Origin: Kudoa neothunni | Lineage: Eukaryota; Animalia; Cnidaria | Direction: 5' to 3' | NCBI GenBank assembly: GCA_964304625.1 | Contig: OZ199840.1 | Span: 5,383,200-5,447,199 of the forward strand | Length of the DNA stretch: 64,000 bases | Shown: positions 1 to 64,000 of the stretch, piece after piece | Layout: every line of letters starts with the position of its first letter | Position numbering within the stretch: position 1 is the first letter of the stretch | The notes under the pieces: generated by a model | Told to the model about the DNA's origin: nothing | The model's input: the letters and a program-made list of their open reading frames with translations, nothing else | Database searches by the model: none | Program-made: the position numbers and the translations under genes

Positions 1-462
1 GGTCAAATTGAATATACATTTTACTGTTCCCATTATCTATAATTCTTAGGTTTATATTCATAGGATAAAAATTTGATTCTTTATCTTATATGGAAATAAA
101 ATTAATTTTTTTAAAATTTATTAACAAATACAATGATAATTTAAATTAACTATAGTAATGATAAAATCAATTATGAGTTTAAATTCCTTAATTGTCTGTC
201 TTAATTTTATTATTTATAGATAAATGCATTCTTAATTACAAGAGTCTTGTAATAAACAATAAAAGTAAGTTATTTATAAATAGAAATATTCGTGATCTAG
301 AAATGTTATTATTTAATTATTTTTCAAAGTTCTAGCAATCATTATGATACGCGAAAAAATTCAATTCTTATATACGAAAATATCTTATCTAAACTTTTTC
401 AATCTAATATTCATATAAATATTCAATTACTATTATAGAAAGATATTAATATATGATAACGC

Positions 463-473
463 TATATATAAAG
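463..473 (+). promoter_or_regulatory. Candidate TATA box of family gene 1
   Basis: TATATATAAAG about 50 nt upstream of ATG 516. Similar spacing at genes 7 and 8. The AT-rich background weakens the evidence. Confidence 0.4.
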
Positions 474-515
474 AGAATAATTTTTTTGTATAATCACCGT
501 CAACAATATTATTCG

Positions 516-1461
516 ATGTATCACATAGTAACGCAGTTTCTATATGTTCTAGGTATTTGAAATGTCGAAAATATTCTAATCAACATTTAATAGCATTAGG
601 CTCAAAATATACAAACCAAGACCCAAACGTAATTATTTGATTTAATATAGGGTTTTATAATAATATAACCTAGTTTGAATTATCAGATCCTGTGCTATAT
701 GATATATATGAATGTTTGAAATCGTTTAAAGAAAAAGAATTATTTCAGGATGATAACAAGGTAATAAAGTTAAAATCAAAGTTATTTCAATAAAAGGTCA
801 GTTGAAAATAATTGGAGAAGAAATAGAACACCTACATGGGTTTGTGAACAAATATCCTGAACCGAAAGATATATGTACAATCATTGCCGTGTGTAATGAA
901 AATAAAAGTATTGTTTTTACTGAAATACTATAAAAAAATTAATTATAAAAAAGTCATAAGGTATAAACAAAATAAAGAGTGTCTGCCGTGTTTAGTGAGA
1001 AAAATATTTATGTTTATTTATTCAATATGTTCTATCAATAGTTGGTTCTTTATTTGGATACATTAACTTTGGAATTAAACCACAAAAAAGTCTCGTATAA
1101 AGTAGATATAACTGATAAACTAATTCCATTTTATTAATTAATCTTTTTGAACAAATGAAGAAAATAATTAATTATCACAAAATAATAATATAGGACAGAG
1201 AAAAGTTCCTTCGTGATGCCAAAACTAAATGTGTTGAAGTAGGTCATTGCGACCATTTTGAAGTAGACCCAGGAGATGGTAAAAATATTATTATTTTATT
1301 CACAATTATTTTATAATTCTTAAATTAATGTTCATTAATTTTGAATTATATTAACGATTAATTTAGATGATCTAATCGGAGAAAGAGATGATTTCGACCA
1401 AGTTCGTAGTTGGTATCATGGAATGGCGAAAAAAATGACCTTTGAATTTTCAACCCCCTAG
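516..1461 (+). CDS. Secreted 6-Cys (saposin-reminiscent) family protein, gene 1; 8 exons, 181 aa
   Basis: Exons 516-552, 594-628, 674-760, 802-907, 954-994, 1042-1101, 1194-1278, 1367-1461, all GT-AG, open frame: MYHIVTQFLYVLALGSKYTNQDPN/FELSDPVLYDIYECLKSFKEKELFQDDNK/LKIIGEEIEHLHGFVNKYPEPKDICTIIAVCNENK/IIRYKQNKECLPCL/LVLYLDTLTLELNHKKVSYK/DREKFLRDAKTKCVEVGHCDHFEVDPGD/DDLIGERDDFDQVRSWYHGMAKKMTFEFSTP*. Confidence 0.88.
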
Positions 1462-1935
1462 AAATTAATTATTACTTTCAATAGTGATTTTTTTCTACTT
1501 CATTAAAAACTGTAATATAATATAAACATGAAATTTACGAGTCTAAAATGGGTATATTATGTAAGCTGTATAAAATAATTTCGTTGTTTAATAAAATTTA
1601 ATGAAAATTGAGAGAAGTCAATATTATCAGAATCATGGTGCATATGTGATAATTAAATTAAACCTAAATTTTTATGTACTAAAATAAAATATAAGCTGCT
1701 GTTTTATATTTATATTTTTAAGAATTTTGAAGTAAGATATAAAATAAAATTTTAGGACACACCAAACCACTAACACTAAGATTATAATTTATAATGCATA
1801 CCGCTACTCCATTAAAGTTGTTACGTATAAAATTCTTTTTATATAATTTCGTATTAAAAAAGATGCTAATTGTGATTAGATACTATTAGTTTATATCGAA
1901 TCACTTTTATTTTGAAAATAAATTATTTTTATTAA

Positions 1936-4204
1936 CTTTTCCAAATAAAATGGTGTATTTTTATACCCCAGGCCTATTTAATCTTTAATTTTTTACCTCA
2001 AATCCAAGACTAAAATTTTTTATATTCCGTCTAATCTTTTAATGTTATATAATACATATTCTAGCTGATAACAATTTTTTTTTGTTTCGTAAAATAAAAT
2101 ATAACGCGAAAATACCCTCCGAGTAAAATTGGGGAATTTTTACACCCCACATTTTTTTAACCTAAATTGTTCCAAATACAAAATAATATTTTTTTGGTCA
2201 ATTTGACACAATTTCAACGACGAATTATTGTTTAAATCAACAAATAGTACTGGTCATATTGTAATGCGCACGCGCAATTTACGTTATGAAATGGGTTCCG
2301 GTGATTATAGCAACAGCTGCTCTGAGTTATTCCGTTATATGTGATACGTCATCAGATAATTTGGAAGTTGAAAAAATGCTCCATCTGACTCTTTAATACA
2401 TAAGACTGGAGCTTTAAAGACAATTAAAAACCCCTCGACTTATAGAACTGCGACCCAAAGTATTTTGACCAGTCGTACTGGTGTTTATCCTTCGTTTTTC
2501 AGAATGTAAATGAAATCATTGATACGTTTAAAGTGCTTTTTCGCCAGGAAATATATGATTTAATTTTGAAACATACAAATCAATACGGTAAACATTTATT
2601 TGGTGAAGCTTGGGGGCAATTAGATAGTGTTGAATTCGATGGATTCAACGGATGTTTATTGTTAATGGGAATATTTGACGATAATCAACAAACAATAAAA
2701 GAATTGTTTGGTTTAGAAGAGGGAAGACAAGTTTATCGTGACCTATTTTCTTTAAATAGATTCCGACAAATCAAGAGAGCTCTTCATTTCGACGATTTGG
2801 AAATATGAGAGATAAGAAAAATATCAGATAAATTTTGCTACATTCGTGAACTCTAGGATATCTGGGTTGACTCGCTTATCCAGAGTTTTCGACCTTCTGA
2901 GGATCTTTGCATCGATGAATAACTTGTGGCTTTTAGAGGTCGTTGTAAATTCAAATAATATATGCCAAAAAAACGTTCAAAATATGGCCTAAAGTTTTTT
3001 TTAATAATTGAAAACAAAAGTCAACTTTTGTTTGCAATGCAATTGTCTATTTGGGAAAGCGATCTCAAAATGATACGAGGGCTGTGAATGTTGGGAGGAA
3101 TATTGTTTTAAAGTTAGTGGAACCATTCGAACGTTCTTGTCGAAATTTCTTGTGACAATTTTTTCACGTCTATTGAGTTAGCGGATGAATAGATACAAAA
3201 AAAATTACGTTTGTTGGAACAATGCGTTCAAATAAGAGAGAGAGATACCACCGTATTTGAAACCAGATAAAACGACTCCTCTTCATACATCTCTTTTTGT
3301 TTTTAACAACAAAAAAATGATACCAAGATATCTGCTTCACAGAAATAAACCTGTTTATATGCTTTGTCCCTCCCCAACAAACACCCAAATATCATCAGAA
3401 AGGCCATTAAAACCCGATGTCATAATGCATTGCAATGAAGTAAAAGGCGGAGTTGATACGATTTCCAGATTATTGTCAGCAATAAATGTGAGACGAATAT
3501 CTTGTCGTTGGCCGTTAATTGTTTTCTTTAACATAGTTGATATTAGTCTGATTAATGCGTTCTGTATATACAAAAATTTATTCCCTTCTTCAAAATTGCT
3601 TCGGAGGGAATTTTTGAAAATGATGGCAACCCAATTGACACATCGACTTCTTTTGAGTTTTGAGACGGAAACAAAATATGACAGCTAGTGAAGACTCCTC
3701 TGTTATAATTGGACAAAATAGTTACGGGAGATGTCGATTTTGCGATAGGAAGTATGATAGAAAAACAAAAATAAAATGCGACATTTGTGCTTCATCTTTC
3801 TGCAAATTCCATTCCAGTCATATTTGTTTTATTTATCTTAACCGATAATTATGCCAATTTTGTTTTATTATTATTGTTATTCTTTTGTTCGTATATTTAA
3901 AAAAATAATCTAATGCTGCTTAAAAGCTTTCCTGAAATAGAATCTTAAACGTGTTGTCAATAAACATTCTACTTCTACAATATGTACAATACGTGATCAA
4001 TTTGAATTGTGCGCATGCGCTGTACTGGCTTAGCTAGAAATATTGTTCTAAAATTTCAAATTTAATCGATAAAAATACGTCAAAATTTTTAAAAATAATT
4101 ATTTTTGAATTCTTTTTCTTTTTTTTAATAAAAAAATGTGGGGTGTAAAAATACCCCAATTTTATTTTACTCGGAGGGTGTAAATTTTCCAGTGACTTAG
4201 AAGG
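1936..4204 (+). mobile_element. piggyBac DNA transposon (decayed), element PB1
   Basis: TTAA at 1932-1935 and 4205-4208. About 45-bp subterminal inverted repeat ACCCTCCGAGTAAAATTGGGG(A/T)ATTTTTACACCCCACATTTTT at ~2114-2157 and ~4131-4189, with a degenerate third copy at the left terminus. Contains a transposase pseudogene. Confidence 0.85.
2291..3848 (+). pseudogene. piggyBac transposase pseudogene (frameshifts and stops)
   Basis: Motifs FSLNRFRQIKRALHFDD, IDE*LVAFRGRCKF.IYMP, CDNFFTS, KGGVDTI...RWPLIVFFNIVD and the C-terminal Cys-rich domain GRCRFC...CDIC...C..H are spread over several frames. Confidence 0.92.
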
Positions 4205-4644
4205 TTAATTAAGGCTCCATAACATTACCTACATTATAAATTATAATATCGACGCACATGTGTGAAATGATTTCAGATAATTCTACAATTATTTAAATAT
4301 ATTAAATTTGGTCAATTCTTATATAAATTTTGACTGTTTTATATTCTTTCGTAGATGTTTATATGAATAGAATTAAAATTATATTCATTATTCCAATTAG
4401 ATGCCAATATAATACTTATTACATTGGGTTCTATCATAGAAAAGTTAACTTAATTTAATAATTGCCGATGTTCTATTTTATTTTTTAAATAAAATGTCTG
4501 AATTAAAATAATATTCGCAAAGAGAATATTCAACCTATTAGTTCCAGATTTAATCGTTAATATTCAAACCAATATTAGTTTATTAGTTAATTTAAAAATA
4601 ATATTGTATCAAAATATCATAAAAATTTAATATTATCATGTTAA

Positions 4645-5644
4645 CCCTTACCGCAGTGAGCTAAAAAAAAATCCGCGTGAAGCCATGGGGAATCTGAAGA
4701 CTGAAGAAGCCCCGGAGAAATCAGCTTAAAAATTTTTTATTTATATATAAATTAAAATATCTTTAAACATATTTATAAGATATTTTAACCCAACAACACT
4801 TCATATATTATTGTGTATAATCGGCTCTGAAACCCTATTAATCGATTGATATTTTACAATTTAAACATCAATCTACGCCAAAATAAATCTTTGATTACTA
4901 TACAGTATTTTGAACGAAATCGGGGTTAGTCGGATAACATTAACATAAAGTAAAAATGAAAGTTTTTTTCCACTTGTAATCTTTATATACAACCAAAAAT
5001 ATTAATGAAAGGTAGTTATCACATTTATGAAACAAATTATGATTCATTTCGTCGTGGAAACTATTATTTTTGTTGTTTTTGCGTTTATTTCCGATATTTG
5101 CCGATTTGGTTCTAGCGGGGTCGAATATAGTTTAGTTTAGCCAAATCTTGTATATAAATTTTTGTTGATGTTATATAGTTCCAAGTTAGAAAAAGTCTAA
5201 TTTCGATTAAAACTTCTAAATTTATGGATATGAGTAATCACAAACCTATCAATTTATTGTCTAAACATTCGGGTAACAACGGTAGAAGAGATAATCTTCA
5301 GGTTATTGCGACTCCTTAATCTGAAAATCAAGTTTCTTCTCCATATTATTCGTTAACCATCCCTCAAACCCTTTAAATGATTAAATTAAATTTAAACATA
5401 ATTACGCTGAAAATCACAACTCAACAACGAAACAACACATCAGACCACGATTGTTATGTATTAATCTTCGTTAATCCCTATTTCATATTTTAAAATTGAA
5501 AATATATATCCAAAAAAAAAATTATTGAAATATATTTTATTCAAATAATAAATATAAATGAATATTATGTAGTCGCAAAAATGATTTATATGAACGAAAC
5601 CATCGGACCAACTCAAAGTTTGAAGCCATACCCCTTGTTAAGAG
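4645..5644. mobile_element. Possible non-autonomous piggyBac-like element (~1 kb)
   Basis: TTAA-CCCTTA at the left and TAAGAG-TTAA at the right, with GC-richer termini. No transposase recognised. Confidence 0.3.
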
Positions 5645-5760
5645 TTAAATATAAATTAAAATTATTTCTTTTTGTTGTGCCTAATGAACAGGAAGGTTAT
5701 CATGAAATTTCAATATAATGTATTTCCTCTATTAGTAATTAGAAAGAAATTATCTTACAT

Positions 5761-5795
5761 GGGGTACCAAATATACCCCGATTGGTTAATGGTTA
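5761..5795. mobile_element. Orphan piggyBac-like end motif
   Basis: Imperfect palindrome GGGGTACCAAATATACCCC followed by GATTGGTTAATGGTTA, the same layout as the PB4 end at 61257-61292. Confidence 0.3.
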
Positions 5796-7298
5796 TTTTT
5801 TAGGCGAAAATCGTTTCAAAAACAACTTTAAATTGCGGTATAATCGAATGAAGCTACAATGTATAAGTGATTAAAAAATGTTAATAGTATATTTTTATAA
5901 AATCGAATTAACTTTAGTTACCACCTTGCATATCCAATAATTAAATATATTAACTATCTTGGATTAAGCACCAATTATTAGATTATTTTATTTAAAGAAA
6001 ATATTTTTTGTTAACGAAAAAGTTAAACATTTCAATGGTTTAATAATTGAGTTTATTACGTATAAGAAAATATTTGAATTTTTCCCCCTCTCTTATGATT
6101 TTGAATATATATTTTATTTTAAAATTTAAGTATAATCATGTTAGCAATAACTTGAATAAGATTATTTGTTTAAGTTTTAAACACAATACTTCAAATAATA
6201 AAAGGTCATTATGTTATACATGAATAAATTTTGGAATAAAAAAAACGTTCCTATTAATCTTTTTTTTATATTTATATTTTGGCCTGAATTCGGTGTAAAT
6301 TTAACTTATGTCATTTACTGCAATTAAAAATAGAAAATTAATTTTCAAACCTATTCATTCAACTAAAAAAATTAAAAACTCACAATTTTTAAAAGACAAT
6401 TCAATTATATAACAATAAAGTTGATCAGCCAAAAGTTAAAATGTCATTATATATAACTAAAAATTACAATTTTTATACATAATTCGTTAATATCATTTAA
6501 TTCAGATGAATTTAACTAAATTGCGGTAACTAAGTAACATTAACCACACGCCAACAAAGAATCGGTTGTCTCGAATTTTCATATTTTTAATTAATTAGTA
6601 ATACAGCAGAACAAAAATAATATATTTAATTTTAATACGAATTTAGAAAAAATCCTCAATTAATCTAATTGTTATAAATTTCTATATTTCTCTTTTTAAT
6701 GATGACATATTTTAATAAAATTCTTAGATTTCTCTGGAGTTTTTTTCCAATCGTTTAATTATCGTATCTTATTGATAATTATAAGGAACCTAAAACATCT
6801 TTTAATCGATAATATTTTTTTTTTAGATAAAATATAATCCACTTAATATTTATCTTTGTTATGGGAAAATTATTTTAGATAATAAATGAAATATTACTCA
6901 TAATTGTAAAAAAACTATGTAATTTAATTAATTTATTATAAAATTGATTATTAATATAATTTTATTAGACTCGTTAATTTAAAAGAAATAATAAGAGGGA
7001 AATATTCAATTTAAAAAATGTATTTTTAAATTAGCGTTCGAAAAAAAAATTAAGTTTTTTAGTTGGAATCAATAATTTTAATACCTTACTGTAAATGTAA
7101 AATACATTTATGTTTTACAGCTTTATCATTCAATAGCCGGTTGATTGGTTATCAGAAAAATATTTCGATATATATATATATCTTGTAATTCAACATCTAT
7201 GGTGATTCAGCATTTATAAAATTTGTAATCTTGATAACACTTCATTATTAGATAAAAAATATTCCGCTCTACACCATAATAATCTAATTAAAGGAATA

Positions 7299-8256
7299 AT
7301 GTTGTATAAGAATAAAGTCAAATCATTCATGTGCTTTTGGTGTGGTATACTGTAAATGTTTTTAAACAAGAAATAATTTTATTTTTTAGCTTTATTCGTG
7401 TTAAATTATTCATACCAAACCGATTATGTATTTACAACTTTTAAACTAATGTAATTATTCGTAAAATAATAAAGATACATGTTAAAAATGCATCTCATTT
7501 TCAATTACATAAAACCTTTGTACGATTACATGGAATGGAGTTATTTAAACACGACGAAATAAAAGTAAAAATAATTTAATATTAAATTATGCATTTTTAG
7601 CATATAGAGAGATATTATTGTGGAAGCATTGATGGATATCGAAGGATTTGTAAATCAGTTCCCAGATTTGGATATCATTTGTAAGAAGTACGCTCTCTGT
7701 AATGGAGATAATGGTATTTTTATTTCGAAATCGTCGCTTATATTCAAATTTTACATAGTTATCATTTTTCATGAAAATGAAGCCTGTCTTCCATGCACTG
7801 TATTCCATTTTTACGTTTTTAGTATATATATATATATGAAATTTTAGTTGATCATATTTCTTTATCATATTAAAGTCACTAGAGGTGAAAATGAAATTTG
7901 TGATAAGGCAAATTCATTTTATGTTTGAAAAAAATGCAAAATAATTATTTTTTATACCGATATAACTTTTAGGATGAGAAAAAATTTTTGGATAATGCTA
8001 CAGAACTTTGTGAATTAGGTTACCATTGTGATCATTCAGAAGGTACATTAAATTCAAGTAATTTATTTCAAAAACTATTATTATATTAACAATAAATTCT
8101 ATAAATTTTTTAACCTTGACGAAGATGAATAACATTTACAAAAAATAATTAGGGAAAATGAGAACGACAACATATAAGACGAACAACGGATTCAGCAATG
8201 ACAATAAAGATCCTAGATTAAAGAAAGATTATTGTATCACTTTTGGATGCCACTAG
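7299..8256 (+). CDS. Secreted 6-Cys family protein, gene 2; 8 exons, ~189 aa, one GC-AG intron
   Basis: MLYKNKVKSFMCFWCALFVLNYSYQTDY/IHVKNASHFQLHKTFVRLHGMELFKHDEIK/RDIIVEALMDIEGFVNQFPDLDIICKKYALCNGDN/VIIFHENEACLPCT/LIIFLYHIKVTRGENEICDK/DEKKFLDNATELCELGYHCDHSEGTLNS/RKMRTTTYKTNNGFSNDNKDPRLKKDYCITFGCH*. First and last exon boundaries are less certain. Confidence 0.8.
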
Positions 8257-9804
8257 AGACTTGCAATATGTCAGTTAATAAATCATATAATTTTCGACTT
8301 TCCATACAATTTATCCTTATTTGTTGAGGATACTCTAATTCCTTTGTTAGGCGTTTTATCACAGATACGGAAATTAGATAATTAATTGGCTAAAATTAAT
8401 AATTCAATTCTAATAACCTATTCTCGATATAGTTGTAATATTGTAATATAATTATATGTACTAGTTAGGAAAGTAGAGACGTTTGGAAACAAGAATATTT
8501 CACCTTAAGATCGATACCGTAATTTAAAGCGAAGGTAGACAAATATTCAAAAGTTAATTCCAAAAATAAATATATGCCTAGCCTTTATGTATAAATATTT
8601 AAAAAACATTACATTTAATTACAAAATAAAACAGAATAATTAACATTTATATTTAATGTGGAATAACTATCTACATGTAATATTATCAACTATATTTATC
8701 ACATAAATAAGTTATAACTATTTAAATCAATATATTGGTTATAGTTCTTATGTAATATTTCACAAAAGAGAGTATAACCAAAAATTAGGCAAAATTAACG
8801 GTGAACCTTTGTTAAATAAGCAGGACAACAATAATTATGAGGAAAAAATGATTGAATATATGAGTTAAATTTATGAAAAATTTTCGATGAATTAAAATAT
8901 TAAATAATAATTTTGAGTGAGTATCAAATGTTGGAAGATTGTAATAGAATAATCTGTGTATTTAAGAGAAACCATGGAATTAATTAGACCAACAAAAATA
9001 CAGTTGATAAAATATAATAATTTTGACAATTCCTTGTATTATAATCGACGTTTAAAAATTAGAGACAGAAAAATTCGATAAATTTTAAAACAAGGATTTA
9101 AACTTTATTTGTCTCATCACTTTAATCAAAGTTATGGTTGATGATAAAAATTAAATTATTAAACAATTTGAAAGTGACAATATAGTCAGAAATTAACAAT
9201 GAGAAAAAGAACGAAAATTGTTTTGAATGTTTTTCTTAATATATTTTAAATATATTAGATGAATTTTAAATCGAAATGAAAAATAATCTATATATATTCA
9301 GAACGTAATGAGAGAGAACTGCAATTTAAGTTACAATCCATTTTTTCCATTTACTGCGGATTAGTAGTTACATACTTTTGGATTAGAATATATTTTTACA
9401 ATATCCATCAAATTCTATCACGATACGTAAGGTCTCAAAAGTTGGGAAATATATGATTACTACAATTTTTATATGTAAAATAATTATGTATTCTAAAGAA
9501 AGAAAAGTTTTTTAAAATATCCAAAAAAATTAAGGAAAAACAGCTTCTGTGATAAAATAAAAAATACTATATTATTAAAACTGAAAATGTTTATTCAATT
9601 GTTACATGCGAAATACAGTATTTCAACATCAATTTGCAAGTGGCTCGTGCATTAATATTAGATCAAAAATTTATTCCAAATTAAAGGTTACATGGTAAAT
9701 GAAACACATCCAATCAACATGCTTTATGTTTTTAGGGTAAATTCAGTGATTTCATGGTCATATTAAGAATTATTTATATTTAACCTAATGATTTAATTAT
9801 GAAA

Positions 9805-12584
9805 GTGGTTATTTCTCAGGAGGTGAATTTCTCGAAAAATACTCAACATATTAAACTTAGAATTTACAAATTTTTATAAATTAGTTTAACTTAAGTATTC
9901 TTTTAATTTCAATATTTTACGTAAACGACAATAAAACAAGTACCGGGGAGTGATAATTATTTCACGTAAATTCTCAAATATAGTAATAAATTAAGATTAA
10001 TTTAAATATAAAAAAAGTAATTTTTATAATTTAGTTTATTTCTTTCAGATATAAGATATTTAACTAAACAGATGTAATTTATTATTACATCCTTACATAT
10101 GCTTATTTGTGCATACAGGTTTTCCATGAATAATGAATTGATATCGAAAAAAATTCGAACATTTATTCTTAATTAATATAAATTCATAGTCGAAAATAAT
10201 TATTTTTTACTCTTTTTGATTTCAATGGTTGTTAAATGTCTATCTATTGGTCGATCAATGGACTTTATATTTAAGGGATTTTTAAATCTTAAAGAAAATT
10301 ATCAAATTTATTAAATTTATTACCTTTCAATTGGGGTTGCTCCATCCTGATTATCGATTTTCTGTTCTTGAACATTGTACTCAGTGTTTGAAAGAATTTT
10401 TGATATCGTATGTGGCGAATTTTCAATTAATTCATTTATTGATTCCTAATATGGTTAAATGTAATTTAATAAATTAATAATTATTATTACTTCTTAATTT
10501 TATTTAGTTGGCGAATAAAATTAAGAAGTAAGATAATGGTTATCAACAATCACATGTATCAAGAAAATGATCGATTATTGTGTTTTCGTGGTTTTTTATT
10601 ATCCGTTCTAAAAGATTATTCAGTTGATCTTATTGATTTATCAAAAAAGTCTCCCCAATATTCTGATGTTGTATTAGCCAATTTTGTTGTAGAAGTTGCC
10701 GCATTTTTCAACTTTTTAATGAAACCATTTATTTTAACCTGTTTTATATCAATAATAATAATAAGTTTGTGCGTTATTATCTTTTGGTTATTGGACCTGT
10801 TTTTAAAAATTTCATTCCATATGACTTTTTCCATCTTTGATAGCACAAATCTTCGGAGAAAAGAGGTAACTTCTTAATTGATCTACATATTAACACATGG
10901 CAGCATAGCAATGAGAATCATCGATAAATAAGCATGAACATGTCGTTGGATTTGTAGTTCCATTAAAGCTTGTGAATACGTTATCGTCATTTATTAATGA
11001 GATTTTATCTCTCAATATACTATAAGCGTATTTTGTCAAGTATTGTACGTATAGGAATGTACTTTATACATTAAATGTTTCATTTGAAACATAATACAAT
11101 TGACTTATTGCTATAACCTCTCTTTCTGTTGGGAGGGTGTTCAAAATGTTGAAAAAGTTACAAATAAAATCACTTCAAGTATTGAATTTATGAACATGTT
11201 TTTAATTTTCGAATTTATTGTTTCAATTCGATTGTTTGTATTATTGTCATAAAAGTTTTTAGCATTACTGAGACCGATAACCCATTCACTGAAAATTGAT
11301 TCCAAGTTTCTTTGATAATATTCGCTCAATTTAACGCTGTTTAATGAATGAATTTGATACACATAACTTTTATATTCAATGTAATCATTACATAGAATCA
11401 TTTTCGGTAAACATGTTAAAACATCTTTTTGGGTATTCGATAAATTTTTCTTCCTTATTAGAAACGATTGTATTTAGATTTTCCCGAAGCATTTACATTG
11501 TTTCAGTTAAAACATCGCAAAATCATTGAATAACAGCTTCAGTATCCTCATAGAGTATACATACATTCGTGATGTGTGTTAAACCGAAACAATCAACCCC
11601 TGCAGATAGATATAATGGAGTTCTAAAACTATGATTACAATAAATTCAAATTTTATTAATTATCTTTAATTAAGAAGTTTGTATGCTGCGTCTACCAACA
11701 TCACCTCTGGATATAATGCAAGTAGGATTTCATTTTATTGTGTGCGAAAAAATTCCGTTAACAACGTTATATTTATCATATAAAATTCTAACCTAGCAGC
11801 TATAATCTTCTCTTAATACTTTTTCTATCGCATCCAGGTTAAGGGGGAACAAAATGTTATTTGCTCTAATATCATGGATAGATTTGAGACGAACATTTTC
11901 CCGGTTTCACATTGAATTATAGACTGAATCAATTAAATTAAATTTTGATCATCTAAATCAATTTTTCGTTGTTTTGGTAAATTCTTGAAAATCACTTCAT
12001 TTGATTCATGATTATGAACTAGCATACAAGAACGTATTTCAAGGGCACTTCCATCGACAGGAGGCCTAAGTGATATTTTTACAGGTCAGTCTTCACTTAA
12101 AGCTGGTTTATTCATACTTCCACAAAATTTTGGTTTGTTTTTACCACTGAAAATACACAGTAAGTAATCTCATAATAACGTAGAGTTGGGATGATATTTA
12201 TAATAGTTCCAAAAATTTGATCCCTCGTAATCTAAAATGGAATTATCATGATCCTCGAAGGTGACAAATCGTGTTCTAAATGTAAACATATGTGAATTTA
12301 ATGCGGGCCCAGCCAAATTGTAAGGACAAAATGTGCGCTCAAAGCATGACTTGAACGAACAAAAATTATTTGACCTATTATATTTAATTCTAATTGTTGT
12401 TGTTTTTAATTTTTTTTATTATATGAAAAGTAATTATCACTCCAAATATTCGTGCTGTTGTCGTTTACATACAATTTTGAAATTAAAATAAAACTTAAAT
12501 TAAATTAATTTATAAATATTTGTAAATTCCAAGTTTAATATGTTGGGTATTTTTCAAGAAATACGCTGCTTGAGATATAGCCAC
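9805..12584 (-). mobile_element. Mutator-like (MULE/SWIM, ZSWIM3-type) transposon with long TIRs, decayed
   Basis: About 160-bp imperfect inverted repeats at ~9805-9965 and ~12425-12584 (GTGG(T/C)TAT(T/A)TCTCA...GAAAAATAC(T/C)CAACATATTAAACTT(A/G)GAATTTACAAAT...GTAAACGACAA...GGAGTGATAATTA). Internal transposase remnants lie on the minus strand. Confidence 0.8.
10500..12289 (-). pseudogene. MULE/SWIM transposase pseudogene
   Basis: Fragments: MFTFRTRFVTFED (start), PVKISLR...LVHNHE (WRKY-like zinc finger), YPEVMLVDAAYKL (MULE first Asp), NTNNRIETINSKIK (catalytic Glu motif), TCSCLF (SWIM). The 3' limit is approximate. Confidence 0.75.
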
Positions 12585-13821
12585 GACGTTAAATTATTCG
12601 TATGACTTTGCCTATAGTTTGTTGTAAATTAAAGAACATACTAAAGGGATGATACAAATGTTCGTTTTAGATATCAATGTTCTAGACACTAGTGTAATTA
12701 ATTGTGTTACATATACGGTTTCTCGATCATATAATCTACCATGATAAAATAATATAATGGCAGCTTTCATATTGTTTAAATTAAAGAAAAATATTTGTTG
12801 ATAAATCATCGTCATAATAGATGAAAGTTTTAATATCAATTAAGCAACGTGAGAGACATTTTATTGTACTGCGTGTGTCGAGTGCAAGTTGGTCCGCCTC
12901 ACATGCAATTTGATATTGAAGTACTGTATTATGATCTTGATTCGACATTAATTGTGCAAACAATGAGAGGAACCCTAATATTCACAATTTATTGAATTCT
13001 AATATATTTAACACTGAAGATGTTGATTTAAATGAAACGTTAATAATAACGTTTTTGACTAATTAATTTTAAAATATAAATATTTCTTCAAATTAAAATA
13101 AAATTAGTATAACTTACCGTAATCAGATTTATTTTGAAATATGTAAATTATAAATAGGAATTAATCGATTTAAAATAATTTTTCATAATGTAACAATATA
13201 TTATAGATAATCTAGCCAATTAACTTTAATTTATAGTAGCAGGAGATCAAAACAATTGGTTAATTATGAGTAGTTAATATTATGAAATTTTTTTGTTTAT
13301 ATGGAAGGGTACAATTTACTACATCTTATATATACATATTAATGTATAAATCTTTTTAGAATATTCATCCGTCTAATAATTCCAAAAGAAACCTTAGGTA
13401 TGTACCAGGTGTTGGTGTAACCTCTTGGATCGAATATTTTTTTAATGTAGAGACTCTTAAAATTTTCTAGTAGCAATCACTTTTAAATTTTATTGGCAAC
13501 ATAAAAAATACAATATAAAAAAAACAAATACAAATATTAAAATATTTATATAATAGGCTATTATAGACTTTGATGATATTTTTATTTAGATATGTTAATT
13601 AATTGTATTAAAATATTAAACCAATTTCAATTACAATAGTTGTTGATTCAAAAATTGATTTAGGATACCTGATAATTATTTTCAAGGTAATCGCCAGTAT
13701 ATAAATATTTGATACATAATTTATCATTTTTTTGTTTTTTGTCAACATAGATAAATACTCAATATATATATTATAGTTGAATCAACATTGATAATATTTT
13801 AAGAAAATTACCTATTTCAAA

Positions 13822-14665
13822 ATGAAATACATAATTTTTATTATTACCATATTTTGCTGTAATTTCAACAATTAAAATTTTCTATAAGTATTATAGATAT
13901 AATCAATTTTAAAAATGTTGTTAAAGGATGCTACGTGAGTTATTTTATATTTTATTTAATAAATATAATCACATTCCATAGTTCAAAGTAAGGTACGACG
14001 CGTTTACTGATCTAGGAGAAATTTTAAATGAAATGTATTCGAACGAATTATTTCGACATGATGAAAGAGCAGTATTTATTTTTAACTTTTTTAAAATATA
14101 TATTATCTAGAAAGAAATAATAGAAAACGCATTTATCAATTTCGATGCGTTTGTTAATAAATTCCCTATCAAGTCAGAAATTTGCGGTAAATACGCATGG
14201 TGTATTAACGATATCCGTATAAAAAATTATTCACAAAAATAAATAATTGTTTATCGTAGTGTTAACTTGGATTCATAAAAACACTTGTTTACCTTGCATT
14301 GTAACTATTTATGAAACAATAAGATTCTAATAACATTTTAGTTGGTCTTATATCTTAATTATATTAGCGTCACTGTAGATCCAAACCAAGTCACCCCTTA
14401 TGTATGCTGCTGAGTTGATGTTTAAATCTTATAAAAATTATTTTTGGACCATATATATATTTTGTGATCTATTTGTAATAATTTTAGATAGAATTGCAAC
14501 TTCATCAAGCTTCGAAAACCATATGTGAAATTGCAAATTATTGCGTAGAACCGGAAGTGTATTCTTCAAGGAGTATATAAGATTTGGATCATTTTAACAT
14601 TACTACTATATAAGAATATTGTGAAATTTTATTTTTTTATAATAGATTTTACTCAATATTCATGA
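13822..14665 (+). CDS. Secreted 6-Cys family protein, gene 3; 8 exons, 158 aa (short tail)
   Basis: MKYIIFIITIFCYIINFKNVVKGCY/FKVRYDAFTDLGEILNEMYSNELFRHDERA/KEIIENAFINFDAFVNKFPIKSEICGKYAWCINDI/LLTWIHKNTCLPCI/LVLYLNYISVTVDPNQVTPY/IELQLHQASKTICEIANYCVEPEVYSSR/NFTQYS*. All introns GT-AG at family positions. Confidence 0.85.
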
Positions 14666-17659
14666 GTTAAAAGTCTTCTAATGAAATAATAAAGAAAACT
14701 CGTTTTACTATATTTCAATTACCAAACGATAAAGAAGCTAATTGTCAATAAATGAAATCTGATTCCATTGTCTTCTTGAACGAAATTATATCAAACTACA
14801 TTAGTTACAAAAAATTTTATATTTTCATATCTGTTTTAATTTTGATTTTTCTTCAAAAAAACATTAAGTTTAAAAATAATGAATTTTTAATTAATGCGGT
14901 ATAATAAATAATAATTGCACCATTAGAAATTTTATTGGAATTACATATTATCTAGGGGTTAAAAACGTGTTTTGCATTTTAAGTACGTTAGAGGAAACCA
15001 GAGTCATAACCTGAACTAGAAAAAACGAGCATGGCACATGATACGTATGGACAACCTTATAATTTTGGTTTTGTGACATCTAGAATAATAGAGGACAAGG
15101 TGTGTGACGATTAATTTGTCAAATGTAATTAGTAAACACATTTAATATACCTAAATCTATTTATTGGTTTATTTAATTTAAATATACAATATATTAAATT
15201 TCTTGTTGTTAGAATTCTTAATTATTATTTTGAATAAACATATATTTCGCCAATTTATTAAGTTTTGTATTATATATTTTTCTAAAATTATAAAGTAGTA
15301 TTTAATCATTAATTAATTATTATAAAACAAACAATTAACTTTAAAACGTTCTCAAAATTTTTGTTGAGATAAATATGTATATTTTTAAGCATTATAATTA
15401 ATACAACGTAATATTAATTATATGCTAAATATTGATAGTTTTTATACTAAAAATTAATACAGTAGGTAATAGATATTCCGTAATTTTATTTTTTTTTCTC
15501 ATATATGAAATATTCGAGTCGAAACAATTTTTTTAAGATAAAGAAGTTCATTTTATGTAATTAAAATTAAAAATTAAAAAGAAAATTTATTTATAAACCT
15601 GTTTTTAAAGAATAGGGATTATCAATTTTACGTAACTTTTCGACCCCAACCATAATTTTCACAATCTTTTGTTTTAATTAATCACACCCTCATTACTGTT
15701 GCAAATCGTTTATACATGAAAAGTTTTTAATTTTTCACCTTATAAAATCTGCGAAGGAAAGATAAATCTTACTAATTTAGTGGTTTTGATCTCGAACCTG
15801 TTTTTGCTTAGAAAACTCCTGAAACAGTAATGTTGAATTGATTTCCTTACGTAAAATAATTTTTTAATTACTCAAAGGAATCATTATAGTCTAAAAAACG
15901 ATTTATTATAGATGATTTAATGTGTACCAATGTTAATAGAATTCATCCACAAAAAATTTATTAGTTTTAGAAGACTTTATGGTCATTGATCGTGACAAAA
16001 TTTAAAATAAAAAATTTTCTAGGATGGACATTTATGAACTCAAAACTGTTACCATAACTAGTTGAACTGATTGTATGCTATTGCTACAAGATTTTCTACC
16101 GATCTTTTTTATAAAATTTATATATAATAATATTAATTATATATAAATTATCAAATGTAAGCTTTGATTTACGTCTGAAATACAATTCACATCTAGAAAA
16201 GATATCTAAAATGATTTGTGATCTAGTTTTATACGCCCATTCCTAGATGTTATTCAGATCGTGATTTGATTTGTCATCAAACGAATTAACGATTTTATGA
16301 CTAAATTAAAAATTTATCTATTTAATTTGAATAAAATAATAAATCAATAATGATGATGAAACATTCAAATATATCCAATTTGTTTAAATAAAAATTTATG
16401 TCTCTGTATTTAAAATTTTTACATCTAAACTAGATTATATAACGTCTTTAAAGTATTTTTCAAAAAACTCATCAATTTAACTACTATCTCTCAATAAACG
16501 AATAATTTATTTTTCAAAGTCAAACTACATAAGTAATTCGGTTAAAAACATATTATTGGAAACGATAGCGGTCGAAATACATAGCCACCAGCTTCTCTTC
16601 AAGTTATGTTAAAAAGATAAAATCCTCCTAAAAATTAACAATTTTGAACTTTATTAAATTACTCCAATATAAAATATTTTTAAATGTATATGCACACGTT
16701 AAAAAAGTACGTAAAATCAGTCGGTGATTCATTTGCAGTAACTTTCCGGTGGCCCCAATGAGATTACGGAAAATTTACTACTTACTGTATAGTTAATTTT
16801 TTGGAGTGTTGTATTTAGTATATACCAAATAGTTACTACTTTGTTAATATTAATGAAAATTTTCAAGACCATTACTCCAAATCGGCACTTTCCGATTCAT
16901 TTTAGTTCTCTCACACATTACCACATATGAAGATACCTTTACACCCCATCACAAAAAAGAGATTTAATAATTAATTTAATTTTCGACGGGAGAAATATTA
17001 ATACTAAATTACATACAAAAGAAAACAGATGTGGATAAAATAAATGCGACTGATAATAAATTAAACGTTTTGACTTTTTTCGTGCCTTTTTTGGACAATA
17101 ATTAAGTTAAATGGTACTCTTTACCAGTTAAACATGTAAATAAATCATCATCTGCGGGTGAACTAGATATGTTAGTATTTTAATGAAAAATATAACCTAC
17201 GACTAAATGCGCTTGAGCCTAATTTTGCATTTTGTAGGGGTTTTTTTTATTATTAATTTAAAAGTTAAATGTGGAAAAAAAACACGTGAACGTATCCCGA
17301 ATGGAAAGTTTTAATTTATGTAATGTTTAGACATAATTATTTTATTTCGAATCATAAATATTTAAACTACTATAAAATAAGAATAAATTTCTTTATCATG
17401 ACGCTTATGAAAGTTTAGTTTCGACTTGTCTTGTAGTTTACTTAAATTACAATATAAATAATTTGACCTACTCCAAACCGCTTAAAGAATCATTAATATT
17501 TACCGTTAAAATTAAAATATTTCATAATTTTCTTTGTTGAGATATTTAAGATTTGACAAAATAATTTATTTTTGAACATAAAATATTTGATTGAAATAAA
17601 ATTAATTTTCAGAAAAATTCGTCAAGTGACTTATTATTTCTCAGATTTATTTCAGCTTC

Positions 17660-17793
17660 CATTGCGCACGAATCGCACATGATATATATTCGAGAGAGAT
17701 TCTAATAACACGGAATCGGTACATTATGTACGAAGCAGGCACGGACGTAAAATATGTTCGTTGACTCAGGAGACCCCCAATCTAAAAGCCCTG
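17660..17793. mobile_element. Orphan hAT-like terminus
   Basis: GC-richer tract ending ...GACCCCCAATCTAAAAGCCCTG (reverse complement CAGGGC...), followed by the 8-mer CTTTAGAT with a central TA. Partner end not found. Confidence 0.25.
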
Positions 17794-19302
17794 CTTTAGA
17801 TATTTAAATAACAATATTATTATTATTATAATATAATGAGTTTTTATACTTAATATTTTTACTACCGTGGTTTTTATGTCATTAGTATTCTCTAAATATT
17901 TCTTTAATATATAACAAATTTATTTTTATTTCAATATAAATTTTTATTTGAAACAGTATTATTATACTAATTCAAGTAATAATATAGGATTAATTTAATG
18001 ATTAAATATTATTTACTGTTTTATTGAGAAGATAAAATAATATTAATATTCCTTTTCGCATAAGCGCTCATGTAATTAAATCCCATGATGTTAATATCTT
18101 TCTTTATGTACAAATCATTAATCTGATTTTCAATTTTATTAACAATTCATATATTATAAAATAAATATTAATATTTTTTAATAAATATTAATATGGGTGA
18201 TTAAATGCAACAAAATATTCGCATACATAGAAGCCTTATTCCATCTTATAATAATTATTGTGAAATTTAAAATAGGTTCAACCCTTATAGGATAAGATTC
18301 GGCTCCACACGCCATTTTTATATTATTTTGTTTATACATATTATATTTTGTGTATATTCGCCAGAATTTCATCTATATTTTAAAAAAATGCTTTATATAT
18401 CGACCGAATCAATATAATAAGGTAAAGGTTTACGAAATTACACAAAATATACCAGGTTTTACGACCAAATAGTAGGAAGGTGGACGCGCAAATCCAAGGT
18501 TAAACGTTTAGAGTTAATAGTAGGTCTCACTGTACTCAAATCCTTTATATATATAAAATTTGTATTTGTTTGTAATTTCACATACAATTTATTAACAACA
18601 TTTAAAATAAAATAATATCTCATAACTTTAATCATCGTTAACATTAAATGCGATACATTCAACATTGTATTTTAAGAAAATATTGTAAAAAATATAAATT
18701 ATTATTAAACAGTTATAATGAAAATGTGATGAATTCCTCTTTTAAAATCTATTATTATGATAAATATTCAATTTTAATTTATTTTTCAAAATATTTACTC
18801 GAAAAAAAAATCTAAAATAATATTTCTCGACAAACATAAATCGCCGAGATCAATTAACTTAATATCATTGATAAATTTCCCACTATGAGTTAATATTATA
18901 TAGAAAAGGTTATTTTGAATCGGAGAATTATACAATTATATTCAAAACTCCTATATTACTATTTATAATCAACTATTTCACCAATAACGACTAAGAAGAA
19001 TCAAAAATGTGATGTATAACTAACAGAGAGTCTTTATTTATTATTGTAATGTGACCGATAGAACATAAACCCATTTTATGAGGAGAATTCAAATAAACGG
19101 AAGAATCATCCATAAGAAATACAACGTATAGATATAAAAAATAATAATTCATTTATTTTTACTCTATTTGTGATCTTTAATCGTATTATATTATTATTGA
19201 TGTGAATATTTGGGATTAATCTACACTTTTATAATCACAAGTCGGGAATATTTACAATAAATAGTAAAAAAATATAATTTCTCATATTAAACAAAATTAA
19301 TA

Positions 19303-19878
19303 TAGTCAAAATTCGATGACCCTGAAAATTTGGGACCGGCGATGTCCTTTCCTGATAGTAAGGTACCGGTTCATCAAATATAAACAATGTCTTGTGGGCT
19401 CGCGTTTTTTAAATTTCTACTTAAAGGATGGTATATTTAATTAATAAATAATTTTTTACAATTTATTAAGTAAAATATTTTAACTTTTATCACATAAATT
19501 TAAAACGGTTACACATCTATTAACTAAGAAAATGTAAACTTAAAGGAAAAATAGTACATAATTTTGGCAATTTTAACACGTCTGCATAGGAGTAATCTGC
19601 TTTTTTTAATAATCGGCCATTAACGTTTGTTTAATATACATAAAGGTATACGTTCAGATATATTACAAATTTATACAAGAACTGGATGCTAAACTATGTC
19701 TAAAAAGAAAAATGTATTAGTAACTAACCTAGAAATTCATTTATATTAGATATTGTATGGTATATATGTTACATTGTATATGTCGTAAGGTGATAGGTGC
19801 TATTTTCATCCGGAAATCGAATTATATAGTTCTTCCGGTTTCCGATTACCCGGGTTACGGACAATCGATGTTCGACTG
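19303..19878. mobile_element. pogo/Tigger-like MITE
   Basis: TA on both flanks. Left TAGTCAAAATTCGATGACCC versus right reverse complement CAGTCGAACATCGATTGTCC. Confidence 0.55.
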
Positions 19879-21117
19879 TAACAAGTTCATTTATAAATGG
19901 ATAAAAAACTTTTTTCTGTATTTTTAATGGAAGAATTTGTCTATATATTCATACAAAACAAGTACTTCAACCTTATTCGTTATTGATATGTAAGTTGATC
20001 TGATAGTTATATTATTGACTAGATTTTAATGAATTAAATAATTTTGAAGGGGGAAATTAAAAATTATCGTCCGAATTTCAATAAGTGATATTTTTTTCAT
20101 CACGATAAATAAATAAATGAAAATAATTTATTGAAAATTTAAATATCAATCTTATTAATTCATATTTTTGTAACATTCAATACATTATTATATTGTTAGT
20201 GTGCAGACCATAAAAAATATTTTTTGGCGAAAACACATTGGAGCTTTGATAAGCGACTCATTATCAAAATTTACTTCCAATTTCGTTGGAATCTTAAAAT
20301 TTGAAGATACTACTTATTGTTTCCTAAAGGTAGGGAATTTGGGCGTTTATGAATAACTCTACGTGTCATTAAGTGTTTTATACTTAACTTTTCGAATTAA
20401 ATTTTAGGATAGAAAATATTATTTTCCAATAGAGTAAATTTTTGTATAATCTAAATATATGTAAAAAAAATTATTTTTTATGTCCAGCCTCGGACGCTTT
20501 AATTTACTAAATACGATTCGTTGTGTATCATGTAATCTTTATCCAACAACTGACTTATGTTATTGTGGGTATTATATTATGCTTAGATTTTTCAAAATTT
20601 TATAAATTAAATCTTATCATGAAAGACACAATAACATAATTATATAATGACTCAAAGACCTCTAAATTATAACTAAGTGCAATTCTTTAATATTACCAAT
20701 AAACTGCCTAGATAGACAATATAAGGTTCATCAGATGTCGGGTGAAGGTTGGCTATTCTGAGTTTTTATCTAATTATAATATAGGTATATATTATTTTAT
20801 ACTTTTTACAAAAAAAGGAACATTTTAAATATCAATTTATATACATTATTTTTAAATATATTTAGTTTAATTGCAATATTTTTTTAAAATCAATTCAACG
20901 ATGACTATATCCGATAATTAATACATATGTTAAAATGATATTATTCTTAAATAATAAAGGGTTTATTATTAATGAGAATGCAATACTATTATTATTAACG
21001 ATAATACAGATACTAGATTCTTGTTGTTTGTTTGCCGAAATAAGGATATAGATTTTTGTTTATAAATAAAAATATCGATAAATATTTGGATAATAAGTCA
21101 AACTTATATTATTTCAA

Positions 21118-22014
21118 ATGTCTTTCATATTTATATGTCTATTATGTAAATTTTAATTATTCAATATTATTATAAGTAAATATAGATTTAATAGAAATAA
21201 AGAACACTTATGAAGGTCGTAACGTAATCTTATGTTATATTCCTATGTACTTTGAAAAAAATCATTATTTTTAGTTTTTACTGCATAAACCAGCACACGA
21301 TATGTTGGTTTATAAGTTAACCCAACTCTATAATGATGAATTATTCAAATATGATCACGAAGCAGTAATAATGGAATAAACGCATTTAATTAAATAACTT
21401 TCAGAGAAGTGTTATTCTTGATGCAATTGTAAATATAAACGGATTTGTTAAAAGATATCCAATAGAAAACGAAATTTGTGTTAAGTTTGCTATGTGCATT
21501 GGTGATAATAGTATGCTAGTATTTATATAAATATTATAACGTTGGGTAGTTTATGCTTGGTTTCATAAATTCACTTGTTTTCCATGCATTGTAATGCATA
21601 ATTTTTAAATCATTTCTTACACGATATAGCTGGTCTTATATCTTAATTTTATAAGAATTACTGAAAATAATGCTCATTTGGATGAATACGTATGTTATAT
21701 TATTCTCTCCATTTTACACAAATTGTGTTTTATATAGAATGGATTCTTATTACATATTGCTTCGAGAGGAATATGCGAAGTGGCCAAATATTGTGAAGCG
21801 AATCAGTTGCGCTCTGGAACATGTAGAAAATTTTAGCATTTGAATCCATTAACGTATTTATCGATCGTAATGTTCCATAAACTTTTTAGTAACTACGCAA
21901 TATGGATTTCATAAAGGATACAATAATTTTAAATATATGCTTCAACGCAACAACGAATCAAAAATTTTGACGTCGGATGAATCAAATAATAGAAAGGACC
22001 CTGACAAAAAATAG
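21118..22014 (+). CDS. Secreted 6-Cys family protein, gene 4; 8 exons, 190 aa
   Basis: MSFIFICLLYLIEIKNTYEGRN/FLLHKPAHDMLVYKLTQLYNDELFKYDHEA/RSVILDAIVNINGFVKRYPIENEICVKFAMCIGDN/IYAWFHKFTCFPCI/LVLYLNFIRITENNAHLDEY/NGFLLHIASRGICEVAKYCEANQLRSGT/LTTQYGFHKGYNNFKYMLQRNNESKILTSDESNNRKDPDKK*. TATAAATA at 21061. Confidence 0.88.
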
Positions 22015-22747
22015 AAAGAAAAATAATGATTTCGTTATCAAAACAAGAAAGTTATTACGATAATACAATTAATTTACATTGGTCTAATTACAAAATAATT
22101 TTCAGCTTTATTTTTAATTTTCAAACATATTCATATTTTATATATTTAGTTACTTATTAGATTTGTTGAATCTAGCTGACTTAAAATATGGATTTTTGTG
22201 GTTATGAATCCAACTTAATATTTTTCTATTAATTTTCCGCAAATATTGACAGATTATTTTAAAAAATAGAATTAGGAATAAATCCAATAATTAAACTCTA
22301 TTAAATGTTGAGTTTAATATATATATATATATATATTTCTTGTGTGTAATAGCTCAGTAGTCAGGTTAAACGTGAATACTATTTAAACATTGCAATGATA
22401 AATAATTAGATTTGAATTTTCATTTATCAAAAATTAATAATTTTCAAATCTAGGTGATGAATATAAACATCAATACTAAACTAGCATTACATATACAAGT
22501 TGTTCGTAAATGACTTAATTTTCCATTTAAACAAAAAATGAAAGAAAATATTCGACAGATTCATTAATTTCAAATAATAGTTTCATTACTCACACTTCAA
22601 AATATATATTTTTGAATTTTAATATAAAAAATGAAACATTAACATACTAATTAACTAATTGTTAATAAATTTACGACCGCGCTTGAAATTATTTTATTTT
22701 TAAATATAGATTAAAATTATATCATTTCATATTTGTTTCATATTTAA

Positions 22748-25000
22748 ACCTCTAAGAACTCATTAGTTTTCATACGTCAAGTCTTTTCGGGGTATAAATA
22801 AACTAAATTTTTTTCCGAACAAAATTAATAATAATAAAAAAATTATTATGAAAAAATTTTAGATAATTCTATCGAATAAATTTTGTGTCATTAGCCATGA
22901 TCTGATTAAAATTGTTATTTGCACGTGTACAAAAATTTTAAGATGTCTTTTTTGACACATATTTTGATTATTCACTAAATTTATGCCCTTATTTCTTTGT
23001 CAAACTAGGCCATTGTTACAGATAAATAATCAAAGCTCCTATATATTAAAAACACATGTAAAGTACTCTTAAACAACAAGAAAATCGAATGGTAATGATT
23101 CAAACATATAGTACAAATACATTTTGATTGGAGCTTACAACAAGGAGAAGAACAGATATCACATTTAACTGCTGTTTTTCTGTCTCTTTTTCTTATACAA
23201 AATCGACATCTGAAATAATTGTTGTTAATTAATAAATCTCTTGATGTATTTAACTTGTTAATTGGAATCAGGTTTTGGTTATTTTTTTAAACTAATGGAC
23301 CAGCTGATTATTTAACCAGAATTTTTTTGAAATCCCTCCTCGAAAGATTTTTCGAATTAAATACGTTTTTGTAAATACAGAAAGCGTTGATAAAAGAAAT
23401 ATCCAAGATATTAAAAAAAACGACGAGTGGTCGGAGACGTGATTCTGTTCACACTCACTGGTGCGGACAATGTAGAAATCTTATTAAACCCACCTTATAT
23501 AGCGATATAATAAACTATAACGTCAGGTTTATGTGGTTGTTCTGTGGTTGTGTGAACGTTGGTCGTCGAAGAATAATGCATACAGACTAGTTTATTTTTG
23601 CGCGGCAGGTATCTTAATATCATTTTTTTTGTTGTGAAAAACAAAGGGGGAAGATTTACTTGTGTGATTTTTTAGGTCGAAATAAGGAAGGATTTCCTTT
23701 TAAGTTGAGCGCATCGTCCTAACTACCGCAATTCTTTTCTCGATTAAATCGTCGGTCAGCTCGACGGAGGTAAAAAAATTGTCACACACTAAGTTCCTCT
23801 CCGAACCATAACTCAGTTCTAATAGTTGTAATACAATATTTTTACCAACTTTAAATGCTCTAACAGCTTCATTATGTCGTTCCTCCAAATACGCACATAT
23901 TTTAGATATTTTGATTGATTCAGAATTGACCAATAAAATAAACTTGATTACGTATTTTGCTGTGTTGGACGGCATATACTTCTTGAATTTACAGTCACCT
24001 CTTAAAGTAACAAGTTGCTCATCGATAAAGAGATCATCTAAAGGACAAAACCTTCGGATGAGTAAATTATCCGAAGTATACCATATTTCGTGGTTATGGC
24101 AAAATTTATCGGTTTCCATTTCGTCGAAATGGAGAGGTCGCATTATTTGCTTGAATCGATTCAAATTAAATAAATCGTGGTATATCTCCCTCCTTTAATC
24201 TGGGCTAAATAGTTCCGAAATAGGTTCTTGATTATCCCAACGAACGCCTATCAACATAAGATATCGGATAGAGCCATCCAATTCTATTTGGTCTAACTCT
24301 GTCCAAACATTTTCAAAAAAGCGTTCTACGCATTGATTGGTGTATTTCGAAACAATTTCATACATTTCTTCGTTAAAAAAATACTCAAAACGAATCGGTT
24401 GCATTATTTACATTTTGAGATATCCAAGGAGAAACACCGACGCGATTATATATTGTGTTTTCAGCTGTTTTTCTAATGGGTAAGGGAGGTTCAGTCTCCC
24501 ATAAAGTTACATTTTAACCCTAAAATGAATTTTTCTAGATATTTGAATCAACATCGTAACCATCTGATGAAATATCATCCGTAAGAAAATAATCGTTGTC
24601 TGAAGAATCAGTATAAGAGCAGCTCCCATTATAATCGCTCAGACTCAATCGAAAGAAAACTGTTCCGTGCAAGCGTGTCAATAAATAAAAGAGATTTTTT
24701 GTTGATTTACTCGAAATTCTTTCAATAACAATTTCTCAAAACTTGCGAAAAGGTATATTTTAACATTTTATATAGTATTGTTAAGAAATATGGTATATAT
24801 CAATAACCAATTTTCGTGTAGGGTATAATAAAACTAATTTTTTCCCTAATTATAAAAAAGTTAATTTAAATTGTATTAGATAAAAAAGTTATATTTTTGG
24901 ATTAGAAAGTCCTGTTGAATAAATCCTGATACTTTATGAGGAAAAAAAATTGAAATCTAAAATCGTTTGAGGTATAAATATAAACCATATTCTTTGAGGG
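22748..25000 (-). mobile_element. piggyBac DNA transposon (decayed), element PB2
   Basis: TTAA at 22744-22747 and 25001-25004. Ends ACCTCTAAG... and ...TTTGAGGG. Repeated GGTATAA(A)TA motif at ~22790, ~24821 and ~24971. Confidence 0.8.
23050..24648 (-). pseudogene. piggyBac transposase pseudogene
   Basis: NRFKQIMRPLHFD, IDEQLVTLRGDCKFKKYMPS, RNLVCDNFFTS and the Cys-rich end RCRFCIRKRDRKTAVKCDIC. Start codon appears mutated (TTG) and there are several frameshifts. Paralogous to PB1 and PB3. Confidence 0.9.
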
Positions 25001-26085
25001 TTAACCTTCTAATGATCATAGAGTCTAATAGATCATTGCCGAAAATTTATCCCTCATAAATCATTTTACTATTGATAAATTCATTTGAATTCTTTCTTTT
25101 CTTTTTATGTTTTTGTAATAATTTGTTATAGAAAAAATAATTTGAAATCCACATCAAATAACACAAAAAAAATAAACTATTAAAGTATTATTCATTAGAT
25201 CGTCTGTAGAATTAATTTTTATGTTAAATCATAGATGTCATTTGTTTATATACGTGCTCTGAAAACAATTAATAATAAAACTTTATACAACAATGACGAA
25301 CATTCTTTAGATATTTAATTATGTGTAAGTTAAATATATAATATTTTATATTTTAAATAGCGAATTTTTAATTTTACTATCCAACCATATTAATCAACGT
25401 ATTATGAATATTTATAATTTTGTTTAAAAATATATTTCAGAGCACGTTACATTTGGAATCAGCGATTCTCAAAAACGACACGTACCTTTATTTTAATGTT
25501 GTAATGATTAGAGAAAAACCAATTACCAAAAATAATTAACGTTTACAAAATAAATTTTATCCCTTTTTAATGAGAAAATTTCTACTTCTTTGGCATTCCA
25601 AGCAGAACTAAGTAAACAAGGCCTCTGATATTTTGAAAACTCCATTTTATTTGTAGAATTCAAGGTGCAAATTCGGATTCGAAACTGCGTTATAAACATT
25701 AAATGCTGTGAAGTAACATAGCTTTCCTCTCGTTCGCAACTATGTGGTTGTTAGATTACGACGCACATAATCCACACGCTACAATGTGTATTTCAAAAGC
25801 ATTTAATTACGTTTTCAACCTAGATATTAAAATAAAACTTTTTACTTATTGTGATGATGACGTCAAATACCATAAAATTTAATTAATATAAAAACATTAG
25901 GTTGATTTGATAAAAAAATATAATTAATTCGGAAATGTAATAATATCATTGAATAATATACACGAATAATAAAGCTAATTAAAATTACCTTATTCGTATA
26001 AATTTACTGAATAGAAGTATTATTGTGCTTCTGATTATAATTCTATTTTCAACATTTGTAGCTTGCTTATTTTGCTTAGTAGAGA

Positions 26086-27551
26086 ATGAGCTTTTCATTT
26101 AATCTAATAATCTTTATTCTATATTGGTCTAAATGTTGGACTGGTAATTAATCTATTTTGATATTCCTTCAATATGCCCAATAGATCCAATATTACCCTC
26201 TTATGAACGAGATGAAGGAGACTGGCCTGTGGGTGAGGTTAAAACCATGGATAATGTCATCGACCGTTGGTTCATTGATATCAACGATGCTAAATGCAAG
26301 CCATTAGAATACAGAGGTATTAAAGGGAATTATAACAATTTTGCATCTAAGGGACTTTGCGAAATGCATGGTATAGTTTAATAAAAAATTAATTATTAAG
26401 ATTATTTTGAGGTAGGTTGACCGAAAGGGAAAAACTCCAAGGATGCAAAAAACCCATGCATCCCGGTCACTGTGTTAAAAATTCAGACACACAAGATTTG
26501 TATTACTTTGATCAAACTACTGCAAAATGTGAAAAGTTCAAATATAATGGATGTGGTGGAAGTTTTAATAGATATAAAAGTCTCGAGGAATGTTATTTGT
26601 ACTGTTTTAGTAATATAATAATTTAAGTATATTTTATTAAAAAATTTACATGTTAGATAAAAAGAATGGAGGCCTCACAAACGCTGATGATTCCCTTATA
26701 AATAAACAAACGGATAAGAAAGATTTTTTGTCACCGAATTATTTGGATTGCACACTAAAACCGGACGTTAAAGATAAAGATCCAAGCACTGCAATTATAG
26801 CTGATGTCGATAACAAAAAATGTGCTTTTGCTGCAGTTTCAATTGATACAAATACTAGAGGAATATTTAGCTCTTTCTTCGAATGTGTCAGCAAATGTTT
26901 TCGTATAATAATTATTTGATATAAGAATTTTAATTTTCTTAGCTTATAAAAGTACAGAACTTTTAACTGACGAAGATTCTGAAAAGAAAAAAAAGGTTGC
27001 CGCTTGTGAAGGAAATCCCTCACAATATCCTCATACCGAAGATGGAAGGGATATAGAAAGATACTATTACGATATCACAACTGATGTATGCAAACGCATG
27101 GTAACTGGTCCTCTTCCAGTAAACGCAGCTGAATTTGAAAAGAGCAAAAATAGCTTTCCTACGATGGAACTGTGCCATAGTTATTGCGGTGCTGGTAATA
27201 ACTTTATATAGTTAAGTGTAAATATTCCATGTTTAAAAAAACAAATAATTATAATTATTAAAATTAAATAAAAACTACATTATAATAAATATAGGGGGCT
27301 ACAAGAAAGAAATAAAGATAGAGGAAACATGCAAAATGGGTAAGGCTGGAAAATATACTACAGGGGAATTTAAAGTAAAAAGATATTATTATAAACATGA
27401 GACAAAGAAATGCCAGGCGTTCGAATACAAAGGATATGATGGGAATTCTAACAATTTTAAAACAGGAGCCGAATGTCAAGTGATTTGTCAGGGGCATTAC
27501 AATGAGGAAACTCCTGTCGAGATCGTAAATGAAATAGAAACTGGTAATTAG
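26086..27551 (+). CDS. Secreted multi-Kunitz/BPTI-domain protein (5 domains), 6 exons, ~398 aa
   Basis: Exons 26086-26143 (signal-like MSFSFNLIIFILYWSKCWT), 26185-26370, 26412-26609, 26657-26902, 26943-27194, 27295-27551; all introns phase 1. Domain 2 is canonical (CKKPMHPGHC...YYFDQTTAKCEKFKYNGCGGSFNRYKSLEECYLYC). The others keep RYYY/RWF, C..F.Y.G..GN.NNF and C...C motifs to varying degrees. The intron 2 acceptor is an unusual GAG. Confidence 0.88.
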
Positions 27552-28902
27552 TGAAAATAAAAATATTCGTTACTGAAATAAAATTTTCAATAATTCGATA
27601 CTGTTTAGTATATTATTCAATTTATATTTGTTAAATATGATAAAAAATAAGGAATGCATATCTATTTATAAGTCAGTAATGTTAGCATGTTAACAAATCC
27701 TCTCATAATACAGAAATATTTTTCAACATTTGAGCAATTAATTATACTTGAAATATTAATGTTACAAAAATAAAGCTTTGTTCCCAGATTTCTTTTAATA
27801 TTGTAAGGTAATAATAAAAACTTACCGTAAAATGATTGGAGTTGGTAATACTAAGATTACCAAGCCATATGAGGTTCATAGAATATAGTGATAAACATGA
27901 ATCAAATCAATTTTTATTGTTTACTTACAACTTTACCATTTTGATTCTACTCATCGAATCTAATTGCGTCGTTCTTGAGTTTCCGATCAGATCGTTATGT
28001 TCGTAGGTTGGAAAGAAGATTAATTCATACTAAAAATGTCCATTATTTTTTGCTCAAATATAAACTGTTAAAACGACTATGAATAGATTAACTCATGATA
28101 TTATTAAAATATCGTCCAATTTAAGGTCGAATTAAATGAAATTAATATAATTATCAACCATGAATACACTACTTAAACTAGAGGTAAGGTTATTTATTTC
28201 AGAGTATGTTTTTTAAATACACTTACAATATATGAATCCTTTTGGACAAACTAATAAAACACCAAATGAAAAATATTTTATTTGTACGTATAACGATTTT
28301 AATTAATAGAATTAATATCCGATAATTTCGTAGTAGCGACTCAACAATCTCTGCCACCATTTTGAATTTTTGGTTTGTAACAAAAATTAAATACAGTGAT
28401 GCAAGTATCTTATTTTAGTAAATATCCCAATTAATTATATGTTTCATTAAGCATAATTTAAAATATTTTTTATCCTTAGTTCTAAAAGTTAATATACCAC
28501 TATTTAGGGAGATCATAAAAATAACAAAAAATATGAAGTCGAAAGATAATTTATCAAAATTAATATTTATTTCTTCAATTAATACCCTATATCATATTTT
28601 TTTTAATTCTTACAATTCCAAAAACATCTGCGAATCTCATAAACCCTCGAAAACACGAATATTGAGCATATGGTGAATTTTTTGTAAAAATTAAAATACA
28701 ATTTAATTGAATAAATCAATATTATATTATAAATGAATCAAACTTTAAAGTTATGAAACCTTGTATTCGATGTGTTGAAGAATTTCCCCATTCGAATGAG
28801 ACTATCTAAATTACAGATTATTGATGCCCAAATATCATATGTTGGTTAATATATATCCCACCAATGAAAATACCATAAGCACACGAAACATATACTTTAG
28901 AC

Positions 28903-30069
28903 GGATCACATTTGATATCCGCCCCCAAATAATCCTATAACATTGTCGAGATAAACGTTGGGGCTAATCGTTTTTTTACCGCCGCTAACACTAATACCGC
29001 ACCATGAGGATTATCGACTCACAAACACAATGTATAAGGATTATTTCGTTATTAACAAAAAACCACACAACCATGATTGCACCAAGAAAAACATTCAATT
29101 AAATTTTTAGTGAAGAGAAAAATTCCATCGAATATCTCATTGAACGTGTCATTCTTGAAGAGCCTACTAATTGCAGTAAATTTGGTGGAATCAAATTTTC
29201 GATCCATAGAATAAATTGGCGATGTTTTGCACAGTCTTCCTGGAAAGAATTCTCTATTTTCGAATATACAATCTTCAAAAATAAGAAACTCAGTGTTAAT
29301 GATTTCAAGAAATTAGTTTATTATTGGTTAGGAGGTGTGAAAACTCTTAACTTGATAAATATTACTGGGTACTCCTCTCAAACTATCACAAACTATTCCT
29401 ACTAACTTAGCAAAATCATGGTCGACAGTTTACGATTCGAGGACATCATAATTGGATGAGAAAATACAGTCGTAGAAATTACTGAGCCCATGTTTGGTAA
29501 AATAAATCATAACAAAGGCCATGGTGTTAATGGAGAATGGGTTCTTGGAGGTTTCAAAAGGAAACCCGAATTGAGAATGTTTCTAGTGGAGGAATCTGAT
29601 AGAAATGCTGAAACTTTAATAAAAAAAAATAAAAACCTATGTTAAACCAGGTCCAATTATCATCACTGACTGGTTCAAAAAATACGCCTCACTTCATAAT
29701 TTCTACACTCATCTCACTGTTAACCACAGTATAGAATATGTAGATAGTGTTTTGGTAGCTCACATCAATACTATTGAGGCCACTTGGGGTGTCATAAAAT
29801 ATCGAATGTCTCCCAGAAATAGAACATCATCGGTTAATGAGGATGGAACTGTTCGTATGGATGACATTAATGAATTTCTCGGTGAATTTCAATGGAGAAG
29901 AAAAAATCAACATGACTTATGGAGAGGTATTATACAATCTCTAAAAATTAATCTACAATCAAACCACTCTTATTAGCTTTTTTGTTGCGTTTTGTATAAA
30001 ATTAGATTTTATAATAAATATAAGCATTATTTTATTGAGGATTAGGGAGCTTAGACCAAATTTCCCCCC
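28903..30069 (+). mobile_element. Merlin / IS1595-ISXO2-like transposon, decayed
   Basis: Transposase fragments ~29070-29976: VVEITEPMFGK...GHGVNGEWVLGG, DRNAETL, YVKPGPIIITDW, HLTVNHS, HINTIEATW, FLGEFQWRR. Degenerate TIRs GG...ATTTG.T.T..GC.CCC...TAATCCT at both ends. Confidence 0.8.
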
Positions 30070-30167
30070 AGTGGAAAAATTAAATATTTAATAATGAAAT
30101 ACTAAAATATTTTATTAAATTTTTATTCCCTGTACCAAAATCAAAGAGTCAATAATCTCCATTTTAA

Positions 30168-32306
30168 CCCCCAAACGCACGGAAAACGAATTTACATGTT
30201 CGTTCATTCGGGGTACTATTGACTCCAGAATTTTTTGAACATTGAATTATGAAAAAAATTCAATCATTATTTAACTAAACTGTGAGAGGAAGATGTCGGT
30301 AAAATATTGAAAAATTCCACAATTATAAATCATTGATGGTTTTTCACGATTATTAATGAAACATTTAAAAGGTTGTATTAAGTATCAATTTTAACGAATT
30401 TAACATGCATTTCAATCTAATGGGATTTAATAAAAATTTATACTAATGTGACTATTGCGTGGATTTAATTTTGTGTTATAATTATTGGTCTATGGTCTTT
30501 TGTAAGATATTCAATACTATTGAAATCCCCGTTTTTTACTTACATCATTAACAGATAAAATTTGAAGAATTTGTAAACTATGTTATGTCCCGGCATTGTA
30601 TAGCTATTTTGGAGATTGTCTCGTCATTGCATGGTTTGGATATCACGAGAAATCAAAGAAGTTTAACCGATAAGATAGCTATCATTGAATTTTATCAATC
30701 ACAAGATGGACTAATGATGCAAAAATACAGACTATCAAAATGCCTAACATTAAAGATTCATTAATATAGATTTATTTTAGTATTGAATCTTCATATTTCA
30801 TTCATCAATGGAATGAATATTATCACAGGTAAAATAATCAGTAGTTGTGACCTTTCAGCAAAGAGAATATGTATTATTGACACAAATTTTAAAAATACGG
30901 ATTCTGAAATTTATAAATAAGTCGTTAGAGAAGTGAATAATAGGACAGGTGTTTCTGGCTAGGTCATAATAAAAAATCCAATCACATTGCTGACGAGATT
31001 AATAACAGGATTTTAACACATATTGAGTTTGGGGTTATTTTTGACCCCATAATAAATAATTATATTATAACATAACCAACTCGCCAAAATAAATTAATTT
31101 AAATATTGTCTTTGATATTAAAATCTTTCCAACGTTTTGGACCCTTCGAAGATTTTCTAGAAGGATCCTGAACAGTGGTAGGCATAACATGACCTCTGGG
31201 CCGGATCTTCCCGTGATTTTTCTTTCGGTCATCAGGAGTGATAGCAATATTACTATAGAATTCATCTATTTGTGATAGGTATGGGATTTAGTTCCTCTCT
31301 AAGATATTATAAAACTCAGACTAATAATAATTCATGCGTAAATATAATGTAGCCATATTTTTTTATACTCAAGTTTAATAACTGTTTACGTTAGACTTAC
31401 AATTAGAAATATGATTACTTATTAAATATGGCTTACAATATTTTAATAGTTTGAAGAAATAAAGCATATGAATTATCGGAAACATGCGGCGCCACACAAG
31501 TTAAGAAAATTTAAAAATCAATAAAATTGTAGAAGAAAACTTCCTTTTCTTATATTTTTTGGAATGGCGGTTATTATAAACAGATTAGCCCTATTTTAAA
31601 TAATAAAATTACTCAGTAACAAACTACCCCATTCAATAATCTATACATAAATCGATTGAAAAATTAATAATTTAATTTATTAATTTTTTGGGGGAAAAAT
31701 CAAGTTCGAAATATATTTTGTCTATTTCTACTATGCTATCAAAAATAATTACTAAACCAATTAAGCATGTAATTCCTTCACAAGATGTTTAATTATAACC
31801 ACAGCCGATTCCAAAAAACGAAAAATAAATAAGTGGTGCCTTGATTTTAATAAATATTTGGTTGTAATTTATTTATTTGTACATACTTGTTAAACACTAT
31901 TTGTCTTATTTATCACTATATCTGTGAAATACTGAAAAAATTATAATTATGTTTTATATTAAAATTTATTTCAAATGCGATTAAATTTATATTAATATTA
32001 AATTCTTTAAAAATAATTGCCTTCAGACCTGTGATCAAGAAGAAAATATAATGTTTAATATCATTGAAGAAATTTCAAATGAATTCGACATGGACGAAGT
32101 AGTCAACCAAAGTTAAATTTCACTGAAACGAGATTTAAATTAAAGAATAAAATGTTCAACTCGTTATTATAATTATATCCAAAATTATAATTATATAATG
32201 TTTTACAAATTTTATAATTTTGGTCGTTCTTGAAGGAGTAATTTATTTGTAAAACTACATTTTCCCCCTGGGTCAAAAAGGACTCCTAACATATTTAAAG
32301 GTGTAA
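30168..32306. mobile_element. Heavily degraded piggyBac-like remnant(s)
   Basis: TTAA-CCCCC start and palindromic end motifs GGGGTACTATTGACTCC (30210), GGGGTTATTTTTGACCCC (31031) and GGGTCAAAAAGGACTCC (32270). Boundaries are uncertain. Confidence 0.3.
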
Positions 32307-35300
32307 ATTATCTTATCTGTACGAGTGTTAATGTAAGCAGAGGATGGCTCTCGTGGTTTTAGCAAAGATTTGACCTCGCTTAAAATAAACTTCATGGGAG
32401 GCAAATCATGTCAATCGCTAGAGCATTGATTGTGGATACAAACTAATTCAGCATCAATAAATAATTCAGAACCAAAAGATATATTTTATGTTAACCATAC
32501 TGTTTTTAACGGGTAAAATCAATAAAATACTCATTAAAAATATGAAACTGATATAAGAATCGAGAAATTTACAAATAAAGAGTAACAGTTCTGGTTATCG
32601 CATCGTTCATGGTATATAAATTCATTTTAGATGTTGTTAGTAAATATAAAATTTACAGATGTTTTAGAGGTATAAAGAACTATAAATAGATTACTATACC
32701 CAATAAAATACACTGAAGTACTCAGATATTTTTAGCCAAATTTCAAAAAAATAAATTTATAAGTTAAAATAAATAGTGAAATTTGTTAATTATATTTGAT
32801 CGAACTTACTTACGAAAAAAATACACCTAATTTCGATAAATCTCAGCTATTATTCTTAACAAAGAATGCGAGAAATCGTATACCTCCCCTATATTTAGTT
32901 ATAATACATTTCTAAGTATCAACATCGTTATATCTTCTTATATATTTATCAGAATTATTATTTATCCAAATGATGTTTTATTAGAATTTTTGTCGTTGTT
33001 TTCTCGTTTAATTCATGATTTCGAAAAATCCATAACATAATATGAAAATTGTATAATAATAAAAATATAAAAACCACAAAAAGGTATTTATTAATAAAAA
33101 TTTTTTAACAAAAGTGTTTAACTAATTTGTTTAGTTAAATGAGATTTTCGGTTACATTAATTATTCTAGCATAATTTAAAAAACCATCAAGTGTTCATTC
33201 AAACAGAGTTGTTGACCTCACATATGTTTTTCGTACTTAAATAAATCTAAAATAGTAAAGAAAAATTATATTTCTGCTGATTTTCATAAACGATTGCAAA
33301 CTTATTAAAATGTTTAGACACTGATGAGCGTATATGTCAGGATAATGTTAGGTGCTTTTTATCTTACTTGGACTATTCCAGTTCCCGTAGAGCCATGCAA
33401 TAACTTTATCATATTGTATTTGTAGGCTATAAGAAATTGAAACAATAAATTAATTTTCATAATAATAGAATTTAAAATAGAATCTTAAATATTGAGTAAA
33501 TCCCACGCTTTTATTCAGTTCGATGAATCCACCATATGTAGCCAATAATATTGCATTTCAATTTGATAAATTTAATATAGATCAAGATTTGAAATATAAA
33601 AACATATATTTAATACTAAAAACATATGAATAATGAATTTTTTATAATTATTTCAGAATTTTTCTGCAATCATTTTATGGTTGGATCTTAAATGGCAGAT
33701 AGAATACAAAAATGATTTGTACAACATCAAATGAAATTAAAATGTGGCAGAGAAAATAGTTTCCAAATGTAAAGTAAGATTTAACGTCAAAAAAGGATAA
33801 ATATACATAAAGAAAATGTATAGCTTTAAAAAAAGGTTCTTATTGAAGCCTCTATTTATCAACAAAGTGTTTTAGCCGTTAAATAAAATCTCATGAACTT
33901 GAAAATTTTTGCAATTTTTTTATTGTACAAACCCCAAAAATGTTTTTTTCTGTCATAAAATCCATAGTTTGCTTCAAAAAATTACTAACGTAAGGTGAAA
34001 TGTTACGTAGTCGGCTCTAGTTGCATTATAAATTTTTAAATTAAGTTATACATTTATTACTTAATTAAGGGAATTTTTGTCAAGAAAAATTTTTTTTTCG
34101 TCATGAGTACACTGAAGTAATTATTTTCTCAAGTGTATAAAAAATATCGAGGTTTTTTTACCCCAATGGTTGTCTAAGGTAATTTTTCTATGCTTGTTAG
34201 TGTGAAAATAAATATGCTTTTAAGTTGAAAATTTATTCGGTAAAATCAATAATTCATTAAAGGTAAGGATTTTTTTTCCATAAAATCTTATAATTTCTCA
34301 TAATCCATTATGATTAATGGTATAAGCATAGAAATATGAATTTAATAATCTCTTATTTGATTAAGAAATGTTGAATCGAACGATATAACTGATATATTAA
34401 TATTAAATTAACTTTATTAGATTATATTTTATTTGCCTGTAATTTAATTAATATTTCTTCAATAAATTTAAAAATTTTAATTAATCATGAAAAAACTCTG
34501 TACGGCGTAAAAATGAATATTTCAAACGATGAATATCATTACAATACAAATACATAATTGTGTATTTCGGCAAAATATATTTTAAAATAAAATAAATACT
34601 TAAATTATTTCACTAAAAATATATATTATCTATTGTTGTAATCTGTAAGTTTTTTTGATGATTTACTATTTATCTAACTAATGATAAATAAAAGATACAT
34701 ATGTTTGAACTATGACAAAAATGATAACGGCATTCTTTGTAAATTAAATTCTACAGATTTAATTTGTTGATTGTATGTTTATTTCTAGAAAATAGAATAG
34801 TAAAAAATTTAAGCAATATTGTTATTTCTATCTATAATATGTAATTAAATGATAAATAATCTAACAATCTCTATCTAACGAACTTGAGATATTATTTTAA
34901 TTGTGTTATAAAACGTTGTATTTAAAATTAATTGCATTAATTTTAATCAAAAATAGTTATTAAAAATTAGTAAACATAATAAGAATATATATGACTTAAA
35001 ATAATAAACGAATGAAAATTTTATTCACAAATCTATTAAGTATTGTTCTTTGAAGTAATATTATTAAATGTGTAAAATATGATTCTTGATTTTAATTAAT
35101 AGAAATAAAAATTCTAAAAATTGATTTGAAAAATTACGATCATTCCTGAATAATAAAAAAATTATATTCCAATTAAAATAAATATATAATTTGATTAGAT
35201 TATTTTGAAAGGCAATTAAAATGGAAAGTAACTTTTATTAGTTAATCAAAAATTATCAATAATACCATAATCAAAAATTTACACAGATTATATTATAAAT

Positions 35301-35739
35301 GCATTTACTTGTATTTAAAATTAAATTATATATACTATTTATTAAATACGTGAATATCATTTTTAATATTTTTTAAATTGATATCATATATTTAACTTCT
35401 TGCTATAATTAACAACCCTGATTAGAATATAGATCTTTAATAAAATATGAATTTATTCACACAGTGACACAAAAATATATATATATATAATAAATGAATA
35501 ATTTTTATTTGATATTTTAATTTTTGAATTATAATAACTCGAAAAGCAAATTATGTAGATAAGACATTTTTATAGATTTAATGTAATCAACCAATTAAAT
35601 TTATTCTTTACTAAAGAAAACGTTATCATTTAATCTATGATTATATTTATTTTATCATAATATTGTAATCTTTGCTAGATTATTTAGTATTTAATGATTG
35701 AACACTCATCTCGGATAAAAGTTTATTACAAAACAGCTA

Positions 35740-36665
35740 ATGATTTCATTTTTTGCTTGTTTCCTATGTAATTTGATACAAATCATATAGTAATCGATAA
35801 ATCTAGATATTACATGTCTGTGCAATAGAATAATTACTGAAGTTGTGAGTTGATTATTATAAAATATTCGCTTTAAACCAAAATATTTATTTCATTTATA
35901 GCTGATAGTAAGAGATTTGGCTCAGCGAGACCTGGCATCAAATCTTATGGAATTCCTTAATAATGATTTGTTTAAATACGATGAACAAATTGTATAATTT
36001 AATTTTATAAACATTTTCAACGAATGTATAGAAACAAATAATACAAGAGTCAATTCAAGATTTACCAGTGTTTGTCAACAAATTCCCAATAAAATCTGAA
36101 GTGTGTAAAATTTATGCGTTTTGTGATGGAAACACTAGTACATTAATATGCTAGTGAAAAATTTATGTATAATAATTAATCATAGTTTTCTGTTGGAATA
36201 ACAAAAGAACATGTTTCCCTTGTATTGTAATTACAAGTTTATAAATAATTAATTTTTATACGATGATTATAGCTGGTAAAAATCCTTTTTTTTAAGGAAG
36301 CAATTGGCCAGCAGATTCCTCTTGGTCCAGCCGTAAGTCTTATTATTGTTACGACTATAATACATACAATCCAATTGATTTTTTAATGAACTTGGATTAT
36401 AGGATGATCTTCAGCTTCATGTGGCCTCGAGAACAATATGTGAAACAGCAAAACTATGCGAAGGTCCTTATGTGCCTCCTCCACCACGTAAATAGATCAG
36501 AGTTTATTTTTCATTTACCATGATAATTAATAAATATTTTCAGCATCACAGGCTTGTGCATCATACTTCAGAAATACCAGGAATAACACTACATTCCAAC
36601 AAAACCATGATTATATTGAATATGAAAATTATCCCCGTTTCACTCGATGGCCGATATATCCTTAA
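35740..36665 (+). CDS. Secreted 6-Cys family protein, gene 5; 8 exons, 189 aa
   Basis: MISFFACFLYITCLCNRIITEV/LIVRDLAQRDLASNLMEFLNNDLFKYDEQI/KQIIQESIQDLPVFVNKFPIKSEVCKIYAFCDGNT/IFCWNNKRTCFPCI/LVKILFFKEAIGQQIPLGPA/DDLQLHVASRTICETAKLCEGPYVPPPP/PSQACASYFRNTRNNTTFQQNHDYIEYENYPRFTRWPIYP*. Confidence 0.88.
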
Positions 36666-36933
36666 ATATAGCAACTACCCATTTTGAATTAGTTAATTCA
36701 CTGTGTTCTTCTTGTGTTATTAATATTGTTATTATACAAACTGCGCAAATTGTTTATATTTTTATTAAATTTTATGATTTATAAATTCCAACTTTTAATT
36801 ATTTTTGGGAGTGATAAGGAAATAATAATATAAATTGGTAAACAAAGTTTCAAAACCTAATAATTAACGTTAAGATTTAATCGTCGTATGTTTAAATTAT
36901 TCATTTTTTTAACCAAGAGAAAATTATATTTTA

Positions 36934-37005
36934 CTAGCGCAAACAGACCAGCTCCGCACGGGATTGGGAAAATTTCGTCACAGATGGTCACGCTCGAAAA
37001 ATAAA
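36934..37005 (-). mobile_element. Non-autonomous Helitron 3' end
   Basis: Minus strand reads CCCGTGCGGAGCTGGTCTGTTTGCGCTAG-T (GC-rich subterminal tract plus CTAG before T). Alignable to 50376-50445. The 5' end was not located. Confidence 0.5.
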
Positions 37006-39282
37006 GAAACATTGGAACCTTTTAATTAGTTCATAGTAGAAATTAAATTAAACTAATTTGAAATATTGATGAGATTAGAAATACATGGAATAATCGATCA
37101 AGAAATTCGTTCTTATGAGACTATGATAGATAAAGTTATTATAATTTCCATTTACTTAATCCATAATACAAGGTTTAATGAAAATAATTATATTTCCGTG
37201 GTTATCTGAATAAGACAACGAATGAGCTATCCCTAAAATATTTTTTATTATAATAAATTTATATTTGATAAAATAAAAGCAAATTAATTTTTAAATTTGT
37301 TTCTGTATGTATATTGTATATTGTATACTAGGGACGCATTCGGAACTAAATTATTTTATAATTAATTTATGATGTTTATAAAAACGCGAAATTCGTTTAA
37401 ATGAATGATGAAATTTTACGTAACATAAACAAAGGTGGAATATTAGTCTCTTGCAATAATCTTAATTTAACAATATATTATATTGTATATTTTAACTCAA
37501 TGAAATTTAATTAATTTGACAAATTAATAATTACATCGAAATATCCCATTATTTTTTTTAATTTGTTAAATTTCGCGTAAATATTATAATGTGGAATAAA
37601 TTTTAAACACAATGTCTTTTTTCACATTAGTTTTTTGAAATCGCAACAAATTATAGGATTAATTTTATTTTTTTTTGAGTTCTCCTTATTAATAATTTAT
37701 ATAAACGAATATATGAAGAACCAAAAAATACCGAAATAATTGGACAAAACAAATATAAAAATAATTCCTAGTTGACACATATAGTTTCAACGTTTGAAAA
37801 GGGTAGTGATTTTTAAGAGATTAGCGACCCATCCTTAAATTACGAAGAAAATTAAATGAGCTATAAATTAATAAAGTTTTTCATTTAAGTGTAATTCGAT
37901 ATAATAACCTCATGTGAATCCTCTGATTAACTAAAGTACAACTAAATAAAATAAAAACAATGTACCGTTGATTTAAATAATTTTGCATGAAAAAATCATT
38001 GTGAAAAGTATTTTTCTTGAGCAACGTTTCCTTGTAACCAATGATTTTGGGAATTTTTAGAATTATCTATTTTTACACATTATTCCAAGGTTTTTTAATG
38101 AGGTATGTTTTCATGAAATAATTTTGTATTATTATTTTAATGTGTTTGAATTTAAAAGAATTGAAAATTATGTTACGAAATAGTCAATTTCTGTAATACT
38201 TTTTTTGTGTTAACCCCGAACGATAAAAAGCAATGCTCTTATTTTATCAATACAACATTTATTTTATAACCTACAAATAAGCCGGTCGAGAAACGGTCTG
38301 AAAAATAAATTATTATGCTTTTCATGAGTGATAAGTCATATTAATTTAAAATAGAAAACTATACCATATTTAGTTACCAGACATTGACGTTTGGAGTATT
38401 TTATTCATTCTCTCAGTCGTCACACGCACGATTTAACTCAACTTTCTCGAGTTAAAAACTATGTATATTTAATGTAATATGTATTTAAAATGTACTCAAA
38501 ATGATTTTTTATCCACAAAATTTATGCAAACTGAAATCAAATTATGATTTAAGTAAAAAATTATGCTAAAATTTATTTATTTAATTAATTAAGAAAATAA
38601 ATTATTCCATTTGAATGAGTTAAAAATAATTTTTAAAACTTTGCTGTTAAATTAAAATTAACATCAATAAAAAATAATGTTATATTATTTATGAAAAAAT
38701 TATTACATAAAGTATGTAATATAATTAACGTTATCGACATATAATTAATATTTCAATGACGTAATAACATTTCCTGTGGAAAACATATATTTCCAACACA
38801 ATATATTTTTAATCTCATATCGTTATCAATATATCGATTTTTGATTAAGCTAACATCTAATCTAATTAAAATCTCAAATTTTTAAATAAGGATGATTAAT
38901 ATAAGTTTAAACAAATATTTATCAATATTTGAATTCTTTATCGTGTAGTGAATTCATAGATATTAATAAATATAAATAATTTTACCAAATTTTTAATATA
39001 AATATATCAATTATAACATTTTTGTGTAAAAAACTTACGGGAAAACTTTTTAAATTACAAATATATTTAGTAATTTAATATATCACTAATAACTCACTGT
39101 GATTGATCATTATTTCGAACTTCTGAAAATTAATTCTTTTTAATTATTGAATTTATCGTTAACCTTTTTGATAAATGATACAATTTATCAATATTTAATG
39201 TTTTATTTATATTGATAATGATAATTAGATATGATTTGTATATAATCAACAACTCGAGAACTGATACAGATAAATAGTAAAG

Positions 39283-40215
39283 ATGAAAGTTACGTCGTTT
39301 GTTAAATTGGTTTTCTTGTGTATTCTATGATATACTGAGACATTTTTAAATTCATGTAGTTTTCTTGAATTTAAAAATCACTTTTCAAGAGGACAATGTA
39401 AAAACTCCCCTAAAAATATAATATTGTATTTCCACATAAAATGTAATTAAAGCTTAGGGTTGTGGGTGATGCCATTGATCGCATGAAGACGACAATAGAT
39501 AATCTTCGTCATAATAAGCTATTTGACAAGAACCCAATAAAAGTAATTTAATCAAATTAACAAAATAAAATAATTCTTAAAGGCCGATATTATAAACAAA
39601 GCATTCAATAACCTTGACGAGTTTGTTAATCAATTCCCAGTAAAAAGTGAGATTCGCGAGAAGTACGCGGTGTGTGTCGGGAATGACAGTATTTCACTTT
39701 TTGTTCAATAATAATAACTATTCAAATAGTCCAATCCTGGACATATAAAACGATGTGCCTGCCATGCATCGTATACATTATTTCTTAATAAATTTTTATA
39801 TTTCTTTAGTTGATTCTGCACATTTATAATATGAGGGTCACCGGAGACCATAGTGAACTATACCACTATGTAACGCATTTTTTTATTACAAATTGATAGT
39901 TTATTTAAAAACTATTCTATCTTATAATATTTTAATCCATTTTCAATATAGGATGAGTTACAAATCTTGATGGCTTCCAAGTCTATATGCCAGGTAGCAC
40001 TATTTTGTACCGAAGAGCAATTACAATCAGTATCTGGTATGATTCTCAGAGAGATAAAAATTAAATCTTTTCAAAAAGTATATTTAATCATATTTCTAGT
40101 AGGTGAAAAATTTATTCATATGAATGCCGATAATGGATTAAATGAAGCTATCACTAACTTCTTGAATAGCAACAAATTACGTATCAAAATTGAAGGAGAA
40201 ATTCCAAAAAGTTAG
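39283..40215 (+). CDS. Secreted 6-Cys family protein, gene 6; 8 exons, 190 aa (first conserved Cys replaced by Arg)
   Basis: MKVTSFVKLVFLFFLNLKITFQEDN/LRVVGDAIDRMKTTIDNLRHNKLFDKNPIK/ADIINKAFNNLDEFVNQFPVKSEIREKYAVCVGND/IQSWTYKTMCLPCI/LILHIYNMRVTGDHSELYHY/DELQILMASKSICQVALFCTEEQLQSVS/VGEKFIHMNADNGLNEAITNFLNSNKLRIKIEGEIPKS*. Confidence 0.87.
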
Positions 40216-43104
40216 AAACATAATTTCGACGAATAGAAACGAATTAAACACATTATTCTATTACTATGATTTTACAACAAAGACTTTTCTTACATTCAAT
40301 TGCAATGATTGCCAATTAATTTTAATTATTAAAATATAAAATAGTACCAAATAATTCAAAACCTATAATATAGTATAATCAATACAAACGTATTTTTCCG
40401 CAATTATACAATGTAAACTTAAAAACATATTTTACATTGGAAAAATATAATAATTATTTTTACAAAAGTTGGCACAGTATTAATTATATTATATTATTAA
40501 AATATTATTTAGGAAATGGCTTAACCTAGATATTTAGTACGGATATTTTAGTTTATATATAAACTAATACAATTGGTTTGTTTATATTGTATAATTTTCT
40601 AATTTAAAAATTATTGATTAACGTTTTTAATAATTAAAATTAAACATAAAACACAATTAAAAATCAATAATCATTTGTTATATTCAAGATGGTTGATTAT
40701 ATATATATATATAAAATTTATTTTTTATTTTTAATATTTGAAAATTTTTGGAGTTAGATAAAAAAATAGGTTTGATTGTACATGTTTATATTTTGGATAA
40801 AAAAAGAGATGAAAAGTTGACGTGTTATAAAAATATTTCTTAAATCGTTTTTTTACAATTTCATTAACGGTATTTAAAACTTAAAAAAAATATTCATTAT
40901 AAAAACCTGCAAAAGTTTAAAACACCTTATAATATCTAATGGACGTGTTTTGTTGTTATGTAGAATTACATCATATCAAATTCAAAACGTAACCATGTTA
41001 GATAAAAATGTAATTGCGCCTGATCGAAACTTTACTTTATTAGAAATTAATAATTATAATTAATTATTAATTTCTCCCATATTCAAACACCATCGTTATC
41101 AAGGTTCAACATGGTTGAACGATTAAAGAATTTTTTTTGAAGGGGCTCCTAATGGATTCTCCATAATAACCTTCGTGAGTTCCTTCTAATTTTTAGATGC
41201 TTGTTTCCATACAATCCTATTCAATTTACGGAAAAACTATTTAGAACAAAAACGTAATTGCAAATATGGCTATAAATATGGAAGTTTATGACCTTTCGTC
41301 GAAACTAGTTCCATACGTTAATCTGTCTTATAGAATCTAACATGATTCATAACAAAATGGGATCTTAGGCTTAATTAATTAACGAGATCATTGAATAATT
41401 TACTGGTAAAAATTTATCTACATATAAATTCTTATGGTTGCAACAGTATGCATGTACCATAGAGAAACATTTTTTTTTAAATACATATTTTAATAGACAT
41501 TTGAATACGCTATCAATAATAAAAATAAAAATCGTTTACATTGAATTATAAATTTCATCAATATCGTTATCAGGGGTAAGGAATTTTCTGGCTGTTTACA
41601 ACAAACAGCAGATTAAAAAGTTCCTGAATAATATTGATGTTTGTTTACTTTAGAGTGATAGTAAATTAGAATGAACTTTTACCCATTATATACAAAATGA
41701 TTCCGATAATTTTATTATAGAATATACGAAATGTATTTCACATGTCGATTGAAGTTATTTTAAGACATATACCGCTATTAACGGCATATTTATATGAGTT
41801 GTTGTATTTTCTTTAAAATTAAATGCATAACCAAATTATTAGCTTAATAGATTTATTTAAAAGCTTTATGAGTATATTCAAACGAAAAAAATTGATGATC
41901 ATTTTAAATAAAACATAATTCGAGATTATAAATTCTCTATATCAAGGAATACATTGGTGGCTTTATACACATTCTAAAAACGATGTAAAATGTGTGTAGA
42001 GTTTTCCAATGATTAAGCTTTTGTTACAACTTCTTAAATGAAAACTATACTCTATCGGAATTCCTGACATGTAAAAATTTCTTTTTATCTGATCCATCGG
42101 CTGAGATTGGAACTAAATTAATCTTATAGATTTATAAATTTTCTTTCGAATTAACAGTTATAACTACTTTAATAATTTTCTACTTTTGATGAGAAAATTT
42201 TTAAGTGATGTATAAGCCTGAATATTTCCTACCTGCAGACATTAACCTAAGTAAGTATTCTAATCAATAATAAATTTTATTTAAATTAAAAATAATTCAT
42301 CATGATACAGAAGCTGTAGAAAACATGCGAAACCCAATTTTACGTGTAATTTAAGAATTTGTATCCATGATTACTTTTGTAAAAAATATAGTAAATATTC
42401 ATTACGTGCTATATACGTCAATAAGAAATTTTTAGTTTATTCGATCTAAACGATATTTTAACAAAGTTATTGTCAATCTAATAATGGTTCAATATAAAGA
42501 AATTTTCCAGGACAATCAAATGATACATTTATTTAAAGATATAAAAGTCGTTCTACAATAATGAATATAAAATTTCACGCTTACAGATAATTAAGACCTA
42601 AACAACATCATTTACAAAAATGAAAAAAAAGAGTAACACAGTATTTTTTCTGACTTACCTTAGGTCGAATTTGTTTTTTTATCGTTTTTAGATTAATGAT
42701 AAATTTTATAACTAGGAGGATTAATTTTTATCGCAAAATCTTGATAATACTTAAAACTCCTATTCAACATACTTAATGAATTTGCCTAATAAATAAATGA
42801 AACTTAATCATTAATTACATTTCTCATGAAATTATGGTTATTATATTTTGGGCCATAATTTTGCAAAATATACTTAAAAATACTCATTAATTTCTCTCAA
42901 TAATTCAATTTATATTTGCATGGATAGTGCGCGCATAATTTTATTAACCTTAATCATCACATTGAAAAAATAATGACAAACTTTAAAATTCATCAATTAA
43001 AGAAGAAAAATAAAATTTATAGGGTTTAAAGTGCCAATTAGATTAACTTTTCATTAGAATTAATCTAATTAAAAATAAAACGAAACGTTCAAATTTTCCA
43101 ACAC

Positions 43105-43138
43105 TCCGTACCAGGCAGAGCTGGGCATTAGCGTTAGT
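43105..43138 (+). mobile_element. Possible Helitron 3' end
   Basis: CCAG-GCAGAG-CTGG hairpin followed by GCATTAGCGTTAG-T (CTAG variant). Confidence 0.35.
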
Positions 43139-46100
43139 ATCAAACATACGTAGAATTACAAATTAAAATATCACATTGGAAACCATACTATTTTTGAGAT
43201 TATCACTTAAATTAATATTATTTTTAGATTGGATACATTTTAACTTTAAAAGTTTTTTTATTAATCGAACTAGCGACGATCATCTCATTAAAATCGGAAA
43301 ATCTGATTCATTTATATTAATAAAAATGTTTAGTGTGGTTTATGTTGGATAAATTGTGGTATTCTGTATGTAAAAAAGCTGATTTCTCCAAAAATAAATT
43401 AGTTTCTCGGTTATATTTTATACGTTTATCTCAATTATACCTTTTTAAGAATGTATCAATAATTATAGTATGAATTTAAAAATTAAGATTAAAATTATAC
43501 GAGTTTATTACGCACTAAATTATGTCTAGATTTTATTTTATATGGTTGTATTTTGAACTTGAAATATTGTCTAATCACTCAAAATGGATGTTATAAAGCA
43601 AACAATATAATATTCACATCTAACAATAAGGTTCTATACCTAATGAGTATAAAAATATAAAAACCTTTAACCATATTAAACTTTTAGATGGTCATAGAAG
43701 AGTGTATTCCTATTGATTCTATGTCAAAAATACACCAGCTATCTCGAAAACGATACAGTGTGTGAAGTGTAGTTCGTAAGTTGAAAAATTGTTACAGAAT
43801 TCACGCACACATAAGATTATACTATGTTATTCATTTCTCAGACCATTTAAACACATTTATTTGACTATTTAAAATATATAAAAGAGTATTTTTAAATCAA
43901 ATAATTCTGTTTTTAGAGATTATTTTGTAGTGAAGTATGGTTCGGAACTTTTCAGGCACGTTGAGATTTTTTTTCGATCATTGGCGAAATTGAGGACACA
44001 AATAAAAATTGAGTTAGAAGATTACCGGAAAAATATGAAATAATAATTTTTGAATAAAATCAGTGAAAACATGGAGCAGAAACAATATTGAAAATGACGC
44101 TAATATTAGTGATTTTATAAGTGATATTAACTGCCACATAGATCACAAGATCCATAAATATGACGAAAGAGAGTGTAAAATTATTCCATTCAAAATTGCC
44201 TCCTTCATTTGTCTGATTTATGACCTTACTTGAAATATCATGATATACATAGTTATAAATATCAAATTGATATTGAATGAGTACACAATACAATTTTCAG
44301 AAAACATAAAAATATTACTATAGCATAGTAATTTTTTTAAATATATTTTCCTATTATAGTTGATTGATATCATTTTTTCTTCCTTAGTATCACGCTCGCA
44401 ATCCTAATAATTACGAACTACCAGTCATCCACTGTACTTTGTTTCGATTAATCGTGTTAAATTATTAAAGAACTTGGTCTTAATTTCGGGGAAACAAGGC
44501 ATGTAACAATGACTCAATATTTGATGATTTAATATTTTTTTTGATCATTTTATAATACTTTTTTTGATGTTATAATGTCCACATAAATTTATTTTATTAA
44601 TCTAACCGAAAAAAATAAAAAATCTTTAAAGTATTCTTTAATTTGACCTTAAATATTTTAAAATGTGGAGTTCTTCTGTTGAAAAAAACTTTATTAATAT
44701 GCCTTGGTGCTGAAATATAATTTATTGATTAAAAAAATTACCAGTGTAACATTAATATATACTTTAATTTTTAAATCATCCTTAAAACTCATTGAGATGA
44801 TTAAGAACACAGCAATATTTTATCTTTCTAATATAGAATAGCAAATTATTGAAATAATCAGCTCATAAATAAATATATATATATATATATTAGATTTTGG
44901 GATATAATTGGAATCAGAAGTTTATTCAGTTTATGGTCGAAATTCTTTAGAGTAATTTAATTCACGCAAATTTTAACTAAATTCATGTTACCAAAATAAA
45001 TAGTGGACTACATTAAATCAAATTAAAAATATTTTCATTATTTTAAATTTGGAAATTTTATTGGAAATTTATAATTTTGTTTTTTATTCAAAAATGTGTA
45101 AAATCTCATTATATTGGTCCATAAGAGGTTCCATTAAAAGGATTAATCAGGATAAAATTGAGACACAGTGATTTATTGGCCGTGCGTAATCAAAAGGGAA
45201 ATTAAAATCATTACACACGAGCCATAATCTCACAATACACATAAAATGCATAAAACCATTGTTAATGTAAATTTTCTTAAGTCAAACTGAATTAATATGC
45301 TACTAATGTCACCAAACTTATATTTTTGGGGTTAAATTTTCCAGAAATAATCTATTTTATGTATTATTGCGATATTTCCTACGACCCATTAGTTACTGTA
45401 TTAAATAACTATGTTATAAAAATTCATTTGAATACGCTTAAACTATATTATGTAATTATTTAAATATAGGCGGATAGAAAATTCGAAAAATATGTTAATC
45501 AGATTTGAAATTTAATAAAAACTTAATTATACATTTATATAAAAGCTCTAATTTAGTTATTAATATAAAATAAATGTAAATACCATCATTCATATTAATT
45601 TATGGACGTAGTAATACACCATGTAAAGATTAAAAGCCGAGATATTTTCTTGTTATTATCTTAATTATGATAAATTAGTGCAGAATCATCAAACTGAATG
45701 CATTATTAATACGGATATTGCGTGAAGACTATCACAACTAATTTTAATGCATTCTCGAAATAATTCAATGATTCAGCGATTAACTTTATGTTTAAAATGT
45801 CTTAGATAAGAATAACGCACCTTATAATATTTCAATTATAAATTTAACAAATACCACTTTAGGAAATTGTTAAATAAAATATTATCATTACAAAATAATA
45901 CGAGAAAAGGTGATAAAGATTCTTTAATTCATGAATATTTACCTTTAAAATGAATGTAAAAATAAATATGTTTGAGGATTTATATTTTTTCTTGCATCTG
46001 TTGTTAGGTTTTATTAATAACGAATAAATATTTATTAACATTAATCAAATACAATTTATTATCTGGTAATATTAATGTATATTCTTATTATCGATATTAT

Positions 46101-46147
46101 ATATTGGAAAGAAATAATTTTATATGATAAGATAAGAATTTTTACCG

Positions 46148-46155
46148 TATAAAAG
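46148..46155 (+). promoter_or_regulatory. Candidate TATA box of family gene 7
   Basis: TATAAAAG starting 53 nt upstream of ATG 46201. Confidence 0.5.
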
Positions 46156-46200
46156 TTGCTCAACTTCTCAATAATAATCGTTAATTATATATTTGAAAAC

Positions 46201-47075
46201 ATGAGTTTTACAATATTATTCGCTCTAGTGTTTCTCTGTATGATTTTACGTTTTCAGTTCATAAAATGTTTTTAGATTCAACTCAGTTTAGACACTTAGT
46301 TGCACACTATGTAGAACTTATTCAAAAAATATATATTTCAAATGATGTTCACTTTAGAAAGTGACGCCAAATGCAGACCGACAAACCAGAACCACTGTGG
46401 ACATACTATCCACCCAAAAATTAATTATGAACGATTTTGAAAAGGTAATTATATAAATAATCCAATACCAACATTTTGTTTCTAGAAAGAGGTACTTTAT
46501 TTGGCCTTGGGTGATTCTGAGGAATTTTACAACAACTACCCGCTTGAAAAAGAACTCTGTGAAAAGTATTTCGAATGTGATAATAATAACCGTATGAATC
46601 ATTAAATCATATTTTAAATGTGAATAATCATTATTTTAGTTGTTTCATTAAAAGATAAAATACAATGTCTTCCTTGCATCGTATTTTATTCATTAATTTC
46701 TCAGTTTAATTTTAACTTAGATAATTATGTACATATTTTTTCGTGACAATATTAGAGAAAATTATTGCTTTAATTATCAAGTATGATATTTTATATTAGT
46801 TATATATTCCGATTATTAGTGATGAATAGATAATAATCTCATTTTTAAGGAAAAATTGCAATTACTTTCAGTTGCAAAAATCATATGTAAATTAGCAGAT
46901 AATTGTACTCCAAATCAAGTGACATCATGTCAACGTAATCCACAAATAAATTTATTGCGATAATACTATCGAAATATAGAGAATTAAGATATAATTTATT
47001 TAACCAATATTTCATTTAGCTCCAAACTATGCCGAATCAAGTGATCAACATTACATCCCACCAGATTACCTTTGA
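46201..47075 (+). CDS. Secreted 6-Cys family protein, gene 7; 8 exons, 168 aa (alternative tail frame ends at 47136)
   Basis: MSFTILFALVFLYSTQFRHLVAHY/KVTPNADRQTRTTVDILSTQKLIMNDFEK/KEVLYLALGDSEEFYNNYPLEKELCEKYFECDNNN/LVSLKDKIQCLPCI/IIMYIFFRDNIRENYCFNYQ/EKLQLLSVAKIICKLADNCTPNQVTSCQ/PPNYAESSDQHYIPPDYL*. Confidence 0.85.
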
Positions 47076-47234
47076 AGCTCTAAAAATCAAATTATCACTA
47101 CATTATATACCTGATTGTGAGTGGAACGTGATTTAAAAAAAATAATTTTGGTTAGATTAGTTACATCAACATAGATTGATGATACATTCCTATTATTACT
47201 TTCCAACATTTTTAGCATAATCTTTAAGCTTTAA

Positions 47235-49750
47235 CCCTCTAAATTCGCCAAAAAACCACCCCCGGAGGTCTTTTGGGGTCAATTTGACCCCAGATTATTA
47301 TTTGCTAAACTAATTACAAAAATTGTTACCAATTCAATTTTCCGATATTTTCGATTTCTATCAACTAGTTTTTCAGTAAAACAATGTGAAACATAAAAAT
47401 TAATCCTGTTAAATCTTTTACATAATTATTCGTAAGCTGTTAGGAAATGATCGTACATGTAAGTCACTGTTTAATAGCTAATTTATTGTTTAAAATAATA
47501 ATTTGGTGTCAATTTCTGGGTAAAATATTTTTTATTTTAACTTTAGGTAAACAATAACTTAATACATACCCGGAAATAACAATTCTTATTTATTTTCACT
47601 TTGGCCGTAATACTTTTTCAGTTGGTTTTTTATCCCAAATTTTAATTCTCACCTCGTGTTAAACTCTAACTAAACAAATGTCGATGAGTGATTACAGCGA
47701 ATTCAACGGTGAATTAGAATCATCAGGAAGCGAGCCTGACGACTGCTTTTTGGATTCATCCAATTCAATGGAGACAACAGTATTCACAAGCTCAAATCTT
47801 AGTAAATCAGGAATTGCATGGGACCCCCAAAATACCTCAAACAAAACGCACTTCGGCGGAAAACATTTTGAACTCCCCTCCTGGTCCTACCGCATATTGT
47901 TACCAACAGATTCACAATATTTTGGACAGTTTTTCCATATTTTTTTCAGAAACTATCTGTAAAAAAATATTCAATTGCACAAATCTGTTTGGGAAACATT
48001 ATTTGAAGGATGACTGGATAGATATGGATTCTGTCGAATTGAACGGTTATTTGGGGATCCTCATTCTATTAGCTCTACACAAGGATCGTGAAGAGCCATT
48101 ATCTGAATTATTCAGTCTATCAGAAGGTAGGGAGGTATACCGAAATATTTTTTCGAAGACGCGCTTTAAACAAATCACAAGGTGTCTCCTTTTTGACAAT
48201 TATTCTACAAGGGCGGAAAGGAAACAAATGGATAATTTTTGTCCTATACGAGAATTATGGGAAATTTGGTCAAGGGAACTTCCGAAGTATTTTTCGACGA
48301 ATGAGGATATGACAATCGATGAACAGTTAATTGCGTTTAGAGGGAGGTGTCCCTTCAAATAGTATATGCTCCTCGAACCAGAAAAATACGGCATCAAATT
48401 TTTTCTAGCTGTTGATCCGATTGAAAAGTATATCATTAATATCTTACCGTACCTCGGGAAAAATAATAACTCAAACCAACGCAATACAAGAGTTGGAGAA
48501 AATATTGTGTTATCACTGTCGGAACCTTTGTTCAATTCTGGGAGGAATATCGTTGCTGACAACTTTTTTTCCTCGGTTTGCCTTGCGTCTAAACTGTTGG
48601 AAAAACGATTAACATATCTTGGAATTGTGAGGCACAATAAGAGGGAGCTCCCTCCATGTGTTCTTTCGTCTAAAAATAGAAGTCTTTTCAGCACCACATT
48701 TGTATTTTTCCAAAAGAACATGCTCACATCTTATGTGAATTAAAAGAATAAGAGTGTTATAATTTTGTCTACGGGAACTAATAATGTAAAAATTATGAAT
48801 GATTCTCATAAAAAAACCCTGAAATTATCACATATTACAACAAAACCAAAGGAGGAGTCGACACTGTCGATCGTATGTTGGCGTCGGTTTCGACACGTCG
48901 ATTCACTCGTAGGCGGCCAATGATCGTATTTTTCAATATGATAGATTTGTCACTTATAAATGCGTTCTCATTACATAAAATAATTTTCAATTGCAAATTT
49001 AAAAGACGTCGTATATTTTTAAAAGAAATCGCACAAGCTCTCTAACAACCTCTCATATATCGTAATTTACAGAAGGGGAAAATTGTCAAAGCAAAATCAC
49101 CCCATTTAAGGACTCCAACCAACACTTTTCAAATCGCCGAAAAAAGACGTCGATGTGAATATTGTCCTCGAGAAATCGATAAAAAAACTCAAACCAAATG
49201 CTCCTGTTGCAATAAATACTATTGCTCAATTCATTCATCAAAGAAATGTAAGAATTGTTAAATTAGTTAGATACTCCGAATAAAATTTTACAAATTTATA
49301 TAGTTGTTTTTTTGCGTGAGGAATATTTAATATTCAATCTATCAACTGAAATATTATACGCGAAGTGTTATTGTTTGTACGATAATTTGCGAAGTGGATC
49401 CGATACTATTAGTAAGGTATTAACACAGATTAAATGTAATATTAATCACTATTTTACCAAAAAATGAGTCGATAGAATTCGAAATAAACACGTCTCCACT
49501 TTCAAAAAAATTTTTATAATAATACCGTAAAATAAAAACTTGAGGTCAATTTGACCCCAAAAGTCCTTCGAAGATAAAAATTTTTTACATAATATTATTG
49601 TGATTATTTTTCCCCTAATTTTATCATTGAATACTGTACACAAATTTAGGAAAATAGATAAGAAATCGAGAAATTTTAAAAAGTACACAAAGAGTAATAT
49701 TGATTTTAATTTTACTTTGGGGTTAAATTGACCCCAAAGTCCTCGGAGGG
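47235..49750 (+). mobile_element. piggyBac DNA transposon, element PB3 (best preserved)
   Basis: TTAA TSD at 47231-47234 and 49751-49754. CCCTC...GAGGG termini. Palindrome GGGGTCAATTTGACCCC at ~47275, with variants at ~49542 and ~49719. Confidence 0.92.
47678..49261 (+). pseudogene. piggyBac transposase pseudogene
   Basis: FSKTRFKQITRCLLFD, TIDEQLIAFRGRCPFK*Y, KYGIKFF, GRNIVADNFFSS, YNKTKGGVDTVD and the Cys-rich end RRCEYC...CSCC...CSIH...CKNC*. A few stops and frameshifts. Confidence 0.93.
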
Positions 49751-50375
49751 TTAAATAATAACATAAAATAATTTTTTTGTTATAAATGAAATATTAATTA
49801 CTAGTGTTATGAGTAATTCATTATAAAAAATAATAATCATTGAAATTCCTTAGTTATATCGTTTTATTCCAATAAGAAAAATTTAATGAGAGTAAATTTT
49901 TTGAGTTTTCATATGTATTCTGAAGTATCGATTTGAATTTGTTATATTTGGAAATAATTTTTATCTCTATCCAGGTTGTTTAAAATAATTTACATACTTT
50001 ATTTTATAATTTATTGTGTAATGATATATTGACGAAAACATAATTTAAATTTGCAAACAAATTTTTAATTACCTTTTCAAATATTTTGTTTAATCGTATT
50101 AATTAATATTTTAACTTAATGCTTAAATCAATGATCCCAACGTGGAGCGTGAAATATTTTGGAGGGCGTGGAAATTTTCGAATGTGTAACGAACCTCTCT
50201 GATGGGATGCGGAAAATCTGAGTATTGGTGTGACAATGATGATGATGGCATAATTAGAAATTGTGGTATACCATAAAGTCAGCATTATGATTTTCCAATT
50301 TTCTTATTTTAAGGTGGTAGTTAATATCATAAAAATACAAATAGTAATGTCTAATTATATCGTAGTTAATATTAA

Positions 50376-51391
50376 CTAGTATGAACTACCCAGCATCAAA
50401 CGGGATTTTGAACATTTTATCATAGAAGGTAACGTTAAAAAAATATTTAAATATAAGGATCTTTCAATTAATCCTGAAGAGAGATTAAGTAAATCCTTTT
50501 ATATATATATATATATATATAACATTTAACGACTGTAATGGGCACGGCAAAAATTTGAGATCATTTTAGAGAGATAATGAAAGTAGCGAAATCTGAATAA
50601 CTCTATAATAACGTATGATAATTATTTTTTATTGCTAAAATTATTATCTTTCTCACAACGTATTTTTATACATTCTCTCCTTAACCATGTCGTGTATCCT
50701 CTTAATATAATAAAATATGTTAAATAATTAAATAAAGTAAGATTTTAATCTGTAAATTAACTTGTGTCGCTTAAATTAAGTCTAACGACCTCTATAATGA
50801 AATTTGGTGACCTAGTTTCAGAATGTAAGGAATGATTACATTAGATTACAATATACACATTCAATACTTCATTAATTACGCAAATTTGCGTATTTTCGTT
50901 ATATTAAATACCACCTATAGAACTTTTAGAGCCAATTTATCGAGTCAAATATATTATAATTTCCAAAGACAGGAGTGTATTTAATCACACATCCAAATGG
51001 TCATATTTACTTTAAATGTACAGATGGAAAAACGATATCAGCTCTATATTGAAATCGTGTATATATAGCGTTAGATTGATCCACTAAAAACGTTAAAAAC
51101 AACTTGTAGGAGTTCTGTAAAATAAATTCCGCTATTAATTATCAGATATAACCATATTATTGTATTCACGTAATCGGTTTAACAAACCTAAAATCGTGCA
51201 CAAACACAATTTCCTACATTAATTTCGAATTTTAATCAGTGAAACATAAAAATGAAAGAATTTTCAAATTGTCTTATTAAAAGTTACATTAATATCTATC
51301 TAATAGGAAAGATTTTACATACTTGAGTACTTAGGAGAAAACATAAATGAACACTACTACTCTTATATATATATATATATAGATAGATAGA
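50376..51391 (-). mobile_element. Non-autonomous Helitron (~1 kb)
   Basis: Minus strand begins TCTATCTATCTATATATA... and ends ...CCCGTTTGATGCTGGGTAGTTCATACTAG-T. The 3' end is homologous to 36934 and the 5' end to ~61030-61110. Confidence 0.55.
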
Positions 51392-52489
51392 TAAATGAGC
51401 ATTTACCGTGTATTCACCCCAATAGAATTAGAATGGTTTGAATATCAAAATTTTCTCATCTAGAATTATATATTCTCATTCTTAGATTAACCAGATATAA
51501 CATTGATTAATTTACTATTTATAATATTCATTTTCGGTCCATTACCTCATTATAAACGAAAGTGGTTCATAGTGAAGGTTAAATTACCGAGAATTTTATT
51601 TGACCTTATTTTAGACCGAATGAAGAACTAAACATGTTAATTATTATGCTCCATAAATAAATTAAGTTAGATCTAATCAAATACATTCTATTTTAATGAG
51701 AAAAAAAGTATACATTAATTTCTCTAAAACTTTAATGTGATATGGTGTTTTATTCAAATTTACTTACAGTTTATGTTCAAAAATCAATACTTTTGAAAAT
51801 GATGGAGCGACAGAGAATAAAGGTTAAGAAATACTGGATAAAATATTTCTGTTTATATCAATTTTTCCAAAGTTTATGTAAAAAATTTTTAATGTAATAG
51901 AAATAAAATTAAGGTCGATAAAATTTAGACACACAAAAAACTTGATATTTAATAAAAAAAGTATAAAAATTTTCAAAAATAGAATATTAACAAAATTATT
52001 TACATAATAATTGTATTATATTAGTTCATAATTATTTTTTTCACTGAAGAAAATATTAAAGTTATGTTTGATCAGAAGCTTTTTTGTTGTTTTATCGTAG
52101 AATGTATATATAAAAATAATGCTACTTGTAACCGGTTTATTCATATATTATACATAATTTTGAAAAATTTTAGATCAACTAATTAATAAATGATATTATA
52201 TTGTAATATTCATTAATCAATTCAACGACTGTAAATAAAATATTTTTTGTATATAAGAATTATACGATTATAATTTAATTTATTCATAAAAAAATTAGGT
52301 TTACTTTAATTGTTAAGGAATCGGATCTGAATTGGTTTTTATCTGACTATATAATATTAAAGATTCATATTATAATTGGAATTTTTTAATCAAACACGAC
52401 TATTTTAGAGCATAACTCGACACAACACATACAGCGAAAAAAGGCCAATAAATTTATCAAAAATAATCATTAATGATTCTAAATATAGT

Positions 52490-53586
52490 TTATTCTAATA
52501 TTATCTCCCGTTGAGACCACTCAGAAAGATAGCCTAACATTTTACGATAGAAACTATCGCAGTGATTAGGAATGATTTCTTGATAACATTCAGATATTGC
52601 CATCCTCAGTTCGTTTTCATTTTTGCTCTGCCTTCTTAAACTAAATTTTTCCAGACTGAAAATACATTTTCAATGGGATTCAAGAAAGGTGAATAAGTGG
52701 GAGCAAAAATTTAATATTTAAATTTTCTTCTAAAATCACGGTTTCGAGACCTTTGTAATGGTGTATTCTAGCATTGTCCATAACGAATACCGGGTTTTCT
52801 ATCCTCTTTTCCGTACAAGCGTATTTTAATTCGATGAAGCAATGTTTAAATTCTTCACCAGTGATAGCTTTGTCGTGAAACTTGTGGTAAACAATGGAAT
52901 TTTTTTGATAGCAGAAACCACAGAAATGTTTCTGCTCCTGGTGGCATTGACGAAGGCGTAAGTAGATGTGCCTCTTAGCGACCTACCTCGCTTTGGTCTG
53001 TTAACGACTGCAAAGCTAACTTCATCTAAAAAGATTATGCTTTCGTGTCGCACCGATATTTCCAAATTGCGAAACATGTCGGCGTATTCTTTCTTCTTTT
53101 CCAGGGTGGATTCGCAATTTCTCCTTTCGAGCACAGTCACTAAAGTTATGAGTGTGTGGTAAAATTCACCAATCATTTGATCTATGGTGCTAATAGACAC
53201 GATTTAATTGAATTCATCCAAAACCATTTGTTTGAGCTCCTTTAGCGATAACATGGAGTTTTCGTCCATCGATGAAATATTTTTCTCTTTCTGTTCTAAT
53301 GATAAAATAGAGCGTTTTTCGCCTTCTCTAGGTTTCGGTTAGATGCCTCCTGTCTTTTGGAACTTCGAAGTTATTGTGGTCACGGTTGACCTTGGTAACT
53401 TAATTTGGGAGGCAATCGCAGTAGTACTCATTCCCAAAAGAATAAGCCCATGTATTTGCTCCTTTTACTCATGGAAATCGTCGTCCTTTGTTTCCGTTTC
53501 TGCTTCGATTCTTGAACAAGAAAAGTTTCATGTTCACAGGAATCTGAATCGGACAAGCTCTCATTATTACTGTGGTGGCTATCCAT
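52490..53586 (-). pseudogene. IS630-Tc1-mariner (DDE_3, approx. DD34E) transposase pseudogene
   Basis: HTH region MSTTAIASQIKLPRSTVTTI, IIFLDEVSF, VFVMDNARIHH and PTYSPFLNPIENVFSVWK, with stops and frameshifts. TIRs not confidently found. Confidence 0.88.
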
Positions 53587-54957
53587 AACTAATAATATTT
53601 AATGTAAATAGCGTGGTAAATTTGTGCTACAACGAGGCACATTTATTAAATAACTTGGAAACAGTATTCTTAATACAACATTATATTCAGAAATTCAGAT
53701 TTTTATTGGAAAATAAATGATAATATTTAAAAGCCCAAAAAGACTAATTAAATCCTTACAGTTTAAGAAATACCCATTGTTTACACATCCTTTTAAGTTA
53801 ATTTTATGTTTCTCCGTTTAATATATGCAATGTATCAAAATTCTAAATATTATGCTTTACATAATAAGTAACATTCTGAATTTTACTGATTGTTTGCTTA
53901 ATCGATGTTTATGAGAAGTAACAAATATTGTATTTAATATTATATAAATGATCAATTTTCTATTCCATAACATATTTTTTTTATATAATTAATAATAAAT
54001 AATTAATTTATCTATATCCATATAATGATAAAAATACACAAGGTTATAATAAACCAAATAATAAAATTCGTTAAATTTATCCTATGTTGTTGATTTAAAA
54101 AATTACTATTTCCTGCAGAATAAAAACTTTGTTAAATTAAGTTATAATATTTACTTTTGGGATTTATGTATTGCATTCCGTTACGAAAACAAAATTCTGT
54201 CGATTTGGCGTGTTCTTCACAAAATATTTAAAAAATATCTTAATCACTTCATTTCTTTAATTTTTTTTATTTTATACAAATATTGTATGTTTATTTAATG
54301 ATTGCATACTTGTTCAAGTTATAGTCGTATTTTGAAAACACAGAGGCATCATTCATTATTACACACGTATTTTTGTCTATCATAAGTTTATGAATAAAAA
54401 ATTTGAAGCAATTTCTTAATTAAAAAAATAATTCGCTACGAAATAATTAGGAATGATTTTTTTAATCTTAAAATTATCGAGTTTATTTTTAAAATTATTA
54501 ATATATTTTAATCAATACGTTTTTTAGAAATATACAATTACATAATCAATATTGTTACAACAAATTTTAAAATGATATAGGAAGAGATAAAATTCAATAT
54601 TAACTAAGTTAAATAAAAACCGAAAATATACATCAGATAAATATTATCTTTAGATATAATTAATTCGTCATATTTAAAATTATCATAGATAATAAAAATA
54701 TAAATTATTATTAATAAAATTAATTAAACAATCAACAATAGTTAATTTAATAACCTATTACCAAGATACCTAATCAAAAGAGTCAATATTTACAAAGCTT
54801 ATATTTTTATGGTAATGAATTTTAGCTAATGATAAAATATTCGGCAAATAAAAAGATATAACTACTAAAATATTTTAATCAACAACGATAAAATATAATA
54901 TCCAAGATTACATTATCTTAGCTATAGTCATCGTTGATTAGATATGATGAATATAGC

Positions 54958-54965
54958 TATAAAAG
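54958..54965 (+). promoter_or_regulatory. Candidate TATA box of family gene 8
   Basis: TATAAAAG starting 56 nt upstream of ATG 55014. Confidence 0.5.
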
Positions 54966-55013
54966 GACATGATACTCTTCACTTGAATCATTGATTAGAA
55001 TAGATTGACAAAA

Positions 55014-55949
55014 ATGAGTGTTACAACTACTGTTTTTTTGTGTGTTCTCTGTAAATTCTTTGTATGGTATGTTGGTATTTCTAAATCTGTCTTAGATCTA
55101 TTAACTTTGGAAAACACCCAGGCTCATTATGTATCATTAATGTTCATATTATAGAATTTGATTTATTGAATTAATTCTTTCTAGTACAAAGTGAATGAGG
55201 CAGTCGAAAAACAATCAGTTCCCATTCTTTTGTCGTTAATCGACGATGGTTTAATAAAACATGATCAGGCCAAGGTATCAAGTTCTAATTTAAAAGCTTA
55301 ATTGCTTCTATAGAAAGGTATACTCTATGGAGCTATCGGAGATTTGACGACATTTTACAACAAACACCCATTGCATAGTGAACTTTGCATTAAGTATTTT
55401 GTCTGTGATGGTTACGACCGTATATTTTATTTATTTTGTTATGTTTAATTTCTGAACAATTCTTTATAGTCTTAGCATTGAAAGAAAAGACGAAATGCTT
55501 ACCTTGCATCGTATAATATTTATTCTATACTCGTATAATTTTTCCGTAGATGGTTATGTACCTCTTCTATTACCAAAACATCAAAGGGGAGTATCAATTT
55601 AATCATTACGTAAAATTTTTTGTTTTATTAAATATGTTGAATACGATATTTTTTACGTTTTTCAAAGATATAATTTAAAATCTGTAGGAAGAGCTAGAAA
55701 TGCTTAAGGCTTCAAAGATTGTCTGTGAATTAGGAGATAAATGTAACCATAATCAGGTTGTACAAAGTCAAGGTAAGCCATTAATATTGTTTCAATAATT
55801 ATATGTTTATTTTTTATTTGATCTTAGCAATGAGCGTAGGAACCTCGCATCCCCAACAATTCAATGAAACAAACACACTTCAAAATCTCATAGCTAGAGC
55901 AGGAGGTATGAAATTGACTGGAGTAACCATAGAAGCAGGTACCCCTTAG
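55014..55949 (+). CDS. Secreted 6-Cys family protein, gene 8; 8 exons, 191 aa
   Basis: Exons 55014-55050, 55096-55130, 55185-55274, 55314-55419, 55470-55510, 55550-55609, 55688-55772, 55828-55949: MSVTTTVFLCVLYLLTLENTQAHY/YKVNEAVEKQSVPILLSLIDDGLIKHDQAK/KGILYGAIGDLTTFYNKHPLHSELCIKYFVCDGYD/LLALKEKTKCLPCI/MVMYLFYYQNIKGEYQFNHY/EELEMLKASKIVCELGDKCNHNQVVQSQ/AMSVGTSHPQQFNETNTLQNLIARAGGMKLTGVTIEAGTP*. Confidence 0.9.
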
Positions 55950-57321
55950 ACAAACGCCTTCTTTCACATTCATTATCACTATTGTTTCTCTACAACGGGA
56001 TATTTTCCTGATATTGTTTTTTTGGCATTGATATTATTACATTTTTTATTGCTATTTGAAACTGATATTTATTACAAACAAAATAAGTATAGGATTTTAT
56101 CACAACAAACAAACACTTATTCGAGAATAAATTTAATACTTAATAGTAGGTAAAACATTAAATAATAATAATAATAATAGAAATTTTTTTTTCATTTGTT
56201 AATCTCCCATTTCTTCAAAACGTGGATAGTAAGTAAAAATTTTTAATATATAATATTCCATTTTAGATTGACTTTTAATGATTTGAATGCTATATTTTTT
56301 ATGAAAAAATTTGTATTACTAACATAAGGAATATAATAGGCGTCAATAAACAAAAAATATCCCTCTTCAAAATTATTAATAGTATCTAAGTTTTAAAATT
56401 GTAAAAAATTTCATTTTAATTTACTTACCTATTTTTAGATTTAAAACATCAATTTATGTCATATCGAATATGTTTAGCGCATGTTATTATTGAGTGTATA
56501 CGCCAGGGACATCAAAGTCATTTACTAAGAGGTCGCATTTTTTATTTTCATATGTTTCGATGGCGGGAATATGAAATTGTTTTATCAACTTATAAATTCA
56601 ACAATAATATATATACTTATAAAATTATCAATTTATATTTGAATGTGAAACATCAAGCCACTTCATGACCGATCAATGTTTCTCCCTCTCAATACAAATA
56701 GAGTAATTCCAATTATAAGAAATGCATTAATATTTTAAACTGGTTTCTATGTCATGAATTAGTATATTTCGTTTATGAGAACTCGCTGGGATTACAAACG
56801 ACTCATCGTCTACTGTATAATTCAAAAACAAAATTTGGCTGATGATGATATTTGTTTTAATTATTAAGTGCGCTTATTTCAAATAAAAATGAATTTTTAT
56901 TTATTTAAACCCCACTTAAAATTTGTAGATGCTCATAATTTATAGGTTATCGGGTTCAAAATTTTTTATTATTTATTTAATAATCACCATTTGGATATAA
57001 GTGCATAATTTTGTAGAATTCTGTATGATACTAGCAATCATCTGATGAACGGTGATTACTACATCATCATTTAAAAATTATAATATAAAATCACTTAAAC
57101 TCAACTATAATAAAGCTTTTTAACTATTGGAAGTATTATAATTAATTAAACCTTGAAACATATATCTCATCAATTCATATGTTTTAAATTTATGATTTCG
57201 CAATATTAATGCGTCAATTTTCTCTTTAGTTTCATTAAAATTTAAAAACCGCCCAAATAAATTAAATGATAAGTTTTTATCTACGCTCGTCCATTATAGT
57301 AATGTACTGATAAATATAAGC

Positions 57322-57850
57322 CAGCCAGGGGTCGGGAACCTTTTTGGGGGAGAGAGCCATAAAACATATTTTAAAACAAATAATAGAAGTGCCTATGTGC
57401 TTTTTATATAATTCCAACATTTTAATGTAAAACAAGTCACTCAATTCTTTTTAATGTCCTTTTTAAATTATTGCCAATCAATGAATAATATATATCATCA
57501 TCAATGCGATTTTGGTTTCAACATGGTTTTGCAGATGGCGTTGTAGCCTGGTCGACACTTGACGAAATTAGGCTTCATTCCAGCGTTGAAACTTCCATCC
57601 GTTATACGTGGCCGTAGTTTGGTCTTAATGTTTTTTAAATGTAGAAGGTCACCTTGCATATATAAGTGGGGACTAACATTGTCATTACAACAATACTCGC
57701 ACGCTGCAGTGTATTGTACAGTAACCGACTTACCGTAGTTATCGTTCCGCATATGCACAGCGGATTCAACGAAACAGTTTTAAAAATTGGAAATTTTTCT
57801 GCTGACCAGATACTGCCATCCAACGAGCCACATCTGGCTCCTGACCTTTG
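57322..57850 (-). mobile_element. Internally deleted hAT (Buster/Charlie, GTF2IRD2-like) element
   Basis: Terminus CAGGGGTCGGGAACCTTTTTGG at 57326; other end GAGCCACATCTGGCTC-CTGACCTTTG. Degenerate 8-bp TSD ATATAAGC/TTTTAAGC with central TA. Minus strand keeps the dimerisation-domain tail LKNIKTKLRPRITDGSFNAGMK...KSH*. Confidence 0.75.
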
Positions 57851-58439
57851 TTTTAAGCGAATTAAGAAAGTTACTTTGGCGCAATCGCTCTCATGATTAT
57901 GAAGGTATCCCGGGTCTGATTTGGAAACCCCTGCAAATGTCTGGTCTGATTTTTAATTACAAGCATTTATTGGAAAGGAAAGACGCAACATGTACACATC
58001 AGAATGATAAAATTTTATTGTTATTGCCTTATTGTATTAAATAAAAATGGCAGAATTAAATTTCTTGTGTAACTAATTGAATTAGTAATAACAACATATG
58101 AAAACATTATCACACATTTTAATAATTATAAATAATGTTGAAAAATTAAAATTTATAGCAATATATTTTCTTAAAAAAATTTTTCAAGTGATTAACATTT
58201 AACAAATTTATATTTAACCCTTTGAGTACTGAAAATCAAGGAGTGAGCAAATATTTTTATTAAAATGTTAAAATAATAAATAAAAATGAAATTAATAACA
58301 TATATAAAAATTTTGTTAATATTTAGTTAGTAAGCCTATTAAACTTAATGACGCCATATGGCACCAATCGGAGAAACCTTGGTCTCCAAAATTTAAAACG
58401 ACGTTGTTGTTCCCCAAAAATAAGCATATAATAGATTAA

Positions 58440-60175
58440 CGTAAGGAAAAAGCGATTTTTTCGTATGATAGTCCAAGAAGCAGTTTCTATTTATATTTAA
58501 GCATAATTAGACATCGCATTTGTCACAGATTGTTCTGGAACGCAATCTACAAAATTTACCTATTACTTTGACCATTATGAATTCTGGGAAATGAGATGTT
58601 TGGGAAAATCGTACATTTTTACTTACCTGTGACTCAGATAGATTATAGACCCTACCTATCATTGGAATTGATGTAATAACAAAGTTGGATGTGGACGGCC
58701 TACCTCTCCTCTTCATCATATTTACCATCTGATTCACATGCATCAATTGCTCGCTCAACGAAACGTTATAATCCATTAAACAACGATTATTTTTGGCAGG
58801 AATTTCGTTTAACACGCATTGGCGTTTTTAGACAAGGGATCCGATAAGGATACAAAAATTAATAACCCACAAAATATCCTCTTATTCCAATTTATGGATT
58901 TATGGTACAATCGATAAAGAGTCATCAATATTTCAGAAAAGTCCATTCCACCCATATTTCGATCGTACATTATGATGATATGTGGCAATCGATTTTTTTC
59001 AACTTTTTTTTCTTTTCGATCATAGCTGTCGATAATGCTAATAGGAGAAATAGAGTGAGTCACAGTTACGACGGAGCTGTCTAACCAACGCACAATGTTA
59101 GTTTTTGAATTTTTATCTACATATAACGCGTATTCGTAACCGCCCCTTTTTAATTTTTATAGTTCTTATCATCATTGATAGGACAATTACGGAGGCGATT
59201 TCTTCTCATCTTACTCGCAGAATGATGACCCATTTTGAGTAGAATCGAATGCAGCGGGAGCGTTGAAAAATAATTATCAAAATATAGGTTGCGTATGTTT
59301 CCCTTTTCAATAGACTGGGCCAATTTTAAAACGATGTGGGAACATCGACAGCCAGAGTTTTCGCCATCGTAAGTAAAATTACCATCTTCAAAAATTTGTA
59401 ATGGACAACACCACCCGACCAATTTCTTGTAAATACCTTGAACTCCCATTTTGCAGGTTAGGATGGCAGATTATAGTTTGAGGCCAGATTTAACTTCATA
59501 TGGAATCATCTGCATATCCACGCATTGATTATAGTCGGATTCAGTTTTCAAACAGGCCTCTCGAATGATGTCTGGTAGGGACCTCACATTAAAAAATCGA
59601 TCATAGTCCATGAGGGTATGGAATTTAACAATATCCTGATTATTTCAAAGATGAATGAATTTTTGCATATACATGAAGCGATCTTTCGACATTTTCTCAG
59701 CTATAATTGTTATGTTGAATTCAGCACTCCAATAGCTCCTTATTCTAGGTAGTTCAATAATGGCCATTCTTATATGTCCATCAACGAATAATTTTATTTC
59801 ATTTACAGTAGTTCGAAACGACGAATTTTTATCTATGAAATACATTTTAATTTCTTTACAAATTAATTTAAATAATTTGTCGGAAAAGAACATATTAAAG
59901 TATGAATGAGTATCCAAAATATTTCCTTTTTGGAGTTTTATATTATTGAGGATGTTTTCATCTATCACTTTTGATGAGTTTATTATAAATTGTGGTTGAT
60001 GGTGGTTATGACTCCCGTGTGAGAACTAGTATCTGAGGGAAAATTGGGTTTTCAAATTTTCGATTTCGTCATATGATATGTTTTCAGCGTTACATATAAC
60101 TGTATCAGGTAATAATCTTAACTCCTCAACAATATTGCCATTATCACCAATCTTTTTCACCAAATCAGAGTCCAT
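58440..60175 (-). pseudogene. piggyBac (PGBD3-like) transposase pseudogene
   Basis: IRSYWS...MSKDRF, LYFDNYFSTLPL, RWLDSSVV, YDRNMGGMD and Cys-rich end CDKCDV*LCL...CFLDYH, with many frameshifts. The 3' limit is approximate. Confidence 0.88.
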
Positions 60176-60353
60176 GATAATGTTAATCAGACACAACAAC
60201 ATGGGCAACTAATGGTGGCACGAATTAATCATTCGCTGTAAATCTTAACTTTTATGAACTAATAATGGCGATATACATTTTTTTAACGAAAATATAATAA
60301 TTTTAAGATTAAGATTCTATCCACCAAACATTACCTTTTTATTATACAATAAA

Positions 60354-61109
60354 CTGGCGCAAAAGCCCCGCTTCGCGTTGGCTTCCTTGCTTGGTCACGC
60401 AGACTAAAGCCTTGAGTAGGCCAAGGTCATTTGAAGTTAAAAGTAAATTCAGAGTATTTAGATAAATAATACAAAGATTATTCATTTAACTGATGATTTG
60501 TTTAACTCATTGGGTGGGTGAACCTTATTTAATATTTTTAAAAACGAGTAAACACTACTGAGAGTTTGAATTTCCTATTTAAAGCTACTTAAATATCGAT
60601 TTTCTCCTTGTTGTTCATAATAATCTCTAAATCGTACCATATGAAATTGACTAATCTTGTTAAACATCAAAAAATGAATTTCATATTAATGTTAGGCTAC
60701 ATAACCTAATATTACCTTCCTTATTTGAGTTATATCAATTAACAAATTAATTTTCAATAATTTAATGTAAAATAAACACTATGGTACATTTAAAATTAAC
60801 TTTTTATAACTTTAACGAAATGACCTATATGTTAGCATAAATCCTGAATTCATACCACTCATATCACCTGAAAATGTTTTTAATCATTTTGCAGAACACA
60901 AAGCTTTTATAATTTTTTACGTATTTTTTAGTGTTAAAATAAAATTTTATCTTTCCATATGTGTGCTCAAATGTGGAGATATGCCTCTCTATTAATAATG
61001 AAAAATGCGTACGCACTGACACGGACATTACTACATTATATATATATATATTATATATATATTATAATATATATAGAAGATAGATAGATAGATAGATAGA
61101 TGGATGGAT
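60354..61109 (-). mobile_element. Non-autonomous Helitron nested in the 5' region of PB4
   Basis: Minus-strand 3' end has hairpin GCCAACGC-GAA-GCGGGGC then TTTTGCGCCAG-T. The 5' end is a (TCTA)n(TA)n tract like that of the 50376-51391 element. Confidence 0.55.
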
Positions 61110-61110
61110 A
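61036..61110. repeat. Compound microsatellite (TA)n-(GATA)n-(GATG)n
   Basis: Directly visible. A shorter version lies at ~51364-51393. Confidence 0.85.
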
Positions 61111-61418
61111 TCGATTTAATTTGCATTTTTATTGATAAAACATAAAACAATATTGTTATTTGGTTTTTAAATTAAATAGAAATTATTAAGGACCCTATGA
61201 GATATATTTACGCAGAAAAACTAATATAAACCGAGAAATTTCTAAACCAACGCCAAGGTGCCATTTGGCACCATTCGGTATTAAAGGGTTAAAGGTCGAA
61301 AAATATTCAAAGTACTCACACATAGTTAGATGTAAGCTAACCGACGTTTTATACCTACTTTTCTTTACGTCATGTAGATTTTTAAAAATAGTGATCTGTG
61401 GTAAAATAATTTCATTCA

Positions 61419-62134
61419 CAGTAATGGGCCGGTCGTACGTAATACCCCTGGGGATGAGTAAATTATACGGATTATCAGTCCCAGCCGGATAATACGTATT
61501 TTTTGCACAAGCGCACAAAAAATATTATAACAAAAAACTATCTATAACTTAAATATTAATGAAAAGAAAATTATTTATTTTGTTTAGAATTACAATTTAA
61601 AAATGAATGAACATCTGGAATAGAATCAGACAATAACTCCCACCTGTTTGAGTCATGATGTTTAATATAGTTACCAACACCTTCTAAATAACACCAAGCC
61701 ATCTCTGAAATTCTCGATATTTTATCAATAAAATCATCATCAGTTATTGAATTATTAGGGAGGGACTGTCATTGCACCATTGTTATTTCTATGAATTGGA
61801 GAGGACATCATTAAAAACCATACCATTGTTTATCTACATCATGTGTCTATGTTTATCCTTCATAATTCAAATAGCTACCACATTGATATGACCATAAAAA
61901 CTTATTAATTGTTTAATCGCGGTAAAAAGAAAGAAAACGCTTAAATTAATTACCCAGTCAAAGCAAAAATTTACGTACGACCAATCCTCATCAGACTTTT
62001 TATTCATCTTTTTTACGTACTAATTATGCTTATAAATTATTTAATGCGAATATTTTTAACATTAAATCATTTAAATAGGAAGGAGCATTTTAATATGTAA
62101 AATGACTAATGAAGGTACGACCGGTCGATTACTG
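61419..62134. mobile_element. MITE or deleted Tc1/mariner-like element
   Basis: 20-bp TIR CAGTAATGGGCCGGTCGTAC versus reverse complement CAGTAATCGACCGGTCGTAC (18/20). TA on the right flank, CA on the left. Confidence 0.65.
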
Positions 62135-62874
62135 TATCACTGTAGTTCAATGTCAATTTATTAAATTAAGAATATTAAAATTTAGTGATACCGATGTGTT
62201 TATTAATAATAATTTTTGATATCAAAATAAATTAATTGTTTTACACAACCATTAAACATGGATGAGGTTTACAATTTAATTCCTGTCCAACAATTTGAAT
62301 ATATATTTGATAAATAATTATTTTTTACATATATGAATATATCAAATAAAATAATAATTAAAAATTAATATATTCTAAATAATATAATCCCTATCAATAA
62401 TTAAAAATAAACAATAATCTATTAGAATTTAAATTATTCAGTTATCACATTGTTTTATTTATTTATCTACTATTAATCTTTTGAAAAGATTATTTATCTT
62501 AAAAAATATTGGAATTGTGAGAAGCGACGTAACAGAGATATAAATTTATTGCCGTATCTTTGTAATTCAATGATATTAATCAATACAGATAAATAATATA
62601 AACAGACACATTTTAATTATTGTATTTATTTGAATTAAATGTATACGTTAAGCTCGGATAATTGAGTATTTTATAATATTTAACTCAAACTAAAAATCAA
62701 TTAAAAATCTCTCTCAAATCAACGTATATATTATACACAACAAATTTTAGATAATCGATAATCTAGATAGTAATTTTTATTTTTGTTTCTACATATGTGA
62801 AATATATTGTTATCTATACTCGATAAAACCTTAAATAATCGAGATTTTGTCATATTTCTTTTGTGTGTCCAAAA

Positions 62875-63725
62875 ATGTCGATACATACAATTGTTTTCCT
62901 TGGCTTCATTTGTTATATTCATAATTTGATACATAAATTTATTTTTATTAGGTGTCATAAAAATAGTACCTACTATAGAAGATGAGGTATCATGCTTTTC
63001 AAAATAATTTAATACACTTCAATAGTTTATTTTAATGAATAAAATGAGAGATCAGTTGATTCTAAGTTTGGTTGACCTAAGTAATAACAAATTATTTCAA
63101 AGTGATACAATTAAAGTATGCCTTTGGTTTCTTAAATGAAAATAAAATTATCCAGAATCTTATCATACAAGATGCTCTTGGCGATTTACCAGGATTCATT
63201 CATGAGTTTCCTATACTCACAGAACTTTGCGAGATATATGCTGTCTGTGAATACCCCTATAGTATGTTTTTTATTCACCCAATATCAATATAAATATATT
63301 CATAATTTTTTTTTTCGAATTCAAGTTCTCAAATTAAGAAATAAACCTGAATGCGTTCCATGTGTCGTAATTAATTTCTTCATGACAATGATATAGTTTT
63401 ATTATAGTTGGTTTTATATTTGTTTCATATGAGGGAACATATTAATCAACCTTTCACTGAATCAGTAAATATTTATAATATCCACGCAATCTATAAATCA
63501 ACATAATTTCCTTAATTCTCTTTCGCCACAGAAACAATATATGTTACTTCAAGTAACGAAATTATTATGCACTTTGGGGGATCACTGCACACCCTATCAG
63601 CATTATTTTCACTTACGTAATTAATCATTTTTACATATTTAAAGCTGTTATATTAATCGACTTATTATTTTACTTCATTTTTAGACTCAGTAACTTATAA
63701 CAAAGATCAGGGACCTCATTGCTAA
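62875..63725 (+). CDS. Secreted 6-Cys family protein, gene 9; 8 exons, 163 aa (frame stays open to 63812 after the stop)
   Basis: MSIHTIVFLGFICVIKIVPTIEDE/FILMNKMRDQLILSLVDLSNNKLFQSDTIK/NLIIQDALGDLPGFIHEFPILTELCEIYAVCEYPY/ILKLRNKPECVPCV/LVLYLFHMREHINQPFTES/KQYMLLQVTKLLCTLGDHCTPYQHYFHL/HSVTYNKDQGPHC*. Confidence 0.85.
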
Positions 63726-64000
63726 TTGGATAAATTCTCTAACCTTGATCGCTGTGGTGAATTTTACATCAGATTTTACTATATAAAATCAAATATAACT
63801 ATACCAATCTAATTCGATATGTGGTAAATTTAGATATTTTTTAAATTTTCAAATGAATATAATTTTTATCATGATAAGATGAATAATGATTAAGGAACAA
63901 CATAATTTTAAGTTCCATAAAAATAATTTTTTCGTTACATTCTTTCCATAATTAAAATTTAAATTTCATAATGCTTTGAAATGAATAAAGTATTTGTTTA

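What the first reader, a model, noticed from the sequence alone, without database searches (positions are those of the whole stretch)
516..63725. Hidden tandem array of nine diverged secreted 6-cysteine proteins with a non-canonical saposin-like frame
Seen: nine same-strand genes mostly 3.5-9 kb apart (one 14.6-kb gap holds the Kunitz gene), each with 8 exons and intron phases 1,0,0,1,0,0,1. Exons 4, 5 and 7 are always 106, 41 and 85 nt, exon 6 is 60 nt (57 once) and exon 3 is 87-90 nt. All have a hydrophobic N-terminus, an F(V/Y/I)xx(F/Y/H)P motif and C-x5-C-x13-C-x2-C-x33-C-x5-C (x32 in gene 9). Exons 1-7 are free of stops and frameshifts in all nine, while every transposase around them is broken. 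Known: saposin-like proteins (saposins, NK-lysin/granulysin, amoebapores) start with CxxC, end with Cx5C and have a central Cys pair. Here the central pair is missing, the CxxC-to-Cx5C span is about half length, and an extra Cx5C precedes it, as at a prosaposin inter-domain junction or in a swaposin. Inference: a lineage-specific, fast-diversifying secreted effector family, possibly lipid- or membrane-active, that I cannot match to a named family.
Basis: partly seen in the sequence, partly recalled or inferred. Interest (0 to 1): 0.9.

Follow-up and report, generated by a model that had tools for sequence, protein, structure and literature searches.

The report
Kudoa secreted cysteine-stapled protein family
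The nine hidden genes are real and belong to a family of at least 45 small, probably secreted, disulfide-braced proteins in the tuna parasite Kudoa neothunni; the family has no recognisable relatives in public protein libraries, and its proposed link to saposins remains unproven.

Summary
Nine + strand genes share exons of 87-90, 106, 41, 60 (57 once) and 85 nt, intron phases 1,0,0,1,0,0,1 and AG/GT borders (one GC donor). All are stop-free in a 25% GC genome. One claim fails: gene 6 has Arg (CGC) in place of the first Cys.

The nine are a window-cut slice of a larger family. An exon-4 profile hits 57 places in the genome (Kudoa neothunni by earlier notes), 45 of them at E<=0.003, on three chromosomes. 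The 106/41-nt exons recur in 20 more paralogues and in one metagenome scaffold from another organism. First readers flagged sister arrays elsewhere in this genome.

Many paralogues carry two extra cysteines that are always present or absent together. This gives an 8-Cys frame, C-x5-C-x13-C-x-P-C-x7-C...C-x7-C-x5-C. It is best read as a disulfide-stapled hairpin behind a helical N-terminal part.

No full-length relative appeared among 1.84 billion proteins, and Pfam gave nothing. SapB_1 and SapB_2 miss every family exon. A marginal exon-7 match to saposin B (E 0.011) vanished with a broader profile.

RNA runs gave no reads, which is no test. The spliced proteins could not be searched or folded here. 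The result is a real new family whose saposin kinship is unproven.

The parts
516..1460 (+). Gene 1. Exons 516-552; 600(or 594)-628; 674-760; 802-907; 954-994; 1042-1101; 1194-1278; candidate exon 8 at 1367-1460.
   Evidence: All borders are AG/GT and exons 1-7 are stop-free. There is an extra Cys in exon 3.
7299..8255 (+). Gene 2. Exons 7299-7344; 7390-7427; 7475-7564; 7608-7713; 7759-7799; 7848-7907 (GC donor); 7973-8057; candidate exon 8 at 8153-8255.
   Evidence: Intron 4 is in frame and open, giving a read-through ORF at 7608-7844.
13822..14669 (+). Gene 3. Exons 13822-13858; 13897-13934; 13982-14071; 14111-14216; 14260-14300; 14342-14401; 14488-14572; exon 8 uncertain (first candidate 14615-14669).
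21118..22013 (+). Gene 4. Exons 21118-21145; 21186-21223; 21275-21364; 21405-21510; 21550-21590; 21630-21689; 21738-21822; candidate exon 8 at 21890-22013.
35740..36664 (+). Gene 5. Exons 35740-35767; 35807-35844; 35902-35991; 36032-36137; 36186-36226; 36273-36332; 36403-36487; candidate exon 8 at 36544-36664.
   Evidence: A DNA contig covers the locus with no differences.
39283..40214 (+). Gene 6. Exons 39283-39319; 39360-39397; 39453-39542; 39583-39688; 39730-39770; 39810-39869; 39952-40036; candidate exon 8 at 40079-40214. The first Cys is replaced by Arg (CGC at 39655-39657).
46201..46934 (+). Gene 7. Exons 46201-46237; 46276-46310; 46358-46444; 46486-46591; 46640-46680; 46721-46780; 46850-46934; exon 8 unresolved.
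   Evidence: It has two extra Cys, at exon 6 position 16 and exon 7 position 27.
55014..55948 (+). Gene 8. Exons 55014-55050; 55096-55130; 55185-55274; 55314-55419; 55470-55510; 55550-55609; 55688-55772; candidate exon 8 at 55828-55948.
   Evidence: It is the closest paralogue of gene 7 (45% identity; bootstrap 100).
62875..63724 (+). Gene 9. Exons 62875-62911; 62952-62986; 63026-63115; 63156-63261; 63326-63366; 63408-63464 (57 nt); 63532-63616; candidate exon 8 at 63685-63724.

Best explanation
The nine units are intact protein-coding genes. They are one stretch of a family of at least 45 micro-intron genes in the myxozoan Kudoa neothunni.

Each gene encodes a protein of about 150-200 aa with three parts:
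- an N-terminal signal-like hydrophobic segment (exons 1-2);
- a helical part (exons 3-4) ending in F-x-N-x-Y/F-P and C-x5-C;
- a C-terminal module (exons 5-7) that starts with an invariant C-x-P-C followed by a hydrophobic run and ends with C-x5-C.

In sister subfamilies this module also has a co-varying Cys pair 8 residues inside each arm. The module is therefore best read as an antiparallel hairpin held by nested disulfides, two in the window genes and three in the 8-Cys relatives.

Inferred working: the proteins are exported and oxidatively folded into small, stable scaffolds. Their conserved core carries highly variable surfaces and a non-conserved tail. They act outside the parasite cell as binding modules, most likely at the parasite-host interface.

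What is shown: gene structure, family size, the Cys frame, the co-varying pair, and the helical exon-4 piece. What is inferred: secretion, disulfide connectivity, the hairpin and the extracellular binding role.
For: - Gene models: identical exon sizes and phases with AG/GT borders in 9 of 9 genes.
- Coding signal: P(no stop) is about 1e-6 per gene, and exon GC is 32.6% against 19.4% for introns. pN is below pS in 36 of 36 pairs.
- Family size: 57 exon-4 hits in the genome, 45 of them at E<=0.003, on three chromosomes.
- Conserved structure: 106-nt exon 4 and 41-nt exon 5 recur in 20 further paralogues. They also recur in scaffold L029, which has no DNA match to this genome.
- Cys frame: C-x5-C-x13-C-x-P-C aligns without gaps in 27 paralogues, and the Pro is invariant.
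- Extra disulfide: Cys at exon 6 position 7 and at -8 from the exon 7 Cx5C are present together in 8 of 8 paralogues and absent together in 15 of 15. The tree needs two changes for this.
- Exon 4 alone folds as helix-break-helix at pLDDT 82.
- Every gene has a hydrophobic N-terminus.
- Neighbours are also secretory-type genes, such as the multi-Kunitz gene.
Against: - There is no RNA evidence. Three RNA runs under the same species label gave zero reads, which is no test.
- No SignalP was available, so the signal peptide is judged by eye.
- The whole protein could not be folded. The hairpin and the disulfide pairings rest on spacing and on one co-varying pair that changed only about twice on the tree.
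- Exon 8 and the true stop codon are unverified.
- The alternating pattern after C-x-P-C (for example I-S-V-T-V) could be strand rather than helix.
- No functional data of any kind exist.
Confidence: 0.55

Rival explanations
1. The proteins are true but minimised members of the saposin-like (SAPLIP) superfamily. The CxxC...Cx5C clamp is inherited, the middle helices are shortened, and the proteins bind lipids or perturb membranes.
For: - The clamp spacing is the same as in saposins: CxxC at the start and Cx5C at the end.
- The 8-Cys relatives have the saposin Cys order CxxC..C..C..Cx5C.
- The nine-row exon-7 profile has human saposin B and prosaposin as its top three PDB hits, aligned to their last 20 residues (E 0.011-0.035).
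- The cores are acidic (pI 5.0-6.3), as lysosomal saposins are from my own knowledge.
- In exon 4 alone, the first Cys of C-x5-C lies in the second helix (H21-27) and the second Cys lies just after it.
Against: - SapB_1 and SapB_2 profiles hit no family exon.
- Pfam finds nothing on exons.
- The saposin B hit is lost with a 15-row profile and with the 8-Cys subfamily profile.
- The CxxC-to-Cx5C span is 33 residues, against about 60 in saposins.
- The central pair sits 8 residues from each clamp Cys rather than about 25.
- The run after CxPC is uniformly hydrophobic, not amphipathic.
Confidence: 0.2
2. They are structural, disulfide-cross-linked components of the spore or polar capsule (a nematocyst-derived organelle) rather than host-directed factors.
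For: - Several members have odd Cys counts: genes 1, 2 and 5 have 7 and gene 6 has 5. Odd counts would allow intermolecular disulfides.
- The duplicates are old and constrained rather than recent.
- The family is conserved in a second organism.
- From my own knowledge, cnidarian capsule walls are built from Cys-rich secreted proteins.
Against: - There is no similarity to minicollagen-type Cys patterns.
- Forty-five or more diverged paralogues are unusual for a structural protein.
- No expression or proteome data were available.
Confidence: 0.12
3. The gene models are wrong or the genes are silent relics. On this view the conserved blocks are not translated as proposed.
For: There is no RNA support. 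Exon 8 is not conserved. Gene 6 has lost a core Cys.
Against: - Nine of nine genes are stop-free across about 150 codons where chance gives 1e-6.
- Exon lengths and phases are fixed on three chromosomes and in another organism.
- Exon-intron GC contrast is strong.
- pN is below pS in all pairs.
- The neighbouring transposase genes are visibly broken, so decay is detectable here.
Confidence: 0.05
4. The invariant C-x-P-C is a thioredoxin-type redox motif, and the proteins are secreted thiol-disulfide oxidoreductases.
For: C-x-P-C with an invariant Pro in 27 of 27 paralogues. It has the form of the thioredoxin CGPC motif (my own knowledge). It is preceded by a short hydrophobic stretch.
Against: - Only about 50 conserved residues follow the motif and about 80 mostly helical ones precede it, which does not fit the thioredoxin fold order.
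- No Pfam thioredoxin-like hit.
- The only related PDB hit is a chance-level DsbF match in exon 4 (E 1.1).
- The residue between Cys and Pro is hydrophobic, not Gly.
Confidence: 0.04

Closest known systems
Saposin-like proteins (SAPLIP: saposins A-D, NK-lysin, amoebapores; Pfam SapB_1/SapB_2)
   Same: Both are small secreted disulfide-braced proteins with CxxC at the start and Cx5C at the end of the module. The 8-Cys relatives have the same Cys order. There is a marginal similarity of exon 7 to the last helix of saposin B.
   Different: The module is about half as long, with 33 rather than about 60 residues between the clamps. The window genes have no central pair. In relatives the central pair is only 8 residues from the clamp. 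Pro is invariant in CxPC. An extra helical N-terminal part carries its own Cx5C. There is no Pfam hit, and the PDB hit is not robust.
Swaposin / prosaposin inter-domain junction
   Same: Cx5C is followed after a short linker (13 residues) by CxxC, as where one saposin unit ends and the next begins.
   Different: The N-terminal part lacks the CxxC and the central pair that a preceding saposin unit would need. hhalign finds no similarity between the two halves.
Disulfide-stapled helical hairpins (twin CX9C/CHCH proteins, plant alpha-hairpinins)
   Same: The inferred design is the same: two antiparallel arms with cysteines at matching distances (C-x7-C on both arms in 8-Cys members) and nested disulfides.
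   Different: The spacing differs (x7 and x2/x5 rather than x9 or x3). These proteins are secreted rather than mitochondrial. No sequence similarity was found, and the hairpin itself is inferred, not shown.
Lineage-specific secreted multigene families of parasites (for example Schistosoma micro-exon genes)
   Same: Both show tandem arrays, small exons, signal peptides, conserved scaffolds with very divergent surfaces, and no homologues outside the lineage.
   Different: Exons here are not symmetric micro-exons, and the paralogues are ancient rather than recently amplified. This comparison is by analogy from my own knowledge and was not tested.

Membership tests
SAPLIP (saposin-like) | Significant match to Pfam SapB_1 (PF05184) or SapB_2 (PF03489) | tested here: not met
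   Six-frame search of the whole genome with both profiles at E<=10 hit no family exon. hmmscan of exons 3, 4 and 7 and of read-through ORFs found no family except one chance-level Hid1 match (E 0.49). The test was exon by exon only, because the joined protein could not be submitted.
SAPLIP (saposin-like) | Six Cys as CxxC ... C ... C ... Cx5C across a domain of about 75-80 aa | tested here: not met
   Window genes have CxPC-x33-Cx5C and no central pair. The 8-Cys relatives have the right order, but the span is only about 40-50 aa with the central pair at x7 from each clamp.
SAPLIP (saposin-like) | Sequence similarity to solved saposin structures | tested here: inconclusive
   The nine-row exon-7 profile gave saposin B and prosaposin as its top hits at E 0.011-0.035. 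The 15-row and 8-Cys profiles gave no saposin hit at E<=10.
SAPLIP (saposin-like) | Four- or five-helix bundle fold with nested disulfides C1-C6, C2-C5, C3-C4 | not testable with these tools
   The spliced protein has no reference, so it was not folded. Exon 4 alone is helical at pLDDT 82. A natural read-through ORF (exon 4, intron, exon 5) gave pLDDT 42, which is useless. One nested pair is inferred from co-variation.
SAPLIP (saposin-like) | Lipid binding or membrane perturbation | not testable with these tools
   This needs recombinant protein and liposome or lipid-binding assays.
Thioredoxin-like oxidoreductases | CxxC active site at the start of helix 1 within a beta-alpha-beta thioredoxin fold of about 100 aa | tested here: inconclusive
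   The C-x-P-C motif is invariant. However, there is no Pfam hit, and the motif's position (about 80 aa in, about 50 aa after it) does not fit the fold order. The fold itself was not testable.
Classical secreted proteins | Cleavable N-terminal signal peptide | tested here: inconclusive
   All nine start with Met followed by a hydrophobic run of about 10-14 residues spanning exons 1-2. No SignalP was available, and gene 1's run is weak.

The most novel reading that the evidence does not exclude
The family is a previously unseen 'half-saposin': a SAPLIP reduced to a two-arm, disulfide-stapled hairpin and fused to a helical head. On this reading it has expanded to about 50 genes as the main secreted lipid- or membrane-active repertoire of Kudoa, and it plays a part in how the parasite lives inside, and later damages, fish muscle fibres.
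Probability: 0.12. Interest if true: 0.75.

Novelty: new variant of a known kind. Interest (0 to 1): 0.5.

Why it matters
Myxozoan genomes are full of uncharacterised lineage-specific genes (bioRxiv 10.64898/2026.02.11.705288), and the Kudoa neothunni genome paper (PMC12239612) mentions no such family.

This work defines one of the larger families by exon structure, an invariant Cys frame, a likely extra disulfide and its genomic layout. That gives annotators a concrete model for about 50 otherwise invisible micro-intron genes. It gives experimenters a defined set of candidate secreted proteins from a parasite that spoils tuna and related fish.

If the saposin kinship were proven, the family would show how far that fold can be minimised. 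If it were disproven, the family is a candidate new small disulfide-rich fold.

Tried and rejected
1. RNA support. The look-up of sequencing runs found only DNA holders. Three 2026 RNA runs under the same species label laid zero reads on 35600-40400. This is no test of expression.

2. Exhaustive profile search with a 30-row exon-4 profile. It gave one true hit, the 35-aa fragment P0001. The other three were repeat proteins (FLDKYP, FIAQYP) and are spurious.

3. ESM Atlas with exon 4: no usable hit.

4. PDB sequence search with exon 4: only chance-level hits.

5. AlphaFold of a natural read-through ORF (exon 4, in-frame intron 4, exon 5; alignment A4): pLDDT 42, discarded.

6. hhalign of exon 4 against exon 7, to test an internal duplication: probability 6.8%.

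8. My own DNA pattern for metagenome contigs had one N too many, which put the Cys codons out of frame. All 54 hits are chance or bacterial genes and none scores above 13 bits with the exon-4 profile. That scan is void and could not be repeated.

9. The SapB_2 candidate loci L030 and L031 do not look like canonical saposins. No in-genome saposin was therefore available for an intron-position comparison.

10. dN/dS was abandoned because synonymous sites are saturated.

The census of paralogue models is therefore partial.

12. Joined step left out. Exons were joined only inside local scripts, for alignment, identity, pN/pS, Cys tables, a tree and a benchmark of my own profiles.


Full report
**What is there**

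The window is AT-rich (22-30% GC). From these I rebuilt the genes.

- Exon 4 is 106 nt with AG and GT borders in all nine.
- Exon 5 is 41 nt in all nine.
- Exon 6 is 60 nt, or 57 nt in gene 9. Gene 2 uses a GC donor there.
- Exon 7 is 85 nt in all nine.
- Exon 3 is 87-90 nt.
- Exons 1 and 2 are 28-46 and 29-38 nt and encode Met plus a hydrophobic run.
- Intron phases are 1,0,0,1,0,0,1.
- Gene starts are 3.5-8.8 kb apart, with one 14.6-kb gap. That gap contains a gene with a canonical Kunitz Cys pattern.

Gene 6 has CGC (Arg) where the others have the first Cys. Several genes carry extra cysteines. Exon 8 is not conserved, so its acceptor cannot be fixed without RNA.

**Is it more than chance?**

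- From base composition a codon is a stop with probability 0.087, so about 150 stop-free codons have P of about 1e-6 per gene.
- Exons are 32.6% GC, the 54 introns 19.4% and the rest of the window 25.8%.
- Introns are 38-92 nt with a GTA(A/T) donor and a T-rich acceptor.
- The piggyBac-type transposase (DDE_Tnp_1_7) pieces at about 2497-3685, 23703-24164 and 47814-48740 are split into fragments. Decay is therefore visible in this region where it has occurred.

**Organism and wider family**

Earlier notes of this scan identify the genome as the myxozoan Kudoa neothunni, a cnidarian parasite of tuna. A chromosome-scale assembly recovered from host data is described in PMC12239612.

A profile of the nine exon-4 peptides hits 57 places in the 40-Mb genome, 45 of them at E<=0.003:
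- a minus-strand block at C3:5.05-5.17 Mb;
- a plus-strand block at C3:5.31-5.47 Mb, which includes the window (C3:5383200-5447199);
- clusters on C1 (2.95-2.99 Mb), C2 (11.29-11.38 Mb) and C3 (9.20-9.23 Mb).

The 'array of nine' is thus a window-cut slice of a longer same-strand array and of a family of at least 45 members. First readers flagged sister arrays as 'saposin-like' elsewhere in this genome. None had been followed up.

In the 28 loci I could fetch, 20 further paralogues keep a 106-nt exon 4. Nearly all keep a 41-nt exon 5 and an 87-90-nt exon 3.

**Relatives outside the genome**

An exhaustive hmmsearch with a 30-row exon-4 profile against 1.84 billion proteins gave one true hit. 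It is a 35-aa ORF on a 1,978-bp, 26% GC ENA metagenome scaffold.

That scaffold has no DNA match to this genome. It nevertheless shows the same 106-nt and 41-nt exons and the CLPC motif, so the family exists in at least one other organism.

No full-length relative was found. Pfam gave nothing on exons or on natural read-through ORFs.

**Age and constraint**

The nine proteins share only 19-45% identity. Synonymous differences are saturated (pS 0.58-0.95), so dN/dS is unreadable. Non-synonymous differences (pN 0.35-0.54) are lower than pS in all 36 pairs.

These are old, constrained duplicates. 'Fast-diversifying' is not shown. On a tree, genes 3-6, 7-8 and 9 group loosely. Gene 1 groups with two upstream members of the same array.

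**The cysteine frame**

Exons 3-5 align without gaps in 27 paralogues. C-x5-C-x13-C-x-P-C has an invariant Pro, and F and P of the FxNxYP motif are nearly invariant.

The new point concerns exons 6 and 7. Eight fully modelled paralogues have a Cys at exon 6 position 7 and another 8 residues before the exon 7 Cx5C. The partly modelled L003 and the foreign scaffold show both cysteines too, and L008 and L015 show at least the exon 7 C-x7-C-x5-C. Fifteen paralogues, including all nine window genes, have neither cysteine. No paralogue has only one.

The two positions thus changed together, about twice on the tree. This is what a disulfide pair does.

The fuller frame is C-x5-C-x13-C-x-P-C-x7-C-x(10-19)-C-x7-C-x5-C. 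The equal x7 spacing on both arms around a short variable loop suggests an antiparallel hairpin with nested bonds. The outer two bonds have the saposin spacing (CxxC with Cx5C).

AlphaFold on exon 4 alone, with 30 rows, gives helix 2-17, a break at YP and helix 21-27, at pLDDT 82. The N-terminal part is therefore helical.

**The saposin question**

In favour:
- the clamp spacing;
- the saposin-like Cys order in 8-Cys members;
- an unprompted PDB search in which the nine-row exon-7 profile's three best hits were saposin B and prosaposin, aligned to their last 20 residues at E 0.011-0.035.

Against:
- SapB_1 and SapB_2 profiles touch no family exon;
- the saposin hit vanishes with a 15-row exon-7 profile and with the 8-Cys subfamily profile, whereas true remote homology usually gains from added diversity;
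- the module is about half the saposin length;
- the run after CxPC is uniformly hydrophobic.

I rate true SAPLIP descent at about 0.2. The 'two 3-exon modules' idea shares exon phases between the halves but has no sequence support.

**What could not be done**

- No RNA was available. Three RNA runs gave zero reads, which is no test.
- The spliced proteins have no reference, so the joined step (search, Pfam, HHpred-like comparison, folding of the whole protein) was left out. Exons were joined only in local scripts for descriptive statistics.
- One metagenome scan was wasted on a pattern that I mis-typed by one N.

**Verdict**

This is a real and much larger than reported lineage-specific family of small, probably secreted, disulfide-stapled proteins. 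The conserved scaffold is now well defined, but its fold and function are unknown.

My best reading (0.55) is that they are exported, stable binding scaffolds acting outside the parasite cell. The rivals are:
- a minimised saposin that is lipid- or membrane-active (0.2);
- a spore or capsule structural protein (0.12);
- silent or mis-modelled genes (0.05);
- a CxPC redox protein (0.04).

Interest is moderate. The family is new and sizeable, but myxozoan genomes are rich in orphan families, and the striking part of the claim, a non-canonical saposin, is not established.

Noticed in passing
window 2497-3685 (+), 23703-24164 (-), 47814-48740 (+): There are three sets of piggyBac-type transposase fragments (Pfam DDE_Tnp_1_7, E 1e-5 to 5e-25). 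Each is split over several short ORFs, so they are decayed copies.
   Followed up: partly
window 26086-27551 (+): A multi-domain Kunitz-type gene lies in the 14.6-kb gap. One exon has the full C-x8-C-x15-C-x7-C-x12-C-x3-C pattern, and others look like Kunitz units with fewer cysteines. It is also the subject of another first-reader note.
   Followed up: partly
window 7908-7909: Intron 6 of gene 2 starts with GC (AAG|GCAAAT) instead of GT. It is the only non-GT donor among 54 introns.
   Followed up: no
window 39655-39657: Gene 6 has CGC (Arg) where all paralogues have TGT or TGC for the first Cys, a one-base difference. A DNA contig of a public run agrees with the window over this stretch, but it may be the assembly's own source data.
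   Followed up: partly
L029:1550-1978 (ENA scaffold RIIS20-1_SAMEA5316497_METAG-scaffold_5105): An AT-rich metagenome scaffold from another organism carries a family member with the same 106- and 41-nt exons and the 8-Cys frame. The host or sample type was not identified.
   Followed up: partly
G000:C3:5.05-5.17 Mb (-) and 5.31-5.47 Mb (+): The two largest blocks of the family lie on opposite strands and point away from a gap of about 140 kb between them. The minus block is the 8-Cys type and the plus block is mostly the 6-Cys type.
   Followed up: partly
window 10536-10877 (+), 48200-48727 (-), 52826-53200 (-): These are ORFs of 113-175 aa with no Pfam match. The one at 48200-48727 lies antisense to a transposase fragment and is probably a chance ORF.
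   Followed up: no
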